The notes below the pieces were generated by a model, which searched no databases, was not told where the DNA came from, and saw nothing but the letters and a program-made list of their open reading frames with translations. From the IMG/VR virus record IMGVR_UViG_3300023174_000040, positions 124,001-188,000 of that record: a DNA stretch of 64,000 nucleotides; one strand, written 5' to 3'. Positions 1 to 64,000 of this stretch are shown piece by piece. The position numbers and the translations under genes were made by a program. How positions within the stretch are numbered: the first letter of the stretch is position 1; each line of letters opens with the position of its first letter.

Positions 1-5
1 AAATT

Positions 6-404
6 TTGGCGAGTCTTAAAAAGAATTATCCCAACACTGGATTCATTACTATCTCTTATGAGGGAAGTGGAGATAGTTTCAATGATTTCTACGACTGCAA
101 TGCCTATGCTAAGTGTAGTTTGAAAAATCCTAAACTTTTGGATAGTTTTAGTGAAAAAGGCCGACCGCAAAGTGAAGACCTTAAAGATATAAGCAAAGAT
201 CTTCATGAGACTAAAAACATTCTGGATAGTTGTATTTGGAGTGTTCTTGAGAGTCATGATGAAGTGAATTTTAACAACGATGGTTGCGAGGGCGAAATTA
301 CATTTGATCTAGATAATGATAAGATCATTGTTTATAATCGTTACCGTGTAACAGAAACAGTGGACTCTCCTGACTACGAATACAAGGCAGGTGATTTTGA
401 ATAA
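6..404 (+). CDS. DUF6878-like hypothetical protein (probably 5'-truncated by window edge)
   Basis: YEGSGDS motif and NNDGCEGEITFD; carries KLLDSF. Confidence 0.5.
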   Translation: MASLKKNYPNTGFITISYEGSGDSFNDFYDCNAYAKCSLKNPKLLDSFSEKGRPQSEDLKDISKDLHETKNILDSCIWSVLESHDEVNFNNDGCEGEITFDLDNDKIIVYNRYRVTETVDSPDYEYKAGDFE

Positions 405-477
405 TATAAATCCGGCTCCAGGCGTCATTAACGCAAATTATCTTAACAACAACAATCACTCAACCAATAATTATAAA

Positions 478-1119
478 ATGAATAATACTAAAGCGGCTCC
501 CAAACTTTCCCCTAGTCAAGAAGCACTTGTAGCCGCCCTTAATGAAGGAAAGCGAAACAAGGATCTTGAAAAGATTATCCTTGAGGATGCTCAGTGCTGT
601 GTTGATTATGCAAGGTATATAATCAAGGGTCGTTGGCCGGAAGCAGAAGATATCATTGTTAATGCCTCCCTTAATACTAAGGTGCTTGGAGAAAAGTCTT
701 GGGGTCGTACCAAGACTTTAGTTTATGTTTATGCGAACTTGATTAAAGATCGCTTCCATAAAGCAGAAGAAAAGATGACTAATGATAAGAGTTGGTATGG
801 GCATAATTACGCCTACACTAAACTTATTCTTAGGCTTAAGGGTGAAATTGTAGATTTCAATAAGCCCGGTATTGTTGTGTGGCTGATGGATGATATTAAT
901 AAGGGTAAAATTGGCAAGCGAATCAAGACTGAAAAGAAGTGGGAAATTCTCGATCAACTCTACAAGAGAATTACCTTGTTCGCTTTTAGCCACCCAGGGG
1001 ATCGTAATATTAAGAAATATGTCAATGAGCAGAAAAAGTTCAAGCAATCTATGATGCTCGAACTTCGTCGGCAAGATAAAGATATGACTGTCGAACAGTT
1101 GATTGAAAAGTTGAAGTAA
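478..1119 (+). CDS. helical-repeat phage protein (YAxxxxxGRWxEAE family)
   Basis: DYARYIIKGRWPEAEDII repeat unit; ATG 478 preferred over upstream low-complexity extension. Confidence 0.6.
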   Translation: MNNTKAAPKLSPSQEALVAALNEGKRNKDLEKIILEDAQCCVDYARYIIKGRWPEAEDIIVNASLNTKVLGEKSWGRTKTLVYVYANLIKDRFHKAEEKMTNDKSWYGHNYAYTKLILRLKGEIVDFNKPGIVVWLMDDINKGKIGKRIKTEKKWEILDQLYKRITLFAFSHPGDRNIKKYVNEQKKFKQSMMLELRRQDKDMTVEQLIEKLK

Positions 1120-1200
1120 TGGAATATCCTGACTTACAACCTTGGTTTGATAATCCCTCTGATGAATATCATGAGTTGGTTTGTGTAGAAGAATTTCCAT

Positions 1201-2052
1201 ATGATGAATAAGCGTGGAACCACCCTTGTTGAACTGCTGGTTAGCGTAACCATCATTGCAGTTTTATCTGGGCTGGTTCTCAGTGCTGTTCAAGCAACAA
1301 GAAAGTCTGCTGGTTACGTTGTTCATCTAAATTGGCTTAGACAGCGTAAATTAGATAATGCTCCCTATAGCAAGACATTAAAAATAGTCTTTATCGGTAA
1401 TAGCCATACATATTTCTCTGATATTCCAGGGGTTATTGTTGAGTTCGCAAAAACAGTAGGAGTGGAAATAAAGACTAAGGTAGTTGTTGTTGGGGGTCAA
1501 TCTTTAGAGGGTCATTGGAGTGGCCCTGATGCTCAAAACGCAATAACAAGTGAATTGAGTAATTTTGTTGTATTGCAAGATATTAGTCAGCGACCATATA
1601 CAGACCCGGATTTATATCAAGAATATGTAAAGAAATTCTGTGATCTGATCGACAATAAATCTGTTCCGATATTATACTTAGTTTGGGCACATAAAACTAA
1701 TTTATGGGTTCAAGGAAGTTTAACTGCTCAAGCTGTTCAAGCTATGAAAGACAATACCTATAGCGAAGTTTGTTTTGTTGGCGAAGCATGGAAAATAGTT
1801 CGTAATGAAAAACCAGATCTTGAATTATTTCTTGATGAAGTTCATGAAAATCCTACCGGGGCTTATTTGACAGCATGTGTTTTTCACAGTATAATTCATA
1901 GATTAGATCCAAGGGGATTGCCTTGCGAAGTTACTACTGAATCGGGGTCTACGGTTAGCGTTAGTCCTGAACTTGCAAATTATTTTCAAACAGTTGCTTG
2001 GCAAGTATCTGAAAAATACAGAAAAAAGTATAAAGCCTACTATCTAAAATGA
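1201..2052 (+). CDS. prepilin-type N-terminal leader fused to SGNH/GDSL hydrolase-like domain
   Basis: KRGTTLVELLVSVTIIAVLSGLVLSAVQATR leader; FIGNSHTY block I; DEVH catalytic DxxH. Confidence 0.75.
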   Translation: MMNKRGTTLVELLVSVTIIAVLSGLVLSAVQATRKSAGYVVHLNWLRQRKLDNAPYSKTLKIVFIGNSHTYFSDIPGVIVEFAKTVGVEIKTKVVVVGGQSLEGHWSGPDAQNAITSELSNFVVLQDISQRPYTDPDLYQEYVKKFCDLIDNKSVPILYLVWAHKTNLWVQGSLTAQAVQAMKDNTYSEVCFVGEAWKIVRNEKPDLELFLDEVHENPTGAYLTACVFHSIIHRLDPRGLPCEVTTESGSTVSVSPELANYFQTVAWQVSEKYRKKYKAYYLK

Positions 2053-2447
2053 AAACCAAGATCACCCTAAAAGATTATCTAATCAGTGTCAATTACTCAA
2101 TTACTGATGGGGCTGAATTTCTTTGGGATTGTTACGGGGAAAATGCTCGCATAATCTCAAATGATAAGAAAAGGGGCAAAAATTTTATTTGCTCTACTGG
2201 TGTGGTTTTTGATGCTGACAAGCAAACTGTTTATGAGATGACTGTTTGGGATTATGAAAAAAATGAGCAATATCGTTGGATAAGTCCGAGATATTCAAAG
2301 AAGCATAGAGAAGAAGAAATAAAAAGAGGCTTTGTGGCAGGACAATCAATTGATAAGTTAAGTTTCATTGAAGTTGAAATAGAAAAAATACTGTCGAAAG
2401 CAAAAGAACTATGCCACACAAAATCAGCAAAAAAGAAAAAATGCTAG
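2049..2447 (+). CDS. hypothetical phage protein
   Basis: ORF overlaps upstream stop; phage-like composition. Confidence 0.6.
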   Translation: MKTKITLKDYLISVNYSITDGAEFLWDCYGENARIISNDKKRGKNFICSTGVVFDADKQTVYEMTVWDYEKNEQYRWISPRYSKKHREEEIKRGFVAGQSIDKLSFIEVEIEKILSKAKELCHTKSAKKKKC

Positions 2448-2860
2448 GTTCTTTTGTCCCTGTAACAGGAGAGTTCTTGGATTTCGTAAAAAATAACACA
2501 CATATTCAATTAAATAATCTAGACCTTGAAAAAGTCTTAAATGCCTATAAGGCTTCTATAGTTAGAGGCATGGATTATGCTATAGTCGAATACTATGATA
2601 AATACAAAAAACCCAATCTCTTGTTCTTCGCTAGGGAGCATTTTAAACAAACGGTTTTGCGTCATTATTATAATTCTCTTAAATTATACAAGCCTCGTTT
2701 TAAGTGCCCTAAAAAATTAAAAAAAGATTCCAATTTTAAGAACCGCACTCACAGACTTTATCGAATCTTTGACTTGAAAAACAACAAAGATATTAGTGGA
2801 ATTCGTATGTTTGAATATTGCAAAAAAACACTTCAAAGAAAGGTCGTTGTTCCAAACTAA
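2441..2860 (+). CDS. hypothetical protein starting MLGSF
   Basis: ATG overlapping the end of the previous gene. Confidence 0.55.
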   Translation: MLGSFVPVTGEFLDFVKNNTHIQLNNLDLEKVLNAYKASIVRGMDYAIVEYYDKYKKPNLLFFAREHFKQTVLRHYYNSLKLYKPRFKCPKKLKKDSNFKNRTHRLYRIFDLKNNKDISGIRMFEYCKKTLQRKVVVPN

Positions 2861-3040
2861 AAATTAGTACCCGTATATACAACAATACCATCTTGTTGGT
2901 AACAAAAAAATAGTGGTCGATCACTATACTGTTACTGGGTTGAGGTTATCGACAGCCAATAGAGTGTAAGTTAAATTTAATATACATTACGCAGTGGTCT
3001 ACACGGAACTGCGATACTAATTTTTTTGGAAAATTTCACT

Positions 3041-3796
3041 ATGTTAAGAACCAGATTCAATTACTGGACTTGTAGCAAATTTGCAAATTGGGTTAGAGGT
3101 GAAGATAAGCCTCTTGGACTCACAATGGAAGGTTGGGAAGATTGGAGAAAGGAACAAGAGAACAAAAGACCGATTAGATATTATCTCTCCGATACTCTTC
3201 TTGGTAATCTTCAAGACTTTGTAAATTACCCTTCAGATCTCTACAATTCCATAAAAACTTATTTAAATAATAGGTTTGTAGATAAGACTCATTATTTAAA
3301 GACCGGCCTAGAGCCAGGACATTATCATGAAGTAGATGAAAAGATACTCTATGGTTTGTTTACTGAGTTATCTGAGTTTGTGGAGGATGAACTTTCTTGG
3401 ATGAATTATCTAAGCAAAGATAAAAAAGAGAGAGGAAAATATAAGAGATCCGCAGAAGGCGGTATCGAATATCTTAATTGGGCGATGGGCCTTAAAAAAG
3501 ATGAAGAAAATGGATACCAGAAAGAATATACTGAGGGTTACGGCGAGCCAACACCCCAAGCAGAATCTTCTAAAGAAATCTTAGAAATTTATAATTGGTG
3601 GAAAAACGTTAGACCATATCGTGAACATCCTCACGATATTAGCAAGTGGAGAGATATCTGCGAGAGTAGGATAAAAGATAAAGAGATTATAAGAGAGAGT
3701 CTCGATAAACTCACAAGCATCGAAGAACAATATGATAAAGAAGATGAAGATATGATGATCAGATTGATCAAAATTAGAAAAAGCTTGTGGACATGA
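3041..3796 (+). CDS. hypothetical phage protein
   Basis: 251-aa ORF; ends LIKIRKSLWT. Confidence 0.65.
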   Translation: MLRTRFNYWTCSKFANWVRGEDKPLGLTMEGWEDWRKEQENKRPIRYYLSDTLLGNLQDFVNYPSDLYNSIKTYLNNRFVDKTHYLKTGLEPGHYHEVDEKILYGLFTELSEFVEDELSWMNYLSKDKKERGKYKRSAEGGIEYLNWAMGLKKDEENGYQKEYTEGYGEPTPQAESSKEILEIYNWWKNVRPYREHPHDISKWRDICESRIKDKEIIRESLDKLTSIEEQYDKEDEDMMIRLIKIRKSLWT

Positions 3797-4053
3797 AATT
3801 CCATAAAGTTTTTATAACAATATTTATAGGAATTCTATTTTATGTCTTCCTTGGAGTAATAATATACAATCAGAGAACAACAATATACAATCAGAAAAAA
3901 AATTACATCAAACATAGAAACATAATTAGTGATTTAGAATACCAGAACAAGAAACTAGAGTATCAGAATGATAAATTAGTAAACCATATAGAAATCTTAA
4001 ATAATAGAATCGTAATCTTATCGGCAAGATCTAGTGAACTACCCACCCCCTAA
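3793..4053 (+). CDS. membrane-anchored coiled-coil protein, C-terminus altered by IS insertion
   Basis: N-terminal TM segment; removing 4034-5338 restores ...LSARSNKEEKSR-stop at 5361. Confidence 0.6.
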   Translation: MKFHKVFITIFIGILFYVFLGVIIYNQRTTIYNQKKNYIKHRNIISDLEYQNKKLEYQNDKLVNHIEILNNRIVILSARSSELPTP

Positions 4054-5338
4054 AGGGAGTGGGCTTCCTGTTTCAACCTCGGTTGCCCTTGATTGCTCTC
4101 AGGTCTTACACCAAGTCCACAGGCTATTCCCGTAGTTCCTACGGTTCTTTTCGCTTCATTAAGTATGTTAATCGCAGCATTGGTGTCACGATCATGCCTA
4201 ATCTTGCACTTCGGACACTCCCAACTACGAACACTCAACGGTAAACTTTCTACTACAAAATTACACTTTGAACAAGTCTTACTTGAAGGAAACCACCTTC
4301 CAACCTTAATGACTGTTCTACCGTGCCAGTTTGCCTTGTATTCAATTTGACGAACGAATTCGCTCATTGATACATCAGCGACACTCTTGCTCAAACACCT
4401 GTTCTTCATCATGCCACTTACATTCAAGTCTTCCAAACAAATCACTTGGTTCTCGTTGATTATTTGGCGACTTACCTTATGTAAGTGGTCATTACGGATG
4501 TTTGCTATCTTCAAGTGCAATTTTGCCAATCGTTTTCTTGATTTCTCCTTGTTTTTACTACCCTTATTTCTTCGGCTGTGTTCTTTGTTCAACATGCGTA
4601 GTCTGACTTCAAGGTTCTTGTAACTGCGGATATTCTTGTATTTCTTGCCGTCACTCAATGTTGCAAGGCTGTTGATTCCAAGATCAACGCCAACCTTGTT
4701 TTTGTTCTTTTTAAGAGGTTTGATTTCTTTTTCAACCAAGATTGAAACAAAGTATTGTCCTGCCTTATTCATAGTCAATGTTGCGTGTCGTATATTTCCG
4801 TTGATCGGACGGTGTAGTTTTACCTTTATGCCTTCATTGAACTTAGGGAAGTGTATTTTGTTTTCCTTCACCTCCACGAACTGAGGCACAGTAAAACTTT
4901 GTTTGTCTCGTCTGCTGTGGAACTTGGGTAATTTTGCTCTTTTGCTAAAGAAATTGTTATATGCTATATCAAGGCACTTTAGTTCAAACTGCAATACTTG
5001 ACTGTTGGTTCCGTACAGCCAATCCTTTTCTTTCTTGAGATTGGTCAGTTCTTTTGCTTGTTTGTAGTAGTTTGGACTTTTCTTGGTTTTGATGTATGAT
5101 GTTTTCCTCTGGTCAAGGAAGTGGTTGTACACAAACCTACAACAACCAAAGTGAATGGCTAGTTTGTTTTGTTGCTCCTTGTTCGGATACAGTCTGTATT
5201 TGTAAGTGTAGTGAACCATAATTATGCAAGGGTTTAAAGCCTGCATAATTATGTATGCACTTGAGTTGAAATTTTTTTCAGAGTTTACCGCCATTCATCC
5301 CAGCCCCTAAAGGGACTGGGTTTTCTGGCGGCGAGGAT
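4034..5338 (-). mobile_element. IS200/IS605-family (IS1341-type, tnpB-only) insertion sequence
   Basis: subterminal hairpins CCCACCCCCTAAAGGGAGTGGG (~4042) and CCCAGCCCCTAAAGGGACTGGG (~5299); right end TTCAC; TTTAT 5' of left end; empty site restores reading frame. Confidence 0.85.
4050..5219 (-). CDS. tnpB: RNA-guided endonuclease TnpB
   Basis: YKYRLYP HTH; GVDLG RuvC-I; EDL RuvC-II; CxxC..CxxC zinc ribbon; DRDTNAAINI RuvC-III. Confidence 0.95.
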   Translation of the reverse strand: MVHYTYKYRLYPNKEQQNKLAIHFGCCRFVYNHFLDQRKTSYIKTKKSPNYYKQAKELTNLKKEKDWLYGTNSQVLQFELKCLDIAYNNFFSKRAKLPKFHSRRDKQSFTVPQFVEVKENKIHFPKFNEGIKVKLHRPINGNIRHATLTMNKAGQYFVSILVEKEIKPLKKNKNKVGVDLGINSLATLSDGKKYKNIRSYKNLEVRLRMLNKEHSRRNKGSKNKEKSRKRLAKLHLKIANIRNDHLHKVSRQIINENQVICLEDLNVSGMMKNRCLSKSVADVSMSEFVRQIEYKANWHGRTVIKVGRWFPSSKTCSKCNFVVESLPLSVRSWECPKCKIRHDRDTNAAINILNEAKRTVGTTGIACGLGVRPESNQGQPRLKQEAHSL

Positions 5339-5365
5339 ATAAAGAGGAAAAATCCAGGTAATATC

Positions 5366-5743
5366 ATGCTTAAAGTTCGATTTCATTTGGGTGCTGGGGA
5401 GAATTATAAGCATTGGCAGATTCGCAACATAATTACGAATTCAGTCGAATATCATGATCCCAATAAAGTTCAATTATTGCTTATGGGATGTACGTTAAAA
5501 AATGAATCAAAAACAGCAGAGAAAGTTTTTGCTAAACAAAAGAGGGATGTTTGCGGATGGGTGCAATGCGAAAACATTGAGTTTTCATATAATTTTGTGA
5601 AACCTTCTGGCCATAGACTTTTTTATGATCCTAAAATCAGCCCCTACTGGCAATATAAAGATGATCCATCTAATCTCGATGGAATGGGATTTGAAAATTT
5701 GATTACATTAGGGCATCATATTTTTATAGAAACAAAAAACTGA
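5366..5743 (+). CDS. hypothetical phage protein
   Basis: clean ORF followed by terminator. Confidence 0.6.
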   Translation: MLKVRFHLGAGENYKHWQIRNIITNSVEYHDPNKVQLLLMGCTLKNESKTAEKVFAKQKRDVCGWVQCENIEFSYNFVKPSGHRLFYDPKISPYWQYKDDPSNLDGMGFENLITLGHHIFIETKN

Positions 5744-5780
5744 AAGAGAAAGCCATATGATTAACGGCTTTCTTTCAGTT
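5738..5780. terminator. bidirectional hairpin terminator
   Basis: AACTGAAAGAGAAAGCC...GGCTTTCTTTCAGTT between convergent genes. Confidence 0.6.
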
Positions 5781-5801
5781 ATAGGTTGAATATTAGTGGA
5801 C

Positions 5802-5981
5802 TCACTCAGAACGGGCCAGCACCCTTAGCCTCGCCCGAAAGTCGGCTCCACCGGCTGGCTCAATAACCGCAACCTTTTTTTGCTCTTTTTTATACCCTAG
5901 GGCAACGCAATAAACTAATACCCCCATACCACAGATTAGGGTTATTGCTATTCCCATTATAAAAAGAAAGAAATTATCCAT
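5802..5981 (-). CDS. small membrane protein
   Basis: MDNFFLFIMGIAITLICGMG hydrophobic segment; TAATG overlap with upstream gene. Confidence 0.55.
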   Translation of the reverse strand: MDNFFLFIMGIAITLICGMGVLVYCVALGYKKEQKKVAVIEPAGGADFRARLRVLARSE

Positions 5982-6130
5982 TAATCGAAATACCTCCCTA
6001 GACACAATATGCTAGGAACCCATATTCCAACAAAAATAGCTTGATTTTCATTTTTAAATAAAAACCATATGGTTACACTCAAAACAAAACTTAAAAATGC
6101 TGCTGTTATAAACAAATATCTACTTTTCAT
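5981..6130 (-). CDS. small 2-TM membrane protein (49 aa, absent from ORF track)
   Basis: MKSRYLFITAAFLSFVLSVTIWF...AIFVGIWVPSIL; GGAG upstream. Confidence 0.55.
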   Translation of the reverse strand: MKSRYLFITAAFLSFVLSVTIWFLFKNENQAIFVGIWVPSILCLGRYFD

Positions 6131-6155
6131 TCTTTTTGTCTCCTTTTTTTAGATC

Positions 6156-6338
6156 TCATCGAGTCTTTTTGACCCAAGGCTTGTTGTCAACTAACAATTC
6201 TTCTCTAACAATACTACAGTTCTTTGGGGCTTCCACGCCTATCCTTGCTCTATTTCCCTCGACACTTACAAGGGTAATCGTTACGTTTAATTCTGGGATG
6301 TGAATTTTTTCGCTTTCCTTGCGGCACAGCACTAGCAC
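6156..6338 (-). CDS. csrA: carbon storage regulator CsrA/RsmA
   Basis: MLVLxRKxxExI...V+IGVEAPK..IVREEL family signature. Confidence 0.85.
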   Translation of the reverse strand: MLVLCRKESEKIHIPELNVTITLVSVEGNRARIGVEAPKNCSIVREELLVDNKPWVKKTR

Positions 6339-6415
6339 TATATGTTCCTTTTGTTTTATTTTTAGAAAAATCAGACAACAAAAACAATATAGCAGGTCAG
6401 TCCAAAAGAGTCAAG

Positions 6416-6441
6416 TTTCTTTCGGGTACGGTTGTTGGTAG
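6416..6441 (+). promoter_or_regulatory. GGTACGG-N9-R motif, first of ~50 copies (class A, GTTTCYYTYYGGTACGGT)
   Basis: class A cores at 6425, 8508, 10652, 12675, 15366, 18209, 22573, 27422, 29429, 44340, 44658, 45372; all intergenic and + strand. Confidence 0.75.
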
Positions 6442-6473
6442 GAACAGATTAAAACTTTTTTTAAGAGACCAAT

Positions 6474-6719
6474 ATGAAGTACGCTAAAATTACTGGTAAT
6501 GGTGAATTTCCACTGGATATGCTCCGGTATGATACTGCATCCCCTGCCACAGAGGAAATGAGCAGTAAGATTGAGGGTACAATCAAGAACTACCAGCGTG
6601 GTTGGGAAGTCTACGTTAAAAGCGAAAGCAAGTTTCCTTGGACTGTGGGGCGTTGGGAAAGTTTTGGTTGCAAGATTGAAAGTATGCCCAAGAATTGGAG
6701 TACGGGATGTATTCGTTAA
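6474..6719 (+). CDS. hypothetical phage protein (FPxDMLRYD family)
   Basis: FPLDMLRYD...TVGRWESFG; directly after a motif copy. Confidence 0.65.
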   Translation: MKYAKITGNGEFPLDMLRYDTASPATEEMSSKIEGTIKNYQRGWEVYVKSESKFPWTVGRWESFGCKIESMPKNWSTGCIR

Positions 6720-6825
6720 TTATTATTTCTGTATTATCTATTTTGTTTTCAATTGGCATTGCCTTGAGTCCAATTCCTTGGATTATATTTGGAATGATTG
6801 ATCGTCTTATTCAAAGGTATTTGTA

Positions 6826-7035
6826 ATGAATAATCTTGATATTGCCGAATACAAAAACAAAACCGATTGGTATTTTGAGAATGAATACAGCACACTTCCT
6901 CTTTATGAGATTCTGGCGAATTATCCAGAGAGCATTTATGATGGAGTGGACAGCATCATAGAAGAAGCCCACGCAAAGGGCTTGCATTTTATTGAGACTG
7001 CCCGTATGCTCCGAGACTTTCTTGGAGAAATGTAA
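6826..7035 (+). CDS. hypothetical protein
   Basis: TAATG coupling at both ends. Confidence 0.55.
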   Translation: MNNLDIAEYKNKTDWYFENEYSTLPLYEILANYPESIYDGVDSIIEEAHAKGLHFIETARMLRDFLGEM

Positions 7036-7226
7036 TGAATGAACCTAATGTAAAAAGCCAAAAATGCAATTGTGGAAGCGGTAAGATTAGCGAGTGGATC
7101 TACGATGGATATAATATTCCATTGACTAAATGCTGTTCTAGTTGTAAAAAAGAAAAGTTGGGTAAATTTCGTACGGATATTATGAGTCAATATGACGCAT
7201 ATGAACCCATCGAACCGGAATTTTGA
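7035..7226 (+). CDS. small Cys-rich (SEC-C-like CxCGSGK) protein
   Basis: CNCGSGK and CCSSC. Confidence 0.55.
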   Translation: MNEPNVKSQKCNCGSGKISEWIYDGYNIPLTKCCSSCKKEKLGKFRTDIMSQYDAYEPIEPEF

Positions 7227-7368
7227 ATAGGTTAGGTAAGATGGGCAAAACAATTTATTCCACTTGCCAAAATTGATTCAATGCACTACAGTATTCTGGT
7301 TCCCGGTATGGGGAGTTTGATTAGGAGGAAACATATCATACCATATGTTTCATTTCATGGAGGTTAGT

Positions 7369-7776
7369 ATGAATCGTCTTGTTGCTGCTCTTTTTGTTTG
7401 TGTTCTGATTAGCGGTGTTGCTCACGCTCGTCCTCGACGCAGTTATAACACCTATAATACCCCGACTTATTCTGCCCCAAAGACATACAGTTATACTGGG
7501 GAAGATACCCCACGGCAATATAGTTATACTTCTGAAACTCCAACCAGAAGTTATAGCAATACCAGTTCGGCTCAGGGTGTTGCCGAAATCATGGCTCGTA
7601 CGGGCCGTGTTGGTCACTGGGGGGGCAACAATGGGTATGAGGGTTGCGGGAGCGGTTCCTCCCAACAGGCCGCATACAACAACTGCTGCTATGCTAATAG
7701 CAACCTCACGACTGTTGACGTAGGTTATGCACAAGGCAATAATGGCAAATGGTATTGCTGCCGCCGTTATCGCTAA
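7369..7776 (+). CDS. secreted Cys-rich protein, CAP/SCP-like C-terminus
   Basis: signal peptide ending VAHA; MAR..GH...EG.G..CCY..GKWYCC; GGAGG RBS. Confidence 0.55.
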   Translation: MNRLVAALFVCVLISGVAHARPRRSYNTYNTPTYSAPKTYSYTGEDTPRQYSYTSETPTRSYSNTSSAQGVAEIMARTGRVGHWGGNNGYEGCGSGSSQQAAYNNCCYANSNLTTVDVGYAQGNNGKWYCCRRYR

Positions 7777-7792
7777 TCTAATTTATTGTTAA

Positions 7793-7863
7793 AAACCCTC
7801 CGCACGACACTCTAATAGGTTCGTGACCCTAATAGGTTCGTGCGGAGGGTTATTTTATTTTTT
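7793..7863 (+). terminator. rho-independent terminator
   Basis: AACCCTCCGCACGA...TCGTGCGGAGGGTT followed by T-run. Confidence 0.7.
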
Positions 7864-8475
7864 ATGAAAAAAATTACTATTTTGGGTGATGTTCACGGCA
7901 AATATAGACGTATGCACGAAATAATTCGTGAGAAAGATCGTCATGAATACATAGTCCAAATTGGCGACCTGGGTTTCGATTTTTCTACATTAGATAATGT
8001 CGATCCAAAAAAGTTTGTTATTGTCGGCGGTAATCACGATAACTATTCAAAAATAATTAATATTCCACATTATCTTGGCGACTATGGATACATGGTTAAT
8101 TTCAACGGAATAGATTTTTTCTACTACCGTGGAGCATATAGTATTGATAAACAATACAGAACTATCGGAATTGATTGGTGGTCAGAAGAACAAGTGTCTG
8201 TTGAACAATTCATGAAGGCTAGGGAACTTTATAGAAGCATCAAGCCGGATATTATGCTCACGCATGATTGTCCGGAAACTATTTCTCCTTATTTGTTGGA
8301 TCCACATACTCAGATGTATCAAAATCAAACAGGATATTTCTTGCAAGAATTGTTTAATATTCACCAACCAAAAAGTTGGTATTTTGGACACTACCATAAG
8401 AGTTGGCAAATGACAGTCAATGGAACTAATTTTAGATGCTTAAATGAATTAGAAACTTGTAGTCTTGAAATATAA
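7864..8475 (+). CDS. calcineurin-like metallophosphoesterase
   Basis: GDVHG, GDLG, GNHD, THD, GHYH motifs. Confidence 0.9.
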   Translation: MKKITILGDVHGKYRRMHEIIREKDRHEYIVQIGDLGFDFSTLDNVDPKKFVIVGGNHDNYSKIINIPHYLGDYGYMVNFNGIDFFYYRGAYSIDKQYRTIGIDWWSEEQVSVEQFMKARELYRSIKPDIMLTHDCPETISPYLLDPHTQMYQNQTGYFLQELFNIHQPKSWYFGHYHKSWQMTVNGTNFRCLNELETCSLEI

Positions 8476-8555
8476 TCCCCCCCTCCTTGCCCTCCTGGTT
8501 TCCCTGCGGTACGGTTTGGTATCGGGTAGACTTCACAAATACAGGAGAAAAATAA

Positions 8556-8831
8556 ATGAGTGATATTACGATTCGTATGCCGGCTGGCGGTGTTAGTCTG
8601 CCAGATAATGCACAGTGGACTAACCGTATCCAGATTCGCAGCGAAAGCAGCAATCGCATCTATATTGTTGCACAGAATAAGGAATCTGGTCGTTGGGGCT
8701 GTTCTTGTCCTGCATATTGTAGCCGTCGATATTGCAAGCATCTTTTGAATGGTTGTAATCTTGATCCTAGTGAGATTCACGGCAATACTGCCATTGCCGA
8801 TAATCGTCCTAAGAACAAGAGGCTGAAGTAA
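8556..8831 (+). CDS. SWIM zinc-finger protein
   Basis: WGCSCPAYCSRRYCKH. Confidence 0.75.
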   Translation: MSDITIRMPAGGVSLPDNAQWTNRIQIRSESSNRIYIVAQNKESGRWGCSCPAYCSRRYCKHLLNGCNLDPSEIHGNTAIADNRPKNKRLK

Positions 8832-9208
8832 TGTCTCACCCATATCATCACTCTATCAGTAGTGCTAAAAAGTGGGGAGGAATTCCCGCCGATTATCAGG
8901 CCATTCATGATTGGTTTGATGAAAGCAAGAGTCATATGGCCGATATTCGCCATCGTGCTTTGAGGCATCATAGCGAAGGAATCTTTATGTGTGAAAAGAT
9001 TTTCGGCATTACAATCACCAATAGCAATGGCAGGGAAATTCCTGTTCGTTTTATTGGCGAGCAGCACGTTAAAGAAGATTTGGGATTCATCCCCACTGTC
9101 AGCGATTATTTTCGTGAGATGAAAATTAAGAGTTGGATGACAGGCAACAGGGATTTTAAGGCTCCGACAGTCTTTGAAATGAAAGACGAAGAAGAAGTTT
9201 CAGTTTAA
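8831..9208 (+). CDS. DUF6915-like protein
   Basis: HPYHHSxSSAKKWGG..DY..IHDWFDESK..RHRALRHH..EQHVKED. Confidence 0.7.
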   Translation: MSHPYHHSISSAKKWGGIPADYQAIHDWFDESKSHMADIRHRALRHHSEGIFMCEKIFGITITNSNGREIPVRFIGEQHVKEDLGFIPTVSDYFREMKIKSWMTGNRDFKAPTVFEMKDEEEVSV

Positions 9209-9517
9209 TGTCCCCGTTAGGAGATTAGGTTATGGAAAACAAGTTCTGCGAACTCGGTGAAAAAATCCTTAAACTCATGGAAGAATACAACATGAAAGTT
9301 TACGATTTAGAATTCATCAACGAACTGATTGAAAAAACTGTTGAGCGTGATGAAAAAGAGTGTTCTTATTAGGGTTTTGGCCCTATTTTTGGCCACTTAA
9401 TTGAACTTTACCGAGCGGGAAATTTTTGGTATATTTAGTGTTTTTTTAACGTAAATTTCCCCGCTCGGTAAAGTTTTTCCTATTTTTTTGGCCGCTATTT
9501 TGGCCGGTTCCAAAAAT

Positions 9518-9910
9518 ATGAATAAAAAACTTCTTGATATTTTTGTTGATCCAAAAATTCTTCTCAAAGAAGCAATAGAAAAAGATCTAAAAGAGATTGA
9601 AAAATTTCTTAAGAAAAAGATCTATGTGGTTGAATACTGGCATCTAGACGGAAAAGAATTAAAAACTGTTAGGAAAATAAAAGATCAATTAATTCTTCTC
9701 GGTAAGAATCTTGATATAATGGAAAACATAAAGTCTAAAACTTATCGCTATCATTGTTTCCGCATCAAATCATCTATAGATATAGATGATTTAAGAGAAT
9801 TGTTGAGAGTTTTTACAAGAAATACTATAGAAGCACTTATTAATCAAAAAATTCAAGTAGAATGTTCTACTAACGACGCCCAGCAGTGCATAATAGAATG
9901 TCCAGAATAA
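9518..9910 (+). CDS. hypothetical protein
   Basis: ORF from ATG 9518. Confidence 0.55.
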   Translation: MNKKLLDIFVDPKILLKEAIEKDLKEIEKFLKKKIYVVEYWHLDGKELKTVRKIKDQLILLGKNLDIMENIKSKTYRYHCFRIKSSIDIDDLRELLRVFTRNTIEALINQKIQVECSTNDAQQCIIECPE

Positions 9911-10428
9911 ACAATGACAAACACAGAAATTTTCATCACAGGTTATCTGCTAGGTATTGTTGGCATAGTTGCGATTTTATCTAGAAATATTCAAAAAGAA
10001 ATGAAACTACAAGATAAAATTAATAGTCTCTTATCTAAAAGAGTAGATATTCTTTCAGACCAATTAGATGCTGTTTATGAAATAGTCAAACTAGAGTCAA
10101 AAAGATTAGACATTTACAATGATGACAATAATGATGCTGATTGGTGGAAAAATAAATAAACCCAATACATCAAATTTCCGACTCTATTATCCTCTTGTGC
10201 AGGTCATTTATTATCTCTGAATAGAAATTTTCATTGAACTTTTTATCATTTTCTGCTCTAATCATGGCTTCATAGTGAAGTACGTTAAAAGAAAACGAGC
10301 CAATTAAAAAAGAAACTAAAAAAATCACTAATAATCTATATTTCATTATGTCCTCCAACTTATCTATGAGTATTCGATTTTATATTTTGTTAGGATTTGA
10401 TTAGTGAAATCTTTAGAAGGAGTTTTTC

Positions 10429-10635
10429 ATGGAAGAAAAAATTAAAAATATCATTTTCAATAAGTTCAATAGAGAGGTTGATAAAAACACAAATCTCTCA
10501 GAACTGGTAGAAGATAGTTTTGCCAAAGTTGAAATGCTATTTGCCATAGAAGAAGAATTGGGTAAGAGATTGACCGAGGACGAAATTCTTCAGATAGAAA
10601 ATATCGGGGATATTATAAACGTTTTCCAAAAGTAG
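10429..10635 (+). CDS. acyl carrier protein-like
   Basis: acidic 68 aa; EDSFAKVEMLFAIEEELG resembles the DSL phosphopantetheine helix. Confidence 0.65.
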   Translation: MEEKIKNIIFNKFNREVDKNTNLSELVEDSFAKVEMLFAIEEELGKRLTEDEILQIENIGDIINVFQK

Positions 10636-10667
10636 CCAGAAGTTTCCCTCCGGTACGGTTTGAGGAT

Positions 10668-11180
10668 ATGGGAAATCCCGATTATATCCGGCTTAATCTG
10701 GAGCGGGTTAGTGATCTTGGCGATATGCTAATCACTAAATCGAAAGAATTCTATGATACCGCAATATCAAATCTTAAAATAGAATTAAGATTTGATACCG
10801 TTAGCAATTATCATGGATCTCCTTTGAATGAAGAAACTAATTGGGGCGGTTATAAGAAACATATACCAACGGGATATAACGGCTGGATCGGTAGTATTAG
10901 TTGTCTTGTAAATTCTAATCAAAATCCATATTGCCGTATAGGGCATCTCACCGACGCAGACCAGCATCTTTTTGGCTATAAAGGATTCAGGGGATTCCAT
11001 ACAGGTAGTGGTTGTCCCGGTCATAAATTCGGAAAATGTCCAATGAATATTGGATTCTATTTCTTTATGGATGACTTTCCACTTTTGAAATCAAGATATG
11101 ATAAGTGGAAGATATTGAGTAGTTTTGAGAAGAATAAGAGTTGGGAAAATTCAAACCTTAATTACGAACAAGGATTGTGA
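10668..11180 (+). CDS. hypothetical protein, candidate leaderless gene
   Basis: ATG 9 nt after GGTACGG; ILSSF near C-terminus. Confidence 0.65.
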   Translation: MGNPDYIRLNLERVSDLGDMLITKSKEFYDTAISNLKIELRFDTVSNYHGSPLNEETNWGGYKKHIPTGYNGWIGSISCLVNSNQNPYCRIGHLTDADQHLFGYKGFRGFHTGSGCPGHKFGKCPMNIGFYFFMDDFPLLKSRYDKWKILSSFEKNKSWENSNLNYEQGL

Positions 11181-11869
11181 ACATGAGAATTAAAATTGAT
11201 ATGTATGTTTCAAAGAAGGACAGGCAGGCAGAGAATATTATTCTCAATGCCATTCCTTGCAAATATGAAGCAGCACACAAGGCGTGTGAATATGCTCGAC
11301 ATGTTCTAATGAAGCCTTGGCCCAAGGCCGAGAAAACAATTCTTCAGTGTCCACGAAGTAGTTATCTTTATGCCAGATATGTATTGAAAAAGCGTTGGCC
11401 GGAAGCAGAATCTATTATCGCAAAAGAAGCGTATAGCAGTTACTCTTATTCAAGGTTTGTTATCAAGGGAAGGTTTAAACTCGCTGAGAATAATAAAACA
11501 GAAGGATCTGTTTTTAATCCTCGTTGGGATACTAACTATAGTTTTCTTTATGCAAAAAACATTTCAAAAGAAAGGCTCAAAAGGTCAGTTGAAAATAAGA
11601 TTGCTTGCTCAAGCAGGAATGTTGATTACGCAAAAACCTTCTTGAAAAATAGAAGGTGGAAGACGGCAGAAAAATGGATTTTAGACCAAGGATATTGTAA
11701 GATACAAGAATATATGAAGATTCTTACTGAAAAAGATAAGAAGGATTTTCACAAAAAAATATTGTTGAGTGCGATGGCAAAGCAGCAAAGTCATTATAAT
11801 CCTGCTAAGGTTTGGATTGAAACTTATGGTCAAGATTTCTTGAAGGAGAGTACTAGTGGGATTGGATAA
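11177..11869 (+). CDS. helical-repeat phage protein
   Basis: several YARxVLxxxWPxAE repeats. Confidence 0.65.
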   Translation: MNMRIKIDMYVSKKDRQAENIILNAIPCKYEAAHKACEYARHVLMKPWPKAEKTILQCPRSSYLYARYVLKKRWPEAESIIAKEAYSSYSYSRFVIKGRFKLAENNKTEGSVFNPRWDTNYSFLYAKNISKERLKRSVENKIACSSRNVDYAKTFLKNRRWKTAEKWILDQGYCKIQEYMKILTEKDKKDFHKKILLSAMAKQQSHYNPAKVWIETYGQDFLKESTSGIG

Positions 11870-12194
11870 TTACTGGCAAATGGAAGATGGAAAGCCAGCA
11901 AATATTGATGGAGAATATAATGTTAGTGGCGGCATTTGTAGCGGTCATGGAAATCAAAGTTTTCGTGGCAAGGTCTACAATAGTTTTGTAGAAAAATTGA
12001 CAGGAGTGAGTCTTTACTCAAACATTATTGAAGTTGATGATGTGATGAAAGTCGCAGACATTCTTCGCAATGTTGGGTATGAGAAGGCAAAGAAGTATTT
12101 TGAATATCCCATTGACGAAAAAGAGTACGAAGATTTCGTTGAAATGTGGATAGCACACGCTATGAATGGTCATCGACTTGTAAGTTGGTACTAA
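11856..12194 (+). CDS. hypothetical phage protein
   Basis: MGLD start, SFRGKVY motif. Confidence 0.6.
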   Translation: MGLDNYWQMEDGKPANIDGEYNVSGGICSGHGNQSFRGKVYNSFVEKLTGVSLYSNIIEVDDVMKVADILRNVGYEKAKKYFEYPIDEKEYEDFVEMWIAHAMNGHRLVSWY

Positions 12195-12208
12195 AAAGAG
12201 AAATTAAA

Positions 12209-12649
12209 ATGACAACCATTGCAAAATTTGACGCAACTAAGTTTGGTGGATATAATGATGCACCTCCTAACCTGAGAGAAATCACAGAGAAAGAATGGGC
12301 TAGAAGTCCATATTTTAGCGTCCATAGTTTCTTTCATAAAGAATTTCGCCAATTCATAATTAAGAGTTTGCCTACTAGAGATGAAAAGACCGGTGAAATT
12401 CTTCATGAAGGCCGGGATACTTATCATGATTTCAATTTGTATTACATTGACGAACATCATGGCTATGCTATTACCAATGATTATTGGGAGGGTAAAGTTC
12501 GTGTATTTCATTTTGGTTGTGATCACAAATATCACGAACTGAGTTTCCAAGAATGTAATTACAGAGGTATTAAGCATCTTGGAAATTGTTGGCACGTTCA
12601 TGAATGCAGTGAATGTGGCAATATTTATGGTTGCGATAGTAGCGACTAG
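12209..12649 (+). CDS. hypothetical protein with C-terminal Zn-binding motif
   Basis: CxH...CWH..CxxCG..DSSD. Confidence 0.6.
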   Translation: MTTIAKFDATKFGGYNDAPPNLREITEKEWARSPYFSVHSFFHKEFRQFIIKSLPTRDEKTGEILHEGRDTYHDFNLYYIDEHHGYAITNDYWEGKVRVFHFGCDHKYHELSFQECNYRGIKHLGNCWHVHECSECGNIYGCDSSD

Positions 12650-12694
12650 GATCAAGAGGATCAAGTTTCCCTCTGGTACGGTTGTGGGTTGTCC

Positions 12695-12788
12695 TGAACA
12701 AATGTAGAACTATTCGCAGCCAACTGTCTTATTAACAGTTCCTTCTAATGGGCGGCCGGTAAGGAAGGGTTCGACTCCCTATGGTTCA
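12695..12788 (+). ncRNA. atypical tRNA-like RNA (possible anticodon TAT)
   Basis: T-arm AGGG-TTCGACT-CCCT; 6-bp stem AACTGT/ACAGTT with 7-nt loop; long variable arm; acceptor-like pairing to ATGGTTCA. Confidence 0.5.
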
Positions 12789-12817
12789 ATTTGCTTGATT
12801 TGGTTAAATTAAATTAA

Positions 12818-13030
12818 ATGCTTATCCCCTCTGAAATCACAAACTTGTTAGTCGAGGACGTTCTCAAGCCTTTCGTTTTATTGAGAGATAGGCTCAAAGA
12901 AATCCAAAGAGAAATCCAAAGAATTGAAACAAACCTTGACACAAATCTTGGCAAGGTTGTTGATTTAATCAGAGATAGCGAAAAAAAACGAACCAAAATG
13001 CTGGATAGTTTCAGGAAAGAAAATGGCTAA
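12818..13030 (+). CDS. small coiled-coil protein ending KMLDSFRKENG
   Basis: ORF; heptad pattern. Confidence 0.55.
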   Translation: MLIPSEITNLLVEDVLKPFVLLRDRLKEIQREIQRIETNLDTNLGKVVDLIRDSEKKRTKMLDSFRKENG

Positions 13031-13334
13031 GAAAAGAAACTTTAGCGATATTTTTTCTCGCTATAAAACTTACGATGATTCTCACGGCAGGGGAAACGTA
13101 AAAGAGTGGAATCAAACATTCACTGAAAAGATGAATCTTGACGAAGCCAGAAGGCAAATCAAGAACAATGATCCTCTTTCTGTGATGGGTTTCAATGAAA
13201 TGCCAAGCATTGAAGCACTGAATGATTCGTATAGAAATCTAATGAAAATTCACCATCCAGATAGAGGCGGTGATCCAATAGTTGCGAAAAAAATTATCGC
13301 AGCGTATACTGTGCTTTCGGAACAACTTCGATAA
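13023..13334 (+). CDS. J-domain (DnaJ-like) protein
   Basis: YRxLxxxHHPDRGGD..I..AY..L with HPD. Confidence 0.8.
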   Translation: MAKKRNFSDIFSRYKTYDDSHGRGNVKEWNQTFTEKMNLDEARRQIKNNDPLSVMGFNEMPSIEALNDSYRNLMKIHHPDRGGDPIVAKKIIAAYTVLSEQLR

Positions 13335-13398
13335 ACATTTTTAATAGAAATAATTCATGGTTGCCGAAGAGCCATCAAAGGCAATTTTTATCTAAAAA

Positions 13399-13713
13399 AT
13401 GGCTAAAAATAAAGGTATAGATTGTTTTAGAGAAATTTCACTAAAAGAAATTCTAGAGCATTTTAATAGCGATCATATTTTTATAGAAGTTGATCATAAT
13501 GAAGATCGACTCTATAGCCCTTGCCATGATATAGAATATCACGATAGTGAATTAGGTCTTTTTTGGGGCGGAAGTTGTGAATTAACAATGAGCCCAGATG
13601 ATAAAGTCAAGATACTAGACCACGATACTGTTAAAATAATTAAGAGCAAAAACGAGTATAATTTGGGTAAGATTTTAAGATTTTTTGTTTGTAAACCTCA
13701 CAGTTTTATTTAA
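13399..13713 (+). CDS. hypothetical protein
   Basis: ORF in co-oriented run. Confidence 0.5.
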   Translation: MAKNKGIDCFREISLKEILEHFNSDHIFIEVDHNEDRLYSPCHDIEYHDSELGLFWGGSCELTMSPDDKVKILDHDTVKIIKSKNEYNLGKILRFFVCKPHSFI

Positions 13714-13999
13714 AGAAAGGATAAATACAGTGAAGCTTAAAGCTGAAAAAGTAAAGGAAAACATGGATAAAAATGAGGCGGTTAGTATCAGTGACGACCA
13801 AGTTCTTAATTTGCTTTTCAAGCAGGTTGAAAAGCCAAAGAATTATTTCAAGATCAAGGTTGTAAATGTTTTCGGTTATAACTATAGAATCAATATTTGG
13901 TCTAATATCGAAGAAGATGGATTGACCAAGTGTAAGATCTCCCACAGTTATTTTGTTCGTGTTGTGGATGATATTCTTACCATCTATCATTGATGATGA

Positions 14000-14578
14000 A
14001 TGAGAAATTTCACATATAATATAGAATTCAATCCAAAGTTTGCATACTTGTATGCTCTCAATGTTTTGAAAGGATCATACTCCGGGGAAGATGAAGGGCT
14101 AGTCTTTTCATCAGTTTCCCCAAAGTATGCCTGTCTGTATGCTGTGAAGATCAAAAAAGACCGACTTTGCGATAGACTGCATAGTGAAATACTTTTGAGG
14201 ATGATTGAGAACACCTACAATAGTATTGACAAAAGATTTGTTAAAGCTTATATTGATTTTGTAACAAAAAATGAGTCAAAAGAACTTGAGTCTATCCTTT
14301 GCTATTCACCAGGTTATTCAAGTTCTTGGTCGGAAGAAAATATAGAAGAAATTAAATGCTTCGTAACAGATGATTACTGTTGCGATATTGAAATTGATCA
14401 TAACAATGAGCCAGAGTGGAACGACTGTACGGCTGTAAATGGTACTGGTGCGAGGGTATCGGTCAGCGAAAGTCTTTCTGACATATTGTTTGGTGAATAT
14501 TACGATGAAATCGAGGAAAATTGCCATCAATATGACTACGAAGATGTTTATGATGCTCCAACAGACGATGAAGCATAA
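14000..14578 (+). CDS. helical-repeat family protein with acidic tail
   Basis: PKFAYLYALNVLKG / PKYACLYAVKIKK repeats. Confidence 0.55.
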   Translation: MRNFTYNIEFNPKFAYLYALNVLKGSYSGEDEGLVFSSVSPKYACLYAVKIKKDRLCDRLHSEILLRMIENTYNSIDKRFVKAYIDFVTKNESKELESILCYSPGYSSSWSEENIEEIKCFVTDDYCCDIEIDHNNEPEWNDCTAVNGTGARVSVSESLSDILFGEYYDEIEENCHQYDYEDVYDAPTDDEA

Positions 14579-14996
14579 AGAATTATTATCTTCGTTCTTA
14601 GAAGTACCCGATTCATTCCATGATTGGATTGGAGATAAAAATTATTTCGTTAAATATAATGAAGAAGAAGCGAAGAAAATATACCAAAAAAATTATAACC
14701 CCAATAATTTTGGAATTATTTTCAAAAGCTTTAATATAACTGACGTTTCAATTTCAATGTATCCTATAGAAACTCCAATGTATCCTGGCAACTCAATATT
14801 TCGTAGTGCAATACCTCAATTTGATATTAGTGGAAATGGTTCTGGTTTCTCTGAATTATTTTTTGGATCAAAAAACGAATGTAAAAATATAATTTTAAGT
14901 TTATTGGGAAATCGAAGTTGTGTTGTGAATTTTTCTCCCATCTACAGTTTTAAGGATGGAATCTGCCTTAAAGATTACTCTATTGCTCTAAAATAA
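14568..14996 (+). CDS. hypothetical protein starting MKHKELLSSF
   Basis: ATG overlapping the end of the previous gene. Confidence 0.55.
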   Translation: MKHKELLSSFLEVPDSFHDWIGDKNYFVKYNEEEAKKIYQKNYNPNNFGIIFKSFNITDVSISMYPIETPMYPGNSIFRSAIPQFDISGNGSGFSELFFGSKNECKNIILSLLGNRSCVVNFSPIYSFKDGICLKDYSIALK

Positions 14997-15015
14997 ATGA
15001 ATAAAAAGATGAAGC

Positions 15016-15345
15016 ATGAGTATTCGTGAAGTTATTATCGAAACTGATAATGGTGAATTGTTCGGAGAAAATATTCTCGCAAGTTTTGTTTGCGATGTTG
15101 ATTGCGAGTATATTCCTTACGAACCAGAAACAGAATATTCTCCAAAAGAAGGTGGATATACAGATATTTATGGATATACTTTTAAAATGACACTCTATAG
15201 TGCCGATGGAAAAAATGATCTCCTCGGTAGTTTTATAAAGTATGAAAATCTTAGTGAAGAAAAGAAAAAAGAAATCAATAACTGGGTTGGTTGGTGGATT
15301 GAAGAGCATTTCAAAAAAGAAGAAGATTATAATTGGGATGAATAA
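15016..15345 (+). CDS. acidic hypothetical protein
   Basis: contains ILASF and LLGSF. Confidence 0.55.
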   Translation: MSIREVIIETDNGELFGENILASFVCDVDCEYIPYEPETEYSPKEGGYTDIYGYTFKMTLYSADGKNDLLGSFIKYENLSEEKKKEINNWVGWWIEEHFKKEEDYNWDE

Positions 15346-15438
15346 TTTAGGCAAGGTTTCCTTCCGGTACGGTTGACCAGTGCAGGTCGCCAAGGGTTAT
15401 TGGCGATAATCTAATTTCCACTTTACAAGGGTTGAATA

Positions 15439-16497
15439 ATGAGCGACGGATTGAATCTCCATAAGAATCTTATCAACGGCCGAATCACTGATGTTGTTCG
15501 TCGTAATCGCAACATCAATCTTCCTATGATGATTTTTGGCCCTCCCGGCATTGGTAAGAGCGAACAGGTTCATCAGAGTCGTGATGGCGATGATGATATG
15601 ATGATTGATCTTCGCCTTAATATCCTCGACAGTATTGATCTTCGTGGACTCCCTATCATTCAGAAGAATGAAAAGGGGACTGCAACCCATGTTGAATGGG
15701 TTAGGCCAGAGTTCATCCCGTGGCAGGGTCGAGGAATTATCTTCCTTGATGAAATTAATACTGCTCCCCCATCAACTCAAAATGCAGCGTTGCAGTTGGT
15801 TCTTGACCGCAAGGTTGGGCCTCACCATCTTGGCAAGGACTGGTATATTGTTGCTGCTGGTAATCGGGCAGAAGATAAGTGCCATGTTCATCCTCTTAGT
15901 GGAGCCCTTCTTGACCGATTTGCGGTCTATGATTACACTCCAGATTATGATACCTGGGTTGATTGGGCAATCAAGAGCAATGTTCATGAGGATGTTATCG
16001 GCTTCATTAGTTGGAGGAAGGATTTGCTTCTCCAAGATCGAAGTGATGAATATAGTGTGAGTACGAATCCTCGTAGTTGGGGGTATGTCAGCAAGCATTT
16101 GTTTGCCGGTAGCAAGAATCTTGCCGATATTCGTGCCTGTGTCGGAAGTCCTGCTACTGAACTTCTGAGTTATCTTGATATTTGCAAGAATCTTCCCAAC
16201 ATGGAAGATCTTATTGCCGGAAAGAGTAAGTGGAAGGAAGATAACAAGAGGATCAGCGTCAGTTATGCTGTTGCTAATAATCTTGCAAGCACCTTGCTTT
16301 CTAGCAAGACTCCTGCTAAGATTCTTGATAACTGCATGAAGGTCGTAATTGATATTAGTCCTGAGCCGGGTGCGTTGTTTATTCGTCGTGTTCTGACCAA
16401 TGATAAGATTCGTGATCTTTGCTACAAGAGCGATATGGTGAGTAAGTGGCTTGAAAAGAATCAGGAACTTATTTCCAGTAGCATGATGCTCGCATAA
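15439..16497 (+). CDS. MoxR-like AAA+ ATPase
   Basis: Walker A GPPGIGKS; Walker B IIFLDEIN; AAGNR; LLDRF. Confidence 0.9.
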   Translation: MSDGLNLHKNLINGRITDVVRRNRNINLPMMIFGPPGIGKSEQVHQSRDGDDDMMIDLRLNILDSIDLRGLPIIQKNEKGTATHVEWVRPEFIPWQGRGIIFLDEINTAPPSTQNAALQLVLDRKVGPHHLGKDWYIVAAGNRAEDKCHVHPLSGALLDRFAVYDYTPDYDTWVDWAIKSNVHEDVIGFISWRKDLLLQDRSDEYSVSTNPRSWGYVSKHLFAGSKNLADIRACVGSPATELLSYLDICKNLPNMEDLIAGKSKWKEDNKRISVSYAVANNLASTLLSSKTPAKILDNCMKVVIDISPEPGALFIRRVLTNDKIRDLCYKSDMVSKWLEKNQELISSSMMLA

Positions 16498-16573
16498 AGG
16501 ATCAACATACTACAATGATGTCATTACTCGGAATACTGAGCGGAATAATCGAAATAATCAGGAAGAAATAACA

Positions 16574-17917
16574 ATGTCACAAGCACTTGCAAAAAAGAGT
16601 AAGGTTAAGAAGGAAGTAGCCGATCTATTCTCCACAGTCACCAAAGAAGAACAGGATAGTTTCCGAAAGAAACTTGATGTTATTATCTTTGGATTCGCTC
16701 ATCATTTTCCATTCTTTGGAAGTGTTAGTGAAAGGTGTCGATATAGTTTGACCAAGGATGATAATTTTATCCCTACCGCTGGTATTGATAAAAACGGCCA
16801 TATCATCTTTAATCTCAATTTCGTCAATTCTCTTGACAATAAGCAATTCTTGTTTCTTGTTGCACATGAGATTGGTCACTTTATTTTTGAACATAGTTCA
16901 AGAATTATGAATCGAAATCATATTCTGTGGAATAAGGCCGCAGACTATGCGATTAATCTTTTCTTGTATTATCAGTTTGGAAGCAAAGAGTATTTTCCAA
17001 TCATTGATAAGATTTGCTTTGATAAGAATTGGGATGTTAATTCATCTGAGAACAAGTATGACAAGATGAATGTTGAGCAAATCTACAATATCATTGAAAA
17101 GGAAGCCGATAAACTTCCAAAAATCAAGATTGATATTTTTATTGAATCATTCGATGAAAATGAAGGCGAAGATAATCAGGAAGGCGATGGTAGCGGAGAT
17201 GGCAAAAAGTATGTAGATATTCGTGAGCGACGAGTTCCTCTGCCCAAGAAGAATGGCAAGAATAAGGAACAAATTAGTCGTGAAATGAAGGACTATGTAC
17301 GTCGAGCAGTTTCGGATGCCTTCAATATCAGTAAGAGTCAGGGTTTGCTTCCTGCTGGTATGGAGCGTATGATTGTCAGTCATCTTCGTCCCAAGATTGA
17401 TTGGCTTAGTAAGTTACGTGAGAAACTCAGGTTTGGAACTGACCGTCTTGCTAAGGCTGATACTAATTGGAGTATGCCCAACAAGCGATTCCTTGATCGT
17501 GATTTCGTGTTCCCGAGTTATCACGGGCCTAATCAGCCTAAGATTGCATACGCCATTGATACAAGTGGCAGCATGAGTGAAGAAGATCTCAAAAATGCAG
17601 TTTCGGAACTTGATGGTATCCGAAAGCAATTGAATGCTAATATTTACTTTATGGACTGCGATGCAGATGTTTACACTGGTCGTTGGATTAATAGCAATCA
17701 ACCCCTGCCTTGTTTGCAGGGTGGTGGCGGGACTGATTTCGTTCCGGTGTTCAAGCATCTTGTTGACAAAAAGATTCGCCCAGATTATTGTGTATTTTTC
17801 ACAGATGGTTATGGGGAATTTGGAGAAGATCCTAAAAAGTTCAATACATTGTGGGTATTGACCAGTGATGTTAAGCCTCCGTTTGGTGATGTTATTCGAT
17901 ACAATGACTTACAGTAA
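16574..17917 (+). CDS. DUF2201-type metallopeptidase plus VWA-domain protein
   Basis: HEIGH (HExxH); WNxAADYAIN; MIDAS DTSGS; GGGGTDF; FTDG. Confidence 0.85.
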   Translation: MSQALAKKSKVKKEVADLFSTVTKEEQDSFRKKLDVIIFGFAHHFPFFGSVSERCRYSLTKDDNFIPTAGIDKNGHIIFNLNFVNSLDNKQFLFLVAHEIGHFIFEHSSRIMNRNHILWNKAADYAINLFLYYQFGSKEYFPIIDKICFDKNWDVNSSENKYDKMNVEQIYNIIEKEADKLPKIKIDIFIESFDENEGEDNQEGDGSGDGKKYVDIRERRVPLPKKNGKNKEQISREMKDYVRRAVSDAFNISKSQGLLPAGMERMIVSHLRPKIDWLSKLREKLRFGTDRLAKADTNWSMPNKRFLDRDFVFPSYHGPNQPKIAYAIDTSGSMSEEDLKNAVSELDGIRKQLNANIYFMDCDADVYTGRWINSNQPLPCLQGGGGTDFVPVFKHLVDKKIRPDYCVFFTDGYGEFGEDPKKFNTLWVLTSDVKPPFGDVIRYNDLQ

Positions 17918-17926
17918 GGAAACAAA

Positions 17927-18199
17927 ATGATTGATCCTCATAATCCAGATGTTCAACCAGATATTCCATCTGTGATCGAATTAAGCAAAGAAGCTAAAGT
18001 TCAATTGCTATTGGAACAATCTAAAATTGTTGAATGGGAAGATCATCCTAAACAAGTATTGTGGATGATTACAGATAAGAAAAATGTTGGTATTGTGGTT
18101 CATTCAGAAGATTCTGATATTAAACTTGGTTCTACTACAAAATTGGCTAAACTTAAACTGAAGCCTTTTATTGGTAGTTTGACTATTGACTCGAAGTAG
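17927..18199 (+). CDS. hypothetical protein
   Basis: AGGA RBS, ORF. Confidence 0.55.
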   Translation: MIDPHNPDVQPDIPSVIELSKEAKVQLLLEQSKIVEWEDHPKQVLWMITDKKNVGIVVHSEDSDIKLGSTTKLAKLKLKPFIGSLTIDSK

Positions 18200-18271
18200 T
18201 TTCTTTCTGGTACGGTGGTGCTATGCGGGTGTTCCGTGTAGCAAGATAAATCATATAGGGATAAAAATACA

Positions 18272-18964
18272 ATGGCTAAGGCTAAGACTTCCGGTAGTGG
18301 TTTCGGTGGCGTTGTTGATACTAAGGCAACCAGTGCCGCTAGTAAGAAGAAGGATTACGAAAAGATTGATTTCAATACTACCAGTAGTGTTGATGGTGTA
18401 AATCTTTTCGATAAGGTCAGTGCTTTGAAGCAGGCTAAGGCCATGCTTGAAAATGAACTCAAGATTTTTGAGGATGAACTCAAGGAGCAGATTCGGGCCA
18501 AGTTTGCCGAGATTGGTATTCGTGATGGAGCCAAGCCTGAAAGTATTGAGGGTCATGGTGATATTGCTACTGCTCGATGTGATTGCCGCCGTAGTGTTAG
18601 CACTTTGGATCAAGGCACGGTTAGCGATCTTGAATCAATGGGCATTGATGTTGAGTGCAAGGAGACTGTTAGTTTCAAGAAAAGCGTTCTTGATAATGAG
18701 GAAACAGTCCAGAATATTATTGCCGTTCTTCAAGAGCATGGTGGATTCAATGTTAGTGATCTTCTTGATCGTACGGTTAAGTATACTGCCGGCGAGCGAA
18801 CCCTTGATGATCTTTTCCGCAAGGTGAGTGATCCGGTTGTTGTTAATCGTTATCTGGAGAAGGTTAGCACGATTGCTATTGCCAACCCTAGCCTTGGGGA
18901 TGATCCCACCGCAAGCAAGTTCGCAATTTGCGATATTGTGAATAAGAGTGGTATCTTCCGTTAA
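18272..18964 (+). CDS. hypothetical protein
   Basis: own motif copy upstream and terminator downstream. Confidence 0.7.
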   Translation: MAKAKTSGSGFGGVVDTKATSAASKKKDYEKIDFNTTSSVDGVNLFDKVSALKQAKAMLENELKIFEDELKEQIRAKFAEIGIRDGAKPESIEGHGDIATARCDCRRSVSTLDQGTVSDLESMGIDVECKETVSFKKSVLDNEETVQNIIAVLQEHGGFNVSDLLDRTVKYTAGERTLDDLFRKVSDPVVVNRYLEKVSTIAIANPSLGDDPTASKFAICDIVNKSGIFR

Positions 18965-18989
18965 AAAACGGAACTAGTATCCTCATTTC

Positions 18990-19035
18990 AAACCCACTAG
19001 GTTCTTAATTGAATCTAGTGGGTTTTTTTATTTTT
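18990..19035 (+). terminator. rho-independent terminator
   Basis: AAACCCACTAGGTTC...GAATCTAGTGGGTTT plus T-run. Confidence 0.7.
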
Positions 19036-19256
19036 ATAGATGCGTATGAAAAAATAATTGAAATAAAACAAAAAAGTTGGATTATCGGTATCGGTACAGT
19101 CACCAATAAATAACCAGAAAATAAAAGACAAACAAACCCCAGTATATTTCTAATTACTTGAGGAATAAATTCAATTTTGGAAATAAGATAAACAACAGGT
19201 CCGCACAATAGTGTGAAAAGTAATACGGCACACGCTAAAACAGCTAATGATATCAT
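19005..19256 (-). CDS. small multi-TM membrane protein
   Basis: three hydrophobic segments; TAAATA upstream. Confidence 0.55.
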   Translation of the reverse strand: MISLAVLACAVLLFTLLCGPVVYLISKIEFIPQVIRNILGFVCLLFSGYLLVTVPIPIIQLFCFISIIFSYASIKIKKPTRFN

Positions 19257-19291
19257 AATTTATATTTAGTTTTATACTACTATATATTTGA

Positions 19292-20128
19292 ATGATAATA
19301 TACAAGGCCACTTATGGCGGAAAAGACGTAAAATCAATACTTGATTCAAAGATAGCCAATGGAACTTTGAAAGTAAAGGTTAGTAATGATTTATTTGGAG
19401 ATCCAAGACCTGGTGTGTTCAAACATTTAGAAGTAGAGTCTAGCCATGGATCTAGAAAAATTCCCGAAAATGCTTACCTATCTTTACCTGATACCAATAA
19501 TGAAAAATTAGGTATTTTTTACACAAATAATAATGTAAACAAAGTTGTAAGTCAAAGTTTAAAATCCCTGGAAAAATTTGAAAATGTTGACATATTAACT
19601 TGTGTTTGGCAGCCAATAATGGGCAACAAATTTTATGAGACTCAGGCTTTAACAAAAAGCAGCAGTCATTTGAATATCATAATCCAAATTCTACAACTTC
19701 TTTATGTTGCCAAGCAAACAGGAAATTATAAATATGTAAGTTTTTTGGAGCATGATGTCCTATACCCAGATGGTTATTTTGATTACCCAGATTTCGACAA
19801 TGGTGTAACCACAAATATGAACTATATGGGGATATGCGATAGAGGTTTTCAAAAAAAGACAGCCGATCATGAGCCGCTTCATCAAATGACCATGATATTT
19901 AGTCAAGCAGTAGACCACTTTGAAAGCTTATTTAAAGAAGCAATCAGAAACGGTGGAGTTCTACTTGAACCAGGAAGAAACAGACAGAAATGGGTTTGCC
20001 GTAACCCGGCCATTCATGTGAACCACGGAAAGCACTTCACGTCACATTTTAGCATATACAGCAGAGATACATACGATGTGGACGCTTATTGGGGAGAATC
20101 CTCTGAGCTAATCAAAAGACTATTTTGA
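19292..20128 (+). CDS. SUEL/galactose-lectin-like N-domain plus glycosyltransferase-like domain
   Basis: A.YG...N.LFGDP.PG..K.L; FLEHDVLY. Confidence 0.6.
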   Translation: MIIYKATYGGKDVKSILDSKIANGTLKVKVSNDLFGDPRPGVFKHLEVESSHGSRKIPENAYLSLPDTNNEKLGIFYTNNNVNKVVSQSLKSLEKFENVDILTCVWQPIMGNKFYETQALTKSSSHLNIIIQILQLLYVAKQTGNYKYVSFLEHDVLYPDGYFDYPDFDNGVTTNMNYMGICDRGFQKKTADHEPLHQMTMIFSQAVDHFESLFKEAIRNGGVLLEPGRNRQKWVCRNPAIHVNHGKHFTSHFSIYSRDTYDVDAYWGESSELIKRLF

Positions 20129-20778
20129 TAGTCTTTTTCAAAGTGTGGATTTAAGAATATCTTGCCTTTTTCAAAAACCAATCTCTTATCAATTTCCTCC
20201 TGATTGTTTTCTCTTGAAGCATGATAATAGTTTTTATTCTCTCTTTTAAACCATCTGTATATTAGATGTATCTTTTCCATCTTGAAAGATTTTACGTTGT
20301 TGCCAAACGTGATATCAATATCTTCACCGACCATCTTATCTGGAAATACTATTCTGTCTAAGTATTTCTTACTATAAACATTACCTGTATTGGTTCCTGA
20401 GTTAATTTTTTCAAACTCATTGTTAAAAAACAGATAATTATAAATTGGTCTGTATAACTCATAATCAGGATTTTTGTTTATTGTTTCCATAGTGTTAGAT
20501 AACGCAAAGTTCATCATCAAATCATCATCATCTAATCGGAAGATATAATCTCCCTTGCATTTTTGGTACGAATACTTTAGTTTATTTCCTATTGAATTGA
20601 ATCTCTCTTTAGAGTTGATTATTCTTATTCTTGGGTGATCGTATTCATATTCAACATCAGGGCTATCGTTAACCACAACCAGCTCAGATTCTTGTTTATA
20701 ATCCTGCTGTAAGTAGGAAAAGATGGCTTCTTCTAATAGATTTTTTCTTTGATAAGTTAAAGTTAAAACAGATATCAT
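20086..20778 (-). CDS. glycosyltransferase family 2
   Basis: ISVLTLTY.R; VVVND; LDDDD; GED. Confidence 0.85.
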   Translation of the reverse strand: MISVLTLTYQRKNLLEEAIFSYLQQDYKQESELVVVNDSPDVEYEYDHPRIRIINSKERFNSIGNKLKYSYQKCKGDYIFRLDDDDLMMNFALSNTMETINKNPDYELYRPIYNYLFFNNEFEKINSGTNTGNVYSKKYLDRIVFPDKMVGEDIDITFGNNVKSFKMEKIHLIYRWFKRENKNYYHASRENNQEEIDKRLVFEKGKIFLNPHFEKDYQNSLLISSEDSPQ

Positions 20779-20781
20779 AAA

Positions 20782-21363
20782 TCAAGTCAATCTTTTTAAT
20801 GCCCAATCATGATCTTCTTCGTTTAATACAAAAAAATTGAAATTATTTTTGATCACAAATTCATCTACCGCCTCTATGACTCCAAAATCATCAAACCTTG
20901 AATAGTCGTGACCAGCCATTATTCCTTCTTTTTTTAGTTTATAAAGATAATAATTCAGATCAGATTTTACGCAATCATATAAATGACAAGAGTCTATGTA
21001 AATTAAATCAAAAAAATTATCTGGGTAATTTTTAACCGCATCGTATGAAAAATTTCTATCTATGATAACTTGTTCTGACTTTATTTCATTGGAGAAGCCT
21101 TGAATTACTTGTTGATATTCTCCTTCGCCCGAATATGCTGTGTTCATATTGCCTAAAGCAGACCCATATGTTTCATTTTTTCCATTTTTATCACTTCCGG
21201 ATAACCATGGATCAACCAAATAAAGTTTGCTTGGCTTGAGTATATTTAAAATCTTTCTTGAGAACTCTCCATTATAAACACCCAATTCTATACATTGAGG
21301 ATTTTTGGGCATGTGATGTGAAATTATTTCTAAAAATTCATCTCTATTTTTTGTTTTGATCAT
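20782..21363 (-). CDS. class I SAM methyltransferase (Methyltransf_24-like)
   Basis: IELGVYNG; LVDPW; DLIYIDSCH; GHDY. Confidence 0.85.
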   Translation of the reverse strand: MIKTKNRDEFLEIISHHMPKNPQCIELGVYNGEFSRKILNILKPSKLYLVDPWLSGSDKNGKNETYGSALGNMNTAYSGEGEYQQVIQGFSNEIKSEQVIIDRNFSYDAVKNYPDNFFDLIYIDSCHLYDCVKSDLNYYLYKLKKEGIMAGHDYSRFDDFGVIEAVDEFVIKNNFNFFVLNEEDHDWALKRLT

Positions 21364-21432
21364 ATGATATATACTAGTATGAAAAAATTCACAAATTGGC
21401 TAGAAAATAAAGCCCTGCTTATAAAAGAACAT

Positions 21433-21720
21433 TCAATCTATTGTGTATCTATTGATGAATATTTTTTCATACCTATCAATAAATTTTATCTTACCTTCTG
21501 TTCTCATTTCAAAAACCTCTTCCTTAGTCAACATGAGAGGTTCAACCAACTCATATCTATAGTTATTATCCAAACAGAATTGCTCTGCCGCTAATTTTTT
21601 GGAAATAACGGACGGAGATGTTCTTAATTTTTTAGGCTTTACTTCAACTATTATCTCATTATTTACTAGAAAGTCAGGCCTATATGTATTATCTACGCAG
21701 TCAACACTCAGAAATACCCC
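21433..21720 (-). pseudogene. start-less fragment of TnsA-like PD-(D/E)xK endonuclease
   Basis: minus-strand translation TYRPDFLVNNEIIVEVKPKK...AAEQFC; in-frame TGA at 21721-21723 and no start codon before the catalytic motif. Confidence 0.65.
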
Positions 21721-21753
21721 TCAAAAAAATAATTTAATTTCAATATATATTAT

Positions 21754-22245
21754 ATGAAAAAATTCACAGTTTGGCTTGAGAATAAAGGTAGTAAACAACT
21801 CATACTAATGAGAGGCGTATCATCCACGGGAAAAAGTACACTCGCTAAAAAATTAGTTGGAAATGGTAAAATATTTTCCACCGATGATTACTTTATGCAG
21901 GATGGAAAATATAATTTTGATGTGACTAAAATAGGTCGTTATCATAAACTAAATCAAGAAAGAACTGAAGAAGCCATGAAGAATGGTTTATCTCCAATAG
22001 TTGTTGATAATACTATGACTCAAGCATGGGAAGGTTCAGAGTATGTCAGGCTTGCCGATAAGTACGGTTATTCGGTTAGAATAGAAGAACTTCCAATTCC
22101 GGATATTGATGAATTAATGAAACGTCAAGAAAGTAGAAAAAATATAAACAAAGCTCTTCCAAGAGAAGTTGTTGAAAGAATGATTGGTAAATTTCAACCA
22201 GGACTAACAGTAGATGATATTAGAAAAGGAAAAAAGAGTTCCTAG
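21754..22245 (+). CDS. P-loop kinase (AAA_33 / polynucleotide-kinase-like)
   Basis: LILMRGVSSTGKSTLA; STDDYF; IVVDNT. Confidence 0.85.
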   Translation: MKKFTVWLENKGSKQLILMRGVSSTGKSTLAKKLVGNGKIFSTDDYFMQDGKYNFDVTKIGRYHKLNQERTEEAMKNGLSPIVVDNTMTQAWEGSEYVRLADKYGYSVRIEELPIPDIDELMKRQESRKNINKALPREVVERMIGKFQPGLTVDDIRKGKKSS

Positions 22246-22336
22246 AATCTTGAATCATTAATATAAAAATATATAACATCTATTGCCAAATTTCTTCTAG
22301 TTGATATAATAACTTTTTATCAACTGGGAGGGGTAA

Positions 22337-22555
22337 ATGAAAAATAAAAAGCCAGGCCCTTATCACAAATTATTAGCAGTAAACAATGGCATAGCCAGAG
22401 TTAAAAAACACTGTGGCTTTTGCGACCGAACTCATGTGGTAAACTTCCCATTAGATGATATTGGGATTGAAAGACGCATGAATACTTTTTGCAATGACTG
22501 CGAGAGAAATGTAGTCAAGATAAAGAAAAGACAGAATAGAGAAAAAGAAATGTAG
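22337..22555 (+). CDS. small zinc-ribbon protein
   Basis: CGFC...CNDC; GGAGG RBS. Confidence 0.55.
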   Translation: MKNKKPGPYHKLLAVNNGIARVKKHCGFCDRTHVVNFPLDDIGIERRMNTFCNDCERNVVKIKKRQNREKEM

Positions 22556-22646
22556 ACACTCCGTTTCCCTCCGGTACGGTTCTCTGGTGTTGCGATTAGC
22601 AATCGTTTAGGTTGCCGCAACACAAATCTCTACCGGAGGAATCGAA

Positions 22647-22979
22647 ATGGAAATCCAGTATGGTCTGAATCTTTCTACTGGCTGTCGTGATGTTGATTTT
22701 AAGCCTGAGTCTAACTTTTACAGTCCCAAGGCTAAGACTAGCGGGCGTAATTATAAGGTTAGTCTGAATCAGTTTATTCATACCATCAATGCAGTTTTTG
22801 GTAACGGCGGCGACTATTCTGATGTTGCCAAGGAACTTGGCGTCACTAATAGTGCCGTCTATAGCAGGGTTAAGAAGTTGCGGGAAACAGTCCCAACGCT
22901 TCCCAAGATTGATAACCGTTCTAGCGATACTGCTGTTGAGGCGGCTGCTATTCTCGCTAAACTCGGTATCAACCAGTAA
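22647..22979 (+). CDS. HTH protein, paralog 1 of 6
   Basis: GGDYSDVAKELGVTNSAVYSRVKKLRE. Confidence 0.75.
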   Translation: MEIQYGLNLSTGCRDVDFKPESNFYSPKAKTSGRNYKVSLNQFIHTINAVFGNGGDYSDVAKELGVTNSAVYSRVKKLRETVPTLPKIDNRSSDTAVEAAAILAKLGINQ

Positions 22980-23211
22980 TAATAGGGAGATATATCATGG
23001 AAGATAAGATTCCGTCTTATATGTTGGAAGATTATTATTCTAATCTCTTGTCTTATATCCGAATGGAATATATGACAGAATACACAGAGATGACAGAGCC
23101 TATGAAAAAATGCTTCTTGCATCTTTGGACTAATAATACTCCGATCCCTAATGCTGCGTTTTATTTTCATAATAGTTTTCGATCTGATTATACACTATAA
23201 GGGGATATAAA

Positions 23212-23673
23212 ATGAATCGTGAAGAATGTCGTGTTGGTATGAATGTTATTTTCGGTAGTGGCAACGGCGAGAAAACTCGTGGAGTTGTAATTAAAGTAAA
23301 TCCAACTAAGGCCAAGGTTAGAACGACCGAAAATCGTGGATACAGGCATGAGGCAGGTACTGTTTGGACTGTTCCTTATTCCTTACTCCAGGCCATTGAT
23401 GATAATGGAACGGTTGTTGAGAAGGAAATTAAATATAATCCATTCACCCATGTTGATAATTTGATTCTTGAGGCCGTTCTTTGTTGTTATGGGGAACTTA
23501 GTCCCGAAAATTTGAGTTGCGACGGAGAAGCCAGTTATCTCCAGATTGTTAATAAGAAGAACAGTATCAGCAAGAAGTTGAAGGGCTTGCTTATGGCCTA
23601 TGGGATGGAGGTTAGTGAAAAGCAAATCTATGATTGGCACGATAGCAAGCGTCAGTATGAAAGGAACAAGTGA
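23212..23673 (+). CDS. hypothetical phage protein (SH3/KOW-like N-terminus)
   Basis: VG.NV.FG..G.V.KVN..AKV; LSPENLSCDGE. Confidence 0.6.
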   Translation: MNREECRVGMNVIFGSGNGEKTRGVVIKVNPTKAKVRTTENRGYRHEAGTVWTVPYSLLQAIDDNGTVVEKEIKYNPFTHVDNLILEAVLCCYGELSPENLSCDGEASYLQIVNKKNSISKKLKGLLMAYGMEVSEKQIYDWHDSKRQYERNK

Positions 23674-24260
23674 TGTCTGATCAAATTGATAGGGTATTTG
23701 CTTTTGAAGCATATGATATTGCAATTAAGAAGGGAAGGCATCCCGAACTTGAAAAACTGATAGCAATGTCACCGGAATCGAGTGTATCTTATGCCATCCA
23801 TCTTAAAGCCTCGCAAGGCGATAGTTTTAAAGAAGGAGAGGAAAGTATTTCCAAAGACCCTGTTTGCTCTTTGAACTATGCTAAAAAGGTATTAGAGGGC
23901 CGTTTTAAACTTGGCGAACCCGCCATTTCAAAAGATGCCAAAAGTTCTTATGAGTATGCCTTAGACGTTATTGGCGGTCGATTTAAAATGGGAGAGCAAG
24001 CAATCTTAGATTCTGCTCGTAGAGGAAAAGATGTTAAACTGGCCGCTCTTTATGCCGCATCTATAATTGGGGGCAGATGGGAAGAAGCAGAGCCCTTTAT
24101 AATGCAGGTTCCAACACTCATTCTTCCTTATGCCACCGAGCTTATTAAGGGCCGCTGGCATGAGGCAGAGAGTAAGTTGGTAGAATACAGTGACCTTTCA
24201 AGAAAATATGCCAAAGAAATGATTAAACTTCAAATCCCAGTTCTTTCTTTTGTTGAATAA
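23673..24260 (+). CDS. helical-repeat phage protein
   Basis: ~6 copies of YAxxVxxGRF/WxxGExAI. Confidence 0.7.
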   Translation: MSDQIDRVFAFEAYDIAIKKGRHPELEKLIAMSPESSVSYAIHLKASQGDSFKEGEESISKDPVCSLNYAKKVLEGRFKLGEPAISKDAKSSYEYALDVIGGRFKMGEQAILDSARRGKDVKLAALYAASIIGGRWEEAEPFIMQVPTLILPYATELIKGRWHEAESKLVEYSDLSRKYAKEMIKLQIPVLSFVE

Positions 24261-24262
24261 AA

Positions 24263-24847
24263 ATGAAACTTAAATTTGATCTTGATTTGACGGATAATAA
24301 GCACCTTCGCAATCATTTGGTAAGGAATGTTCTTTGGTATTTTAAAGATAATATCGACAGAACCAAAGAACTTGATGATTATTTCTGCACCAGTCCAGCA
24401 CTTGCCTATAAGTATCTAAAAGTGTTTCTTGAAAAAGGGGATAAAGCCTCTCCTGAGATTGAGAAGGTTCTGAGCAAAAACATTCATTATCTTTTTTCTT
24501 ATTTTCAGCACACCGAAAATCATAAAGTTCAAGACGAAAAGTTGCAGAAAAGACTTGATAAGAAGATCTACAATGATCCCCGCCTCTCATACTGTTATGC
24601 TTATAGTGTTCTAAAGTCTAGAATACCAGAAGAACATGAAGGTGTTTTCCTCAAAAACTACGACTTTGCATATCGCTATGCTTGCGAAGTAATCGGGGAC
24701 AAATTCCCAGATAGTATTCACAAAATGCTACTTCTTTCGAGTTTTGAAGAAAATGACAAGGAAAAATATGGTCTTAAAAAGTATATTGAATGTTGCGAGA
24801 AAAAAGAATTTAAATATGTTGGAAGAAATTGGTATGATAAGTTTTAA
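24263..24847 (+). CDS. helical-repeat phage protein
   Basis: YCYAYSVLKSR, YRYACEVIG; HKMLLLSSF. Confidence 0.65.
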   Translation: MKLKFDLDLTDNKHLRNHLVRNVLWYFKDNIDRTKELDDYFCTSPALAYKYLKVFLEKGDKASPEIEKVLSKNIHYLFSYFQHTENHKVQDEKLQKRLDKKIYNDPRLSYCYAYSVLKSRIPEEHEGVFLKNYDFAYRYACEVIGDKFPDSIHKMLLLSSFEENDKEKYGLKKYIECCEKKEFKYVGRNWYDKF

Positions 24848-25566
24848 TTTAATAAAGAAAATCTAGGTTTCTCATCCTTATAACTTTCAAAATCGTGCCT
24901 ATCGGCATAGGGATTAGTTACTATAACGCTCATGGCAACTGCCTTTAAAGGACTCTTTGTAAAAACCCAAAACTCTGGGTCGTTATAACGTGGGCCTATT
25001 GGTATATCTAATCTCTTAATATGGGATCCTTTAGCCCACCAGAAATTTCCAGAATAATGGGGCGGTGGATTATCGTCTAAATCACAACTTATTCTACAAC
25101 TATCCGGAGTGAACTCTCCCCAATAATTTGGGCCAACTAAGTCGTATTCATTTAAAAAATCTAGGCATTCTTGGTGTTTATCCACAACAAAATACATTAA
25201 TTTATCAGTCCATGATTTTATATTTGGGAAGCAAGAATCATTCATTTTACTTGCTCCTTTTGAGTGAAAGTATAAAACTTTATCCTCGGGTTTGGCTATT
25301 GAATATAGCTTATGAAGTGTAGTTCTCTCTCCTTCATTTTCTTCATCTGTTAGGTTTATAGTGAACTTGGGAGAAATTCCTCTGATATTGTTTGCTACGA
25401 ACTCTCTAGAAATGCCAGTTATGATTATGTTAAAATAATCAAGCCTATCTAAAATCCCAGAATTAACAGTTCTTTCTAATATAGGCTTTATCACCCCTAG
25501 ACTTCTCTCTGACGGTGCGTAAATATGATGAAATGCCAGATTTGACATGAAATAATATAGTTTCAA
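24844..25566 (-). CDS. glycosyltransferase-like protein
   Basis: YFHSKG...HYSGNFWWA..EFW motifs. Confidence 0.6.
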   Translation of the reverse strand: MKLYYFMSNLAFHHIYAPSERSLGVIKPILERTVNSGILDRLDYFNIIITGISREFVANNIRGISPKFTINLTDEENEGERTTLHKLYSIAKPEDKVLYFHSKGASKMNDSCFPNIKSWTDKLMYFVVDKHQECLDFLNEYDLVGPNYWGEFTPDSCRISCDLDDNPPPHYSGNFWWAKGSHIKRLDIPIGPRYNDPEFWVFTKSPLKAVAMSVIVTNPYADRHDFESYKDEKPRFSLLN

Positions 25567-25647
25567 CTAGTAAGAAATAAAAATCATTTATAGCAAGCAT
25601 ATATAATATTGGATGGAATAATCCATCCAATTACAAGGAGGTTTATT

Positions 25648-25860
25648 ATGAACGATTATCTAGCTAAGCTCTATGTTACACCAAATAACAAGTATACAAC
25701 TGAGGGTTGCTTAGACACCAGTGTTTATAACGGTGTTAGTTTACAAAGAACACTCAACATGATTTCAACACCAGAAGAAATCGTTGTTGTTGTTAAAGAC
25801 GGAGCCGGTTTTTCAACAAGTGCCGAACTAACCGTCACCCCAGGTTTCATCGCTGACTGA
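25648..25860 (+). CDS. small hypothetical protein
   Basis: AAGGAGG RBS; CATATATA upstream; terminator 25890-25930. Confidence 0.6.
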   Translation: MNDYLAKLYVTPNNKYTTEGCLDTSVYNGVSLQRTLNMISTPEEIVVVVKDGAGFSTSAELTVTPGFIAD

Positions 25861-25956
25861 TATTTTTAATTTATAATTTAGATTATAAATGCACCCATGG
25901 GAGTAAAATCCTGTGGGTGTTTTCTTTTTTTATGATCCATGATATAACCAAGAATC

Positions 25957-26337
25957 ATGAAAATAGAAATGACAGAAGATGATTTAGTGCTAGCGGCAAA
26001 TAAAATAAGAAAAAATATTCATAGAAATATGATAAAACAAATAAAATCAGGAAGAAAGGCTAAGGATTTAGTTGGAAAGGTTCAAGAATATCTTGAAAAA
26101 AGCAAATTAGACTCGTTTTTAATGCTTGAAGAAACTGTTCTAATTATGAGAGCCTTCTGCAAAAAGAAAAATGATCTACTAATCATAAGCGATGATGAAA
26201 AAACAGCAGAGAAAATAGCTAATGATCTTTTCCAAAGAGGGGTAAATAATATATTGAATATCATGGCAAAAGAAGATGTTCTAGATTGTAGTTTTGACAA
26301 TGATACTAATGATTTTTATTTCAATATGAAACAATGA
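25957..26337 (+). CDS. hypothetical protein
   Basis: ORF. Confidence 0.55.
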   Translation: MKIEMTEDDLVLAANKIRKNIHRNMIKQIKSGRKAKDLVGKVQEYLEKSKLDSFLMLEETVLIMRAFCKKKNDLLIISDDEKTAEKIANDLFQRGVNNILNIMAKEDVLDCSFDNDTNDFYFNMKQ

Positions 26338-27269
26338 AAAAATATAATTGCTTAATAATGAATAATGAGGTCTGGCTCCTGGAGGCTAGACTGGAGTATG
26401 ACTTAAAATATTTTGATTTTATAATTTTAGCCGAAGCAAATTCTACTTTTAGCGGTTTAAGTAAGCCCTTTTTCTATGAAAAATATAAAGACATATTTAA
26501 AAAATATGAAGATAGGATCTTATATGTTAAACTCGAAAATTTACCAAAACCATACAAGGGTAATTTTTTAGGACATAATAATTTCAAGGCAAAAGAAAAT
26601 CGTTGGATAGTTGAATTTTACCATAGAAACTATTTACAAAACGCAATACTGCAGATTGCCAAAGAAGGAGATTTGATTTGCAACCAAGATATTGATGAAA
26701 TTCAAAATATAGATTCTTTAAACAAAATAGACAATCTAAATTACATAAATTATTTATCGTACTATGATTTTAGATTCACTATTTTAGATGATCCATTATC
26801 AAATTTTGCAGAAAAGGCATGGCACAAAGGCTTTGTAACTTCTTTTGAAAATTTACAAAAAATCAATATACACGACTATAGGAATATAAATAAGCATGAT
26901 GATTATTTTTACTTAAGTCATATCACCCCGGCAGATTTTAGATTCGATGATCAAGATCAAAATCACATGGTGTATAATTCATACAGGGCCCCTGTCCAAG
27001 ACATTAGCATTATTTACTCACCAATTGGTTGGCATGTATCATCTATGTCTTGTCACTCAGATAATAACACAAAAGTAAAATGTTTTGCACATCAAGAATT
27101 CGCAAACACTTTTGATAAAATTATAGATTTTGACTTAGAAAAAACAACAGAAGATATCGTAAATAAATTCATAGACAAAGATGATAAGAATGAAATTCAT
27201 GCGTTAGCACCACAATTTTTGCAAAATTCAAGATTCACCTCTCTATTCAAACAGCATTTAAAGGAGTAA
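26334..27269 (+). CDS. GT17-like (beta-1,4-GlcNAc transferase-like) glycosyltransferase
   Basis: NE..LLE.RL; EAN.TFSG..KP; DIDEI; GWH; FAHQE. Confidence 0.75.
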   Translation: MKKYNCLIMNNEVWLLEARLEYDLKYFDFIILAEANSTFSGLSKPFFYEKYKDIFKKYEDRILYVKLENLPKPYKGNFLGHNNFKAKENRWIVEFYHRNYLQNAILQIAKEGDLICNQDIDEIQNIDSLNKIDNLNYINYLSYYDFRFTILDDPLSNFAEKAWHKGFVTSFENLQKINIHDYRNINKHDDYFYLSHITPADFRFDDQDQNHMVYNSYRAPVQDISIIYSPIGWHVSSMSCHSDNNTKVKCFAHQEFANTFDKIIDFDLEKTTEDIVNKFIDKDDKNEIHALAPQFLQNSRFTSLFKQHLKE

Positions 27270-27471
27270 AAATGAAAGACGAGATTCACATTGAAGAACA
27301 AGATCTGTATAGCGAATACGTTGCAATGTCGGAAATAATGTATTGTTATGAATTGGAAGAAATTAATAATAAATTAGCAGAAATTTATATAGAAGAATAT
27401 CTTGACAAATAGTTTCCCTCCGGTACGGTCTAGGGGTGTCGAGAGAGAAGCCCCAGAGGAAACTATTTAAT

Positions 27472-27675
27472 ATGAACGACTTGATTGAAAAAGCCCTCGT
27501 TCGTTTCCCGAAAGCGAAAAGAATCGCCGTAGAGAACTTTACTATGGGCTATGAAAGTCTTAGTAGTGAGGCTCAATCTAATTTGGAGTTGGACGCTAGA
27601 CTTTACGATTGGAATAAAGACACAATTAACGCCATTATTAGCATTTTATCTTCAAAGGAAATAGGGAGAGGCTGA
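27472..27675 (+). CDS. hypothetical protein
   Basis: follows motif copy at 27422. Confidence 0.6.
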   Translation: MNDLIEKALVRFPKAKRIAVENFTMGYESLSSEAQSNLELDARLYDWNKDTINAIISILSSKEIGRG

Positions 27676-27676
27676 A

Positions 27677-27967
27677 ATGGATTCTAATAATTTCATGAGG
27701 ATTTTTGACGATAGGAATGAGCATAAACTTAGCATTGTTGCCTGTGGAAATGGGTATGATCTTTGCTGCCCAAACGGCAAGGTGGTTTACTGCGGGGTTG
27801 ATCCAGAACTCGTTGAAGTTCTTGAAGATTATCTTATTGTTAAAGAATTCAATCTTATTGTTAAAGAATTCAATCTTATTGATAAAGAATTCAATCTTAA
27901 AGAATTCAATCTTATTGATAAAGAATTCAATCTTATTGATAAAGAATTCAATCTTATTGACGTATGA
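27677..27967 (+). CDS. hypothetical protein with LI(V/D)KEFN tandem tail
   Basis: GGAGAGG RBS; repeat is in frame. Confidence 0.55.
   Translation: MDSNNFMRIFDDRNEHKLSIVACGNGYDLCCPNGKVVYCGVDPELVEVLEDYLIVKEFNLIVKEFNLIDKEFNLKEFNLIDKEFNLIDKEFNLIDV
27831..27960. repeat. 21-bp tandem repeat (ATCTTATTGWTAAAGAATTCA) x~6, one unit shortened to 15 bp
   Basis: read directly; no spacers. Confidence 0.9.
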
Positions 27968-28719
27968 CCATGAATAATATCTTCGATAAGTATAGTGCAT
28001 ATGAATTGCGACAAATATACGCAAGTCCCATTAGTGATTGGCCCGAACCATTTAAGAACTGGATTCACAAAGAAATAGCAGAATCACTTTTGGATTCTTG
28101 GCTTAAGAATGTTGATGACAATGAATATCGTGATCGTGTTCACGAAATTGTAGAGAATATGACATACGGTTATCCAGACAAAAATGGCAACAAAATGCTA
28201 GATTTGCCAATATACTTGGCGGCTGGCACACCAGTAAAAGCCAACATAAATGGAGAGTGGCTAGTTGGTAAAAAATTAGAAACTCCCAAAAAATTTGAAA
28301 TGCTGGGTAGTTTTTCAGATAATAAAACTATCCTAGTTGAAATAGATGGAAAAGAACTAGCAGTAAACAAAGATTTGGTGAAAGTTTTTGAACCTTTGAT
28401 GGTTGATGACAATGGAAATAAACCTAAACTAGAAGAATTTAAAAAAGATTTTAAGATTCTTGCGATTAATCTAAGTGACCCAATCAACAAAATTAATATC
28501 GACTATAATAAAGCCGAAATTGGCAATGAATTCATCAGAATATATCCAATAATCCAAGAACACGAATACAGATATGCTTTTCGAGAATATCCTTGTTGGG
28601 CTGTTGAGCAAGTTATTTTGGGAAAAAGAATAATAATTGCAACACCAATTGATACCATGATAGCAGTAAATTTATTTATAGACCGGCTTAAGTTTATCAA
28701 GTCTCGTTGGTTATTTTAA
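27964..28719 (+). CDS. hypothetical protein
   Basis: 251-aa ORF; contains EMLGSF. Confidence 0.6.
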   Translation: MTMNNIFDKYSAYELRQIYASPISDWPEPFKNWIHKEIAESLLDSWLKNVDDNEYRDRVHEIVENMTYGYPDKNGNKMLDLPIYLAAGTPVKANINGEWLVGKKLETPKKFEMLGSFSDNKTILVEIDGKELAVNKDLVKVFEPLMVDDNGNKPKLEEFKKDFKILAINLSDPINKINIDYNKAEIGNEFIRIYPIIQEHEYRYAFREYPCWAVEQVILGKRIIIATPIDTMIAVNLFIDRLKFIKSRWLF

Positions 28720-29660
28720 ATATAATAACATATATCACAGCGTGATGAATAAATAACTTTATGGAGAGCAAAATCTAATATTTAAAATTTAAGGAGGAAT
28801 ATGTGGGAATGGAATCTCTATATTTTGTTGAAAAGAAATGAATCTTGGGAGATAGTTGAAAAAAATAGTGGCATTGCCTCTGGTATTGCCTCTCTATCAT
28901 TAGGTGCTATACTTGGTTTCTTACTGGCCTGCTTGGTGGGATATTATCTATGAGCGAGATACTAGCACCTAGATTCCCTATGGTTGAAACCAATTCAATG
29001 GAATCTTATACAATCGAACAAATCAAAGATTCCCCGTATCTTTTGTGCAAATACTCGTTTCAAAAATCAAAAGGCAAATTGCCAAAAGATTTGCACGATG
29101 CAATGACATTACACGGTATGATTAATGCCAAAGATTGGTATGTTAGATTTTATTTTGACCGGATTCTATCCGGAGAAAATATTGATGATATTCTTCCCTG
29201 AGAAATCCAAATGTTAGTCAGCGAAATTAAATCCTGGGCGAAGAAGAATGGCTACATAGTCAAAACTGTAAAGGGTGTTGGCTATGAATGGAATAAAGAA
29301 GGCACAGATGAAAAGAACACCGATGATGACTTGAATGAAATGGCTCGCAAGATTTTCAATAAAATAACGGATAACAAATTTATTGATTATCAAGAAGAAC
29401 AGAAACTAAAGTGATGTTGTTTCCTTCCGGTACGGTTTCCTCAAAGGAGTCTGCTATGTTGTATCTACTTTTCACTTTTTATCTTTGGACGATGGGTGTG
29501 GTTAATTTCGATAATAATACAGATGATGTAGAAAATATGATCGCTAGGGCCAGATGCCGACAAATATCAGTTGACAACAACAACTGCGTCACCGTAAAAT
29601 TCCTCAACAGGGAGGATGCAGAACTTTTCGCAAAAGACCTCAAACGCCTCACAAAGTAAC

Positions 29661-30035
29661 ATGAAAACTAAACTTTCTTTTGAAAAACTTGAAAATAAGA
29701 TTACTCTGAGTTCCATTAATCTTTCCCTTCCTAATGTTCATAGCCAACCAGAAGTTTATCACTTACAGCAAAAACATATAAAGGAAACGAAATTTTCTTC
29801 TCAATTGCATAATTGCTTATGGAAAGAGCATGGCAATTACTTTCAAAATAATTATAATATTAAAAATCCAAATCAGTCACAAATAATAATCACCAAGTCT
29901 GGTCAGATTATAAATTATATTCCACCTACGCCTACTCGGCCTTTCCCGCTTTTTATTGAAATAAAGTTTCCTGATAGGCCAATCGGTCGTCCAAGCCCAC
30001 CTATCCAAATTAGCCCGCCTATCCAGATCAAATGA
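29661..30035 (+). CDS. protein with planctomycete-type LEPRxLL-like leader and Pro-rich tail
   Basis: MKTKLSFEKLENKITLS resembles RLxxExLExRxLLA. Confidence 0.55.
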   Translation: MKTKLSFEKLENKITLSSINLSLPNVHSQPEVYHLQQKHIKETKFSSQLHNCLWKEHGNYFQNNYNIKNPNQSQIIITKSGQIINYIPPTPTRPFPLFIEIKFPDRPIGRPSPPIQISPPIQIK

Positions 30036-30263
30036 CATATCAAGAAGAAGTCAAAAAACTTTCTGAGATATTTGGAATATCAATCTATAGAGGGAATAAT
30101 TCTATAGTAGCATATCCTCCAATCGGAAATGTATTTGATGCTAGTTATCTTCATTTAGCAGATGCTCCATTGTATGAAGATGTTGAAAAAACATATAAGA
30201 TTCTTAAAGATCAAATAGGGACTGGAATTCTTCCTTGTGAAGATCCAAATTGCACTTATTGCC

Positions 30264-30740
30264 ATGTCTAAATCCAAACTTCTCAATAGTTTTCTTCCAT
30301 TAGAAATTCAGTTAGAAGATGCTGCTAAAAAAGATCTAAAGTATATTCTCCAAAAGAAAAAAGATAGTGAAAAACTATCAAATGATTTTTATAAGATATA
30401 CAATAAATTCGTTAAGGCCAACCCAGATATAACCGATATTATCGAAGTAAACAATGTTGACGCTACAGGACAATTTCCCGGTATTGCAAGAGATTTGATT
30501 TCTGTAGCGAAAGAAATAGTTGTTGATAATGATGGATTCGTATTTGATTTTAGTTGGGATGAATCAGACTTTGACTTACATGACCGTAATCACATGTCAA
30601 ATCTATTGGTGTGTTTTTCAAATACATTTAAAATATTTGAAAAACTTCACCAAAAGAATCAGTTCTTTACAGTTCAAGTAGAAGATAGAAATGTGACTGT
30701 AGATTGGGGATTTGAACAAGGATTCATGTATTATGACTAG
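30264..30740 (+). CDS. hypothetical protein starting MSKSKLLNSF
   Basis: ATG overlapping the end of the previous gene. Confidence 0.6.
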   Translation: MSKSKLLNSFLPLEIQLEDAAKKDLKYILQKKKDSEKLSNDFYKIYNKFVKANPDITDIIEVNNVDATGQFPGIARDLISVAKEIVVDNDGFVFDFSWDESDFDLHDRNHMSNLLVCFSNTFKIFEKLHQKNQFFTVQVEDRNVTVDWGFEQGFMYYD

Positions 30741-31441
30741 CCAGATAAACAAAATCAAAAAATATGATCATCACCTTGCTAGTAAAATAGAAGAACAGCA
30801 TGGGTTTTTAACCTCTGGCGATATTGAGCGATTATCTGATTTTTTACCCGATCATATGGTTTTAGTTCGTTGTGGTAACGGCAGATTTATTACTCGGGCG
30901 TCAAGTGCAAATCATTTTGTTGATGTTGTGCGTTGTAGCCATGATTATGTCAGGGATGTATCTTTACTTGTAGATGATTATAAAGTAAACTAATTCCAAT
31001 ATGGAGAATAATAATGATTGTAAAAAATGATCCCAGCAATATCTCAAAACGAGGTCTTGACAAAAACAAACTATCCTATACAATCAAAATATTACATTGA
31101 TAAAACTTATGGAATTTACTTGGCGGCGGAGTCTTTCCATTAATTTGAAAGAAATGAAAAAAAACGAAATCACAATCCAGCGTGACTCGTTTGATTTGTT
31201 CGACTAATGAGCAAAAGGCTTTGGAGAATGAATAACTAATGGAAGATAATTACTCTTACATACAATCTCAAAGAATTCAAAAAGAAAAGCAATACTGGAC
31301 AAAATTAAGACAACTATCAGATAATGATAATGTTAAAGAATTCTATCAATTATATATGGAATATTTAGAGTGGAGTAATATTCTATCTAACGACAGAAAA
31401 GCAATTTATAAAATGGCTAAAAAAATAGCGGAGAATAACTA

Positions 31442-31726
31442 ATGACTGAAATTAAAATGAAAAAAGGATTTACACTTGTAGAGGCTTTGGCTTATTTGTT
31501 TATTGTTTTGACTCTTATTGGGCTATTAGTCCCGGCAATTCAACAATCTCTCATCAACAATAATAAGCCCACAGAGAATGGTGAGAAGCCTATGCCAGAT
31601 GGTCGGATGTATAACTTTGTTACTGTGAAGCACGACAACCATCTTTTTATAAGAGATGGGCATGATATTATTCATCATCCTGATTGTCCTTGTTTCACAC
31701 TAACTGCCGAAAAGGGAGAAAAATAA
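31442..31726 (+). CDS. prepilin-type leader protein
   Basis: KKGFTLVEALAYLFIVLTLIGLLVPAIQQ; HHPDCPC. Confidence 0.7.
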   Translation: MTEIKMKKGFTLVEALAYLFIVLTLIGLLVPAIQQSLINNNKPTENGEKPMPDGRMYNFVTVKHDNHLFIRDGHDIIHHPDCPCFTLTAEKGEK

Positions 31727-31936
31727 TGATGATTGAACAAGAGCCTATGGCATGGGCCGTTATGCAACCAGACTCTTATAGAGTTTTTGTCTCATATAAT
31801 CAGGCTTTGGTTTTTGTCTCATATAATCAGGCTTTGATTCATCAAGAGATATGGAGATTTTTTCTAATGATGATCTTCACCATGTTTATTGGAACATACC
31901 TTATGGTGAAATTTAAGGAATAAAAGGAATATAACT

Positions 31937-32305
31937 ATGAAAAAAACAGTTGCTACAAAGTGGGTTAAGGCTCTTAGGAGCGGTAAGTTTAAGCAGGCAG
32001 AATCATTCTTAAAGATAGATGATGATGACGGAAATCCTACACATTGTTGTTTGGGTGTTCTTTGTGAATTGTATAACGACGAAATGAGAAAGAGTAAGAA
32101 GAAAACCTTGCCAGTTAGGTCGTCAGACAATTTACTTCCTAGAAAAGTAATGAATTGGGCTGGTATGCAAAGTCGTGATGGGAAATTTGGGATAGATACT
32201 TATTATGAGAGTTTGAATCCTAGTGATCTTACTAGGATGAATGATGGTGGTAAATCTTTTAAAGTTATAGCGAATACTATTGAAAAGAATGCGGAAAGTC
32301 TTTAA
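31937..32305 (+). CDS. hypothetical phage protein
   Basis: KWVKALRSG.FKQ..CCLGVLC..MND.G.SF..IA. Confidence 0.7.
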   Translation: MKKTVATKWVKALRSGKFKQAESFLKIDDDDGNPTHCCLGVLCELYNDEMRKSKKKTLPVRSSDNLLPRKVMNWAGMQSRDGKFGIDTYYESLNPSDLTRMNDGGKSFKVIANTIEKNAESL

Positions 32306-32873
32306 TGAGATCATTATCAGATAGTGATATAATTAATGGACCTAATGGAAAAATAGAAAGAATGATATGAGTTCTAACCAAGCCCCAAATTGGAAAAAGG
32401 GTGATATAATTTGTCTATTAAATATCTATGGTAGAGTATTATCAGTTTTTGAGGCAGAACATGATCCTCATTATGGAGTCAATTCTTGGACATCTAAAGA
32501 AGATTGGCATTATGGTTTAAGAAACTGCAAAGAACTTAGATTAGCAAATCAAGAAGATATAGACCAAGAAATAAAAATTCAAATAGAAAACGTAAAAAGA
32601 GAAAAAACACGCTTAAATAAATTGCTCAATTTTAGGGAGCGTTTGTCAAAATGAATAATGACCACAACACGATAATTCCTTTAGTCGGTGGCCCATTGTG
32701 CGGTAATATCCTAACTTCTAAAGATGGTAGAATACCATCTACTGTTCCTATGTTTCACGAAGGTAAGTTTTATAATTATGAACTAATTATTGAACAGGGC
32801 GAGTTTTGGACAAATATTCACTATCAATATACTAACGAGGTACTTGAAGTGAATAATACTTTGGAGAAAAATA

Positions 32874-33053
32874 ATGATTGTCAAAAATGAATCAAAACAT
32901 TATATTGATAAAACTTATGGAATTTATATGGAGATTTTTTCTAATGATGATCTTCGCCATGTTTCCTTATACAATGACAAGAAAGAATCTAACGTGTCAT
33001 TTAGCGTAGACAATGAAGGAATCAAGAGGTTGGCCGATTTTATCAATAACTAA
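32874..33053 (+). CDS. small protein (59 aa), paralog of 34910-35107
   Basis: HYIDK...VS.YND...LADFI shared with 34910 ORF. Confidence 0.55.
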   Translation: MIVKNESKHYIDKTYGIYMEIFSNDDLRHVSLYNDKKESNVSFSVDNEGIKRLADFINN

Positions 33054-33234
33054 ATATTGACTATGATGAGTCGCATGGGACTTTCCATGATGATAAGTCG
33101 TATACTTACCTACGGGAGACTAAACCAGACCGAATCGTGAAATAATAGTTCCAAATATCCTATTATTATAGCGGCCCTCTTTTAGTGGAATAAATTGTAG
33201 GGACGGGTGCAGTTGGTACATCGTAGTCAATATT
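33053..33234. ncRNA. candidate structured RNA
   Basis: 16-bp closing stem AATATTGACTATGATG/CATCGTAGTCAATATT with internal hairpins; intergenic. Confidence 0.55.
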
Positions 33235-33248
33235 ATGGAGAATAACTA

Positions 33249-33512
33249 ATGAACGATATTAGGAAAATAGGACTCAAAAAAAATGGAAGATATACTATAG
33301 ATGAAGCGCTCAAATCTTGGAACTCATCTAATCGTAGAATGGGGTGTGTAGCAGCCACTAACTGGTTTTGTAGTAAGGTTCCGTCGTTCTACCCAGAACG
33401 CTTAACTAGATATACCTCAAAAGGTGAAGTTTTTCAACACGTTGTTGCAACAGATGGTAAAGTAAGAATTGATCTAGCACCCTATGCTGATAAACCTAGC
33501 GGAGATTATTGA
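33249..33512 (+). CDS. hypothetical protein
   Basis: GGAGAATAACTAATG start context. Confidence 0.6.
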   Translation: MNDIRKIGLKKNGRYTIDEALKSWNSSNRRMGCVAATNWFCSKVPSFYPERLTRYTSKGEVFQHVVATDGKVRIDLAPYADKPSGDY

Positions 33513-35338
33513 CTCCTGTATACAAGTAAGAGGACATAATATTGAAGATGGTGAAGAAAACGATACTTGAAGTGAGTAATAATTTGGAGAAAAATAATGA
33601 CACTAAATGAACTTATAGAAAGACTTAACTGGCTGAAAGAGGACGGAGTTGATGGAGATACTGTTATAAGTAATATTCGTCTCTTTAAGAGTTATATTCA
33701 AATTGAATTTCAGAATGGCATAATTAGTCAAGTTAGTATGAGTTGTGCTGGTGGAAATATTATACCACTTTATAAACAAGTAGAAGTTTTGTTAAATGAG
33801 GAACAAAAACAAGCAATACAATATTTTATTGATGACTCAGATTCTTATGACAGAGTGGGAATCAAAGAAACAAAAATAGCAGCAGACTTATTGAGATCTA
33901 TTTTACAAAAATAAACAATAAAGGCGAATCCTAAAGACAGCCCTGTGATTTTAAAACCCACTAAAGAACAGAAAGAAATTTGAATGAATATCGACACGAT
34001 CTTGAACACTATACAAAATTTAGTGCATATCATAATTTTCCTTTTTATATGGTTCTTTGTTTACTTTTGGTGGCTAATGAGTCGGTGGGGAGACAATATT
34101 TATTATGAGACTGAACTAATTAGAATAATATTATCAGTGATTCCAGCAATATTTTACCTTTACATTTGTAGATTGATCTGAAAAGTTAGCCGATTTTATC
34201 TATAACTATTTGGAGAATAACTAATGAACATTAATCTTGAAAAAAAAGACATTAAGACTATTCTTGATTCTTTAGAAGAATATAAGATTAGGGTCGAGGG
34301 TTGGGCTAATGATAAAACTATGAATGTGAATTTGTATCCTTGCACTGAGAATGAAGTGGGAAATTTGATCAATCGTCTAACTAATACTTTGGAGAATAAC
34401 TAATGTTTACTTACTCAAATGATAATTTAATTGAGATACAATCTTTGCCTGTTTTAAATCAACAAACTAAAACAAACGTAGAAAATCTCAAAAAACTCAT
34501 AGAAGAAGGTGAAAATGCTAAAAGAAAATTAAACGATTTACAAAATGCTTGTAAACATGAATATTTTTATGACGAGGCAGGATACCCCTATGATTATAGA
34601 TATTGTTCAAGTTGTGGCAAATTTATGTATGGTATTTAACCTTAACTCAAATAGGAAATTAAAATGAATTATATTGAAGTTAGTTCTACGGGTGGTGTTG
34701 GTATCATTAAAACTAAAAATATTGACACTGTATTCTGCTGCCCTCCATCTGGATGGCCGAACCATAATATGCCAGAATCTAAATTTTATCATATTAAGTT
34801 TTACTTAAAAAGGGGCGACCCAATTATTTCATTTTATCAAACTGAAGAAAAAATGATGGAAGAATATCGAAATATCTTTAATAAATTATTTAATAACTAG
34901 AGGAAAATAATGACTAATAAAACAGTTCAATATTATATTGATAAAGATAAACTGATTGATATTCAGATTGAAAATTGGAGTAATGGCAACATGGCTGTTA
35001 GTATTTACAATGATCGAAATAATAATTGTGTGACCTATATTTGTAATAAAAAAGAACTAAAGGGTTTGGCCGATTTTATTTATCAAACTATTGGAGAAAA
35101 GAAATGAATTTGAGCGACACAAGAAGTATGATTCTGTGGATAATTACTCTATTTACAGTAGCACCGATATCATTTTACCTTGGTTCATTTTTTGAATACA
35201 AAGCGATGACTGAGGAAGCAATTAAAAATCATGTTGGCGAGTGGGTTATAGATAGCACAACTGGTGCTGTGGATTTCAAATGGCGAGATAAAACTATTTG
35301 GATTTCAAATGGCGAGATAAAACTATTGGAGAAAAATA

Positions 35339-35848
35339 ATGAGTAATTTTGAACAACACGCACTAACTGAATTTCGTTCTGCTGGTTGGGTTGATGAAGA
35401 TGGAAAATTTAAAGACGAAATGCAGGAAATGATATGCAAACATGTATTAAAATTGTTAGAAGTTTTTAGTAACGAAGGTCACTCAGGATCTAGTGCTAAT
35501 TATGCAATTGATCTATTTAAGACACTTGCGAATTTTGAGCCAATTGTTCCATTAACTGGCGAGGATTTTGAGTGGGTTGTTGTTGGTAATGGGTTTTATC
35601 AAAATAAACGCATGGGTTCTGTATTTAAGGCATCTGACCGTTTTGATGGCAAACCATATTGGATGGATGGTAAAGTATTTTGGGAGTGGGCTTCTAGTCC
35701 TGATATTGATGATGGCAAACCATTTAAAACACATTTTACAAATATTGATTCGGCTGTTATAATTGAATTTCCTTGGACAAAACCAGACAGTCCCGAATAT
35801 ATTTTTAGACCCACAGAACAATACCCCAATGAACATATTAAAGGTTAA
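35339..35848 (+). CDS. hypothetical phage protein
   Basis: FSNEGHSGSSA..PLTGE..EW..QNKR. Confidence 0.7.
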   Translation: MSNFEQHALTEFRSAGWVDEDGKFKDEMQEMICKHVLKLLEVFSNEGHSGSSANYAIDLFKTLANFEPIVPLTGEDFEWVVVGNGFYQNKRMGSVFKASDRFDGKPYWMDGKVFWEWASSPDIDDGKPFKTHFTNIDSAVIIEFPWTKPDSPEYIFRPTEQYPNEHIKG

Positions 35849-36689
35849 ATCAATGACACTCGATGAAATCAAAAATCTATCCAATACGGAATTACTCGAC
35901 TTATATTCTTTATATGTTAAAATACATCATTACGATCCATTTGAAACACCAGAAAAGATCAAAATTTTGTACAAAAATAATATATCAATAGATGACCTAT
36001 ATGAGATTCTACTTGATAGATTGGAGAAAAAATAATGGACGATTCTGATAAAACCCTTGTTTATATTGTTATTTTCTTGTTGTGGGGTGCTTTTAGTGCT
36101 ATTGTTGGGAGTTGTGAAGCAGGTAAAAGTATTAGGCAAGATGCTGTAAAAAATAATGTTGCACAATGGGTTGCTGATGAAAATGGTGCTATTAAATTCC
36201 AGTGGAAAGTTATAACTGAAAAGGAGAATAAATGATGAGATGGATCAGCCCCAATTATCGTGATGGTGATACTAGGATACATACGTTTTTTGCATGGTTT
36301 CCAGTTAGTGTAATAGCAGAAGATATTCGTGAAACAAGATGGTTAACTATGGTAACCGTAAAACAACGCTTGTATTGTGGTAGTAGGTACAATCATTGGA
36401 TTAATAGTGAATTTATATGAATAAAACACAAATACAAAAAATCGTCATATTATACGGTGTTGTTGCAATTTATATGTGTTCTCTTTTTTTGTGGCATGAC
36501 CCATTAATATCTCTGTTATCTATGGGGTTTTTATTGGGTTTTTTATGGAATGAAACTTTTTTTGCAGGGAAAGAAAAATACTATAGATGATGAGACTATG
36601 GGATTGGCCGATATTTTTGGAAACGGCTATTGGTCTACTAGAGGAAACTATTAAGGAATAGATCTAAACTAGGATTATTCATCACTGTC

Positions 36690-37361
36690 ATGAAAGATTA
36701 TTTCTACAAAGCTATAAAAGAAAACGAAAAAGAAAATAACGTTCTTTTTTGGGGATGTGTTCACCTAAATCATCTATCAGAGCATTGGACGATTCCAATT
36801 TGGAAGCACAGAGGCTATAACAGTATTGAAGAATATAATCTTGGCCTAGTCAATAACTGGAATAGTAAGGCAAACCATAATACTATCGGATTTCTTCTTG
36901 GCGATAGTATCTTCGGACATAATGCCGAAGAAAAATTCATAAAGTTTCTAAAAGACATAAGTTTTAAGAAACTTTATGTTATGCCTGGAAATCATCAGGG
37001 CGGATATAAGCAGATCTTTGAAAGCATTGAAGAAAATGTTTATCTTCCAGAAGAAGATAAAAAGGTGATCTTTGTTCCTAATTATCTTGAAGCAACCATA
37101 GGTGGACAAGAAATTGTAATGAGCCATTATCCTTTGGCAAGTTGGAACCGCCAAAGTAAAGGTTCATTTATGATCCACAGTCATTGTCACGCAAATCTAT
37201 ACAAAAGCGAAATTGGCAAGATTCTCTATAAAGCCAAAATTATTGATGTTGGTGTAGAGAATTGCCCATATCCAATATCTCTGGCTGAAGTTAAAAAGAA
37301 GTTCAGAGACATGGAAAATTTGTCTTTTGATCATCACACAAAAGATACTTTGATGCCATAA
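36690..37361 (+). CDS. calcineurin-like phosphoesterase (phage type)
   Basis: H.NH; WN; LGD; GNH; SHYP; HSHCH; DVGV; first Asp appears replaced by Cys. Confidence 0.75.
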   Translation: MKDYFYKAIKENEKENNVLFWGCVHLNHLSEHWTIPIWKHRGYNSIEEYNLGLVNNWNSKANHNTIGFLLGDSIFGHNAEEKFIKFLKDISFKKLYVMPGNHQGGYKQIFESIEENVYLPEEDKKVIFVPNYLEATIGGQEIVMSHYPLASWNRQSKGSFMIHSHCHANLYKSEIGKILYKAKIIDVGVENCPYPISLAEVKKKFRDMENLSFDHHTKDTLMP

Positions 37362-37388
37362 AAAAAGAGTTTGGTTCATATATAATGT

Positions 37389-37604
37389 ATGAACTTTAAG
37401 GAATGGCTATTAAGCGAAAAAACAACAAGAGCAGGGACTATGCACTGGGCATATCCCGATGGTTATATTCGCTCGCATTACCCCGCAAGTTATTTCACCC
37501 CAGTTGCCGCTGACGCTATTCAGAAAATGGGGCCGAAATTAGATGATGATGAAGTAGATCATGGTGAAATGAAGTGGAAAAACCACGACAACACAAAAAA
37601 GTAA
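37389..37604 (+). CDS. small protein with capsid-targeting-like N-terminus
   Basis: MNFKEWLLSE; CATATATA upstream; terminator 37611-37640. Confidence 0.6.
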   Translation: MNFKEWLLSEKTTRAGTMHWAYPDGYIRSHYPASYFTPVAADAIQKMGPKLDDDEVDHGEMKWKNHDNTKK

Positions 37605-37654
37605 ATTACTAACCCTGCCCAAAAGGCAGGGTTTTTTTATACACTAGGAGAATA

Positions 37655-38326
37655 ATGTGGAGTCATGATCATCAAGATATTAAATTAGAGGGTAAACTCA
37701 AAAATCTTTATATAACAGGGGTATATGAGAACTTTGAATATTTCTTTTTAGACTATAGTGAAGAATATTTAAAAGAAATAATAAAAGAGAGAGACGCATT
37801 TTATCTTAATAAGTGTCCAATATATCATAGACCTTTTAATGATATAAATACCAAAGAAAAACTATACAGTGTTGCCAAAGTATCTAAGGCATTATTAACA
37901 GACGAAGAAATTCTTCATCCTCATCAATGGAGTGACAGTGCAATATATTCTGTATTCGAAAGTCTTGTAAATTCTATTAGTTTTGAGATATTTTCAGTAG
38001 AACATAAAAGAGAAAAATTTAAATACCGAAAACTAGTTAATGATACATACTCAGACATCTACAAAACCCCAAAAGTAATTGAAGATAAAAGCAAAGAAGT
38101 TGATGCCTGGTATATGATACTAGAATCATTAAGCGATGAACTGCTTGAGAATAGAATGTTTGAACACTCTAGGGCCAAAAAGATACTCGATGCAGACCCA
38201 GAAAAATCAATTGATTTAAAAATTAAAAATAAGATCCCAATTAATTATTACACTGAGACAATTGGTTATATACCAGAAAAAGAATTCAGAGATAGTGTTG
38301 ATTACCTAATGGAACTTGTAAAATAA
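37655..38326 (+). CDS. hypothetical protein
   Basis: AGGAG RBS; 223 aa. Confidence 0.6.
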   Translation: MWSHDHQDIKLEGKLKNLYITGVYENFEYFFLDYSEEYLKEIIKERDAFYLNKCPIYHRPFNDINTKEKLYSVAKVSKALLTDEEILHPHQWSDSAIYSVFESLVNSISFEIFSVEHKREKFKYRKLVNDTYSDIYKTPKVIEDKSKEVDAWYMILESLSDELLENRMFEHSRAKKILDADPEKSIDLKIKNKIPINYYTETIGYIPEKEFRDSVDYLMELVK

Positions 38327-38340
38327 ATTAGATATAGACT

Positions 38341-39477
38341 TCATAAAAAATGGTATTTTAACTTTCCTATTTCTACTCTTTGTGCAAGTTCAATTACGAT
38401 ATTAGACAATAATTTTAAACGATGTTCATGTATTTCTTCAGATTTCATTTCTATGCTTGTTTTGTCTATCTTTGTGAGTTGAACAATAAACTCTGAACCA
38501 TTTTCGGAGTCATCTTGAACTATTTTATTTACCATTAGATCAATAAAACCTAAAACCAACAATTCAAAAAATAAAAGCTTGAAACTGCTGGGTGTGAAAG
38601 CCCAATTGTGACAATCAGTATGATTTTCAGAAAGTAAATTGTCTTGATATAACTTCCATGAAACTTCAAGTTTTTGAGGATAAAGAACAACTTCTTGAGA
38701 AGAATGTGGCCTCCAAGCACTTTGTTTGTCAGCCCAAGATTGATGATTTATGGAATCTAAGTAGACTTCAGAAGAATGTCTTTTGGTTTTATTGTTATAT
38801 ACCGATAATACTTGACCAAGAGGGGAAGGATTTCTAAAAAAATCAAAGTTATATCTTAAATCTGGGACTGCCAAGTTAAATACTCCACTCTCTTTAAGCA
38901 GGTTAGAGCAAGATTTTAAAAAATCAAGAATATCAACCACATGTTCTATTGAATGACTGCTTATTATATAATCTAAATTGTTACCAACTTTATTTTTTAC
39001 CGCTTCCTCTAAAGACTCATTTTTCCAATCCCACAAAATGTCTATATCTTCTATATTTTTAGACAATCCATGCGACATGATTTCTGGCGATAGTTTTTTG
39101 ATTAAATCTTCTTTAGAACATATATCGACTATTGTTGTTTGCCATCCGTCTTTTTTTGGTGCAATTGGATGATAAAAAGGTCCAATTTCCAATCCTTTAT
39201 CTGTTTTTGATATGTTTCTAAGTAATAGTTTATAGCGTTTGTATATTTGAGTGTTTTTTACTAAATACTCAAGTTCATCTTTATTGTGACTGATTTCTGA
39301 TTCTGATACTATTGGCGTATAGGGCGTCACTCTAGATTTCATATCAATATAACAAATTATTTGATATTCATTTTTATCTTTAGTGTCGAATATTTTGCCC
39401 GCTAGTATTTCGTTGGTTTCTTTATTGTAAAAATATACTTCTTCGTCTTTTGAAAATCTACTCATTTCTCTGACCAC
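38341..39477 (-). CDS. SAM-dependent methyltransferase (type 11-like)
   Basis: GLEIGP; DYIISSHSIEHV; LAVPD.RY.FD. Confidence 0.8.
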   Translation of the reverse strand: MVREMSRFSKDEEVYFYNKETNEILAGKIFDTKDKNEYQIICYIDMKSRVTPYTPIVSESEISHNKDELEYLVKNTQIYKRYKLLLRNISKTDKGLEIGPFYHPIAPKKDGWQTTIVDICSKEDLIKKLSPEIMSHGLSKNIEDIDILWDWKNESLEEAVKNKVGNNLDYIISSHSIEHVVDILDFLKSCSNLLKESGVFNLAVPDLRYNFDFFRNPSPLGQVLSVYNNKTKRHSSEVYLDSINHQSWADKQSAWRPHSSQEVVLYPQKLEVSWKLYQDNLLSENHTDCHNWAFTPSSFKLLFFELLVLGFIDLMVNKIVQDDSENGSEFIVQLTKIDKTSIEMKSEEIHEHRLKLLSNIVIELAQRVEIGKLKYHFL

Positions 39478-40283
39478 TCTTCAATTCTTTTCTTTGCTTG
39501 TTCTATAGCATCATTCATCCATAGTCTAGCATTTTGAGCGTATTGTTCAAAATAAATCATAGAACTTGGAAGTGAACGACAATGATCAATGTTATTATCA
39601 TTTGTTCTCTCATAGTTCTGCTCTGAACCTATTAGTAGAGAATTTATACCGTTTTGTTTAAGTTGATAGTTAATTAATAGTTCTGTGTCAGGCCAATTTG
39701 GACCACATACTGCTGGTTTGAGTTCTACTCCACGATTATTACATAATCTTCGGAGACCCCAAGTTGCATCAATTTTGTCTAGTGCTATTACATCAAACAT
39801 AGTGCAAGTATGCCCTAGCATCCATTCCCAATCTGGATGTGGTCTAGGACTAAGTTGATAACCAACTGCTTTATGCACTTCGCAGAGTTCAACCATTTCA
39901 GCTAATAATTCTCTTCTTTTAAGAAAACAGTCTGAATGGGTGCAAAACAAGAACCTTGTGTGAACGAACGATAAACTCAAATCCATAGCCGCTGTTACTG
40001 GTTCACTTGGATGCCGCCAACTATTGGAACGAATAAAATGAATCTCAACATCCTCATCCCTTAAATCTTCAATACTCCTAGTATCCTCGCTCCCAGTATC
40101 AACAACAACAATATAAGGTCTTTCAGTTTGTAGTCTGAGAGTTTCAATCACTAATGGTAAACTATCCATAGCATTGATACAAGGTATGACCGCTGTGACC
40201 TTATATTCCCAAGGCTTTTTAACAACTGATCCTTCCCAAGGCGTTGGTAATGATTTATCAGGAGCAATAGATGGTTTTTTCAT
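39462..40283 (-). CDS. glycosyltransferase family 2
   Basis: VTAVIP; VVVDTGS; THSDCF. Confidence 0.8.
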   Translation of the reverse strand: MKKPSIAPDKSLPTPWEGSVVKKPWEYKVTAVIPCINAMDSLPLVIETLRLQTERPYIVVVDTGSEDTRSIEDLRDEDVEIHFIRSNSWRHPSEPVTAAMDLSLSFVHTRFLFCTHSDCFLKRRELLAEMVELCEVHKAVGYQLSPRPHPDWEWMLGHTCTMFDVIALDKIDATWGLRRLCNNRGVELKPAVCGPNWPDTELLINYQLKQNGINSLLIGSEQNYERTNDNNIDHCRSLPSSMIYFEQYAQNARLWMNDAIEQAKKRIEEWSEK

Positions 40284-40722
40284 TACACTATTATAGTAAA
40301 TTAAAAAAAATTATCTAATAGTTAACTCTAGCAATTATTCTCTCCCCTCTCTCTAGATGTTCAACTCTATTTTGAAGATTATTAAACTGCTTTTCTGTTA
40401 TGATTTCTATTTTTAATAGAGTTTCAATAGAGTCTTGAGTTAATTTTAAGGTTTTATCATGAACACTGTTGCTAGCCAGAATGGATCCTATGGCTAGGTA
40501 TGATATTAATATTAAAATTAAATGTGCGTTATTGTTTTTCATAGAGTCTATTATTGCAGAATATTTGAATTTTGTCAAAGACCCTATTGAAAAAATCTAT
40601 AATTTAACTATAAATAACATATCCTCGACAAATGACCTATTGTCTAGGTTCTTTATGCGAACAAAGAACCATCGCTCAAGATGAGGAATTGAGTATAATT
40701 TTTAGGTTTAAAGGAGGTTCGT

Positions 40723-41607
40723 ATGGTTTATTCAAACAAGTTTGTAATGTGTATTATTATTGACGGTAAAATTCAAAAAGAATTAGCAAATGGAACCGTA
40801 ATCATACCCTTTGGAAGTGAATACACAATCAGGTTTAGAAATAAAAACGACCGCAGAGCAGTCGTTAAATTTAAAATAGACGGTGAAAATGCAAGTGCTG
40901 ATGGTTATGTTATAAACGCCAACAGTTTTATAGACATAAAAAGATATGCCCATAAAGATTGTGCATTCAAGTTTGTTTCTTTAGACAGTGAAGAAGCAAT
41001 AGATTTTGGAAAAAACGGAAATAATGATGATAAAGTAAAAGGTTTGATTGAATCTGTTTTTTATTTAGAAAAGCAACTTCCTGTTACTTATACATACAAT
41101 CCTTCAATTTGGAATCACAATAAGTGGCCAAATACCTCAAATACCTATTGGATGTCATCAACTACCCCATGTAGTTGGAATGCTACTTGTGATTCACACA
41201 CATACAATAAACACGCTCCTCGATCCCTACACAGAAATAATAATTCAGATCACTCTGGAATCCAAAATTCATATCCAACCCATGATCAGATTCTTAATAG
41301 CGATATCAAGGACGGGGCTACAGTTGAAGGCAAACCAACGCAGCAAAATTTTTATGAAGTCTCAATTGATTTAGAATCTGATTTTGTTACTTTAAAATTA
41401 TTTTTACAAGGAACAAAGCGTATCAATGGATCTTATCCTGTGCATGTCTCATCAGATAAAGAAAATAATATAAAAATAAAAATAGAAAAAGAAAACGAAG
41501 ATCTTAGGAAACAAATAGAAGAACAAAAAAAGCAAAAAGAATTAGATTTTCTTTTAAAAGAAAATCTAAAACTAAAAGAAGAATTAGAAAAATTAAAAAA
41601 TCAGTAG
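40723..41607 (+). CDS. hypothetical protein with coiled-coil tail
   Basis: AAGGAGG RBS; PFGSEYTIRFRN..IDG; terminator 41630-41670. Confidence 0.7.
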   Translation: MVYSNKFVMCIIIDGKIQKELANGTVIIPFGSEYTIRFRNKNDRRAVVKFKIDGENASADGYVINANSFIDIKRYAHKDCAFKFVSLDSEEAIDFGKNGNNDDKVKGLIESVFYLEKQLPVTYTYNPSIWNHNKWPNTSNTYWMSSTTPCSWNATCDSHTYNKHAPRSLHRNNNSDHSGIQNSYPTHDQILNSDIKDGATVEGKPTQQNFYEVSIDLESDFVTLKLFLQGTKRINGSYPVHVSSDKENNIKIKIEKENEDLRKQIEEQKKQKELDFLLKENLKLKEELEKLKNQ

Positions 41608-42354
41608 AATTGGAAGATGGATTAAAGAACATGAAGGGTCAAGTTTTAAAAGGCTTGACCCTTCACTATTTCTCAAACTGATTTTTTAATAATCCTCAGT
41701 ATATTTCTGGCTAGACTAGCACTTCCTATCATTCTGCCGTCTGTATAATCATCCAGACCATAGCCACCTTTTTTATTCTTCTCAGTTTGTTTGTTTATTG
41801 CACTCTCACAGAGTTTAATTATCTCCAGAATTTTGTCTTTTTCTTTCATAAAAACTAAACTGTGAAGCGTGATAAACTTTAACAAAGAATAACTTTGTGG
41901 GTTATAGGCCCAAAGTCAGAAATATAAAGAATAACTTTGTGGGTTATAGGCCCAAAATCAAAAAAAAGATTTTTTTCATGTTTGTTTAAAGTGCCTTTTT
42001 TTATGGGCATATAGAAAGAAAATAAAAAGAAAATAAAAAGATGAAATGAAGATGGCCTGGCCCCTCCGCTTTATAGCCGCTCTTTATTCCCTCTATTATC
42101 TCCATTTTTAGCTTTTGACGGCTTTTTAATCTTTTTTAATCATCCCACAGCCTGATTTTTAAAAAAGCTTTAAAAGGCCTTATAGGAGCTTATGATCTTA
42201 TAACTATTTGGGTTTAGTTTTTCTACTTCAACTTCCAGCCGTTATTTTTGAAGTTTTGGAAGAAAATGGAGGCAAGGTTCTTGAAATTGACGAAAATACC
42301 TACAAAGTATCCTATATAAATTGGTGGACAGTGCAGACTTGGAGAGCAAATAAC

Positions 42355-43167
42355 ATGAAATCCTTCTACGAAATGCTCAGAATACTAGAAAGCGAACAGG
42401 TGAAAACCCCCGGCGGATATTCACTTACTCCCGAAGAACTGGAGGGATACGAAAATGAACGAAGTTCTATGTATAAGGCTTTATTTCTTAAAGATATAGA
42501 TGCTAAAAGAAAAGCCGAAGAAGAAAGAAGCCCAGAAAGAGTTACGGCCAAAGAAGCGGAAAGAAAAAGACAAGAAGATGAAAAAATACGGCAAAAAAAA
42601 GAATTAAAAGAAAAAGAATTAAAAGAAAAAGAACGGACAACAGAAAATAAATCTCCTAGACAAAAATATGATTATGTAATTAAGGCTTCCGGACTTTTAC
42701 TCAATGAATTGCCAAATAAATACATAGAAGGAGTGATGTTATCATTGGGAATAAAAAAAGAAAATTTAAATTGGATGGTAAAAACTCATTTGGGAAATTT
42801 TTCCTTAGTTCCTTATGACGGACCCATGGAAGAACCAAAAGAAGATAGAGACTACGAGTTCGTTCAAAGGTTATTGAACTTGCTAATTCTTGAATGGAAA
42901 AATTTATACGGTTATGATTACATAACTGGGGAGTGGAATCCTTTAAATATTAAAGAAGATCACAAAATCATTGAGAATGTCTTTAAGAAAATAGGAGTAG
43001 AAAGAACAGGAGAAATAGGAGAATATCTTAATTTTAATGGAATTTATCACGATACAATAAGCGATGCGGAAGTAGGGCAGAAAGTTATTGTCCGAGTGCC
43101 GGGATTTATATTTAGAACTCCAAGAGGACCAATTATTCTCAGCAAATCAATAGTGGAGCCAGCATGA
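42355..43167 (+). CDS. protein with capsid-targeting-like N-terminus and GrpE-like C-terminal segment
   Basis: GGAG RBS before MKSFYEMLRILESE; GVE..GE...F.G..H...G..V.V..PGF. Confidence 0.5.
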   Translation: MKSFYEMLRILESEQVKTPGGYSLTPEELEGYENERSSMYKALFLKDIDAKRKAEEERSPERVTAKEAERKRQEDEKIRQKKELKEKELKEKERTTENKSPRQKYDYVIKASGLLLNELPNKYIEGVMLSLGIKKENLNWMVKTHLGNFSLVPYDGPMEEPKEDRDYEFVQRLLNLLILEWKNLYGYDYITGEWNPLNIKEDHKIIENVFKKIGVERTGEIGEYLNFNGIYHDTISDAEVGQKVIVRVPGFIFRTPRGPIILSKSIVEPA

Positions 43168-43351
43168 AGTTTATAAATAACAAGTTAATGTCTGGGTACG
43201 TAGTGTTGGTGGAACTCTGGGAAAAACCGGAATCGTGGATGTACGAATCGCTGGCCAGTTTTAAGTAGCTCAAAAACCATGATGGTTGATAATTTATTTA
43301 TATTTTCGTTTCAGTTTCATTACTAGTCATTATTGGAATTTCACTTGAGAC

Positions 43352-43741
43352 TCATGCTCCTAACTTAGTATATTTATTATTTTTCAAACGATAGCCTGGA
43401 ACACCACATAAACTAAACATTAATATTTCTTCACCATTCTTTGTTGAAAAGTCATGGTATAAGTTGTTTACTTCTTCAAGAGTAGCTTTAGTTACTATTT
43501 TTTTAAGTTCATCTTCACCAGATTCAATTAAGCCTTTTCTCATGTCTTTTGCTATTATATTGCCGCTCACTGTGCTTAGGAGAAGTTTTTCACCATTTGA
43601 TAAATTGTTCTGTGTGACCACTAATACATTGTTATCAACTGAATGGACTTTAATGTCTTTTGGTCCTCTGCCTAAGAACACAATGTAGAACATTGAAAAA
43701 TCCTTACACATCAGTTCTTCTGCTTCACCTTGAGTTTTCAT
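43352..43741 (-). CDS. DUF2294 / MpsC-family protein
   Basis: MKTQGE.E...LGRGPKDI...G......R..LIE....HD.ST..GEE. Confidence 0.75.
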   Translation of the reverse strand: MKTQGEAEELMCKDFSMFYIVFLGRGPKDIKVHSVDNNVLVVTQNNLSNGEKLLLSTVSGNIIAKDMRKGLIESGEDELKKIVTKATLEEVNNLYHDFSTKNGEEILMFSLCGVPGYRLKNNKYTKLGA

Positions 43742-44028
43742 TCTTTAGTTCCTTTTCTCACTTCCTTGTGAAACCATCTTCCGCAAATACACTCTATACT
43801 GTAGAACCCCCCTGTCAAGGTACCACATTTGAGTTATTTTATTTTTTTTGTATTAAAAATATAATTTACAAATGTGTCATACCTGCAACTTTGCCGGACA
43901 TGATGATGACTATAGTGTTCACACATTTTTGAACCTAAGATTTCTTCAGGTGCTCCTATATAAGGGTGTGACATACTATATAACATTTCTAGATATTATC
44001 GATCTACCAGACGAAAGTGAGGAATGGT

Positions 44029-44319
44029 ATGAAAACATATAAAGAATGGAAAATTAGTGAAGATGTGATGAGCAGATCAGGATTCCTTAGTCATAACAAA
44101 ATACCTCATGGTGAATATCATCCAAAGAACTTTGACAGATACAAGTTCAAGACAGATGAGAAAAAAGTTCAAGACTATCTTTCAAAAATGAAGAATTCAA
44201 TTCTGAATGATGTTTTAATAGGAAGTGAAGCATTGAGCGGATTTTATAATAATGATCAAATTGTGAAACTATTAGACAATTATTTGACAGAACTAGCTAA
44301 TCTTGGAGTCAAGTTTTGA
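44029..44319 (+). CDS. small protein with capsid-targeting-like N-terminus
   Basis: MKTYKEWKISE. Confidence 0.55.
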   Translation: MKTYKEWKISEDVMSRSGFLSHNKIPHGEYHPKNFDRYKFKTDEKKVQDYLSKMKNSILNDVLIGSEALSGFYNNDQIVKLLDNYLTELANLGVKF

Positions 44320-44355
44320 AAGTTTCTCTGTTTCTTTTTGGTACGGTCTCTGCTT

Positions 44356-44646
44356 ATGGAAACTAGTAAAAACAGTATGCTTGCCAGTTTCGACCAGAAA
44401 CTCGCTGAATACAAGACTCTCCTAGAGAGTCACGACTGGTATTACAGTTGGAGCGACGATAATAGGGTCTGGAGTAGTGGTGAACAGAACCTCAAGCGTC
44501 TGAAAGAAATTGCAGAGTTTGGTGGTTTGGCTTACCAGATCCTGTTTAACGAGGAATACCAGAAGCATTTTAATGAGGGGTGTTTTAAGACTAGTTTTTC
44601 ACACACTGGTAATCCCTCTTGTGGATCTCCTCCTTTTAAAGTCTAG
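44356..44646 (+). CDS. hypothetical phage protein, candidate leaderless
   Basis: ATG 9 nt after motif; HDWYY.WSDD; MLASF. Confidence 0.65.
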   Translation: METSKNSMLASFDQKLAEYKTLLESHDWYYSWSDDNRVWSSGEQNLKRLKEIAEFGGLAYQILFNEEYQKHFNEGCFKTSFSHTGNPSCGSPPFKV

Positions 44647-44673
44647 AGTTTCCCTCTGGTACGGTTTTTGACT

Positions 44674-44889
44674 ATGCAAAACATTAGTATCTCCTGCCGA
44701 CTCTGCGGTGCAAAAAAAGATATTAGTGTTGATCCCTCCACATATGTGAAGTGGAGTACGGGACAAGGTTTGGTTCAAGACTTGTTTTCCAATCTTAGTG
44801 CAGATGATCGGGAATTGATGATTAGTCAGACTTGTGGAACCTGTTTCGACAACTTGTTTCCACCAGAGAATGATTATGATGAAGATTAA
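44674..44889 (+). CDS. small Zn-binding phage protein, candidate leaderless
   Basis: CxxC...LSADDRELMIS.TC..C; ATG 9 nt after motif. Confidence 0.65.
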   Translation: MQNISISCRLCGAKKDISVDPSTYVKWSTGQGLVQDLFSNLSADDRELMISQTCGTCFDNLFPPENDYDED

Positions 44890-45361
44890 TCCTCATCCTG
44901 ACTGGATTGAAACTGGCCTAAAAACCCGTCCAGATTGTTATCATTATATACGCAAAGTGAGTCTAGTCACCTCTACTGAAGGCAAGGGTTATTGGAGCAG
45001 AGTGGCTAAAGATGTGAAGATAATCAAACTAGATTTGAATACCTACGAAGGACACGATGATCGGTTTGAATTAAGGGCGTATTTTTCCAAGAAAACTTGG
45101 AATGTTGAAAAGCATGGCTTAATTTATACTGACAAACTTTGGCTCACTACCTTTAAGAAAAGTCTAGTTGATTCTGGTTTCAGTAAAAAGGGACTCAATG
45201 CAGTAGACTATAGTGAACAGGGTATGCAGGGCGATGATTATGTGAGTATGGATGTATCGTCGCCCGGTGTTCACGATCAAGTTGATAGTTTCATTAAAGA
45301 TTACGAAAAAGTTCTTTATAGTGTCAAAGACAGGTTTTTAGGTAGTTTAAGAAAGAAGTAA
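44876..45361 (+). CDS. hypothetical phage protein
   Basis: GLIYTD..YSEQGMQG.DYVS. Confidence 0.65.
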   Translation: MMKINPHPDWIETGLKTRPDCYHYIRKVSLVTSTEGKGYWSRVAKDVKIIKLDLNTYEGHDDRFELRAYFSKKTWNVEKHGLIYTDKLWLTTFKKSLVDSGFSKKGLNAVDYSEQGMQGDDYVSMDVSSPGVHDQVDSFIKDYEKVLYSVKDRFLGSLRKK

Positions 45362-45445
45362 GTTTCCTTTTGGTACGGTTGGTGGTTGTTCCCGATTCAA
45401 CGTGAGTCTGGAAGAAAGGGTTGTTTAAAGAGGGAGTTTAATACT

Positions 45446-45700
45446 ATGGGTCGTGCTAAGGGTCAGGCTGGTGTGTCGCTGGAGCGTTTCCTTACCTGTG
45501 TCATCGAGACGCAGCGGGCTGGTGGTAGCGTTGAGGATGTTGCGAACGAACTGGGCATTGTGGCCGGTTCGGTTTCGGTGCGTCTTTCGCAGTTGCGGAA
45601 GAAGCATGGTCTGAACATCCCTCGCTTTGAGGGTGGTGGTCGGACTAGCAACACCGCTGAACGGGCAGCGATGATCCTCGCCTCGCTTGGGGTTGAGTGA
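45446..45700 (+). CDS. HTH protein, paralog 2 of 6
   Basis: GGSVEDVANELGIVAGSVSVRLSQLRKK; GGAG RBS; GC hairpin after. Confidence 0.8.
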   Translation: MGRAKGQAGVSLERFLTCVIETQRAGGSVEDVANELGIVAGSVSVRLSQLRKKHGLNIPRFEGGGRTSNTAERAAMILASLGVE

Positions 45701-45858
45701 TAGTTAAATCTTCTCCCCTCCCCCTTTAATGTGGGGGAGGGGAGGGGTTGACGAAAAGTTTGTTTCTGGTACGGTAGTGTTTTGTTGCGGCTTTAGTTAA
45801 AAAGCAATAGTATGTTGCTATGGTTGAAACTTTGTGGAAAAACTTTAAGGAATAACTA

Positions 45859-46305
45859 ATGACTGCTACTTTTACAAAAGACGTTACATTCGATGTTGAA
45901 ATCGAATATAATATCAAGGCAACTAGCGATGTTGTAATTAAGGATACAGGTGATGTTGTAAAATTCGATAAAAATAATGTTCAGAAACGTAAGATTACAC
46001 TTAGCGGCGAAACACTGGATGATATGCAACAGGACTTTTCTTACGCTGTTGGTTATAATCTCTCTATAGAACAAATGCTAGAAGTTATTTTTAGCGATGT
46101 TGATATGATGAATGATGTTCTTATGTTTGGAGGAAGCACAGATAGCGGAGCAAAAGATAATTTTAGCAATGCTTTTGGCAAGTTTGTTCTCAAGGATGAT
46201 CGCCATTGGCCCAAGGGTGGTGATCCTAATGAATATACGAAGAAGTATTTTGATGACTTGAATGAAACAGCAGTTGAATTGGGTTACGTTAAAATTCCAA
46301 GTTGA
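45859..46305 (+). CDS. hypothetical protein
   Basis: flanked by duplicated hairpin plus motif module. Confidence 0.6.
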   Translation: MTATFTKDVTFDVEIEYNIKATSDVVIKDTGDVVKFDKNNVQKRKITLSGETLDDMQQDFSYAVGYNLSIEQMLEVIFSDVDMMNDVLMFGGSTDSGAKDNFSNAFGKFVLKDDRHWPKGGDPNEYTKKYFDDLNETAVELGYVKIPS

Positions 46306-46406
46306 CTTCTTAGCGGTTGAGTGAAGAATTAAATCTTCCCCTCCCCTTTATATGGGGGAGGGGAGGGTGACGAAAAGTCTGTTTCTGGTACGGTAGTGTT
46401 TAGCCT

Positions 46407-46479
46407 GCGGCTTTAGCTCAATTGGCAGAGCAAGGGGCTTTTAACCTCTAGGTTCCGGGTTCGATTCCCGGAGGCCGCA
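46407..46479 (+). tRNA. tRNA-Lys(TTT)
   Basis: acceptor GCGGCTT/AGGCCGC; AGGGG-CT-TTT-AA-CCTCT; TTCGATT T-loop; no encoded CCA. Confidence 0.95.
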
Positions 46480-46502
46480 CTCTTTCTGTACGGTGAGTGA
46501 GC

Positions 46503-46856
46503 ATGGAAACAATCCAAAAAGAAAAACTCCTCACCAGTTTTGTTGAAGTTAAGAAAATTTATCTTCATGCTCGTCGATGGTTTCAACGCTCTTATGGTAA
46601 TACCTACCATACCGTTGAAATTTGGGTAAATGACCGATTGGTTCATAAGATTCCTTTCACGATTCTAGATCGTAAATCTGCTGGGTATGACCATCAATGG
46701 TCATGCGATGCCTGTAAGTGGCTGGTTGATAATGGTTATGGACGTTTTAATGGAGTCTATCCAATCAGCAGTTTATTTCTTTTTATATATTGCCGAGAAA
46801 TTGGAATAGAGTATAATCATACTGTTGAAGATGTTAAAAGAAAGAGGGATCTTTAA
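46503..46856 (+). CDS. hypothetical protein, candidate leaderless
   Basis: ATG 9 nt after TGTACGG; KLLTSF. Confidence 0.65.
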   Translation: METIQKEKLLTSFVEVKKIYLHARRWFQRSYGNTYHTVEIWVNDRLVHKIPFTILDRKSAGYDHQWSCDACKWLVDNGYGRFNGVYPISSLFLFIYCREIGIEYNHTVEDVKRKRDL

Positions 46857-47095
46857 TGAGTGATCAACATTCTAATTGGTGGCACAAATTTATTAGTGGT
46901 ATGCCTCCACTTAACAAGATTAGCAAGGACTTTGAAACTTCGTCTCAAACATTTAGTGAAAAAGTCGCAGATTTACGATCTAGAATCAAAAAGTTCAAAG
47001 AACAAGTTGAATCAGAGACTAAGGCTTTTTATAAGAAGAAGAAAAAAATTCTTCGTCGTGACCCTGCCCGCCCCTGGTGAAAAGGAAATTTAATT

Positions 47096-47449
47096 ATGAC
47101 TACCTTGACTAAAATTATAATGCCAAACGTGGAAGTTCTTCGTAAGACTGGTTATAAGGTTCGTGTTTATCACGGGCGAACTTATCTCCGTTGTGAAACT
47201 AATGAAAGGCTTAATACTCCAGAGATCGTTTGTGAGTATATGAGCAAGCGTGAATATGAACACTTCAATAATGAAGTTCGCCGGGTGAACTGGGAACTCA
47301 GTTGCAAGGGCGGCTTTACTATTGTGGAGATTACTACTCCTGATGGTCGTGATCTGAGGGGTAAGTTTAATGTTCCAGCAGGCGGAATGTTTAATCGTAA
47401 ACTGGGCGTGAAGATTGCTACTAATCGGGCTCTTAAGAGTGGGGCATAA
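47096..47449 (+). CDS. hypothetical protein
   Basis: AAGGA RBS. Confidence 0.6.
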   Translation: MTTLTKIIMPNVEVLRKTGYKVRVYHGRTYLRCETNERLNTPEIVCEYMSKREYEHFNNEVRRVNWELSCKGGFTIVEITTPDGRDLRGKFNVPAGGMFNRKLGVKIATNRALKSGA

Positions 47450-47810
47450 AATGAAGATTTTTGTAGTATTTGATTTTCCGGAAATTAAAGATGCTAATAG
47501 CGAGGAAGCCACTTTTGAGATTGATAGTCTGAGTGAGGATGTCAATGGTCTTGGTTATAATTGGTATATTGATGAAGTTATAGGAGAAGAGGATAAAGGT
47601 TGACCAATATCCTCTATTAGATTATAATAGAGGTATTATGGAAAAATATAATTGGATTGTTTGGAAGAACAACCGAATAGCAGGGTATGTATCTGCTTAT
47701 AGCGAATGGGACGCAATTAGATTTGCCAGAATGAAGTTTGGTTGTGAAACCTGGGTAGAAAGAACGGTAGAATCTGGTACGGTGTGAGGGCGTCACACGG
47801 AGAACTCTAG

Positions 47811-48041
47811 ATGCTAGACGATATTGACTTTAGTGATTTCATTCTTGGTGGTGAAACTGAAACCGCTCAGAAGAAGAATAAGAGAATCCCCCTTGAAGTT
47901 TTCCTCAAGAGTATTGTAGAAGCCGTCAAGAATGGCGGAAACAGTATTAGTGTTGCAAATGAATTGGGGATCTCTCCTCAAGCAGTAAGGCAGCGTTGTC
48001 ATAAACTCCGGGCTAAGGGAGCCCCTGTGCCACAATGGTGA
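47811..48041 (+). CDS. HTH protein, paralog 3 of 6
   Basis: GGNSISVANELGISPQAVRQRCHKLRAKG. Confidence 0.75.
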   Translation: MLDDIDFSDFILGGETETAQKKNKRIPLEVFLKSIVEAVKNGGNSISVANELGISPQAVRQRCHKLRAKGAPVPQW

Positions 48042-48326
48042 ATCTTATGGATAAGGAACAGGCCACACTATTTTGTAAGATCGCAGGTAAACTTTCTTAT
48101 TCAAAGAGTTTAACTCAAGATAATGTTCTCAAGAATAGTTTAGATGATATTCTCGAGATGATTAGTTTGTATTGTGATACCGCCCCTGATAATCTACTTC
48201 GTAATAATATCGACGTTGTTATGGAGCATAAGAATTGGCAGATACAAAAGGGTTTGGTACAATAAAAACCCCCAAGAGGTTTAAGTCTTGGGGGTTTACA
48301 CCAAAAGTTTTCAGATTTGGTACGGT

Positions 48327-48413
48327 GGAATCTTGGCCGAGCGGATTATGGCAGCGGTTTACTAAACCGCCGAAGGTTAAAATCTTCCGGGGGTTCGAAT
48401 CCCTCAGATTCCG
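48327..48413 (+). tRNA. tRNA-Ser(ACT), class II
   Basis: acceptor GGAATCT/AGATTCC; G73; GCGGT-TT-ACT-AA-ACCGC; long variable arm; TTCGAAT. Confidence 0.9.
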
Positions 48414-48466
48414 TTTTATGGAATAATAATATGGATTGGAACGGTTTTCGGTACGGAATAAAAAAG

Positions 48467-48854
48467 ATGCGTAAGATTGAACAAGAGATGATTGATAGCA
48501 TCTTGAACAAGAAGAATCATTCTTGTGGCAACACTAGGGTTGAAGTTGCCGATGATGTGATTCTTGTCTTTTTGTTTAATAACCTGATTGCTAAAATTAC
48601 CAACAAGACTGTAGGGATTAATAATCAGGGATACACTACATATGTTACCAAGAGCCGGCTTAATTGTATCCTTCGTAAATTTTGTGAAGGTAGAAATATT
48701 TACCAGAAAGATTTCAACTGAAGGTAGAAATATTTACCAGAAAGATTTCAACTGGTATATTAGTGGCGAGCCCATATTAAACAATAGTTCAGAATACCCC
48801 AGTAATGTTTGGAATTACTTTCCAAATGTGGTACTATTGAAAAGTTTTGAATGA
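48467..48854 (+). pseudogene. phage gene frameshifted by 34-bp tandem duplication
   Basis: TGAAGGTAGAAATATTTACCAGAAAGATTTCAAC x2 (48685-48752); removing one copy joins MRKIEQ... to ...LLKSFE. Confidence 0.7.
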
Positions 48855-49247
48855 AACAATACGTCATAATTGATACAAAGAAAAAATTTGTTGATGGTGA
48901 ATATCCGTCAGGTGGTTTTGAAATATATTTATTGAGTGATGGTAAAGAGTTATATATCGACTCTAGTCCCGATTGGGATAGTGTATCAAATTTTGTGAAG
49001 ATGGCCAGTAAAAATTCTACCATTCAGGTTGAATACAGGTCTCTGCTAAATAATAGTAATGTTTTACGTTCACATTTACTATGAACAAGGGCAAATCAAA
49101 TACGGCCCATATGAGAATCCAGAAACATTACATAATTTTTTGGATAATCTTCCTTATGATGAAAATTTAATTGTCATGGAAACAGTTAAGGAAGAAACGG
49201 CCCGATAGTTTTTGGTACGGTAGAGTAGTAACGAAAGGATAGAAAAA

Positions 49248-49604
49248 ATGGAACATTATCGTTATTATTGCACTGTTAAACTCAACAACATTGAGGACAG
49301 GCTCAATATTTATAACTGCGATCCCGGTGATGCCACTATGTGGTACGGCGGAATCTGTGAAGTTATGGAAATCTTTGGAGGTACGGTTAGTAACCTTATG
49401 GGTGAACCTGTAACTCAGGATCAAATCCTAGAGGAATTTAGGAAGGAAGAAAGTGACGCTAAACTTAGTTTCTGCCTAGCGACTGGCATGACCCGCCGTG
49501 ATGCTAGTTCTGTGACGGTTAGTTTCAAACCTTCTGTGAATGTTTCTTCTGAGAACCCTGTAGACGAAAATAACAACAATAGTCCACTAAGGTTCCCAGA
49601 ATAA
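49248..49604 (+). CDS. hypothetical protein
   Basis: after motif 49214. Confidence 0.6.
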   Translation: MEHYRYYCTVKLNNIEDRLNIYNCDPGDATMWYGGICEVMEIFGGTVSNLMGEPVTQDQILEEFRKEESDAKLSFCLATGMTRRDASSVTVSFKPSVNVSSENPVDENNNNSPLRFPE

Positions 49605-50010
49605 TGAATGAACATATCAAGACTTTTTTAAGTGAAGGTTTCGACTTTATAATCGGTAATCATGTAAGCGGATTTAGAGTTGCAGTTAGAGATAGTGAAT
49701 ATGGTGAAGTAACTTTTAGTACAGGCAATGATGTTGAAACTTTAATGCTTGATTGCATTAAACAGTTTGACAATAGTGTGAAAGTTAAAGCGGCTGAGAA
49801 GGTTAAGAGACTGGCGAGAAGGAAGAAGGAAATACAGAAGGAACTTGAAGAAGTTTCAACTGAACTGGCAAATATAACTCTGAACTCATTCCAGAAATAA
49901 AAAGAAATAAACAGAGAAACTTGTCTTTTGGTACGGTTGATGGACGTTGCGACGGTGAGCCACTTCGGCAAACGGCAACAAAGGGTTGAATAACGCAGGA
50001 GATTACTACT

Positions 50011-50265
50011 ATGGGTCGTCAAGTTGGACAGAAGGGTGTCGCTCTGGAGAAGTTCCTGACCACGGTGGTCGAGACGCAGCGGGCCGGCGGTTCGGTGCAG
50101 GACGTTGCCGATGCTCTGGGCATCACGGCCGGTTCGGTGTCGGTGCGTCTCTCGCAGTTGCGGAAGAAGCACGGTGTGAACGTCCCCCGGTTCGAGGGGT
50201 CGGGCCGCACCAGCAACACCGCAGAGCGGGCGGCTGAGATTCTCGCCAGCCTTGGGGTTGGTTGA
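50011..50265 (+). CDS. HTH protein, paralog 4 of 6
   Basis: GGSVQDVADALGITAGSVSVRLSQLRKK; terminator 50298-50340. Confidence 0.8.
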   Translation: MGRQVGQKGVALEKFLTTVVETQRAGGSVQDVADALGITAGSVSVRLSQLRKKHGVNVPRFEGSGRTSNTAERAAEILASLGVG

Positions 50266-50363
50266 AGTTAAAGGCTGATATAATAATCGGCCATAAGAAC
50301 CCCCTCCCGTAAAACGGAGGGGGTTTATTTTTTATTTGTTATAGACTATATTGTTTTTGGTAC

Positions 50364-50438
50364 GGCCCTATCGTATAGCCCGGTCTAGTACATCCCCCTT
50401 TCACGGGGAAAACATCGGTTCAAATCCGATTAGGGTCA
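50364..50438 (+). tRNA. tRNA-Glu(TTC)
   Basis: acceptor GGCCCTA/TAGGGTC; TCCCC-CT-TTC-AC-GGGGA; TTCAAAT. Confidence 0.92.
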
Positions 50439-51143
50439 TTTAATCCACTTCTTGATTGTGTTGCCTGTAACACCATATTTTCTTCCTGTGGCATTATAGC
50501 CGTTTACTTTTATTTCATTTAAAAGCAAATCCATTTCAGGTCTTTCTACTTTTCTCATCTTCATAACTTGTTGTTTATGTATATGGGATACGTAACATCC
50601 AGCACAATATTTGCTGCTCTTTGAAACTTTTTTATCACATAAGATACACAAGTGTTTAACAAACCTTTTGCCACTATGAGTATGTGTTTGGCTATGACAG
50701 TTAGGACAAAGTAATCTTAAGTTTTCAATTCTATTGTCATTTGATATACCGTTAATATGATCTAATTGTATTGTTAATGGTTCACCATGCCACTCACCAT
50801 TGTTTCCACATTTAGAACATTTATTTTCCCATCCTAGTTCAATAAGTAATCTTCTTTTTAAATTACATCTATTATAGGTTGAGTTTTTAACCATAACTTG
50901 TGAAAGAGGAATTTTCTCTGATTGAAACTTCCTTCCCTTATTACTACCTAAGCCTAATTTAATATGGGAATAATCAATCTGCTCTTCGTCCAATCTTCGT
51001 TTAAGTATTTTGTACGATGCTCCACTTGAAACCATTTCGCATTTCCGTATAATCTCTGCTATGCTACTTGAAGATTTAACAATCTCCATCATTGTCTCTT
51101 TAGGTATCTTCCAGAATAAACTTGTTCGCTCCCTTTCACGCAT
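50436..51143 (-). CDS. HNH homing endonuclease
   Basis: CxxC..LDHING...DNR.ENLRLLCPNCHSQT; C-terminal HTH; stop overlaps tRNA-Glu 3' end. Confidence 0.9.
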   Translation of the reverse strand: MRERERTSLFWKIPKETMMEIVKSSSSIAEIIRKCEMVSSGASYKILKRRLDEEQIDYSHIKLGLGSNKGRKFQSEKIPLSQVMVKNSTYNRCNLKRRLLIELGWENKCSKCGNNGEWHGEPLTIQLDHINGISNDNRIENLRLLCPNCHSQTHTHSGKRFVKHLCILCDKKVSKSSKYCAGCYVSHIHKQQVMKMRKVERPEMDLLLNEIKVNGYNATGRKYGVTGNTIKKWIK

Positions 51144-51428
51144 AAATCTCCTTTAAAGTTAGAACCGTGTATACACTAATATAGTGTCCTAACTTTAAAT
51201 TTTAAAAACATTATGAAACGATCAAATAACTATTCTGTGAAAGAAGAAGGCCGCTGGTTTGTGGTTTATAAGGATCACAAGCCAGTCACCGATAAAGGCG
51301 ATATTCACCAAAAGCCATTTGTAGTCAAATGGCAGAATAAAGAATCAGCTGAAAAGTATATAAAAGAATTAAACAAAAACTTTGACGGTGAAACAATAGC
51401 CGGTCTGTATTCGGTACGGTAAGACAAC

Positions 51429-51707
51429 ATGAACACATGGAAAAGCAGTCATAACTTCCCTCCGGAAAAGGATCAGGAAGTTTATTACTTCGGCCCTAAT
51501 ATTGGGATCGGTATTGGCAAATACCATTACGAAGAACGTGAAATAAAGGGGACTAAACTTTGTCCTCATATCTTTGTGAATAATAAGTTCGGAGTAGTAG
51601 ACGCTTGTGATGCTCCATTCTGGATGCCTTATGATAATGAAAAGGCTAAAGGTTGGTGTCCAATCATTCCAAAAGAATATACTAAGGGCATATACGAGAA
51701 CGATTGA
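51429..51707 (+). CDS. hypothetical protein, candidate leaderless
   Basis: ATG 9 nt after motif. Confidence 0.6.
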   Translation: MNTWKSSHNFPPEKDQEVYYFGPNIGIGIGKYHYEEREIKGTKLCPHIFVNNKFGVVDACDAPFWMPYDNEKAKGWCPIIPKEYTKGIYEND

Positions 51708-51860
51708 TTTTGGTACGGTGTGGAGTCAACGAGATACAAACTGTGTGTCTGCCGACAGTATGGCACGGATGAAGATTACGGATATTTCGGGGATAGTGAT
51801 TTTTGATTTTGGTACGGTTGTGGGTTGTTCCGAAACAAACATTCTTCAAAGGATTAGAAA

Positions 51861-52163
51861 ATGTTTTACCTTCAGATTGCCAGTTTAGTTGTTGGATTAC
51901 TTGTTGCTTGTCTCCAGTGTGGTAAGGAAGCCGCTCCTGTTGTTCACACTATTGTGGAGGCAAGAAAGCATCATCACAATGAACCCCAATATAATGTCTA
52001 TAGGGGTTATGATAATAACTACCGGTATTGGAGTGATTCTACCGGAACATATTGGTGCAGGGTGGATCGTCAAGGCTCTATGGAGATTGCTGTGGTGAAT
52101 CAGTCCTCACAATCTCAGCAGCAGATTATGATTTGTCAGACGCCCAACAACACGATTCGTTGA
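51861..52163 (+). CDS. possible lipoprotein or secreted protein
   Basis: hydrophobic N-terminus ending LVAC. Confidence 0.5.
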   Translation: MFYLQIASLVVGLLVACLQCGKEAAPVVHTIVEARKHHHNEPQYNVYRGYDNNYRYWSDSTGTYWCRVDRQGSMEIAVVNQSSQSQQQIMICQTPNNTIR

Positions 52164-52650
52164 TTCCGGTACGGTTCAAGAATACCTCAAAGGAGAAAAA
52201 CAGTGGACAACTGGACTATTATCGACGATACTAAACTCCGCCACGTTTGGCGTTGTGCAGATTGTGATTGTGTTACTCATGTTACTCCGTGGTGGTATGA
52301 AGATGCCGGAACCCCGGTATGCGAAAAGTGCGGCGAAGATATGAAGTATCTTAGCACAGAGTTCAATAACATCTAGTACGGGTTTACCTTACCCAAGGAG
52401 CGGAGCAAAAGATGAACACTGAACTGGAACAAATCGCAAGGGCTATCATCGGCATTAGCGTTGCCGATCTTACTAACGCCGAAAGAATCATCTATAAGAT
52501 TCTGAAGAAGCGTAACATCGTTTGTGAACGGGGTCATTATGTTGAACTTACTAATGATCCAGAACTCAATGCCCACTATGATGAAATGGAAATGTATAGT
52601 CAGAGTCAAGAGTGGCCCGAAGATTATCCCTTCTAGTACGGTGAATAAAA

Positions 52651-52824
52651 GTGAAAATCATTATTGAAGTGAACATGGACAACGATAGTTTCAATGATAA
52701 CCCCAACGAACTGGGTGAGATTCTAACTCAAATCCCCCATAACATTAAAGCGGGGGATAGCGGTAATCTCAAAGACTCTAACGGCAACAAGGTGGGATTT
52801 TGGGACGTATTTGAAAGTTTCTAG
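52651..52824 (+). CDS. small protein (57 aa, GTG start), candidate leaderless
   Basis: GTG 9 nt after AGTACGG; D.NGNKVG.W. Confidence 0.55.
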   Translation: MKIIIEVNMDNDSFNDNPNELGEILTQIPHNIKAGDSGNLKDSNGNKVGFWDVFESF

Positions 52825-53944
52825 TACAGGTATCCTATAAGCGGTGGAAGTCAAAAACGCCACTGGACGTTAGACCAGTATGGATACTTCTAAGGAAAAG
52901 AAAATGTATTGGATTTCTCGCTGGAAAGTTTTCACAATGAAAAACTGGATTTGCTACAATCTGTTTGGTGAACATCCAGATGATGTTGACACTTTTGGCA
53001 TGGTTAGTGGGCTAGGCATTTTGGCTTTCTTGATTTTTTGGACTAGTTATCTTTTTATCTATATTCCTCTTTATTTCTGTCGCTAAAGGATTGAACTAAT
53101 GGATACCATTGATACTCTCAAGATTTGATACTCTCAAGATGCTCAGGTGATACTCTCAAGATGCTCAGGATTTTTGTGGATACTGCTCCCCTGAATAGTC
53201 AGGGTATGGTTGAGCCTGATACTCTCAACTTCATTAGCATGAGGCTGGGTAGTATTGTTGAAACTCTGGAGCGAGAAAAAACTCTCTCTGATGAACTCCG
53301 TCAGATTTTGGTACGGTAAAGGTTTGTCCTAAACATCACTAAACATCACTAAAGAGTAATAAAAATGACAATAACAGACATTTTCATCATCGGTATGTAT
53401 CTAACTAGTCTTTTTGGTACGGTTGTGATCGTAGCGAGTTTCTTTTGGGTGATTGACACTTTGGTCAATGCACTTTACAAGCCAACCTCTAAGATTAAAA
53501 CCATGATTGCTGAGGATGGTAATGAATGGCAGGTGGGGTACATTGACGAGTTCCCCGGCTATAAGAAACTTTTTTAGTACGATCAATCATCAAGGAGAAA
53601 ACCAATGAACGACTTCTACGATGGATTCTATGAAGATTGGTGGGGGACTAAGAATGTGAAGGGTCACGACGCCCACAAGGGATACAATAAACACGATATT
53701 GCCTCAAGGAGAAACTATCGGGACAGGGTATTAGAATACCTTAGACTGGAGTTTTGTGATATTGGGGATTGGTGGCATCTCCCCATCAGCGGTGTTAATA
53801 TCAACAGGGTATTGTTAATCAGCCTTATTAACGACTGCCAGAATGATAATATGAAGATCAACAACGCCAGCGGTGTTGTCTATGAATGGCTGAAGGGCAG
53901 GAATCTGATTTAGTACGGTGAATAGGCAACAGAGGAGAGTAACA

Positions 53945-54265
53945 ATGCAAGAACAAGTCGAACTTTGGCTCGCTGCTTTGACTGAGAAGTCTAACACCAC
54001 TGGGGCTGAGACTAAATACATTCTTGAACCGGGGCGAAAGTATACTAGAGTGGTTCGTCAAGAGCGTTGGCTGGGTAGTAACGGGGAACCGCTGTGGGCG
54101 GTTAACAAAAGTGTCCATGCCTTTATAGACCAAAATGGGGATATTTATAAGGCAGCAAGTTGGAAGGCTCCGGCCAAAAATGGAGCAAGATTTAATGTTG
54201 TGAACGATATTCAACGGTTGGTCGAAGTTTGTGATCCCTATGGTAGTTATCTCTACAAGAGGTAA
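53945..54265 (+). CDS. T4-like-phage hypothetical protein
   Basis: GRKY...VHAFID..GDIYKAASWKAPAK..RFN. Confidence 0.7.
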   Translation: MQEQVELWLAALTEKSNTTGAETKYILEPGRKYTRVVRQERWLGSNGEPLWAVNKSVHAFIDQNGDIYKAASWKAPAKNGARFNVVNDIQRLVEVCDPYGSYLYKR

Positions 54266-54881
54266 GATCAGGTACGGTTATCAACCAGAGGAGAATAACA
54301 ATGCTTTGGCAAAAGAAAAAGAATCGGTATAATACCAAGCCGTATTACGAAGCAAAAGAGGGAGATGTTGTGTATCAACTCCGATATATTCCCTTCAAGG
54401 GTTGGCAAGCATCAAGGCAGGAAGGCAACAGTTGCACCCTGCCGGGAATAAAGAAGGACATGGCGGAGGCTATGGGCTGGTGCATGAGTAACCTTTCGGT
54501 ACGGTAGAGAGATATGGAAAACAGTTTTTACGGTTTCTGGTCAAAGGGAGAAAAAATGCCAGACGATACAAAAACTAGTAGTGGTCTTGACCGGCAAACT
54601 TTGAGTTTCCTTGAAGATTATTACGCAAGGGAGACTGTGAAGCCGGTTTCAAGCCTTATCGAAGCCGCCACACAGTTTGAAAAGGAGCCAGATTTTAAGA
54701 ACTATCTGGCTATGAGGGATCTTTTTAGGGATATTGAAGCAAATATGACACGGAGAGACGCCTTCCGTTGTCATAATCGGTAAAGGATAAGATTCGGTAC
54801 GGTTAGGGTTTGTTCCGACAGCAAGCCAATGAGGCAAGCGGGAACCAAAGGGTTGGTAACTATAAGCAGGAGATGATTACT

Positions 54882-55142
54882 ATGGGTCGCCAAGTTGGTC
54901 AGAAGGGTGTTGATCTTGAGACGTTTCTCACCACGGTTATCGAAGTGCAGCGGGCTGGTGGCAGCGTCGAGGACGTTGCAAGCAAGTTGGGCATCGTTCC
55001 GGGTTCGGTGAGTGTTCGTCTGAGCCAGTTGCGGAAGAAGCACGGGCTGAACATCCCGAAGTTTGAGGGTGGTGGTCGCACCAGCAATACCAAGGAGCGT
55101 GCGACGGAGATTCTCGCCAGCCTTGGCGTCGAGATGCTCTGA
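54882..55142 (+). CDS. HTH protein, paralog 5 of 6
   Basis: GGSVEDVASKLGIVPGSVSVRLSQLRKK; GC hairpin 55154-55189. Confidence 0.8.
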   Translation: MGRQVGQKGVDLETFLTTVIEVQRAGGSVEDVASKLGIVPGSVSVRLSQLRKKHGLNIPKFEGGGRTSNTKERATEILASLGVEML

Positions 55143-55362
55143 AGTTAGTCACACTCACCCCCCGGCCAAATAACAGGCCGGGGGGTGAGGCCCACGGGTT
55201 TCCAGTGGGTACGGTTGGTGGTTCCTGGTTGAAGCCGGGAATCTGACTGGTTGTGAATAACTAAGAGAATAACTAAGAGTTTCATCATGATGTGCTTCCT
55301 TGGATTGTGTAGCGGTATTATTTCTATTATCATTGATAATAACAACCCACGCTAAACAATCT

Positions 55363-55409
55363 TCGACCGTCCCGTTTGGGGATTCACTAGGTTCAATCCT
55401 AGCGGTCGA
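55363..55409 (+). ncRNA. mini tRNA-like structure without anticodon arm
   Basis: TCGACCG/CGGTCGA stem; CCC-GTTT-GGG hairpin; CTAGG-TTCAAT-CCTAG T-arm. Confidence 0.4.
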
Positions 55410-56520
55410 TTTTGGTACGTCGATTTTGGTACGGTAAAACTTCAAAGGAGAATCCAAATGTGGCTTGCAATGGTCATTCGTGACAGTGTTCCTGAGAGTG
55501 TTACCAGTTTCGACAACTACTATGATGCAGTGGGTTGTGCGGACGATTGGATTATTAAGTTTGACCCGTCAGTAACTCATTCAACCCTCCCCCGATATTC
55601 TAGGGGTGAGAGTTACCATAAGGATGGTTTGAGGGTAGATATTCTAGAAATCAACTAGAAACTAGAATCTGGTACGGTCGGGAGTTGTTACCCGAAACGA
55701 AAGGAAATCATGGCGTTAGAAACCACTATTGATGATCTGGTTCAGCGGTTCGGAGAAGAGCCGTTCCCATGCACCTTCATCCATCGGTTCGACCCCGAAA
55801 GGGTGGCGGCATTCGACCGTGAACGGGCGGTACACTGGCTCATCGGCAAGGTCAATGGACCGAAGATCATGTTATCACTCCTGCCGGATCGTCTTGTGTT
55901 CGAGGAGTTGATTGATTCATTGGATTCCTATGGTTGGAATCTGCTGGTCGAGGGTGGCATTAACTATCGCATCAAGAGGCATGACTAGAATCCGGTACGG
56001 GTTAGTGTTGTTCCCTTACCACTTCTCAGGAGTTAAAGATGAAAGTTAGTAAGACTCGTCGCCTGAAGTTGCTCAAGGACATGGAAGCCTCAAAGGAGAT
56101 TCACCAGCGGGGTCACTACACTGTCAACGAGCGGGTTCTGGTTGATACCATCGTCGGCATCATTGAGAATCAGCGGATGATTGAAATATCGGAGGTTGTG
56201 GAACCGGAATCTAGTACGGGTTAGATTTGTACGGTATATTATTTGTAACAACAACCCCTCAAGGAAAAATCAAGATGAACCTCCAGATTAAAGTCGAGAA
56301 GTATATGGACGTTGTGAACGGCAAAATGGCACGGAAGGATTGGATCGAATCTTGCTTTGCAGGTGATATGTATGAAGCAGTTATGTTCGTGAAAAGACTT
56401 TTTCAGAAGGGCGTTAAACTTCCCTGCGGAGATCGTCTTCCTTATCCTAAGGAGGGTTGATAAGGAAAATAGATTCCAGTACGGTTTAGAGTTGAGACCC
56501 AACCACTAAGGAACCAGAAG

Positions 56521-56925
56521 ATGCCGTGGCAAATCGTTGATGAACCCAAGCCAGTCCAGTTCTATCCGGTCGAGACAGATAATGGCACAGAGTTTCGTCG
56601 GGTTGGTGGTCTTATGGTCAAGGGAACCATTCGACACTCCAAGGCTGACGAGGATCAAGTCTGGCGGGTTGTTTATACTAATCGGGCCGGAAGAGGCACT
56701 TTTAGTATTACGGCTCCAGATCGCACCGTAGAGCGTCAGAATCACAAACTAGACTTTGTGAAAGTAAAGGCTAAGGCTACGGTCTACAGGAACGGGAATC
56801 GTAAAGGTGGAATGACCCCTCACGCTTTCCAGCGGGAACTAGCAGAAATGTGCGGTGGAAACTTCGCTGGTAGTTTCTATGGTCAAATGGTCAATGCTGT
56901 GAAGGTGGCATTGGGGGCCGAATAA
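56521..56925 (+). CDS. hypothetical protein
   Basis: motif upstream; long hairpin terminator 56938-57005. Confidence 0.65.
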   Translation: MPWQIVDEPKPVQFYPVETDNGTEFRRVGGLMVKGTIRHSKADEDQVWRVVYTNRAGRGTFSITAPDRTVERQNHKLDFVKVKAKATVYRNGNRKGGMTPHAFQRELAEMCGGNFAGSFYGQMVNAVKVALGAE

Positions 56926-58535
56926 AGAGGAATAAAGTCCCCCCGATCATATTGCCGATTCCACGCTTTGCGTAGAGTTTTCAATATGATCGGGGGATTT
57001 TTTTGTTCTTTCCTTTTATGTTTTTGGTACGGTAAAAAACCAAAAGGAGAAAAAGTGATGACCCCAGAGCAAAAAAATATCATCGACCGTGCTCTTAGCA
57101 CTCTTATCTGGGAGACTAAGAAGAATATTCTGGACACCCAGAATAGCGGTGAGTTTGATGCCGCAGTCAAACAGTTCCTCGTTGAACAGAGGAAGTTATT
57201 GGAGGATGCAACCATACTCCGAAAGGAACTCAGGGAAGAAAGTCTTTGGAATCCAGTACGGTAAAGGTTTGTCTTAACCCTAGCCCAAAGGAAAAACAAA
57301 TGTTCAAGAACATCAAGTGGTTCGATGGATTGTCTTGGGTCAGTGGTTACATTCTGGAGATCATGTTCAAGGACGGTAAGAAGGGTTACATTAAGAATAC
57401 TGACCGCAAAAAGATTAGTCATCTTTTTGAAACTTTGTGGAACGACCACAACATCATCGGTTTGACCGTCTATAATATTGATGAAAAGGTTGAGGATGCT
57501 AAGTATCGTTATCTTGGTTGAAATAGGTACGGTAAACTCTTGTTCCATCAACAAAGAGGACTAAAAGAAATGACTGCCGTTATCACTGGCCCGAATGTTG
57601 AAAAGTATCGTCTGCTCAGTCTCAAGAGTGCATTGAAGTTGGAGACTAAAGGATTGAAGCACTCAAGGTTCAACGTCAGCCAGATTGTGAAAGGTATTCT
57701 GGCCGAAAAGGGAATCAAGCCTAAGAATAATAAGATTCTGTTGCTCGTCCAGTTTGAAACCTACTTGGAGGGGGTCATCTGAGGCTTATGTCTGGTACGT
57801 AAAAGGCTTACCCCCGGAGAACTTGTGATGGCCGCTCGTTACGTTACCATCTCTGAAAACATGATTGAGCCTAGGCTCCTTGTTGAAGGTTACTTAAACG
57901 CAAACACAATAGCAGAACGCAGAGAGGCATTTCACTTATATCGTGTATTAACTGAAAGTGAAATGAGTCAAGTCGCTAGAGAAATGGGTTACATTGCCTT
58001 GGTTGATCTTAATCCAAGGTGGATTGAAACCAGTTACTGTAGATTTTATGTTCGGTTAACCTAGGGTAAAACCTAGGTTAACTTTTTAAGTTAACAACTT
58101 AATGTCTGGGTACGTAGAAGGGGTACGCTTTCGGTACGGTAAACTCTTGCCGATAACTCTGGGAGTTTCATCATGAAGAAGTATGAAGTAACCTGTTGTG
58201 ACACGGGTAAAACAATAGTCTTGACTCATAAAGAGATGGTCGAAAAGTTCGGCAAGGTTGAGTTCAAAGAGATTCTGAAAGGATACCTTCCCCATCTGGT
58301 CGCTGTTGAAGTATTCAGTACGGTAGATGGTTGTGAACCCAACACTCAAAGGAGAGTCTAATGGATGACTTTGACCACTTTGATATGATGCAGGAAACAG
58401 TCCTCTGGCCTTGGGTTGATGATCCAAGTTATGACAATGAAGATGCAGAGGATGAATGTAACTATGATCCAACGGAAGAAGAAAACTAGTACGGTAAGAA
58501 ACTGTTATCTTTCAATAACCAATAAAGGAAAAACC

Positions 58536-58781
58536 ATGAAGCGTCAGACTGTTAGCGTTGAAACGTTCGTCAATGTCATCATGCGGCATCTCAACAATGG
58601 TGGAAACCAAACCAGTGTTGCTAAGGAGTTGGGAATCACTCCGGCAGCGGTTTGCCTCCGCCTCAAGTATCTCCGTCAGAACGGTGCTTGTGTTCCTAAG
58701 ACTAAGAAAGAGTTGAAGTCTCGCCGGAACAAGGCAAGTATCGTGGCCGCTGCCAACAAGGAAATGAAGGGTTGGAAGTGA
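58536..58781 (+). CDS. HTH protein, paralog 6 of 6
   Basis: GGNQTSVAKELGITPAAVCLRLKYLRQNG; GC hairpin after. Confidence 0.75.
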   Translation: MKRQTVSVETFVNVIMRHLNNGGNQTSVAKELGITPAAVCLRLKYLRQNGACVPKTKKELKSRRNKASIVAAANKEMKGWK

Positions 58782-58870
58782 AAAGGGGAGAGGGGGGAGA
58801 AACAAAAAACTCCCCCCTCTCCTTCTGGTACGGTTAATGTTTGTAACCTTAACCAAAAAGGAAGTTTCAA

Positions 58871-58981
58871 ATGCGTAAGACTCGTTGTGCTGGCAAGGCG
58901 GTTGGAATGAGTTATTGCAAGCATCTTCGCAAGTTTGGCAAGCGGGTCGCTAACAAGGCAACCCGCCGGGAAAAGTTCTAA
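58871..58981 (+). CDS. 36-aa highly basic peptide
   Basis: MRKTRCAGKAVGMSYCKHLRKFGKRVANKATRREKF; AAGGA RBS, motif upstream. Confidence 0.5.
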   Translation: MRKTRCAGKAVGMSYCKHLRKFGKRVANKATRREKF

Positions 58982-59246
58982 TCTGGTACGGTGTCAGCGA
59001 TTGAGACTGACAAACTGTTGTTGAAAGCAAATGATAAGGGAGGGATTAAAGGGATGAAAAAGATCATTGTCGAGATCGAGGCCAGCGATTGGACTCAGGA
59101 AAACATTGATAGTTTACATGATTGGCTTCAGGACGAACTACAAATGGGCAACATGGGAACTGGCGATGATGCTCATGTCGTGAGCATCAAGTTTGCTGAA
59201 AGTCTCTGAGGCAACCCGCCGGGAAAAGTTCTAATCTGGTACGGTG
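58956..59246 (+). repeat. ~37-bp exact direct repeat flanking a small gene (59054-59209)
   Basis: AGGCAACCCGCCGGGAAAAGTTCTAATCTGGTACGGTG at ~58956 and ~59209. Confidence 0.9.
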
Positions 59247-59523
59247 GTTGAGTGTAAGGAACTTCAACCTCTGGAGAAAACAGATGACTCCTGTTGAGAT
59301 TGCCATTAAGGCCAAAGACTTCTTGAAGGGTAAAAAGTATCCTTCAGAGAGAATGATCCAAGACGCATTAGAAGCCAGCATGGTTTCTTGTGGCATTGAT
59401 CCCGAATCGGGTGCGGGGATGTTTCTTTATGGTCTGTCCTTGCAAGTCTGGTCTGAGCAGCGGTGATAGTATCTGGTACGGTTACTGAGTGTAAGGAACC
59501 TTCAACCCTCTGGAGTTTAGAAG

Positions 59524-59997
59524 ATGAACGACATTCAAATGCTGGCTCTGAGCAAAGTGAAGTTCGACCGGGATAACATTCCGGTTGGGGATCATACGGT
59601 TGATTTCACGGTTCGGGTCAGTGGAACCGTCAAGGTGGGCGACGATTACGAAAGGGACGCTACCACTAGCATCCCGTGGTTGGAATCGGTGGCTCTGTGG
59701 CAGGAAACCGCTAGTGCTGCTTGGGATAGCCTTATCAGTCGCATGGATAAGGGGGAGACTATCACCCGTAGTGATCTGGTTGCAATGCGTAAGACTGGCC
59801 CGCTTGCCACTGGGGTGCTCGTAGATTGCATTAGAACGGCGTTGGTCAAGGGGGAGTCTGCGGTAGGGTCTATCCTTGATCGTGTCACAGAAGTCAAAGA
59901 GGGCGTCGAGAACGTGAAGCGGGAGTTGGTGAAACAACTCCCCAAGCAAAGTTGCAAGGGGGCAACTAAGGTAGTCTGCGATTGGCAGATAGTCTAG
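59524..59997 (+). CDS. hypothetical protein
   Basis: GGAG RBS; last gene of the motif array. Confidence 0.65.
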   Translation: MNDIQMLALSKVKFDRDNIPVGDHTVDFTVRVSGTVKVGDDYERDATTSIPWLESVALWQETASAAWDSLISRMDKGETITRSDLVAMRKTGPLATGVLVDCIRTALVKGESAVGSILDRVTEVKEGVENVKRELVKQLPKQSCKGATKVVCDWQIV

Positions 59998-60015
59998 GTT
60001 GTCTATTCGATTCCT

Positions 60016-60091
60016 GGCAGCGAGTAATGGGTACAGCCGGGCGTTAGGCCCGTGCCGAGGCCATGCAGCCATTAGTGTGGCGCTCGCTGCC
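60016..60091. ncRNA. candidate GC-rich structured RNA
   Basis: GGCAGCGAG/CTCGCTGCC, TAATGG/CCATTA and CGGGC/GCCCG nested stems. Confidence 0.45.
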
Positions 60092-60495
60092 GGGGGGAGG
60101 GGCTAAACTCTCCCCCCCTTATTACTGGCGGGTAGGATTCTGGTACGGATTCGTGGTATGTGAGAAGAATCCGGTACGGTTCCTTGAAAAATGAAAACAG
60201 TTTTTGGTACGGTATATTTTTACAAAGTTAAAAACTGAAAAACTAAAACTGAAAAACCCTGGGGGTAGGGTTTGGTACGGGTACCGGTTCAACGCCATTA
60301 CGCCCTTTTTCTTTTCCCTTTATATTTCTTTTTCCCGAGCCATGAACTTTAAATGAACTTTAGAATGGGCTTCCCTACTTTTTTTCAAAGTTATATCCAA
60401 TTAACTTTAAACATACCCCCATAAACCTATAATTTTCCAAAAACGGTTTCTAAAAAAATCCGGCGGGTATAATTTTTGAGATACTGTAGGGTTTT

Positions 60496-60882
60496 TTACA
60501 ATTCCCCATCAGGAGAAGGCTGGAATACATTATAGTCATATGTTAACTCTTCCCCAGCTTTAATGTCTCTCAGAGCTATGTCAATTCCTTCTTGTTCATC
60601 TTCACTGCGTATATTAATCACATTGTTATTATCAGAGTGATTAAAGAATCTAGCGTCGTCTGTGCATAATATGTAATTTCCTGTGGTTCTGCTAACATAG
60701 GCATATTTAAGAAACTGCAGTCTGCTAGTGATATACAGTTTTTCTGGATAGTCCGGGGGGAATTCCTGATCATATCCTTTGGTAAACTTCCAGATTAAAG
60801 TTCCCCTTGCTATATCTTCATCGGCAAAACATCCAATTCCGTGTATAGAGCTTTCTTTTAATTTTGTTTTAACGTATAGCAT
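60496..60882 (-). CDS. SET-domain lysine methyltransferase-like protein
   Basis: S.IHG.G.FA..DI..G; RFFNHS; ALRDI.AGEELTYDY. Confidence 0.92.
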   Translation of the reverse strand: MLYVKTKLKESSIHGIGCFADEDIARGTLIWKFTKGYDQEFPPDYPEKLYITSRLQFLKYAYVSRTTGNYILCTDDARFFNHSDNNNVINIRSEDEQEGIDIALRDIKAGEELTYDYNVFQPSPDGEL

Positions 60883-60932
60883 ATGTTTCTCCAGTAGTAT
60901 CTAATATCTATGATAATTTACTCTCATATGTT

Positions 60933-62168
60933 ATGAGAAATAAAAAAATAAACAAAAAAAGATTAGCATATGGTAATGTGGGGGAAAGAAGATTCCATGA
61001 ATTCTTGAAACAAATATGCAAAGAAATGAATCTCAATGTTGTGAGGCATCCACATGGAGTAAATAGAGTAGATTTCATTGTAAGCGATCCAGAATCCGAG
61101 AAGGATATTCTTATAGAAGTTGAAAGAAGAAAAATAGAAAAGTGGAAAAATAAATTCCCTTATGATACTGTTGATTTTTATGGAAGAAGAACCATAAGGA
61201 AGAACTGCCTGGAGATTGTGTTAAATGACCCATGCAATAGATCTTTGATATATTCGCATGACGTGATTGAAAATTATGAAATTGAAAAAATATATGGCCC
61301 GGGAAAGCCTTATTATGCTCGCCAGGTAAACACCAAACATTCTAAAGAATTTTCTTTATTGAAAGATGTTGACAAGATTAAAGACATTATTTATAATGCA
61401 ATGAACGGTAGATTAAACAATTTAAATCTAAACAATAAAGGAAAGGTTAATATGTCGAAAGAAACCAATATGTCTGATGCGATCAAATGGATAGATGATA
61501 ATCTATCTCTTGCCGCTCAGTACCTGTACTACTATCGTCAGATCTATTCATTTAGATTAGCTTCCAAGAAACCCAATAGTATCATTTCTCCTACACAAGA
61601 ACTTTTAAAGAGTATCAGCCAGGTCTACAAGAATAATAATAAAAACTCCCAGCATAATGTGGAAAATATTATTATTAATAACTGGGAACAACATGGTGCG
61701 GGTCGTATTGCCGATGAGATAATTAATACGCTATCTGGTGGCGTTGAATTCCTGATTGACAGGGAGAAATATGGATTTGTTGCGAAACAATATAAAAATA
61801 CTTTTGTTTCTATCTGGCTTCAGTCAGTTGACGTCAAAGATTGGTGGGAGGGTTCCATCAAGTCAAAAGACCCAATAAAGTATATCGAAGAGAAAATAAA
61901 GCAACGTCTCGTGTTGTTGGAGCCAAAGGCAGCGACGGCACTGGTTGCTGATTGTCAGATTAAGATGCCTGTTTTAAAGCAATCCACCCCAGCTAATGCT
62001 GGTATCCAGGAGTCTATTGCTGAAAAATTGGGTGATACACCAAAAACTTCGAGTTCTCTTTCCATAGAGGCTTTTCAACTAATGAAAGATATTGCTCCTT
62101 ATTTGAAAAACTATACCAAAGAATGCATCGATGAGGCATTTTATGTAATGTCTCACTGGAATCAGTAG
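60933..62168 (+). CDS. protein with N-terminal PD-(D/E)xK-like nuclease region; possibly two fused genes
   Basis: GE..F...VDFIV...LIEVERR; internal RBS AAAGGA before MSKETN. Confidence 0.45.
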   Translation: MRNKKINKKRLAYGNVGERRFHEFLKQICKEMNLNVVRHPHGVNRVDFIVSDPESEKDILIEVERRKIEKWKNKFPYDTVDFYGRRTIRKNCLEIVLNDPCNRSLIYSHDVIENYEIEKIYGPGKPYYARQVNTKHSKEFSLLKDVDKIKDIIYNAMNGRLNNLNLNNKGKVNMSKETNMSDAIKWIDDNLSLAAQYLYYYRQIYSFRLASKKPNSIISPTQELLKSISQVYKNNNKNSQHNVENIIINNWEQHGAGRIADEIINTLSGGVEFLIDREKYGFVAKQYKNTFVSIWLQSVDVKDWWEGSIKSKDPIKYIEEKIKQRLVLLEPKAATALVADCQIKMPVLKQSTPANAGIQESIAEKLGDTPKTSSSLSIEAFQLMKDIAPYLKNYTKECIDEAFYVMSHWNQ

Positions 62169-62303
62169 AATATTTTCTTTGTATTTAATATTTCGGAGGC
62201 TGACGCTGGTTATGTGAGGAAATTAAAAGGGAAATTAAAACCTTCCCTTTTAATTTCCATTCGAGAGAAATATCTTTTCGGTTTTTTTGAATGACTGGTC
62301 TTA

Positions 62304-62337
62304 GCCAGTGTAGCTCAGTTGGTAGAGTAGCAGTTTT
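62304..62337 (+). pseudogene. 5' half of a tRNA, truncated at the anticodon loop (Thr-like)
   Basis: GCCAGTGTAGCTCAGTTGGTAGAG-TA-GCAGTTTT then runs into tRNA-Gln. Confidence 0.65.
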
Positions 62338-62339
62338 AT

Positions 62340-62411
62340 TGCCCGGTAGCTCAAAGATAGAGCGGCTGACTTTGGATCAGCGGGTTGCAGGTTTGAATCC
62401 TGCCCGGGCAT
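62340..62411 (+). tRNA. tRNA-Gln(TTG)
   Basis: acceptor TGCCCGG/CCGGGCA; GCTGA-CT-TTG-GA-TCAGC; T-loop TTTGAAT. Confidence 0.88.
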
Positions 62412-62413
62412 CT

Positions 62414-63274
62414 TTAATTTTTTGGTTTGGTCCAACCCAATGATGATTTAATTTTTCCTCTTAAAAGAAGCATAATATTTCCTCTGTTTAAATTATTGTC
62501 TCGGCAGAATTTATTTAAATTTTTTATTTTAATTAAATTTCCATTTGGATCAATTATACTAAATTCTTTAGCATATTTCTCAGCTAATTTTTTGTGCCCT
62601 TTTGCCCTACCTTCCTTGTTTCTTGGGTTATTTTGATCGTGTATTCCATTTTTATTTTCATGAGCTTTTTTGCCGCCAATTTTTCCACCATTTGCTCCGA
62701 TTTTTTTGTAGTATTGATAGATGTCTGATTCGTTTAATCTATCCAATCTTTTTAAAATTCCTCTTCTTTGTATTGATTTTCTTTCCTCGTTTGACATTTT
62801 GCCCAATCCAGCCGCATATGCTCTCTTGGCATTTTCACGTAGCTGTTCTTTTGTCATTGAAAACAATCCTTTTTTTAAAGTCTTGCATTTCATTCCAATT
62901 TCCCTAAGAGTTTCAATATCACAAGTCGGAGAAAATCTACTTCCATTCAGGCAACCTTCTTTGCCATAATGTTCTTCTGTTAGTTTATTTTCAAAATCAG
63001 AACATTTTATTTCGTCGCAAAACAAGCATATTATCTCTTTTATTATTTTGTTGTTTTTTTCTATTTGTTCTAAAAATACTTTTCTGTTAACTTTGGGGCT
63101 TCCAATATATTTGTCACTTAAAATATCCCCTTTAAACTTTCTTTTTCCGTAATAATACGGAACAACTCCATTCTCTATTGCATCTGGGAAACTTGTTTTA
63201 TATATGTAAAAATTACCTTCTACTTCCTTGTAAGATAATTTTATTTCTACATTACTGTAAAAAATTCTTTTCAT
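62414..63274 (-). CDS. GIY-YIG-like (Seg-type) homing endonuclease with C-terminal NUMOD-like DNA-binding domain
   Basis: FYIYKT...YYYGKR...D.YIGS; DPNG....I.NL.KFCR.NNL..GW; start revised to ATG 63274. Confidence 0.75.
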   Translation of the reverse strand: MKRIFYSNVEIKLSYKEVEGNFYIYKTSFPDAIENGVVPYYYGKRKFKGDILSDKYIGSPKVNRKVFLEQIEKNNKIIKEIICLFCDEIKCSDFENKLTEEHYGKEGCLNGSRFSPTCDIETLREIGMKCKTLKKGLFSMTKEQLRENAKRAYAAGLGKMSNEERKSIQRRGILKRLDRLNESDIYQYYKKIGANGGKIGGKKAHENKNGIHDQNNPRNKEGRAKGHKKLAEKYAKEFSIIDPNGNLIKIKNLNKFCRDNNLNRGNIMLLLRGKIKSSLGWTKPKN

Positions 63275-63619
63275 AATTATATAATAGTTATTAAAATCCA
63301 ATCCCACTCTTTTTTTATCTTTAATCTTTGCTATAATATGTTCTCGGAGGCTGATGCTAGTGATCTGTATTGAGAAATTAAAATCTTCATTTTTAATTTC
63401 CGTTCGAGAGAATAACGTTTTCGCCATGGAGGGCGATGAGGGCAATTTATGCTTAACCTCGAAAAAATTAGTGATTTTCATTATAAAAGCTTTTACGGAT
63501 ACTTTTTATTTAAAAAGAATGAATCTAGCTGGGTGTTCATTCCTTTTGAAAAAGAATTTAACACCGAAGAGTTGATGGAAGTATTTGGTATCTTAAAGAG
63601 TCTTGATAATCAAAAATTT

Positions 63620-64000
63620 TCAAATAGTTGATTCTTTATTTCCGTTCGAAGATAAGACCTTTTCGCCGGTGTTTTTGATGTCGTAGTAAAAAGAATCGGT
63701 GTCTTCTGTTGTCCACCGGTCTGCATTCTCACAAACGAATATTTGTTTATCCACTTTATATTTAGGAATATTGTCGATCTTTAATGGGTTATTAATAAAG
63801 TTGCTATCTCTCCATAGTATTCTATTGTTTGGCTGAAGAGCAAAGTGTCCATTATCAAGTTTGATTAGGTGTGCATTTTTATAATCTTGGGGAGTATCGC
63901 TATAAGAGTTATTTTCCCAATCAAAGGTCATCATGTATGTTCCCCATACTAATGATTTATCTTTTAATATAACTTCACATCTTTTATTAACAAGATAAGT
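63620..64000 (-). CDS. hypothetical phage protein (5' end outside window)
   Basis: TFDW...H.I.LDNG.FALQPNNRILW. Confidence 0.55.
   Translation of the reverse strand, partial: TYLVNKRCEVILKDKSLVWGTYMMTFDWENNSYSDTPQDYKNAHLIKLDNGHFALQPNNRILWRDSNFINNPLKIDNIPKYKVDKQIFVCENADRWTTEDTDSFYYDIKNTGEKVLSSNGNKESTI

What the first reader, a model, noticed from the sequence alone, without database searches (positions are those of the whole stretch)
135..48848. Short linear motif [ILM]-L-x-S-F shared by about 12 unrelated proteins
Seen: KLLDSF (135), MLGSF (2441), KILSSF (11112), KMLDSF (12998), ELLSSF (14583), NILASF and DLLGSF (15073, 15220), LLLSSF (24731), EMLGSF (28300), KLLNSF (30279), SMLASF (44377), KLLTSF (46527) and VLLKSF (48834). 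Near-variants are KLLDIF (9518 ORF), SLLDSW (27964 ORF) and RFLGSL (44876 ORF). The host proteins share nothing else, and the motif is usually close to the N- or C-terminus. Leu and Ser codons vary (CTT/CTC/CTG/TTG/TTA; AGT/TCT/TCG), so selection looks protein-level. A rough composition estimate gives about 1 chance hit in ~19,000 residues versus 13 seen. Inference: a docking tag that recruits many early proteins to a common hub (sliding clamp, RNAP, the MoxR/VWA chaperone, or a compartment-import factor), analogous to clamp-binding peptides such as QL[SD]LF or PIP boxes.
Basis: partly seen in the sequence, partly recalled or inferred. Interest (0 to 1): 0.85.

Follow-up and report, generated by a model that had tools for sequence, protein, structure and literature searches.

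The report
Shared terminal LLxSF peptide tag
About a dozen unrelated small proteins of an uncultured freshwater jumbo phage carry the same five-residue peptide ([I/L/M]-L-x-S-F), mostly as a clade-specific add-on at one end of the protein, which suggests a shared recognition tag whose partner is still unknown.

Summary
All 13 [ILM]L.SF sites are at the stated coordinates, in + strand ORFs that are supported as genes. I expect 0.74 by composition. It is the top pattern in a broad motif space (log10 p -11.8; best of 244 shuffled proteomes -8.2). Eight unrelated phage loci show no enrichment (2 vs 1.63).

Nine of 13 sites lie within 20 residues of a terminus. Lys precedes the motif in 11 of 13. 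Orthologs at 39-90% identity keep 10 of 13 sites, with synonymous codon changes. In all four families that have distant homologs, the motif lies outside the shared domain, in a clade-specific extension, insertion or tail. Relatives carry further N-terminal copies on non-orthologous proteins.

Caveats:
- The internal sites look structural or fortuitous. One aligns to a non-motif sequence in paralogs and two are not conserved.
- The 36 kb flanking the window in the same genome holds only 2 strict hits (0.73 expected) plus one variant.
- No partner is identified.
- The motif fails the clamp-binding and PIP-box definitions.

Verdict: a real, protein-level, lineage-specific terminal tag. It is most likely a shared recognition peptide, but the hub is inferred, not shown.

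The parts
2441..2455 (+). N-terminal tag MLGSF, residues 11-15 of the 149-aa protein 2411-2860
   Evidence: ISKKEK[ML]LGSF is invariant in 7 homologs at 50-90% identity. AF2 places a short helix at 7-13, then SF in coil, with pLDDT 74-85.
14583..14597 (+). N-terminal tag LLSSF of protein 14553/14568-14996
   Evidence: ELLSSFLEVPxSFxDWI is kept in a 39%-identical ortholog, L006:4468, which starts MKNELLSSF.
30279..30293 (+). N-terminal tag LLNSF, residues 6-10 counting from the Met at 30264
   Evidence: The 54%-identical ortholog P0042 has DVLDSFLPLE. The L.SF core is kept and position 1 changes to Val.
44377..44391 (+). N-terminal tag MLASF, residues 8-12 of protein 44356-44646
   Evidence: Kept in the 73%-identical ortholog. 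The distant homolog in Methylophilales phage Melnitz has a gap exactly at MLASF.
46527..46541 (+). N-terminal tag LLTSF, residues 9-13 of protein 46503-46856 (phrog_6246 family)
   Evidence: The 12-aa extension M[ED]TIxKEKLLxSF[VI]EV is present in 10 clade members and absent from 18 distant homologs, which start MKKI.... AF2 gives pLDDT below 50 for residues 1-10, and the folded domain starts at residue 18.
9530..9544 (+). N-terminal variant LLDIF (MNKKLLDIFVDP) of protein 9518-9910
   Evidence: MNKKLLD[IN]FVDPK is conserved in orthologs at 64-75% identity. The Ser position is Ile or Asn here.
11112..11126 (+). C-terminal tail motif ILSSF, residues 149-153 of the 170-aa protein 10668-11180
   Evidence: KWKIL[SG]SFE is kept in L006 and L007 orthologs, with L006 at 61% identity, and with codon changes. 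The alignment to the Pseudomonas phage homolog ends at residue 145, just before the motif.
12998..13012 (+). C-terminal motif MLDSF, residues 61-65 of the 70-aa protein 12818-13030
   Evidence: Kept in the 77%-identical L010 ortholog, with synonymous changes.
48834..48848 (+). C-terminal motif LLKSF-E-stop at the end of the frameshifted Kyano_Gp96 gene (48431-48721 plus 48642-48854)
   Evidence: Intact orthologs in L021, L025 and L026 end in NVVLLKSFE. The Pfam domain covers only residues 1-90 of 117. Cyanophage homologs end differently.
135..149 (+). Internal motif LLDSF, about residue 54 of a 142-aa DUF6878-like protein
   Evidence: SLKNPKLLDSFSE is conserved in the L010 ortholog. It lies inside the weak DUF6878 match. 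No distant homolog was available for the add-on test.
15073..15087 (+). Internal ILASF in protein 15016-15345; probably not a functional tag
   Evidence: Changed to LEVSF in the 58%-identical ortholog.
15220..15234 (+). Internal LLGSF in protein 15016-15345
   Evidence: Ser changes to Ala in the ortholog (DLLGAF), inside a well-conserved block.
24731..24745 (+). Internal LLSSF, residues 157-161 of 194, in protein 24263-24847
   Evidence: Aligns to ILLRMI or MLFRMI in paralogs 14000-14578 and L006:3887, so it sits in a folded helical segment. It is kept only in the near-identical L002.
28300..28314 (+). Internal MLGSF, residues 113-117 of 251, in protein 27964-28719
   Evidence: No homologs were found, so conservation is untested.
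45335..45349 (+). C-terminal variant FLGSL of protein 44876-45361
   Evidence: [RL]FLGSL is conserved at the C-terminus of orthologs at 52-56% identity.
49877..49891 (+). C-terminal variant TLNSF-QK-stop of protein 49604-49900
   Evidence: Orthologs have ALNTF and MLDTF at the same place.

Best explanation
The core [I/L/M]-L-x-S-F is a lineage-specific peptide tag. It is usually preceded by Lys within three residues and followed by a hydrophobic residue or Glu. In this jumbo-phage clade it was grafted onto the N- or C-terminus of at least 8-10 unrelated small accessory proteins.

I propose that it forms a short amphipathic turn or helix that presents Leu, Leu and Phe to a hydrophobic groove of one common partner. 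The tagged proteins would thereby be recruited, sorted or handed over to the same place. The same domains work without the tag in other phages, so the partner is most likely specific to this clade. It could be phage-encoded or a feature of its host.

Shown: enrichment, terminal position, protein-level purifying selection, add-on status and recurrence on non-homologous proteins.
Inferred: binding, a single partner, and any downstream effect. That effect could be hub docking, sorting into a capsid or compartment, or delivery to a protease.

The four or five internal sites are probably structural or fortuitous and not part of the system.
For: - Enrichment: 13 seen against 0.74 expected, the top pattern of the whole motif space, beyond all 244 shuffles. 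Unrelated phages show none.
- Position: 6 sites in the first 20 residues (0.15 expected) and 3 in the last 20 (0.13 expected).
- Flanks not used to define the motif are also biased: Lys at -3..-1 in 11 of 13 (p 1e-5) and Glu at +1..+3 in 7 of 13 (p 0.01).
- Orthologs at 39-90% identity keep the four fixed positions at 10 of 13 sites, while the x position and the codons vary.
- Add-on status holds in 4 of 4 testable families: phrog_6246, the DWYY family, Kyano_Gp96 and the 10668 family.
- A 30%-identical paralog outside the window (L015:2151) keeps KEAALNSFVEVKKI as its best-conserved segment.
- New N-terminal copies occur on non-orthologous proteins in relatives: L006:3887 MMLKSF, L007:15309 METKQKELLNSF and L026:1120 MKNKNEMLSSFE.
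- The AF2 model of the phrog_6246 member leaves the tag outside the folded domain, with low pLDDT.
Against: - No partner was found and none could be tested.
- The 36 kb flanking the window (10.5k aa) gave only 2 strict hits against 0.73 expected, one of them a TnpB N-terminus.
- The N-terminal copies sit in longer conserved blocks. In the 2411 family the tag is predicted with moderate confidence (pLDDT 74-85), so it may pack on the domain.
- The internal sites behave like ordinary structure.
- Homolog sets are small (2-28 sequences) and gene starts are partly my own calls.
Confidence: 0.5

Rival explanations
1. Capsid-targeting or propeptide signal. This is a specific version of the tag idea and rivals the reader's hub reading. 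[quoted passage not shown]
For: Five or six tags lie at residues 5-15 of otherwise unrelated proteins, and three more do so in relatives. Glu follows within three residues in 7 of 13 sites, as in SFVE, SFLE and SFE. The T4 CTS precedent and its likely counterparts in giant phages are described in PMC5694885.
Against: Three strict and at least two variant copies are C-terminal, where a cleavable N-terminal propeptide model does not apply. No virion proteome, protease or capsid genes are available for this phage. The genes lie among small accessory ORFs, not in a head module.
Confidence: 0.15
2. No common partner. The motif would be a favoured structural element, a terminal helix end that packs onto each protein's own fold. 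Alternatively it is the remnant of short 5' or 3' gene modules spread by recombination or cryptic paralogy within this hyperplastic region.
For: N-terminal copies share a longer pattern, L.SF[LVI].[VLI]. 46503 and L015:2151 are true paralogs that share the tag. The 24263 site lies in a helical domain shared with paralogs. The 2411-family tag is modelled with fair confidence. Enrichment is local to the window.
Against: BLASTP shows no relation among the carriers. Tags occur at either terminus, on domains whose distant homologs lack them. Leu codons and flanking DNA differ between carriers. Unrelated phage proteomes show no such preference.
Confidence: 0.27
3. Chance, amplified by post hoc pattern picking.
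For: LL.SF alone (7 seen, 0.32 expected, p 6e-8) is only near the tail of the shuffled-proteome minima. Replication in the flanks was weak.
Against: The full pattern is 3.5 log units beyond the best of 244 shuffles in a motif space that includes the degeneracy. The flank, position and ortholog evidence is independent of how the pattern was chosen.
Confidence: 0.05
4. A nucleic-acid signal, such as a translation-initiation region or a regulatory site, that happens to read as LLxSF.
For: AGT TTT encodes Ser-Phe in 9 of 13 sites, and AGT in 11 of 13. Two N-terminal carriers start exactly 15 nt after the GTACGGT signal and both begin ATGGAAAC.
Against: Six different Leu codons are used, and orthologs show synonymous changes within the motif. 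The sites are frame-locked. They also occur at C-termini and in genes that overlap the upstream gene. AGT is already the usual Ser codon before Phe, at 56%.
Confidence: 0.03

Closest known systems
T4 capsid targeting sequence (CTS) of internal proteins IPI-III and Alt
   Same: A short N-terminal peptide shared by otherwise unrelated phage proteins and acting as an address label. Glu is often close behind it here, reminiscent of the protease site (PMC5694885).
   Different: The sequence is different. Here the tag also occurs at C-termini. There is no evidence of cleavage, of virion association or of a head-gene context.
Bacterial beta-clamp-binding motif QL[SD]LF / QLxLxL, and the PIP box
   Same: A five- or six-residue hydrophobic peptide ending in Phe, found at either terminus of many unrelated proteins and docking into one groove of a hub (my background knowledge).
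   Different: No Gln occurs at or before position 1 in any of the 13 sites. Ser replaces the essential Leu at position 4. There is no aromatic pair.
Encapsulin cargo-loading peptides (terminal ...L-x-x-G-S-L... tags)
   Same: A terminal tag, C- or N-terminal, that binds the interior of an HK97-fold shell. Some copies here read MLGSF, LLGSF or FLGSL. The comparison itself rests on my background knowledge.
   Different: The x position is not Gly in most copies. Phe is preferred to Leu. No encapsulin-like shell gene was seen among the proteins searched.
Short linear motifs in general (ELM-type docking motifs)
   Same: It is short, terminal or in low-confidence regions, arises independently on unrelated proteins, and keeps its fixed positions while the wildcard varies.
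   Different: Several copies are embedded in longer conserved blocks, and no binding domain is known.

Membership tests
Beta-clamp-binding motif (QL[SD]LF / QLxLxL) | Gln at position 1 | tested here: not met
   0 of 13 sites have Gln at -2, -1 or position 1. Lys dominates instead.
Beta-clamp-binding motif (QL[SD]LF / QLxLxL) | Leu or another hydrophobic residue at position 4, before the terminal Phe or Leu | tested here: not met
   The residue before Phe is Ser in all 13 sites, and Ile, Asn, Thr or Ala in variants.
Beta-clamp-binding motif (QL[SD]LF / QLxLxL) | Binds the DnaN hydrophobic pocket | not testable with these tools
   No complex prediction or binding assay is available.
PIP box Qxx[LIM]xx[FY][FY] | Gln plus a C-terminal aromatic pair | tested here: not met
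   No Gln. The residue after Phe is V, L, I, S, E, D or R.
T4-type capsid targeting sequence | A 10-20-residue N-terminal peptide shared by unrelated proteins | tested here: inconclusive
   Met for 5-6 window proteins and 3 in relatives, but 3 strict and 2 variant copies are C-terminal and 4 are internal.
T4-type capsid targeting sequence | A prohead-protease cleavage site directly after the tag | tested here: inconclusive
   Glu lies within +1..+3 in 7 of 13 sites (p 0.01), but this phage's protease and its specificity are unknown.
T4-type capsid targeting sequence | Carriers are prohead or virion proteins | not testable with these tools
   The phage is uncultured and there is no proteome.
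Encapsulin cargo-loading peptide | A terminal G-S-L-type core plus an adjacent encapsulin shell gene | tested here: inconclusive
   Only 3 of 13 sites have Gly at x. No shell-like Pfam or PHROG hit appeared among the 10 largest window proteins searched. The rest of the 323-kb genome was not examined.
Short linear docking motif (general definition) | Lies in terminal or disordered regions, outside the conserved domain | tested here: met
   9 of 13 sites are within 20 residues of an end. The motif lies outside the shared domain in 4 of 4 families with distant homologs. pLDDT is below 50 in one of two models.
Short linear docking motif (general definition) | Independent occurrence on non-homologous proteins, with conservation in orthologs | tested here: met
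Short linear docking motif (general definition) | A defined binding partner or domain | not testable with these tools

The most novel reading that the evidence does not exclude
This clade of about 250-330-kb freshwater phages uses a previously undescribed terminal address label, K-[LM]-L-x-S-F. The label sorts many accessory proteins to one phage-built destination, such as the capsid interior, a compartment or import gate, or a dedicated chaperone or protease like the adjacent MoxR/VWA-metallopeptidase pair. That would be a new phage protein-sorting signal, with its receptor still to be found.
Probability: 0.3. Interest if true: 0.85.

Novelty: new variant of a known kind. Interest (0 to 1): 0.6.

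Why it matters
Jumbo phages encode hundreds of small proteins of unknown function, and almost nothing is known about how they are organised in the cell. A shared terminal tag would group a dozen of these ORFans into one pathway. It would also give a simple handle (peptide pull-down, tag swap onto a reporter) for finding the partner, and a search pattern for related phages. If the partner were a capsid, a compartment or a protease, the tag would be a new sorting or timing signal, with possible use for targeting cargo.

Tried and rejected
- Pfam and PHROGs on the carriers gave almost nothing: a weak DUF6878 match, phrog_16661, phrog_6246 and Kyano_Gp96.
- Megablast of 6 kb against known phages found no match. 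The nearest MoxR homologs are below 60% identity.
- The search for related loci with the 2411-family alignment returned only the same genome and its close relative.
- tblastn of the 6-404 and 27964 proteins against phages found no match.
- The exhaustive representative search for the 30264 protein found one ortholog only.
- Foldseek of both AF2 models against the PDB gave nothing below E = 0.01.
- Literature search for 'LLxSF' gave nothing relevant, and 'GTACGGT' returned only primer-type hits.
- DNA-level explanation: rejected on codon variation.
- Paralogy among the carriers: not detected by BLASTP.
- The second most enriched pattern, KEFN, is just a tandem repeat inside one protein.
- Complex prediction of the tag with candidate hubs was not possible with the tools.


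Full report
**Source and context.** The window is part of a 323-kb IMG/VR contig (UViG_3300023174_000040; window position 1 is about contig position 124,001). A 251-kb near-identical relative exists, along with more distant metagenomic relatives. No sequenced phage is close. The region has 36.6% GC and is packed with small + strand ORFs. Recognisable genes:
- a MoxR AAA ATPase (15439-16497)
- a DUF2201 metallopeptidase/VWA protein (16574-17917)
- a TnpB transposase (4050-5294, - strand)
- methyl- and glycosyltransferases
- four tRNAs

**The observation.** All 13 [ILM]L.SF sites exist at the stated coordinates, in frame, in + strand ORFs. I called 150 genes with a codon-usage model and then corrected three models that it had mishandled. 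Orthologs and external gene calls later confirmed these.
- Composition and 5000 within-protein shuffles give 0.73-0.75 expected hits, with a maximum of 5, against 13 observed.
- To allow for post hoc choice, I searched every 4-of-5 pattern with one of 35 residue classes at any one position. [ILM]L.SF is the best pattern in the whole proteome (log10 p -11.8). In 244 shuffled proteomes the best value was -8.2 and the median -6.1.
- Eight loci of unrelated phages (36,046 aa) gave 2 hits against 1.63 expected. The composition estimate therefore holds for real proteins, and the motif is not generally favoured.
- BLASTP shows no relationship among the carriers.
- The runner-up pattern, KEFN, is a tandem repeat in one protein.

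**Evidence independent of how the pattern was chosen.**
- Position: 6 sites start in the first 20 residues (0.15 expected), 3 lie in the last 20 (0.13 expected) and 4 are interior (0.50 expected).
- Flanks: Lys occurs at -3..-1 in 11 of 13 sites (p 1e-5) and at -1 in 6 of 13. Glu occurs at +1..+3 in 7 of 13 (p 0.01). Gln never precedes the motif.
- Codons: six Leu codons are used. Ser is AGT in 11 of 13 sites, but AGT is already 56% of Ser codons before Phe.

**Orthologs.** Relatives at 39-90% protein identity keep the four fixed positions at 10 of 13 sites. The x position varies (T/G/S, S/G, N/D) and codons change synonymously (CTC/CTT/CTG, TTG/CTA, AGT/AGC, TTT/TTC, and ATG to CTG for Met to Leu). 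Exceptions:
- 30279 has Leu changed to Val at position 1.
- 15073 is lost (ILASF becomes LEVSF), and 15220 has Ser changed to Ala.
- 24731 aligns to ILLRMI or MLFRMI in paralogs.

**The add-on test.** It could be done for four families that have distant homologs, and all four agree.
- phrog_6246 family (46503): ten clade members carry a 12-residue N-terminal extension, M[ED]TIxKEKLLxSF[VI]EV. Eighteen distant homologs start directly at MKKI....
- 44356 family: the homolog in Methylophilales phage Melnitz has a gap exactly at MLASF.
- Kyano_Gp96 family: the gene is frameshifted in the window (48431-48721 plus 48642-48854) and intact in L021, L025 and L026. The Pfam domain ends at residue 90 of 117, and cyanophage homologs end differently from the clade's ...NVVLLKSFE.
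- 10668 family: the alignment to a Pseudomonas phage homolog stops four residues before KWKILSSFE.

**Recurrence.**
- A 30%-identical paralog of 46503 lies outside the window (L015:2151). It has lost the family's RRWFQRSYGNTYH hallmark but keeps KEAALNSFVEVKKI.
- Relatives carry N-terminal copies on proteins that lack the motif, or have no homolog, in the window: L006:3887 MMLKSF, L007:15309 METKQKELLNSF, L026:1120 MKNKNEMLSSFE, and a second site in P0042.
- Variant copies are conserved at termini: MNKKLLD[IN]F (9518), [RL]FLGSL (44876) and [TAM]L[ND][ST]F (49604).

**Structure.** AF2 on the phrog_6246 alignment (pLDDT 81) leaves residues 1-10 below pLDDT 50. It predicts a short helix at 6-11, and the folded domain starts at residue 18. 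AF2 on the 2411 family (7 sequences, pLDDT 72.5) predicts a helix at 7-13 followed by Ser-Phe in coil, at pLDDT 74-85. That tag may therefore be partly ordered. Neither model matches a solved fold.

**Limits.**
- I extended the genome 18 kb on each side (10,542 aa). There were 2 strict hits against 0.73 expected, one a TnpB N-terminus and one internal, plus the ALNSF variant. At the window's rate about 7.5 would be expected. The enrichment is therefore local, or tied to a class of genes, and some winner's curse is likely.
- The N-terminal copies share a longer pattern (L.SF-hydrophobic-x-hydrophobic) and sit in conserved blocks of 12-20 residues. Part of the signal may therefore be a structural element.
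- No partner could be sought.

**Interpretation.** The data fit a clade-specific terminal recognition tag best (confidence about 0.5). The step from 'selected terminal peptide on unrelated proteins' to 'binds one common partner' is inference.
- Because the tag works at either end, generic docking is favoured over a strictly cleavable T4-like capsid targeting sequence. The N-terminal subset still resembles the CTS in logic (PMC5694885).
- It is not a clamp-binding motif or a PIP box by their defining residues.
- The rivals are a structural element or shuffled module with no common partner (0.27), chance (0.05) and a nucleic-acid signal (0.03).

**Side finding.** The heptamer GTACGGT occurs 50 times on the + strand and never on the - strand (2.2 expected). 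It is mostly intergenic, lies 15-110 nt upstream of starts, and has an extended upstream consensus. It is conserved and strand-specific in relatives and near background in three unrelated phage loci checked (L028, L029, L034: 0-1 copies each). It is probably the clade's promoter or 5'-end signal.

Noticed in passing
window-wide, e.g. 6426, 8509, 10653, 44341, 46488; 37 of 50 copies lie in 44-60 kb: GTACGGT occurs 50 times on the + strand and 0 times on the - strand (2.2 expected; maximum 5 in shuffles). It is mostly intergenic and lies 15-110 nt upstream of + strand starts. The extended consensus is GTTTCC(Y)T(Y)(Y)G-GTACGGT in 6-30 kb and ATTTTG/ATCTG-GTACGGT in 44-60 kb. Six genes start exactly 15 nt after it. 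It is strand-specific and abundant in relatives (L007 7/0, L010 7/0, L021 13/0, L026 25/0). Three unrelated phage loci checked (L028, L029, L034) have 0-1 copies each. It is likely a clade-specific promoter or transcript 5'-end signal.
   Followed up: partly
window 48431-48854: The Kyano_Gp96-family gene is split by a frameshift into 48431-48721 and 48642-48854. It is intact (117-152 aa ORFs) in L021, L025 and L026. This may be a pseudogene or an assembly error.
   Followed up: yes
window 46503-46856: The window's copy of the phrog_6246 protein has two short odd stretches (FTILDRKSAGYDHQWSCDAC and SSLFLFIY) where all relatives read FTYGYGDQWSYNAG and SR. It looks like a compensated frameshift pair or sequence errors.
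   Followed up: no
window 48326-48414: ARAGORN calls an 89-nt tRNA-Ser with anticodon ACT, which is unusual (A at position 34). AGT is the commonest Ser codon here at 35%.
   Followed up: no
window 14577-15007: This 431-bp stretch, most of ORF 14553-14996 (an N-terminal tag carrier), is absent from the 251-kb close relative (L002) but present in the more distant L006.
   Followed up: partly
window 22647, 45446, 47811, 50011, 54882, 58464: This is a paralog family of small proteins of 76-110 aa. Three copies are 82-83% identical and end in ...RTSNTxERAxxILASLGV.
   Followed up: no
window 4050-5294 (-), and L015:7037-8203 (-) just upstream of the window: Two TnpB/IS605 OrfB (Cas12f-like TNB) genes lie in this phage region. 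The upstream one begins MLKSF by coincidence with the motif.
   Followed up: no
window 27677-27967: This protein ends in about six tandem copies of (D)KEFNLI. That accounts for the second most enriched peptide pattern in the window.
   Followed up: yes
window 6156-6338 (-), 60496-60882 (-), 1201-2052 (+): External gene calls list three domain hits: a CsrA-domain ORF (the window coordinates are inferred from the L015 offset), a SET-domain protein, and a protein with a type IV pilin-like N-terminal methylation motif.
   Followed up: no

What the first reader, a model, noticed from the sequence alone, without database searches (positions are those of the whole stretch)
1201..31726. Planctomycete-style export leaders on phage proteins
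Seen: two prepilin leaders of the DUF1559 style (G-x-TL(V/I)E...L..A(V/I)Q) at 1201, fused to an SGNH hydrolase, and at 31442. A LEPRxLL-like leader at 29661 and a CAP-like secreted protein at 7369 are also present. Known: DUF1559 prepilin-like proteins and the RLxxExLExRxLLA leader are greatly expanded in Planctomycetota. Inference: the host is a planctomycete, a group with few characterised phages, and the phage routes an esterase or decoy pilin through host prepilin peptidase to modify the cell surface or block superinfection.
Basis: partly seen in the sequence, partly recalled or inferred. Interest (0 to 1): 0.6.

Follow-up and report, generated by a model that had tools for sequence, protein, structure and literature searches.

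The report
Prepilin-tagged proteins on a Planctomycete-linked jumbo phage
An uncultured freshwater jumbo phage carries two genes with the pilin-type export tag typical of Planctomycetes, one fused to an intact esterase; this points to a little-studied host group and to a phage using the host's pilin-processing route.

Summary
The core observation holds. The window is part of a 323 kb IMG/VR phage fragment (rIIA, baseplate and tail genes) found in lake metagenomes.

**Two prepilin-tagged genes**
- 1201-2052 and 31442-31726 carry class III (prepilin) signal peptides. They are the only two in the record.
- The first is fused to a confidently modelled SGNH hydrolase with Ser, Asp and His conserved. 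It is under purifying selection.

**Links to Planctomycetota**
- Among 185,579 species genomes, the listed cellular relatives that clearly match tag, linker and enzyme together lie in five DUF1559-rich Planctomycete MAGs.
- The tag style (A-[VI]-Q at fixed spacing) occurs 9-107 times in such genomes and 0-2 times elsewhere.
- A related phage carries a true DUF1559 gene.
- The secreted protein at 7369 is 78% identical to a chromosomal protein of Anatilimnocola (Pirellulaceae).

**Not confirmed**
- The LEPRxLL-like leader at 29661 matches no family model.
- The "CAP-like" label has no significant support.
- "Decoy pilin" is unlikely. The small protein's His/Cys mini-domain also occurs on ordinary membrane and lipoprotein anchors.

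No CRISPR spacer match was found, so the host assignment is strong inference, not proof. The mechanism (host prepilin peptidase processing, envelope glycan de-acetylation) is inferred.

The parts
1201..2052 (+). P0001: prepilin-type (class III) signal peptide, a conserved helical linker (one helix, residues 9-50), and an SGNH/DUF4886-like esterase domain (residues about 57-283).
   Evidence: N_methyl 24.1 bits, over the cut-off. AF2 pLDDT 93.4. SGNH fold matches in PDB. Ser68 and His215 invariant, Asp212 in at least 90%, across 40 relatives. dN/dS 0.15 against the sister phage L083.
1201..1320 (+). The class III signal itself: leader ending in Gly6, Glu11 at +5, hydrophobic helix, then S-A-V-Q 17 residues after the Glu (Planctomycete DUF1559 style).
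   Evidence: Read from the translation. The same spacing is seen in dozens of DUF1559 genes per Planctomycete genome.
31442..31726 (+). P0002: small prepilin-type protein. The likely true start is the Met at 31457 (MKKG|FTLVE). It has a P-A-I-Q motif and a C-terminal His/Cys mini-domain (HDNH ... HHPDCPC).
   Evidence: N_methyl 20.5 and 21.5 bits. 24 close relatives with invariant H64, H67, H78, H79, C82 and C84. Wider family of 255 clusters.
7369..7776 (+). P0004: Sec-signal secreted protein with a Tyr/Ser/Thr-rich linker and a very conserved 72-residue Cys-rich C-terminal domain. Not shown to be CAP.
   Evidence: 494 relatives. Alignment. 78% identical to WP_425613828.1 of Anatilimnocola sp. 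NA78. No Pfam or PDB match.
29661..30035 (+). P0003: hypothetical protein whose N-terminus loosely resembles the Planctomycete extracellular motif. Not confirmed.
   Evidence: No PF07595 match at E<=10. No Atlas look-alikes. The strict form of the motif is absent from the record's ORFs.
8831..9208 (+). DUF6915 gene. It is part of the host-link evidence only.
   Evidence: Pfam 161.8 bits. 67-79% nucleotide identity to four Planctomycetia genomes. No gene-length match in 151 Verrucomicrobiota.

Best explanation
The window is an accessory-gene region of an uncultured freshwater jumbo phage whose host is most likely a member of Planctomycetota, probably a DUF1559-rich lineage of class Planctomycetia.

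The phage has taken up, and keeps under selection, genes whose products carry the host's own pilin-type (class III) export tag.

P0001 is a copy of a rare Planctomycete gene family in which a pseudopilin-like N-terminal helix carries an SGNH carbohydrate-type esterase. In the infected cell it would be inserted into the cytoplasmic membrane and cut after Gly6 by the host prepilin peptidase. Its catalytic domain would face the periplasm or surface, either anchored or built into a pseudopilus. I think it most likely removes O-acetyl groups from an envelope glycan. That would change the cell surface during infection, by destroying a receptor, excluding other phages, or helping release.

P0002 is a second, much smaller cargo on the same kind of tag. 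It is a probable metal-binding His/Cys mini-domain held at the outer face of the membrane.

Shown: the tags, the fold, the conserved catalytic residues, selection, and the taxonomic links. Inferred: the host, the cleavage, the location, the substrate and the benefit to the phage.
For: **The tags are real.**
- These are the only two in 323 kb.
- Gly at -1 is kept in the phage copies and Glu at +5 in every tagged copy.

**The enzyme looks functional.**
- AF2 pLDDT is 93.4, with one helix over residues 9-50 and then an alpha/beta fold.
- PDB neighbours are SGNH and DUF4886 proteins and acetyl-xylan esterases.
- Ser68 and His215 are invariant; Asp212 is kept in at least 90%.
- dN/dS is 0.15.

**Links to Planctomycetes.**
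- In a scan of 185,579 species genomes, the top-scoring matches covering tag, linker and enzyme were L003-L006. L009 matches tag, linker and the first part of the enzyme before the frame breaks. Four of the five records are titled Planctomycetia, Planctomycetota or Planctomycetaceae; L006 is an 'uncultured bacterium'. Most other listed hits match only the domain, at about 30%, across many phyla.
- Those MAGs each hold 28-74 DUF1559 genes. Neighbours of the gene include PSCyt2/PSD1 and DUF1501.
- The best ESM Atlas structural match (TM 0.88, full length) is a cluster that is 71% N_methyl and commonest in Planctomycetota.
- The tag pattern T-L-[VIM]-E, then 17 residues, then A-[VIM]-Q occurs 9-63 times in each of the five MAGs and up to 107 times in other DUF1559-rich genomes. 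It occurs 0-2 times per genome in 151 Verrucomicrobiota and 0-1 times in five genomes of five phyla (Verrucomicrobiota among them).
- The related phage contig L087 shares 11 ORFs with this phage at 32-79% identity. About 1.4 kb downstream of its P0002 homologue it carries a true DUF1559 gene (141 bits, E 7.6e-41).
- P0004's C-terminal domain is 78% identical to a chromosomal Anatilimnocola protein. It occurs in 3 of 201 genomes of that order.
- Gene-length DNA matches were found in 6 of 301 Planctomycetia and 0 of 151 Verrucomicrobiota.

**The processing enzyme.** No prepilin peptidase was found in the phage fragment. One is present in all five Planctomycete genomes tested.

**Habitat.** Lake and freshwater metagenomes from 12 studies hold the sequence. 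Phages of Planctomycetes, including fragments over 300 kb, have been predicted in such lakes (PMC9040852).
Against: - No direct host link. The short DNA matches were not in CRISPR arrays. The collection-wide scan of species genomes was already spent, so spacers could only be sought in samples.
- Phage GC is 35.8%, against 47-70% in the five Planctomycete contigs. Relatives of the phage range up to 50% GC. From my own knowledge, phiKZ shows that jumbo phages can lie about 30 points below their host.
- The A-[VI]-Q tag style is not exclusive. About 17 true examples occur among 151 Verrucomicrobiota.
- Full-tag P0001 relatives are rare even in Planctomycetes, and gene sharing can reflect transfer without infection.
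- The record is only about 64% complete, so a phage-encoded peptidase cannot be excluded.
- The SGNH block III Asn was not identified (an invariant Gln126 stands out instead), and the DUF4886 HMM is below its cut-off (22.8 against 26.7 bits).
- No expression data exist; no RNA run holds the sequence.
- Substrate, cleavage and biological effect are untested.
Confidence: 0.6

Rival explanations
1. The host is not a Planctomycete. The phage infects another freshwater bacterium (for example a Verrucomicrobium or another lineage with pilin-like gene expansions), and the Planctomycete-like genes arrived by transfer or convergent tag evolution.
For: The A-[VI]-Q tag occurs at 0-2 copies in 19 of 151 Verrucomicrobiota. 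Phage GC of 36% is far below the Planctomycete contigs. No CRISPR link was found. TnpB is only 41% identical to Planctomycetia copies.
Against: Four different genes or features (P0001, the two tags, P0004, DUF6915), plus DUF1559 in a related phage, all point to the same phylum. No gene-length match was found in the Verrucomicrobiota control. The whole wider P0002 family carries the same P-A-[VI] tag style.
Confidence: 0.2
2. The prepilin-like N-termini are used only as uncleaved signal anchors. The proteins are ordinary membrane-tethered periplasmic proteins, and the pilin machinery plays no part.
For: The P0002 mini-domain also occurs on plain transmembrane and lipoprotein anchors, so the anchor type is interchangeable. 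P0001 has Thr rather than Phe or Met at +1.
Against: Gly at -1 is kept in the phage copies and a charged Glu at +5 inside the hydrophobic helix is kept in all tagged copies, phage and bacterial. From general knowledge of type IV pilins, that combination is the signature of peptidase processing and fibre assembly, not of simple anchoring.
Confidence: 0.2
3. P0001 is a lysis helper. It would be an O-acetyl-peptidoglycan esterase placed at the periplasmic face so that cell-wall lytic enzymes can act at the end of infection.
For: SGNH fold. Peptidoglycan O-acetyl-transferase and esterase catalytic domains appear among weaker fold matches (8tlb, 5ufy). A membrane anchor facing the wall fits.
Against: The best fold matches are carbohydrate esterases and DUF4886, not Ape or OatA. 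No lysis genes were identified next to it. The bacterial homologues sit in ordinary chromosomal context, one beside a sialate-type acetylesterase.
Confidence: 0.12
4. P0001 is an auxiliary metabolic gene. It would keep up the host's pilus-linked polysaccharide uptake and degradation during infection and would not alter the host surface.
For: The gene is a copy of a host family. Acetyl-xylan esterase-like neighbours appear in PDB. Planctomycete pili from crateriform structures are proposed to serve polysaccharide uptake (PMC12673574).
Against: The host family is rare: one full-tag match among 401 sampled genomes, and that was the anchor genome itself. It is therefore not a core pathway step. 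The neighbouring phage genes show no metabolic theme.
Confidence: 0.12

Closest known systems
Planctomycete DUF1559 (Pfam PF07596, SBP_bac_10) prepilin-like proteins
   Same: Same class III signal with the same spacing to the A-[VI]-Q motif. A related phage carries a true member (P0053, 141 bits).
   Different: P0001 and P0002 lack the DUF1559 body; no match was found in the record at E<=10. Their cargo is an SGNH esterase and a His/Cys mini-domain.
Chromosomal prepilin-SGNH fusion proteins of a few Planctomycete MAGs (L003-L006, L009)
   Same: Same architecture end to end, including the conserved linker (LNW.RQR.LD) and catalytic residues. 40-51% identity.
   Different: They are cellular genes in GC-rich chromosomal context. 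They are uncharacterised, so they give no known function.
SGNH hydrolases of the DUF4886 / acetyl-xylan esterase kind (PDB 4i8i, 4s1p, 7ddy, Axe2)
   Same: Same fold, with a conserved Ser (GNSHT) and Asp-x-x-His.
   Different: 13-24% identity only. The DUF4886 HMM is below its cut-off. None of them has a pilin-type N-terminus.
Virion-borne phage SGNH esterases (tail spike and tail fibre esterases)
   Same: A phage-encoded SGNH domain acting on host surface glycans is an established theme. The BFVD matches include tail spike and fibre proteins.
   Different: Those listed are 377-1,293-residue proteins, several named tail spike or fibre. P0001 is 283 residues, has no tail domains, and carries a membrane export tag, so it would act from inside the infected cell.
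Phage proteins that block type IV pili for superinfection exclusion (Tip, Aqs1, PfsE; from my own knowledge)
   Same: Possible shared outcome: a phage interfering with the host pilus system.
   Different: Those are small cytoplasmic or membrane inhibitors of PilB or PilC, not pilin-like substrates. No homology was tested or claimed.

Membership tests
Type IV pilin-like proteins (class III signal; Pfam N_methyl PF07963 / TIGR02532) | HMM match over the curated cut-off | tested here: met
   P0001: 24.1 bits (cut-off 21.2) and TIGR02532 18.2 bits (cut-off 16.3). P0002: 20.5 bits in hmmscan, 21.5 bits in the six-frame search, so borderline.
Type IV pilin-like proteins (class III signal; Pfam N_methyl PF07963 / TIGR02532) | Short basic leader, Gly at -1, Glu at +5, about 20 hydrophobic residues | tested here: met
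   Read from the translations. Conserved in relatives.
Type IV pilin-like proteins (class III signal; Pfam N_methyl PF07963 / TIGR02532) | Cleavage and N-methylation by a prepilin peptidase; assembly into a fibre | not testable with these tools
   Only indirect: no peptidase found in the phage fragment; one present in the Planctomycete genomes tested.
DUF1559 (PF07596) | DUF1559 body domain | tested here: not met
   No match in the whole record at E<=10 and none in hmmscan. The control P0053 from a related phage scores 141 bits.
DUF1559 (PF07596) | Leader style: A-[VI]-Q 17 residues after the +5 Glu | tested here: met
   Present in both proteins. The pattern occurs 9-107 times per DUF1559-rich genome and 0-2 times elsewhere.
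SGNH hydrolase superfamily | Alpha/beta/alpha fold | tested here: met
   AF2 pLDDT 93.4. Foldseek 4s1p E 3.4e-9, 4i8i E 4.5e-8.
SGNH hydrolase superfamily | Block I Ser and block V Asp-x-x-His | tested here: met
   Ser68 and His215 invariant, Asp212 in at least 90%, in 40 sequences.
SGNH hydrolase superfamily | Block II Gly and block III Asn (oxyanion hole) | tested here: inconclusive
   Gly99 is nearly invariant. No conserved G-x-N-D was seen; an invariant Gln126 stands out instead. Coordinates were not inspected.
SGNH hydrolase superfamily | Esterase activity | not testable with these tools
   Needs an enzyme assay.
Planc_extracel (PF07595) leader | HMM match to the RLxxExLExRxLL motif | tested here: not met
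   No match for P0003 or anywhere in the record at E<=10. The strict regex is absent from the record's ORFs.
CAP / SCP / PR-1 (PF00188) | HMM or profile match to the CAP domain | tested here: inconclusive
   No Pfam or PDB hit. The Atlas gives only a 0.88 lead to a Planctomycete CAP cluster. hhalign to two Anatilimnocola CAP proteins gives 21-column matches at 2-3% probability.

The most novel reading that the evidence does not exclude
Jumbo phages of Planctomycetes load their own cargo onto the host's hugely expanded pseudopilin system. Phage-encoded pilin-like proteins (an esterase, a metal-binding mini-domain, and in relatives whole DUF1559 proteins) would be cut by host PilD and built into the crateriform-pit fibres. 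That would re-tool or disable the cell's fibre-based uptake apparatus, which may also be the phage receptor. This would be the first phage use of class III signal peptides as a delivery route, and it would give a handle on the unknown function of DUF1559 proteins.
Probability: 0.12. Interest if true: 0.8.

Novelty: new variant of a known kind. Interest (0 to 1): 0.55.

Why it matters
Phages of Planctomycetota are almost unstudied. A 2025 review of the phylum mentions phages only once, in passing (PMC12673574), and earlier host calls are metagenomic predictions (PMC9040852, PMC6802176).

This finding gives a gene-based host marker for a whole group of lake jumbo phages, namely pilin-type tags in Planctomycete style, sometimes with full DUF1559 genes. 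It also gives three conserved exported phage proteins that are absent from PHROGs and from 50,697 GenBank phage records.

If the tags are processed by the host peptidase, this is a route of phage protein export that I found no report of. It would also offer an experimental way into the function of the enigmatic DUF1559 and pseudopilin expansion of Planctomycetes.

Tried and rejected
- **CRISPR or near-identical DNA.** I searched window 1-20000 against 301 Planctomycetia and 151 Verrucomicrobiota. The short 26-46 nt matches I checked were not in repeat arrays. One exact 27-mer in a Verrucomicrobium lies in an ordinary non-repeat region. No spacer evidence either way. Only one third of the window and a sample of genomes were searched.
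- **TnpB (4050-5294) as a host marker.** The best Planctomycetia match is 41%, which is uninformative.
- **AF2 model of P0002.** pLDDT 62, too poor for a fold search.
- **Negatives in the 'phylum of G001' sample**. These are weak, because only about 5% of that sample are DUF1559-rich genomes and the tool does not name the group.
- **Family tests.** Planc_extracel and CAP are covered under membership. A post-hoc regex for the P0003 motif is unique in the record, but it was derived from the sequence itself, so it is no evidence.
- **Other searches.** Literature: no paper combines DUF1559 with phage. GenBank phages: only one 30% domain-only hit for P0001. rIIA is at most 33% identical to any cultured phage, so no close cultured relative gives a host.
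- **Not run.** Read laying (no RNA run holds the sequence). Complex prediction (no binding claim is made).


Full report
**What the window is.** The 64 kb window is bases 124001-188000 of a linear IMG/VR virus record of 323,267 bp. CheckV puts it at about 64% complete, and its GC is 35.8%. It is a tailed phage. Elsewhere the record encodes rIIA (PHROG E 1e-75), baseplate-wedge and virion structural proteins, and a minor tail protein. The window itself is a dense run of small, mostly co-directional accessory genes (87% coding in a crude ORF call). Among them are glycosyltransferases, methyltransferases, a MoxR-type ATPase with a DUF2201 partner, and a TnpB. Near-identical DNA occurs in lake and freshwater metagenomes from 12 studies, and none of those runs is RNA. 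No cultured phage is close: rIIA is at most 33% identical to any GenBank phage.

**The two prepilin tags are real.** P0001 (1201-2052) begins with a short basic leader ending in Gly6. Thr-Thr-Leu-Val-Glu follows, which places Glu at +5, and then comes a hydrophobic helix. Pfam N_methyl scores 24.1 bits against a cut-off of 21.2, and TIGR02532 is also over its cut-off. P0002 (31442-31726) has Lys-Lys-Gly|Phe-Thr-Leu-Val-Glu. It scores 20.5 bits in hmmscan and 21.5 bits in a six-frame scan. Most of its relatives start at the Met that corresponds to base 31457. A six-frame HMM scan and a regex scan of all ORFs find no third such motif in the 323 kb. In both proteins an A-[VI]-Q motif lies 17 residues after the Glu, which is the spacing seen in DUF1559 proteins.

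**P0001 is a pilin-helix-plus-esterase fusion.**
- With a 40-sequence alignment AlphaFold2 gives pLDDT 93.4. It shows one long helix (residues 9-50) followed by an alpha/beta/alpha domain.
- Foldseek finds SGNH hydrolases first: 4s1p, the DUF4886 protein 4i8i, then acetyl-xylan esterases.
- Ser68 (in G-N-S-H-T) and His215 are invariant. Asp212 is kept in at least 90% of sequences.
- I did not see the block III Asn. An invariant Gln126 stands out instead.
- The DUF4886 HMM is below threshold (22.8 against 26.7 bits).
- Against the ortholog in a sister phage (L083, a 251 kb IMG/VR contig, 94% identical), dN/dS is 0.15. The gene is therefore maintained by selection.
- Viral SGNH proteins in BFVD are larger proteins of 377-1,293 residues, several named tail spike or fibre. 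P0001 is small and carries an export tag, so it would act from within the infected cell rather than from the virion.

**Where its relatives live.**
- A word-based search found 19 relatives. Leader-bearing full-length proteins run from 97% down to 42% identity, all from metagenomes, and there are two leaderless proteins at about 30%.
- A scan of one genome for each of 185,579 prokaryote species gave more than 500 domain matches in many phyla.
- The matches that clearly cover tag, linker and enzyme were L003, L004, L005 and L006. L009 covers tag, linker and the first part of the enzyme, and its frame appears to break after that. Four of the five records are titled Planctomycetia, Planctomycetota or Planctomycetaceae, and L006 is an 'uncultured bacterium'. 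Two weak hits (28-29%) in an Acidobacteriota MAG and a Marvinbryantia MAG also begin near residue 2. I did not check their N-termini for a tag.
- All five genomes hold 28-74 DUF1559 genes each. Neighbours of the gene include PSCyt2/PSD1 and DUF1501, which I take (from my own knowledge) to be typical Planctomycete families, and in one case a sialate-type acetylesterase. These are chromosomal genes, not misplaced phage contigs.
- Independently, the best structural match in the ESM Atlas (TM 0.88 over residues 2-279) is a cluster with N_methyl in 71% of members. That cluster is commonest in Planctomycetota, whereas the domain-only clusters belong to other phyla.
- The fusion is rare. In a 401-genome sample drawn around one of the MAGs, only that MAG had it.

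**Is the tag style diagnostic?** I turned T-L-[VIM]-E, then 17 residues, then A-[VIM]-Q into a degenerate DNA pattern.

| Genomes searched | Matches per genome |
|---|---|
| Five Planctomycete MAGs | 9-63 (reversed-pattern control 0) |
| One genome each of Chthoniobacterales (Verrucomicrobiota), Proteobacteria, Acidobacteriota, Herpetosiphon, Clostridium | 0-1 |
| 151 Verrucomicrobiota | 0-2 (19 genomes with any; about 17 true pilin leaders) |
| 151 genomes from the phylum of the first MAG | Bimodal: 7 genomes with 26-107, the rest 0-2 |

In the last sample only about 1 in 20 genomes is rich in DUF1559. The style is therefore hugely enriched in DUF1559-rich Planctomycetes but is not exclusive to them. 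One leader alone would prove little. Two leaders, plus the points below, carry more weight.

**P0002 is not a classical pilin.**
- It has 24 close relatives (66-89% identity) on metagenomic contigs of up to 383 kb. H64, H67, H78, H79, C82 and C84 are invariant.
- An exhaustive profile search found 255 clusters. Most are proteins of 75-115 residues.
- The conserved part is a roughly 45-residue mini-domain (V-x-H-D-G-H ... H-H-P-D-C-P-C). It sits behind prepilin tags of the same P-A-[VI] style, but also behind plain transmembrane helices and one lipoprotein-type signal.
- Two very long proteins carry 10-13 tandem copies of the mini-domain.
- The contexts examined look like phage: strings of small co-directional genes.
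- The AF2 model is poor (pLDDT 62).
- I read P0002 as a small, probably metal-binding domain held at the outer face of the membrane, not as a decoy pilin.

**A related phage carries a true DUF1559 gene.** Contig L087 (79.7 kb; the 16 kb fetched has GC 50%) shares 11 ORFs with this phage at 32-79% identity. They include the P0002 homologue (79%), a ligase, the MoxR-type ATPase and DUF2201. About 1.4 kb downstream of its small prepilin gene lies a 301-residue protein. That protein scores 141 bits on DUF1559 (E 7.6e-41), has an N_methyl tag, and has an H-x9-D-G motif. No DUF1559 body is present in the record studied here.

**Two further links.**
- P0004 (start 7369) has a Sec-type signal peptide, a variable Tyr/Ser/Thr-rich linker, and a 72-residue Cys-rich domain that is almost invariant across the aligned relatives; the search found 494 in all. 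Atlas clusters of this protein are labelled viral.
- One relative, 78% identical over the domain, is WP_425613828.1 of Anatilimnocola sp. NA78 (Pirellulaceae). It lies in ordinary chromosomal context. The domain occurs in 3 of 201 sampled genomes of that order.
- A DNA search with window 1-20000 gave gene-length matches (143-212 nt, 67-73% identity) in 6 of 301 Planctomycetia. These were to the P0004 domain and to the DUF6915 gene at 8831-9208.
- The same search in 151 Verrucomicrobiota gave only 27-46 nt matches.

**What did not hold.**
- The 'LEPRxLL-like' leader at 29661 has no Planc_extracel match at E<=10 anywhere in the record. P0003 has no look-alikes.
- 'CAP-like' for P0004 has no Pfam, NCBIfam or PDB-profile support. 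There is only a 0.88 Atlas lead and two 21-column hhalign matches at 2-3% probability.
- None of P0001-P0004 falls in a PHROG. P0002 and the P0004 domain have no match in 50,697 GenBank phage records, and P0001 has only one 30% domain-only hit.

**Host inference.** Five kinds of evidence converge on Planctomycetota, most likely a DUF1559-rich Planctomycetia lineage:
- the relatives of P0001 that match it end to end;
- the tag style;
- DUF1559 in a related phage;
- the P0004 domain in Pirellulales;
- DNA-level matches found only in the Planctomycetia sample.

Against this, no CRISPR spacer was found, and the GC gap is large. However, related phages span 35-50% GC, and phiKZ-like phages show similar gaps (my own knowledge). 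I put the host call at about 0.75. Metagenomic phages of lake Planctomycetes, including fragments over 300 kb, have been reported before (PMC9040852; PMC6802176), so the host call itself is not new in kind.

**Mechanism.**
- Shown: class III tags with Gly(-1) and Glu(+5); an intact SGNH catalytic Ser, Asp and His; purifying selection; no Peptidase_A24 in the phage fragment; and one to three Peptidase_A24 matches in each of five Planctomycete genomes.
- Inferred: host PilD cuts P0001 after Gly6. The long helix anchors it in the membrane or places it in a pseudopilus. The esterase removes O-acetyl groups from an envelope glycan, changing the surface of the infected cell.
- Rivals: an uncleaved signal anchor; a peptidoglycan de-O-acetylase that helps lysis; an auxiliary metabolic esterase; or a non-Planctomycete host.

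**Limits.**
- The genome tool does not name the groups it samples, so negatives from those samples are weak.
- The collection-wide genome scan could be run only once.
- Only one third of the window was used for DNA searches.
- The record is incomplete.

**Verdict.** The central observation is confirmed and two side observations are not. This is a new variant of known themes (phage morons with host export signals; phage SGNH esterases) in a poorly known phage-host system.

Noticed in passing
window 4050-5294 (-): IS200/IS605-type TnpB (OrfB_IS605 96.5 bits, Cas12f1-like TNB, HTH). The near-identical sister phage L083 goes straight from the homologue of 3787-4053 to that of 5366-5743, so this looks like a recent insertion in this strain.
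   Followed up: partly
window 35339-35848 (+): Homologue of Tad3, the type I Thoeris inhibitor (Pfam PF25185, 119.5 bits, E 8.9e-35). A likely anti-defence gene.
   Followed up: no
window 6156-6338 (-): Phage-encoded CsrA homologue (Pfam CsrA 62.9 bits), a post-transcriptional global regulator.
   Followed up: no
window 15439-17917 (+): MoxR-type AAA ATPase followed by a DUF2201 metallopeptidase/VWA-like protein. The pair is conserved (47-51% identity) in related phage contigs.
   Followed up: partly
window 19292-21363, 26334-27269, 38341-40283: Several sugar-modifying genes: two GT2 glycosyltransferases, a GT17-like transferase and three methyltransferase-domain proteins. They may fit a surface or DNA glycan-modification theme.
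   Followed up: no
window 52000-60000: GC rises to 42-48% against 31-40% in the rest of the window. ORFs there are short and on mixed strands. Possibly a foreign or non-coding-rich segment.
   Followed up: no
window 48326-48414 (+): ARAGORN calls an 89-nt tRNA-Ser with the unusual anticodon ACT. Three ordinary tRNAs (Lys, Glu, Gln) lie at 46407, 50364 and 62340.
   Followed up: no
P0196 (2119 aa, 142 kb ENA contig) and P0240 (687 aa): Very long metagenomic proteins with 13 and 10 tandem copies of the HHPDCPC mini-domain found at the C-terminus of P0002.
   Followed up: no
L124:7001-7291 and L124:8547-8858: Another phage-like contig (61.5 kb) carries two small N_methyl-tagged genes about 1.3 kb apart. 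Multiple prepilin-tagged genes per phage may therefore be common in this group.
   Followed up: no
window 10429-10635 (+): The small ORF reads like an acyl-carrier-protein-type sequence by eye. This was not tested against families.
   Followed up: no
G000 6455-10915 and 12241-16428 (outside the window): Two proteins of about 1,400-1,500 residues with RCC1-like ('regulator of chromosome condensation') repeats (PHROG E 1e-61 and 3e-19).
   Followed up: no

What the first reader, a model, noticed from the sequence alone, without database searches (positions are those of the whole stretch)
6416..60290. About 50 co-oriented GGTACGG-N9-(Y)R sites: a fixed-geometry phage promoter class driving one-gene units, several leaderless
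Seen: (G/A)GTACGG(T) occurs about 50 times, on the + strand, mostly at gene junctions and often right after a GC hairpin. The 10th base after the core is a purine in about 45 of ~50 copies by manual reading, usually preceded by a pyrimidine (e.g. 8524, 15382, 22589, 45388, 49946, 54812, 57542, 59491). In 7 cases that base is the first base of the start codon, mostly with no Shine-Dalgarno (10668, 44356, 44674, 46503, 51429, 52651, 54514). For tRNA-Lys it gives a 4-nt leader. Two subclasses exist: GTTTCYYTYY-GGTACGGT at 6-46 kb and GATY(Y)/AATCT-GGTACGG at 47-60 kb. A few copies have TTGAC-like hexamers 16 nt before TACGGT (27422, 45768). Known: a YR step marks bacterial transcription starts, and TGnTAnnnT is an extended -10. 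Inference: this is a promoter with its core at -16 to -10, about 2 nt further upstream than a sigma70 -10, suggesting a phage-encoded or phage-modified sigma/RNAP.
Basis: partly seen in the sequence, partly recalled or inferred. Interest (0 to 1): 0.9.

Follow-up and report, generated by a model that had tools for sequence, protein, structure and literature searches.

The report
Jumbo phage GGTACGGT promoter class
An uncultured 323-kb freshwater phage carries about 50 same-strand copies of a short DNA signal (GGTACGGT, then a start point exactly 10 bases later) that most likely switches on its early and middle genes one by one, and no known polymerase or sigma factor that could read it was found in the three quarters of the genome examined.

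Summary
GTACGG occurs 63 times on the + strand and once on the - strand (7.4 expected on both). About 50 copies sit at gene junctions with the consensus T-Y-Y-G-GTACGG-T. The 10th base after the core is a purine in 37 of the 39 best sites, and a Y-R step occurs there and at no neighbouring offset. Start codons lie either exactly at that base (11 genes, spacing kept in a 70-86% identical relative) or at least 11 nt further on behind a Shine-Dalgarno. None lie in between, which marks a transcription start. The window is part of a 323-kb lake jumbo phage. The motif covers its early/middle arm and is absent from the structural genes. It is dense in only three related contigs. A more distant relative has a different motif (A-rich box, CGTTAT, N6, ATG) with the same geometry shifted by 3 nt. 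This suggests the -10 hexamer here is CGGTWN in the canonical register, with GGTA as an upstream extension. No RNA polymerase or sigma was recognisable in about 250 of 323 kb. Two tRNAs that begin at or inside the core remain unexplained. Verdict: a real, lineage-specific phage promoter class. The kind is familiar, but the sequence is new and its reader is unknown.

The parts
6416..60290 (+). Span of the window that holds the motif copies (63 GTACGG on +, about 50 with promoter-like flanks)
6415..46404 (+). Class A sites (GTTTCYYTYYG-GTACGG-T). Core starts: 6426, 8509, 10653, 12676, 15367, 18210, 22574, 27423, 29430, 44341, 44659, 45373, 45769, 46388
   Evidence: Flank scores of 8-13 bits. The same class occurs at 19 further sites at contig positions 33-124 kb, ahead of AAA+, CobS-like, ligase and GyrB-like genes
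47766..60223 (+). Class B sites (GATTYTG / GAATCTG / variants, then GTACGG-T). Core starts: 47777, 49215, 49931, 51414, 51713, 51812, 52169, 52636, 53311, 54499, 54797, 55209, 55429, 55672, 56479, 57027, 57256, 58134, 58828, 58986, 59239, 59476, 60143, 60174, 60207. Weaker-flank junction sites: 46488, 48320, 48451, 50360, 52376, 53913, 54272, 55995, 56214, 57527, 58318, 58489, 60275
   Evidence: The region has 40-45% GC against 33-36% elsewhere
10653..11180 (+). Leaderless unit: core at 10653, ATG at 10668 (170 aa)
44341..44646 (+). Leaderless unit: ATG at 44356 (96 aa)
44659..44889 (+). Leaderless unit: ATG at 44674 (71 aa)
46488..46856 (+). Leaderless unit directly after tRNA-Lys: ATG at 46503 (117 aa)
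   Evidence: The ortholog in L029 keeps the 9-nt spacing although 5 of the 9 spacer bases differ
51414..51707 (+). Leaderless unit: ATG at 51429 (92 aa)
   Evidence: (called by the JGI gene caller)
52636..52824 (+). Leaderless unit: GTG at 52651 (57 aa). The L029 ortholog has ATG at the same position
54499..54783 (+). Leaderless unit: ATG at 54514 (89 aa)
46407..46480 (+). tRNA-Lys, 13 nt after core 46388. The predicted start at 46403 gives a 4-nt leader
48327..48413 (+). tRNA-Ser (anticodon ACT), beginning 1 nt after GTACGGT of site 48320. This conflicts with a start at position 10. The cassette is absent from both relatives
50364..50438 (+). tRNA-Glu, beginning inside core 50360 and sitting behind a strong terminator. 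This conflicts with a start at position 10. It is absent from L029
50436..51143 (-). HNH-type ORF inserted together with tRNA-Glu, between a motif core and the gene it drives in L029
   Evidence: (weak HNH hit)
50297..50326 (+). Intrinsic terminator 34 nt before core 50360. Similar hairpins lie at 45717-45745, 46337-46364, 48266-48297, 58054-58083, 58790-58825 and 60092-60117, each before a motif
45691..45796 (+). Copy 1 of a duplicated hairpin + promoter + tRNA-Lys 5' stub. Copy 2 is at 46315-46416. Together they flank gene 45859-46305
54882..55142 (+). One of three paralogous small winged-helix genes (the others are at 45446-45700 and 50011-50265). Each lies behind a motif with a 65-75 nt leader
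   Evidence: Lake metatranscriptome contigs cover 54845-55343

Best explanation
The motif is the promoter of the early/middle genes of an uncultured 323-kb freshwater myovirus-like jumbo phage. Transcription starts at the purine 10 nt after GTACGG (Y-1, R+1, T+2).

The invariant block covers -16 to -10. The most economical register is a -10 hexamer CGGTWN at -12 to -7, a four-base upstream extension GGTA at -16 to -13, a class-specific pyrimidine-rich block at -26 to -17, and no -35 element. This layout resembles an extended -10 promoter read by a sigma-like factor on a multisubunit RNA polymerase.

In the 44-60 kb region nearly every small ORF has its own copy. About one unit in five has no leader, so the mRNA begins with the start codon. 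The remainder carry a Shine-Dalgarno at least 11 nt downstream of the start.

The repeated promoter also marks the junctions at which gene cassettes are exchanged between related phages.

Status of each step:
- Shown: the motif statistics, the geometry, the start-codon distribution, conservation at syntenic junctions, and restriction to the early/middle arm and to this lineage.
- Inferred: that the motif initiates transcription, the exact start, the register, and that a phage-encoded factor sets the specificity.
For: - Strand bias of 63:1 and an eight-fold excess over shuffles.
- A single sharp Y-R peak at positions 9-10: 32 of 39 sites, against 0-3 at adjacent offsets.
- Start codons at position 10 in 11 units, none at positions 11-20, and a continuous spread from position 21 behind AGGAG-type sites.
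- The JGI gene caller independently places three gene starts at position 10.
- In relative L029 (70-86% nt identity) the motif is again 29:1. It sits at the same gene junctions with diverged flanks, and the spacing to leaderless starts is unchanged.
- The motif follows local gene orientation. It is on + at contig positions 33-188 kb. A single copy on - at 217 kb lies ahead of a - strand gene. It is at chance level in the structural region at 196-257 kb.
- Genes behind it are takeover-type small ORFs, tRNAs, ligases, AAA+ ATPases, CobS/CobT-like and GyrB-like proteins.
- 9 of 50 copies lie just after a strong hairpin, against 2.5 expected. Some of these are true terminators, so the downstream gene needs a new start.
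- A more distant relative (L255) has another motif, an A-rich box, N10-11, CGTTAT, N6, ATG. It shows the same two-mode start-codon pattern: position 7, then from position 18. That is the pattern here shifted by 3 nt.
- Sigma70-consensus promoters are not clearly enriched in 44-61 kb: 45 found against 33 +/- 7 in shuffles.
Against: - There is no direct 5'-end evidence. The only RNA found is four metatranscriptome contigs over 54845-55343, which begin 33 nt after the predicted start at 54812 and cannot map a start.
- tRNA-Ser begins 1 nt after GTACGGT and tRNA-Glu begins inside the core. Both lie behind hairpins, so a start at position 10 would truncate them. Both cassettes are missing from relatives. 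They may be recent insertions at the motif that are expressed by read-through or from another promoter, but this is not shown.
- Several + strand gene groups that follow - strand genes have no copy (21364-22555, 25609-27412, 40723-43167, 51213). The motif is therefore not the only way + strand genes are expressed.
- No sigma or RNA polymerase was found (and the Pfam columns).
Confidence: 0.72

Rival explanations
1. RNA processing signal. Long polycistronic transcripts are cut by a phage or host endoribonuclease that recognises GGUACGGU and cleaves 9 nt downstream at the Y|R step. This releases one-gene mRNAs, some of them leaderless.
For: This reading explains co-orientation, junction positions, the fixed distance to position 10 and the Y-R step equally well. 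Most units in 44-60 kb have no terminator between them. Gene groups without the motif show that other promoters or read-through must exist.
Against: - The motif recurs directly after strong intrinsic terminators (50297, 58054, 60092), where a new start is needed.
- Its layout (TG-like step, an invariant block at about -16 to -10, Y-1 R+1) is that of a promoter. Relative L255 has a classic box / spacer / hexamer / N6 / start arrangement in the same role.
- No ruler-type RNase with this specificity is known to me (own knowledge).
Confidence: 0.08
2. A promoter of the single-subunit (T7-like) kind, with the start inside or just after the core (at the GG). The conserved T-G-T at positions 9-11 would then be part of the initially transcribed region.
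For: tRNA-Glu would begin exactly at +1 and tRNA-Ser at +4. Both sit behind hairpins and have no other obvious promoter. Several sites have hairpins that begin 1-3 nt after the core, for example 47777, 58986 and 27423.
Against: - It does not explain 11 start codons at exactly position 10 without a Shine-Dalgarno, the empty interval at positions 11-20, or the single Y-R peak.
- The 8 nt before position 10 are not conserved, unlike positions -4 to -1 of T7-type promoters (own knowledge of T7 promoters).
- No T7-like polymerase (Pfam RNA_pol) appears among the genes called over about 240 kb.
- Folding profiles gave no signal for a 5' hairpin at a fixed place.
Confidence: 0.07
3. Ordinary host sigma70-type extended -10 promoters (TGnTAnnnT), read by unmodified host RNA polymerase with no phage factor involved.
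For: TGGTACGGT fits TGnTAnnnT in 23 sites and YGGTACGGT occurs in 35. T-12, A-11 and T-7 of that register are invariant. A few sites have good TTGACA boxes at 16-17 nt (27423, 45769). No phage sigma or polymerase was found.
Against: - The invariant C-G-G at the three least constrained positions of a sigma70 -10 is not expected (own knowledge).
- In that register the start is at the 9th nt, not the 7th.
- The motif is dense in only three closely related contigs of IMG/VR. A related phage uses CGTTAT instead. This suggests the specificity travels with the phage, although different hosts could also explain it.
- The putative host hint, a 56% GC proteobacterial MAG sharing the IS, gives no reason to expect such a -10.
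Confidence: 0.12
4. The motif is primarily a DNA recombination or homing target, or an operator for a DNA-binding protein (for example the triplicated winged-helix protein). It would not be a start signal.
For: Indels between relatives are bounded by motif copies: the tRNA-Ser cassette, the tRNA-Glu + HNH cassette, and the duplication flanking 45859-46305. HNH genes sit next to two tRNAs.
Against: A recombination site alone would not keep a fixed distance to start codons and a Y-R step, nor follow gene orientation over 160 kb. Cassette exchange at repeated promoters is known for T4-type phages as a by-product of promoter repetition (PMC2839356, PMC4122927). The two roles are therefore compatible.
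Confidence: 0.04

Closest known systems
PeSL cassettes (promoter-early stem-loop) of T4-type phages (PMC2839356, PMC4122927)
   Same: A highly repeated early promoter, sometimes with a stem-loop terminator just upstream. It precedes individual small ORFs in plastic regions, and repeats mark the borders of insertions, deletions and replacements between close relatives.
   Different: The T4 promoters are host sigma70-type with -35 and -10 boxes. Here there is no -35, the core is GGTACGGT, and only about 18% of copies have the stem-loop. No T4 gp55 homologue was found by phmmer in the roughly 240 kb searched.
Extended -10 promoters of sigma70-family holoenzymes (TGnTATAAT)
   Same: There is no -35 element, a TG-like step lies upstream of the -10 element, a purine start follows a pyrimidine, and T/A/T occur at the positions that would be -12/-11/-7 in one register.
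   Different: C-G-G is invariant in the middle, and in that register the start is at the 9th rather than the 7th nt. In the other register (CGGTWN) the spacing is canonical, but -11 is G and -7 is free.
Early promoters of RNA-polymerase-encoding jumbo phages (phiKZ, AR9), and the AR9 late motif AACA-N6-T-A/G(+1) (PMC7598289, PMC8244752, PMC5312081)
   Same: A roughly 10-nt highly conserved block is centred near -10 and found bioinformatically ahead of early operons. It differs from phage to phage. AR9 late promoters share the layout of short block, fixed spacer, then Y-R start.
   Different: Those motifs are AT-rich, and those phages encode split beta/beta' subunits. No DFDGD-type motif or RNA polymerase domain was found here in about 250 kb. 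The phiKZ study reported no leaderless transcripts (PMC8244752).
CGT-type -10 elements of ECF sigma factors (own knowledge; E. coli sigmaE GTC as cited in PMC7598289)
   Same: The putative hexamers CGGTWN (this phage) and CGTTAT (L255) begin with CG and have T at -9. This resembles CGT-containing ECF -10 boxes.
   Different: ECF promoters need a GGAAC/AAC-type -35 at 16-17 nt, which is absent here. No Sigma70_r2 or r4 hit was found in the genome parts examined.
Phages rich in leaderless mRNAs, such as Thermus phage phiYS40
   Same: Many phage genes have the start codon at the transcription start, at a fixed distance from a -10-like element.
   Different: Those promoters are TATAAT-like and read by the host polymerase. 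The host here is unknown.

Membership tests
sigma70-type extended -10 promoter | TG at -15/-14 upstream of the -10 hexamer | tested here: inconclusive
   In the register with TACGGT as the hexamer, G at -14 occurs in 46/63 sites and T at -15 in 36/63. The full TGGTACGGT occurs in 23 sites.
sigma70-type extended -10 promoter | A -10 hexamer of form TAnnnT with weakly constrained inner bases | tested here: not met
   T, A and T are invariant, but the inner C-G-G is invariant too (63/63 by construction). The motif is the top strand-biased 6-mer.
sigma70-type extended -10 promoter | Start about 7 nt after the last base of the hexamer | tested here: inconclusive
   The start is at the 9th nt for TACGGT and at the 7th nt for the alternative hexamer CGGTWN. 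Relative L255 supports the second register.
sigma70-type extended -10 promoter | Read by a sigma70-family factor | not testable with these tools
   No phage sigma was found by Pfam annotation or phmmer in about 240 kb. The host is unknown.
T4-type PeSL | A repeated early promoter at the borders of indels between close relatives | tested here: met
   The tRNA-Ser, tRNA-Glu/HNH and 45859-46305 cassettes are bounded by motif copies.
T4-type PeSL | Composite with a stem-loop terminator | tested here: not met
   Only 9 of 50 copies have a strong upstream hairpin.
T4-type PeSL | The promoter is of host sigma70 early type (-35 and -10) | tested here: not met
   There is no -35 signal in the logo. 5 sites have at least 5 of 6 TTGACA matches, against 1.4 expected.
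T7-like single-subunit polymerase promoter | Contiguous conservation from about -17 to +1 or beyond, and a T7-like polymerase gene | tested here: not met
   The 8 nt before the start are unconserved. No Pfam RNA_pol hit in the called genes of about 240 kb. About 66 kb of the genome was not seen.
phiKZ/AR9-type jumbo-phage polymerase promoter | The genome encodes split multisubunit beta/beta' with the DFDGD motif | tested here: not met
   The regex and pattern searches found none in about 250 kb. About 66 kb was not seen.
sigma54 promoter | GG-N10-GC spacing (TGGCAC-N5-TTGC) with the start 12 nt after GC | tested here: not met
   TGGTAC resembles TGGCAC, but the downstream T-T-G-T lies 4 nt too far away. 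Start codons sit on that G/A, not 12 nt after it.

The most novel reading that the evidence does not exclude
The motif is read by a promoter-specificity factor or polymerase with no detectable sequence similarity to known sigma factors or RNA polymerases. It would be either brought in with the virion or made very early, and it would have co-diverged with the promoter within this clade of freshwater jumbo phages (GGTACGGT-N8-R here, A-box/CGTTAT-N6-A in a relative). It would also be coupled to unusually frequent leaderless translation.
Probability: 0.3. Interest if true: 0.75.

Novelty: new variant of a known kind. Interest (0 to 1): 0.5.

Why it matters
Phage-specific promoter classes are the entry point to a phage's gene-expression programme. 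They have repeatedly led to new transcription machinery and to useful orthogonal expression tools.

In this case a very clean signal (about 50 copies, fixed geometry, many leaderless genes) exists in a large uncultured freshwater phage lineage, and its reader could not be found by sequence. The motif gives an immediate operational map of transcription units for a genome in which most genes have no annotation. It separates early/middle genes from structural genes. It also points to where gene cassettes are exchanged.

A related phage has replaced the motif while keeping the geometry. This offers a natural pair for identifying the specificity determinant by comparative genomics.

Tried and rejected
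- RNA evidence: no RNA run holds the DNA itself. Two lake metatranscriptomes found through a related protein gave only four contigs over 54845-55343, which cannot map a start.
- Three 300-nt repeats behind motifs were suspected to be a non-coding RNA. Alignment shows a Shine-Dalgarno, an ATG and third-position changes, so they are a protein family.
- Rfam found only the four tRNAs.
- Folding profiles around the sites were flat and did not help place the 5' end.
- Stop-codon recoding: no gain in long ORFs from reading any stop as sense.
- Search for the polymerase or sigma:
  - Genome walking covered contig positions 8.4-247 kb with Pfam-annotated gene calls, plus DNA to 257 kb.
  - DxDGD regexes found nothing.
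  - phmmer with E. coli RpoD and T4 gp55 found nothing.
- Large unannotated proteins (1682, 1395, 1030, 651, 601 aa) gave only RCC1, beta-propeller, fn3 or peptidase hits.
- Cultured relatives: none by megablast or tblastn.
- The winged-helix paralog gave only weak generic HTH matches by Pfam, PDB sequence and fold search. It is not evidence for a sigma.
- A full-text literature search for the core sequence returned only unrelated primers.
- The sigma54 reading was rejected on spacing.

Full report
What the window is. The window equals positions 124001-188000 of IMG/VR contig IMGVR_UViG_3300023174_000040, a 323,267-bp viral contig from lake water. A 251-kb contig is 95-98% identical. An independent assembly splits the same genome into 212 + 122 kb pieces that wrap around the contig ends, so the genome is probably complete. 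DNA runs that hold it are all freshwater metagenomes. No cultured phage is close. The structural module contains gp25-like and gp5/gp27-like baseplate genes, so the phage is myovirus-like.

The observation. GTACGG occurs 63 times on + and once on -. Dinucleotide shuffles give 7.4 +/- 2.9 for both strands together. It is the most strand-asymmetric hexamer in the window. The logo shows T at -4, Y at -3 and -2, G at -1, the invariant core, T at +1, then little information until T-T-R-T at positions 8-11 after the core. I scored each copy's flanks against the other copies and compared with random positions. 39 copies exceed the 99th percentile. About 13 more have weaker flanks but sit at gene junctions. 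About 11 lie inside ORFs with no consensus and are probably chance or decayed copies.

Among the 39 best copies, position 10 is a purine in 37. A pyrimidine-purine step at positions 9-10 is present in 32, against a background frequency of 0.226. The same step with the purine at position 8, 9 or 11 occurs in 3, 2 and 0 copies.

The two upstream classes are also real. GTTTCYYTYYG precedes the core at 6-46 kb and at 19 further sites elsewhere in the genome. GATTYTG/GAATCTG-like sequences precede it at 47-60 kb. There is no general -35 element. Only 9 of 50 copies follow a strong hairpin, against 2.5 expected. Some of these hairpins are clear intrinsic terminators.

Why the 10th base is taken as the transcription start. 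I pooled 95 non-redundant sites from the window, the rest of the genome and a diverged relative. The first start codon that opens an ORF of at least 40 codons lies at position 10 in ten units, eleven with site 46488. It lies at no position from 11 to 20. From position 21 upward the distribution is continuous, and those starts are preceded by AGGAG-type sites. The few hits at positions 2-9 are in-frame GTG/ATG upstream of evident Shine-Dalgarno-led starts. This two-mode distribution, with either no leader or a leader of at least 11 nt, is what a fixed start at position 10 predicts.

The JGI gene caller independently placed three gene starts at position 10. In relative L029 (contig IMGVR_UViG_3300048670_001253, 70-86% nt identity, syntenic with window 45-58.6 kb) the motif is again 29:1 on the gene strand. 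It occupies the same junctions while its flanks are about half identical. The three orthologous leaderless units keep the 9-nt spacer length although its sequence has changed, and one shows a GTG/ATG exchange at the start codon.

Distribution in the genome and beyond. Pattern scans and genome walking recovered about 250 kb of the contig. Consensus-flanked copies lie on the + strand from 33 to 188 kb. There is one on the - strand at 217 kb, ahead of a - strand gene. The motif is at chance level in the structural region at 196-257 kb, both here and in 46 related structural loci.

Genes behind class A copies include RuvB-like and CobS-like AAA+ ATPases, a CobT-like protein, DNA ligases, a GyrB-like ATPase, the MoxR/VWA pair, tRNAs and a tmRNA region. 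Class B copies head small ORFs of unknown function in a region of higher GC. This is the profile of early/middle expression.

In IMG/VR only three contigs show the motif at high density: the source contig, its 251-kb near-twin, and L029's contig. Phages whose CobS-like protein is 52-60% identical do not have it.

A related phage with a different motif and the same geometry. Locus L255 (IMGVR_UViG_3300010885_076238, 204 kb) shares CobS-like (59%), CobT-like, MoxR (56%) and other genes with this phage. Its most strand-biased hexamer is CGTTAT (29:2). 21 of the 29 copies have an AAAATAAAAAT-like box 10-11 nt upstream. Start codons lie at the 7th nt after the hexamer in six units, with three more at the 5th or 6th. 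None lie at positions 8-17, and Shine-Dalgarno-led starts begin at position 18.

This is the same distribution as here, shifted by exactly 3 nt. Aligning CGTTAT with CGGTWN (the last three core bases plus the next three) puts both elements at the canonical -12 to -7 with a 6-nt discriminator. GGTA is then an upstream extension at -16 to -13. The alternative register removes the anomaly. Which register is read cannot be decided without experiments.

Who reads it. I found no multisubunit polymerase signature. No Pfam polymerase or sigma domain appears among the called genes over contig positions 8.4-247 kb. phmmer with E. coli RpoD or T4 gp55 against all ORFs of at least 60 codons found nothing. 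About 66 kb of the genome (257-323 kb and 0-8.4 kb) was not examined, and divergent factors would be missed. Large unannotated proteins gave only repeat or protease hits.

Two observations argue that specificity is carried by the phage: the invariant C-G-G, and the replacement of the motif in a relative. A difference in hosts could also explain the second. An IS605-family element (TnpB) present in this contig but absent from its near-twin has a 92% identical copy next to 56% GC DNA in a freshwater MAG labelled Proteobacteria. This is a weak hint to the host.

What does not fit. tRNA-Ser starts 1 nt after GTACGGT of site 48320, and tRNA-Glu starts inside the core of site 50360. A start at position 10 would truncate both.

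The tRNA-Ser cassette replaces a 1.1-kb segment present in both relatives. The hairpin before it has the better T-run on the opposite strand, so read-through from the 47777 promoter is plausible. The tRNA-Glu plus an opposite-strand HNH ORF are inserted, relative to L029, exactly between a motif core and the gene it drives there. A strong terminator lies just upstream. A TATATT box 5 nt before the core could serve as another promoter, but this is speculation. tRNA-Lys, with 13 nt here and in L029 and 26 nt for a different tRNA-Lys in the near-twin, fits a start at position 10. I regard the two conflicting tRNAs as recent insertions at the repeated motif, but the alternative of a start at the core is kept as a rival.

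Several + strand gene groups that follow - strand genes lack the motif, so other promoters or read-through exist.

Cassette exchange. Differences between the three related genomes are bounded by motif copies. These are the tRNA-Ser cassette, the tRNA-Glu/HNH cassette, and a duplicated hairpin + promoter + tRNA-5' stub flanking gene 45859-46305. This mirrors the PeSL cassettes of T4-type phages (PMC2839356, PMC4122927). However, the promoter there is of host type and the stem-loop is a regular part.

Comparison with known systems. Jumbo phages that encode their own polymerases have phage-specific, roughly 10-nt AT-rich early motifs centred near -10. AR9 late promoters have a short block, a fixed spacer and a T-A/G start (PMC7598289, PMC8244752). 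The layout is similar. The composition, the lack of polymerase genes in the parts examined, and the many leaderless genes are different. The membership table lists the tests.

Verdict. The promoter reading and the position of the start are well supported by sequence statistics and comparative evidence, but not by RNA 5' ends. The inference of an unusual polymerase or sigma is open. This is a new, lineage-specific variant of a familiar kind of element.

Noticed in passing
L255:1-20834 (IMGVR_UViG_3300010885_076238, 128032-148865): A related jumbo phage has its own dense promoter-like motif: AAAATAAAAAT, N10-11, CGTTAT, N6, ATG. CGTTAT is 29:2 by strand, and nine units have the start codon 5-7 nt after the hexamer.
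   Followed up: partly
L041, L158, L161, L162 (contig about 196-247 kb and 8-30 kb): ATATATA is enriched upstream of ORFs in the structural region (16 of 43 upstream regions, against 2.5 expected). Several copies lie 5-7 nt before an ATG. This is a candidate late promoter class, and it too would give leaderless mRNAs.
   Followed up: partly
window 4034-5338: An IS605-family element with a TnpB gene (4050-5294, - strand) is absent from the 95-98% identical 251-kb relative. A 92% identical copy lies next to 56% GC DNA in a freshwater MAG labelled Proteobacteria (L163).
   Followed up: partly
L029 reverse strand 1886-2170: The tRNA-Lys orthologue is interrupted in the anticodon loop by about 215 nt (a possible group I intron). 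ARAGORN therefore finds no tRNA there.
   Followed up: no
L010:3620-4080 (contig about 113.4-113.8 kb): The phage encodes a tmRNA (tag GTVNYAMAA) right after a tRNA-Leu, about 480 nt downstream of a class A motif.
   Followed up: no
window 45446-45700, 50011-50265, 54882-55142: Three paralogous 84-86 aa winged-helix proteins (81-83% identical), each behind a motif with a long conserved leader. The third is the only part of 52650-58600 seen in lake metatranscriptome contigs.
   Followed up: partly
window 50436-51143 (-) and 62414-63481 (-): HNH-type ORFs abut the 3' ends of tRNA-Glu and tRNA-Gln on the opposite strand. This suggests mobile tRNA/HNH cassettes.
   Followed up: no
window 48327-48413: The tRNA-Ser has the unusual anticodon ACT (reading AGT), with a long variable arm.
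   Followed up: no
window 44000-60000: The region densest in motifs has 40-45% GC, against 33-36% in the rest of the window.
   Followed up: no
window 60496-60882 (-): An ORF with a SET-domain (lysine methyltransferase) Pfam hit lies just past the last motif copies.
   Followed up: no

What the first reader, a model, noticed from the sequence alone, without database searches (positions are those of the whole stretch)
22647..58781. Six paralogous stand-alone HTH proteins resembling sigma region 4, each behind its own GGTACGG site
Seen: the ORFs at 22647, 45446, 47811, 50011, 54882 and 58536 share L/V-E-x-F...GG-x3-VA-x2-LG(I/V)-x3-V-x2-R-x3-LR. Three (45446, 50011, 54882) are near-identical and GC-richer than their neighbours. 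Most are flanked by an upstream motif and a downstream hairpin. Known: GxSxxExAxxLGIxxGTVxSRLxRxR is the ECF sigma region 4.2 pattern, AsnC/BirA-type HTHs look similar, and T4 AsiA/MotA show phages can remodel sigma region 4 while extended -10 promoters escape. Inference: a dosage-amplified family that either binds the motif or its upstream class-specific element, or decoys host sigma4 functions so that only phage promoters fire. Together with the motif array this is the best candidate for an undescribed system here.
Basis: partly seen in the sequence, partly recalled or inferred. Interest (0 to 1): 0.8.

Follow-up and report, generated by a model that had tools for sequence, protein, structure and literature searches.

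The report
Multi-copy small HTH proteins of a giant phage
A giant freshwater phage carries eight copies of an unannotated small DNA-binding (helix-turn-helix) protein, each on its own short, probably highly expressed transcription unit; they look like ordinary phage regulators, not sigma-factor fragments, and what they bind is unknown.

Summary
All six ORFs are real paralogs, and two more lie outside the window. Each of the six sits 28-79 nt behind a copy of the phage's strand-specific RGTACGG motif; four are followed by strong GC hairpins.

They are the GC-richest genes in the genome. Only the coding cassette is duplicated, not the neighbouring genes.

The sigma region 4 reading is not specifically supported. 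No Pfam model reaches its cut-off, and Sigma70_r4_2 ranks behind P22_Cro, HTH_24, LysR and Fis-type models. No sigma factor appears among the listed fold matches, and none of those matches is significant. The nearest outside relatives are proteins built of 5-12 tandem copies of the same module.

Having "its own site" is not special to these genes: 24 of 32 called genes in the dense block have one.

In three diverged lineages the motif core changes (GGTACGC, GGTACGT), yet multi-copy HTH genes still sit directly behind motif sites. Conserved subfamilies exist across lineages.

Best reading: abundant, probably dimeric DNA-binding regulators of the phage transcription programme. This is a new, unannotated family of a known kind. 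Whether they bind the motif is untested. The enzyme that reads the motif was not found in the 323 kb available.

The parts
22647..22979 (+). HTH paralog, 110 aa, with an N-terminal extension. Its orthologous subfamily is also present in the diverged relative L030.
22573..22579 (+). GGTACGG site of class A (upstream GTTTCCCTCC), ending 67 nt before the ATG of the 22647 gene.
45372..45378 (+). GGTACGG site of class A, ending 67 nt before the ATG of the 45446 gene.
45446..45700 (+). HTH paralog, 84 aa, member of the MGR-type trio. GC 0.59.
45710..45747 (+). GC-rich hairpin after the 45446 gene, followed by the next motif site at 45768.
47776..47782 (+). GGTACGG site (upstream GGTAGAATCT), ending 28 nt before the ATG of the 47811 gene.
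47811..48041 (+). HTH paralog, 76 aa, lacking the C-terminal helix. Orthologs occur in L030 and in many metagenome contigs.
49930..49936 (+). GGTACGG site ending 74 nt before the ATG of the 50011 gene.
50011..50265 (+). HTH paralog, 84 aa, trio member. GC 0.65 and GC3 0.75. This is the protein that was modelled.
50297..50326 (+). Intrinsic-terminator-like hairpin with a T run after the 50011 gene.
54796..54802 (+). GGTACGG site ending 79 nt before the ATG of the 54882 gene.
54882..55142 (+). HTH paralog, 86 aa, trio member. It is the only part of window 53000-58999 covered by contigs from two lake metatranscriptome runs (54845-55198).
55153..55189 (+). GC-rich hairpin after the 54882 gene. The next motif site is at 55208.
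58488..58494 (+). Variant site AGTACGG, 41 nt before the ATG of the 58536 gene.
58536..58781 (+). HTH paralog, 81 aa. This subfamily is also conserved in L034 and L042.
58786..58823 (+). GC-rich hairpin after the 58536 gene. The next motif site is at 58827.

Best explanation
The six ORFs, plus two more outside the window, form a virus-restricted, unannotated family of small DNA-binding proteins.

Architecture: a basic N-terminus; a three-helix HTH (helix 1, GG turn, helix 2 ending in LG, then a recognition helix of form xxAVxxRxxxLR); a short KGxxhP segment; a glycine-rich flexible linker; and one C-terminal amphipathic helix.

Inferred: they bind DNA as dimers or higher oligomers.

Shown: each gene is its own short unit, running from an RGTACGG site through the gene and, for four of the six, to a hairpin. 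Codon composition matches the most GC-rich, probably most expressed, genes. The phage clade keeps at least four distinct orthologous subfamilies and repeatedly duplicates one of them.

Most likely function (inferred): abundant transcription regulators of the phage's non-structural gene programme. They would act at sub-elements of the RGTACGG promoter class, including their own promoters, as repressors or activators. They are probably not the polymerase's core promoter-recognition subunit and not sigma region 4 mimics.
For: - HTH nature: many sub-threshold HTH Pfam hits all fall on the same 30 residues. The AF2 model has pLDDT 74, helices at 12-24, 29-36, 40-52 and 69-81, and a disordered linker at 64-69.
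- Fold neighbours are DNA-binding domains of LysR, Lrp/AsnC and LuxR types.
- Oligomer inference: natural fusions of two phage-type modules exist (P0079), as do proteins with 5-12 tandem modules.
- Distinct functions: conserved orthologous subfamilies with subfamily-specific recognition helices occur across lineages.
- Own units and high expression.
- Only the cassette is duplicated; the neighbours are not.
- In diverged relatives every HTH gene sits directly behind a motif site. L030: 2 of 2 HTH genes, 4 sites in 18 kb. L034: 4 HTH genes, 12 sites in 6.9 kb. L042: 4 HTH genes, 11 sites in 16 kb.
- The only repeated DNA elements in window 44-61 kb are the motif and its flanks, so multi-site targets would have to lie there.
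Against: - No binding data exist.
- No operator-like repeat separate from the promoter was found.
- The recognition helices are rich in small residues (S, A, G, V), which may mean low sequence specificity.
- Recognition helices do not co-vary with the motif's changes between lineages (G, C or T at position 7; different upstream 10 nt).
- Remote family members occur on short contigs with no motif array (L035, L044).
- The RNA evidence comes from assembled contigs of libraries that may hold DNA, and the runs were found using this region.
Confidence: 0.45

Rival explanations
1. Abundant architectural proteins. The family coats or bends phage (or host) DNA with little sequence specificity, like the histone-like proteins of other large phages. 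Copy number and codon bias would serve dosage.
For: - Extreme GC3, and the family is the largest paralog family in genome 30-190 kb.
- Monocistronic strong units.
- Only the HTH unit was recovered from RNA libraries.
- Recognition helices are dominated by small residues plus conserved Arg and Lys.
- Tandem-array relatives exist.
Against: - Distinct orthologous subfamilies with subfamily-specific helix 3 are conserved across lineages, which suggests different targets.
- An HTH with a single recognition helix is more typical of site-specific binders.
Confidence: 0.2
2. Promoter-specificity cofactors. One or several paralogs recruit an RNA polymerase to RGTACGG promoters, and subfamilies select the upstream classes (GTTTCCYTYY versus GAWTYY types). 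This would work like a sigma cascade, or like a DNA-binding cofactor that a phage polymerase needs.
For: - Family and motif co-occur in all four motif-bearing lineages examined.
- No sigma region 2, T7-like polymerase or multisubunit polymerase signature was found in 323 kb.
- Promoter flanks fall into classes that change along the genome.
- The paralog at genome 74562 has a deviant site (GGTATGC) and could be made first.
Against: - Seven of eight paralogs are themselves behind the motif, a chicken-and-egg problem.
- Recognition helices do not co-vary with motif changes.
- The contig is only about 64% complete, so a polymerase or sigma may simply be missing. The PF00940 search also had no working positive control.
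- tRNA positions put the start inside the motif, so no upstream element is left for a sigma4-like reader.
Confidence: 0.12
3. Selfish or relic cassettes. The module is the DNA-binding domain of a transposase or homing-endonuclease lineage, spreading as a promoter-plus-gene cassette with no role in phage transcription.
For: - Only the cassette is duplicated, at three sites 4.6-4.9 kb apart.
- Automatic names in source databases are 'transposase-like'.
- There are weak hits to transposase HTH models and PHROG transposase or HNH families.
- An HNH endonuclease lies next to the 50011 copy.
Against: - There is no catalytic partner domain and there are no terminal repeats.
- Orthologous subfamilies are stably conserved with synteny across relatives.
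- Codon adaptation points to long residence and use.
Confidence: 0.08
4. Sigma region 4 decoys. The proteins mimic host sigma4, bind the beta-flap or anti-sigma partners, and shut off host -35-dependent promoters.
For: - There is motif-level similarity to ECF sigma 4.2 (LGI-x4-V-x2-RL-x2-LR), and sub-threshold Sigma70_r4_2 hits cover the HTH.
- High dosage.
- An rIIA-like neighbour gene. T4, the phage where rIIA is known, remodels sigma4 (from general knowledge).
Against: - Sigma models score no better than a dozen other HTH models.
- No sigma factor appears among the listed PDB or Swiss-Prot fold hits.
- The closest outside relatives are tandem HTH_24-like arrays.
Confidence: 0.05

Closest known systems
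Small phage HTH regulators of the Cro type (Pfam P22_Cro PF14549, HTH_3 class)
   Same: Size (about 60-110 aa); stand-alone HTH; phage-encoded. This is the most frequent weak Pfam match across the family, 29 of 59 members. One tandem-array relative sits divergently from an Xre/cI-like repressor in a mobile element.
   Different: All scores are below the Pfam cut-off. Eight copies per genome in several conserved subfamilies. An extra KGxxhP segment, a Gly linker and a C-terminal helix. No lysogeny module nearby.
Lrp/AsnC-type winged HTH (Pfam HTH_24 PF13412, HTH_AsnC-type PF13404)
   Same: The pattern 'helix 2 ...LG(I/V)S, helix 3 xxxVxxRhxxLxxxG(V/I)' matches through the start of the wing. The best PDB sequence match to a natural protein is LrpA, E 8e-4. 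Tandem-array relatives score strongly on HTH_24.
   Different: No ligand-binding RAM domain. Single-module members stay below cut-off. No predicted beta wing.
LysR-family DNA-binding domain (HTH_1 PF00126)
   Same: An HTH followed by a separate long helix that mediates dimerisation in LysR proteins. These are the top Foldseek hits in PDB and Swiss-Prot models.
   Different: Foldseek E-values of 0.1 and above and TM about 0.4; no effector domain. This is a lead only.
ECF sigma factor region 4.2 (PF08281)
   Same: Three-helix layout and the LGI...V..RL..LR signature. Sub-threshold hits cover residues 26-53.
   Different: Below cut-off; only 8 of 59 members at E<=0.01. No region 2 anywhere in the genome. 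No sigma factor among the listed PDB or Swiss-Prot fold hits. Has the additional C-terminal helix.
T7-type promoter/terminator gene cassettes (for the motif context)
   Same: A compact, strand-specific element of about 18 bp (positions -10 to +7 around GGTACGG) with no -35 partner. If the motif is a promoter, the transcript start inferred from tRNA 5' ends lies inside it, at GG. Hairpin terminators lie between units.
   Different: No T7-like polymerase was found in the 323 kb available (that search had no working positive control). The invariant part would be partly transcribed. The phage has one T4-like neighbour gene, rIIA-like.

Membership tests
Sigma-70 region 4 (PF04545 / PF08281) | Sequence matches the Pfam model at or above its gathering score | tested here: not met
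   The best hit for the six is Sigma70_r4_2 at 18.0 bits against a cut-off of 25.7. Sigma70_r4 scores at most 12 bits. Only 8 of 59 family members reach E<=0.01, best 2.1e-5.
Sigma-70 region 4 (PF04545 / PF08281) | Part of, or partnered with, a sigma region 2 (-10 reading) domain | tested here: not met
   The proteins are 76-110 aa with no other domain. A PF04542 search of the whole 323 kb record found nothing, while 10 control genomes rang. The record is about 64% complete.
Sigma-70 region 4 (PF04545 / PF08281) | Fold closest to sigma4 among HTH folds | tested here: inconclusive
   Foldseek top hits in PDB and Swiss-Prot are LysR, Lrp/AsnC, MarR and LuxR-type domains, all with E of 0.1 or more and with no sigma factor listed. 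The viral library has one 'ECF sigma factor' entry at rank 20, E 0.3. Small HTH folds are poorly discriminated.
Sigma-70 region 4 (PF04545 / PF08281) | Binds the RNA polymerase beta-flap tip and the -35 element | not testable with these tools
   Needs pull-down or two-hybrid assays, or a complex prediction. There is no conserved element 17 bp upstream of the motif.
Lrp/AsnC (HTH_24 + RAM domain) | HTH_24 / HTH_AsnC-type model above cut-off | tested here: inconclusive
   The six score at most 17.1 bits on HTH_24 against a cut-off of 21.9. 25 of 59 members reach E<=0.01, best 6.2e-6. One member carries a precomputed PF13412 hit. The tandem relatives score 80-245 bits.
Lrp/AsnC (HTH_24 + RAM domain) | C-terminal RAM/ligand-binding domain | tested here: not met
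   Only a linker and one helix follow the HTH.
P22 Cro-like (PF14549) | Model above gathering score | tested here: not met
   The best score among the six is 18.9 bits against a cut-off of 30.2. 29 of 59 members reach E<=0.01.
T4 MotA / AsiA type sigma appropriators | Sequence similarity to the MotA or AsiA families | tested here: not met
   A PHROG scan of the six returns only generic HTH, transposase and regulator families at E of 9e-4 or weaker. None is a MotA or AsiA family.

The most novel reading that the evidence does not exclude
The HTH paralogs are the promoter-selectivity subunits or obligatory cofactors of a so far undescribed phage transcription system. That system uses compact RGTACG[G/C/T] promoters with the start site inside the motif. 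Different conserved subfamilies would choose different promoter classes, giving a sigma-cascade analogue built from stand-alone 80-aa HTH proteins, in a giant-phage clade with no recognisable polymerase or sigma gene.
Probability: 0.1. Interest if true: 0.8.

Novelty: new member of a known kind. Interest (0 to 1): 0.42.

Why it matters
Giant freshwater phages are known almost only from metagenomes, and how they run transcription is largely unknown. This clade has a very clear promoter-like signal: 87 co-oriented RGTACGG sites, conserved as GGTACG in diverged relatives. Its most amplified and most codon-biased gene family is a set of small HTH proteins that always sit behind that signal.

Even if they prove to be ordinary regulators, they are the obvious experimental entry point to the transcription programme of these phages. 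They are small, soluble-looking, and have a defined candidate target set.

The family is also large: 1879 representatives at E<=0.001 in the exhaustive search. It has no Pfam or PHROG description and includes unusual proteins with 5-12 tandem modules.

Tried and rejected
- **DNA similarity to GenBank phages.** Only tRNA and HNH fragments matched. tblastn of two family members against 50,697 phage records found nothing.
- **PHROG scan.** No family assignment.
- **Structured 5' leaders of the HTH genes.** Only the 22647 leader folds better than shuffles (z -3.1). The others do not, so this was dropped.
- **Sigma-54 reading of TGGTACGG.** This is my own comparison with the known TGGCAC-N5-TTGC layout: the downstream TTG(T/C) sits about 4 nt too far and is not conserved.
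- **MotA-box or T4-late style readings, with the start 7-30 nt downstream.** These are contradicted by tRNA genes starting at motif position +5, +8 and +20.
- **Hunt for the enzyme that reads the motif.** Nothing was found by PF00940, PF00623 or PF04542, by DFDGD/DxDGD regex searches, or by Pfam, PHROG and PDB scans of 36 large ORFs. phrog_3282 gave one weak hit that is just another generic HTH protein. A 728-aa neighbour of the 74562 paralog is rIIA-like, not a polymerase.
- **Scan of viral contigs for the L034-type motif.** Only chance single hits without arrays.
- **Further viral-contig searches with other subfamilies.** These gave only the two close relatives or marginal hits.
- **Literature search for the motif.** Nothing relevant.
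- **Second structure job.** An alignment of two-module fusion proteins was too heterogeneous for a useful prediction, so the job was not spent.

Full report
**Setting.** The window is bases 124001-188000 of a 323,267-bp IMG/VR viral contig. CheckV estimates it at about 64% complete. GC is about 36%. DNA runs that hold the sequence are lake and freshwater metagenomes. No GenBank phage is similar at the DNA level.

Gene content includes portal and virion proteins at the right end and an rIIA-like protein. It also includes NAMPT, proteases and RCC1-like giants. Related contigs carry T4-type RNA ligase, DNA ligases, UvdE, PcfJ and Cpn10. This is a giant tailed phage; its host is unknown.

**The observation.** An HMM built from them finds each member at E 1e-27 to 1e-39. 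It also finds two further copies at genome 71411-71689 and 74562-74816.

- The family is the largest paralog set in genome 30-190 kb.
- The three copies at 45446, 50011 and 54882 are 81% identical in protein. Their DNA similarity runs from the motif through the 5' leader to the stop codon and ends there. The genes between them are unrelated, so the cassette was duplicated, not a segment.
- All eight genes are GC-rich relative to their flanks. The trio reaches GC3 0.59-0.75 against a gene mean of 0.315 (sd 0.089).
- The same holds for family members in two diverged lineages. The bias is therefore a kept property of the family, most simply codon adaptation of highly expressed genes, not fresh import.

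**The motif.** GGTACGG occurs 46 times in the window, all on the + strand, against 1.6 expected. RGTACGG occurs 87 times forward and 4 times reverse in the whole record, almost all between 33 and 185 kb.

- Conservation spans about 18 nt: G-T-T-T-S-Y-T-T-Y-Y, then GGTACGG, then T. Nothing is conserved further upstream.
- From 33 to 169 kb the sites are sparse and uniform (GTTTCYYTYY). From 169.7 to 184.3 kb (window 45.7-60.3 kb) they are dense and have other upstream decamers, of GATTTT and GAATCT types, including AGTACGG variants.
- Many sites follow GC hairpins with T runs.
- Three tRNA genes begin at motif position +20 (Lys), +8 (Ser) and +5 (Glu, overlapping the last GG).
- If the motif is a promoter, transcription must therefore start inside it. 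This fits a compact phage-polymerase type promoter. It does not fit a -35, MotA-box or -10-only element. An RNA processing site remains a possible alternative, which I rate at about one in five.
- Structural genes lack the motif. Their upstream regions are instead enriched for AATATATA (19 of 153).

**Link between genes and motif.** All six window genes have an RGTACGG site ending 28-79 nt before the start codon. The outside copy at 71411 also has one. The copy at 74562 has GGTATGC at the equivalent place, conserved in a relative.

In the dense block this is the rule for every gene: 24 of 32 have a site. The link is nevertheless conserved in diverged lineages:

| Contig | Length | Motif form | Sites | HTH genes behind a site |
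|---|---|---|---|---|
| L030 | 18 kb | GGTACGC | 4 | 2 of 2 |
| L034 | 6.9 kb | GGTYTGGTGGTACGCTG | 12 | 4 |
| L042 | 16 kb | CCGGTGGTACGTTG | 11 | 4 |

Close relatives G001 and G002 have the same array and the same paralog set. Remote homologs on two short, GC-rich contigs (L035, L044) have no array.

**What the proteins are.** No Pfam or PHROG family is reached. Many HTH models hit the same 30 residues weakly. Counted over 59 family members, the order is:

| Pfam model | Members at E<=0.01 (of 59) |
|---|---|
| P22_Cro | 29 |
| HTH_24 | 25 |
| LysR HTH_1 | 21 |
| Fis HTH_8 | 20 |
| HTH_28 | 14 |
| HTH_11 | 12 |
| AsnC-type | 11 |
| Myb-like | 10 |
| Sigma70_r4_2 | 8 |

- The AlphaFold model (59-sequence alignment, pLDDT 74) shows three helices, a disordered Gly-rich linker and a fourth helix.
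- Foldseek finds only weak, generic HTH neighbours. In PDB and Swiss-Prot these are LysR, Lrp/AsnC, MarR and LuxR-type domains, with no sigma factor listed. The viral library gives mostly unnamed phage proteins.
- A word-indexed search finds 61 relatives, all metagenomic, many on contigs of 80-330 kb.
- The exhaustive profile search finds 1879 representatives. Its top hits are proteins made of 5-12 tandem copies of the same module, including the LRxxG(V/I)x(V/I)P tail. These score strongly on HTH_24.
- One tandem-array protein lies in a bacterial mobile element next to an Xre-type repressor. A natural two-module fusion of the phage type also exists (P0079).
- The ESM Atlas places the protein among unnamed viral clusters.

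It is no stronger than the likeness to several other HTH classes.

**Family history.** A tree of the core domain shows starred clades that join window genes to genes of other lineages:

- the 47811 type with L030;
- the 22647 type with L030;
- the 58536 type with L034 and L042.

One subfamily is duplicated independently within lineages: the trio here, and 2-3 copies in L034 and L042. Recognition helices are conserved within a subfamily whatever the local motif variant. The subfamilies are therefore old and functionally distinct, and one of them is repeatedly amplified.

**Expression.** Two lake metatranscriptome runs hold contigs that cover 54845-55198 and nothing else of window 53000-58999. 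That span is the 54882 unit, and it ends just before the next motif at 55208. The result fits a short, abundant transcript. The data are assembled contigs, DNA carry-over cannot be excluded, and the runs were found using this region.

**Reading.**
- Shown: a real, conserved, amplified family of stand-alone HTH proteins; private promoter-like sites, and hairpins after four of the six; extreme codon bias; co-occurrence with the motif across lineages.
- Inferred: DNA binding as dimers or oligomers, high abundance, and a role in the phage's non-structural transcription programme.
- Not shown: any contact with the motif or with RNA polymerase.

I rate regulators acting at promoter sub-elements as most likely (0.45). 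The rivals are abundant architectural binders (0.2), promoter-specificity cofactors (0.12), selfish cassettes (0.08) and sigma4 decoys (0.05).

**What reads the motif.** The enzyme was not found in the 323 kb. About a third of the genome is missing, so this absence is weak evidence.

Noticed in passing
window 6425-60280 (genome 33.6-184.3 kb): There are 87 co-oriented RGTACGG sites in two regimes. Sparse, uniform sites with upstream GTTTCYYTYY run up to window 45.4 kb. A dense, heterogeneous set (GATTTT and GAATCT types, plus AGTACGG variants) runs from 45.7 to 60.3 kb, nearly one per gene. The core is kept as GGTACGC or GGTACGT in diverged relatives (L030, L034, L042).
   Followed up: partly
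window 46407-46480, 48327-48413, 50364-50438: Three tRNA genes (Lys, Ser, Glu) start 13, 1 and -2 nt after the end of a motif copy. The Glu tRNA begins at the motif's sixth base. This places any transcription start, or cleavage, inside the motif.
   Followed up: yes
window 60142-60280: Four motif copies lie within 140 nt at the very end of the + strand block. No ORF follows them. Beyond is AT-rich non-coding DNA and a converging - strand gene.
   Followed up: no
genome 186-323 kb and 1-33 kb (outside the window): Structural-gene regions lack the motif. Their upstream 70 nt are instead enriched for AATATATA (19 of 153 genes), a possible separate late promoter.
   Followed up: no
window 50436-51143 (-): An HNH endonuclease gene sits on the opposite strand directly after tRNA-Glu and the 50011 HTH unit. 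It is the only part of this region with DNA similarity to other phages.
   Followed up: partly
window 391-1119, 11177-11869, 23670-24260, 24263-24847 (plus genome 54955-55542 and 106761-107645): A second paralog family of about 200-290 aa proteins with no Pfam match. Two members lie in the operon headed by the 22647 HTH gene.
   Followed up: no
window 58956-58993 and 59209-59246: Two identical 38-nt copies (hairpin end plus GTTCTAATCT plus motif), 253 nt apart. This indicates a very recent tandem duplication of a small gene unit.
   Followed up: no
window 53126-53169: A perfect tandem duplication of a 22-nt unit inside a small ORF, with a degenerate third copy at 53217.
   Followed up: no
window 52000-60000: The whole block is GC-richer (0.42-0.48) than the genome (0.36), not only the HTH genes.
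   Followed up: partly
genome 74562-78397 (L009, L015): The one HTH paralog without a canonical motif has GGTATGC instead. About 1.4 kb downstream lies a 728-aa rIIA-like (HATPase_c) protein; the equivalent relative locus L027 has a 378-aa gene between them. The order is conserved in L027.
   Followed up: partly
P0062, P0063, P0064, P0071, P0082 (metagenome proteins); L045: Bacterial or mobile-element proteins built of 5-12 tandem copies of the same HTH module, with a conserved C-terminal tail. One sits divergently from an Xre-type repressor, near an integrase and an AbiU2 gene.
   Followed up: partly
genome 46187-47005 (L051:1027-1845): A 272-aa protein with a weak sigma4/LuxR-like HTH (Sigma70_r4 E 0.012). 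It is a further uncharacterised DNA-binding candidate outside the family.
   Followed up: partly
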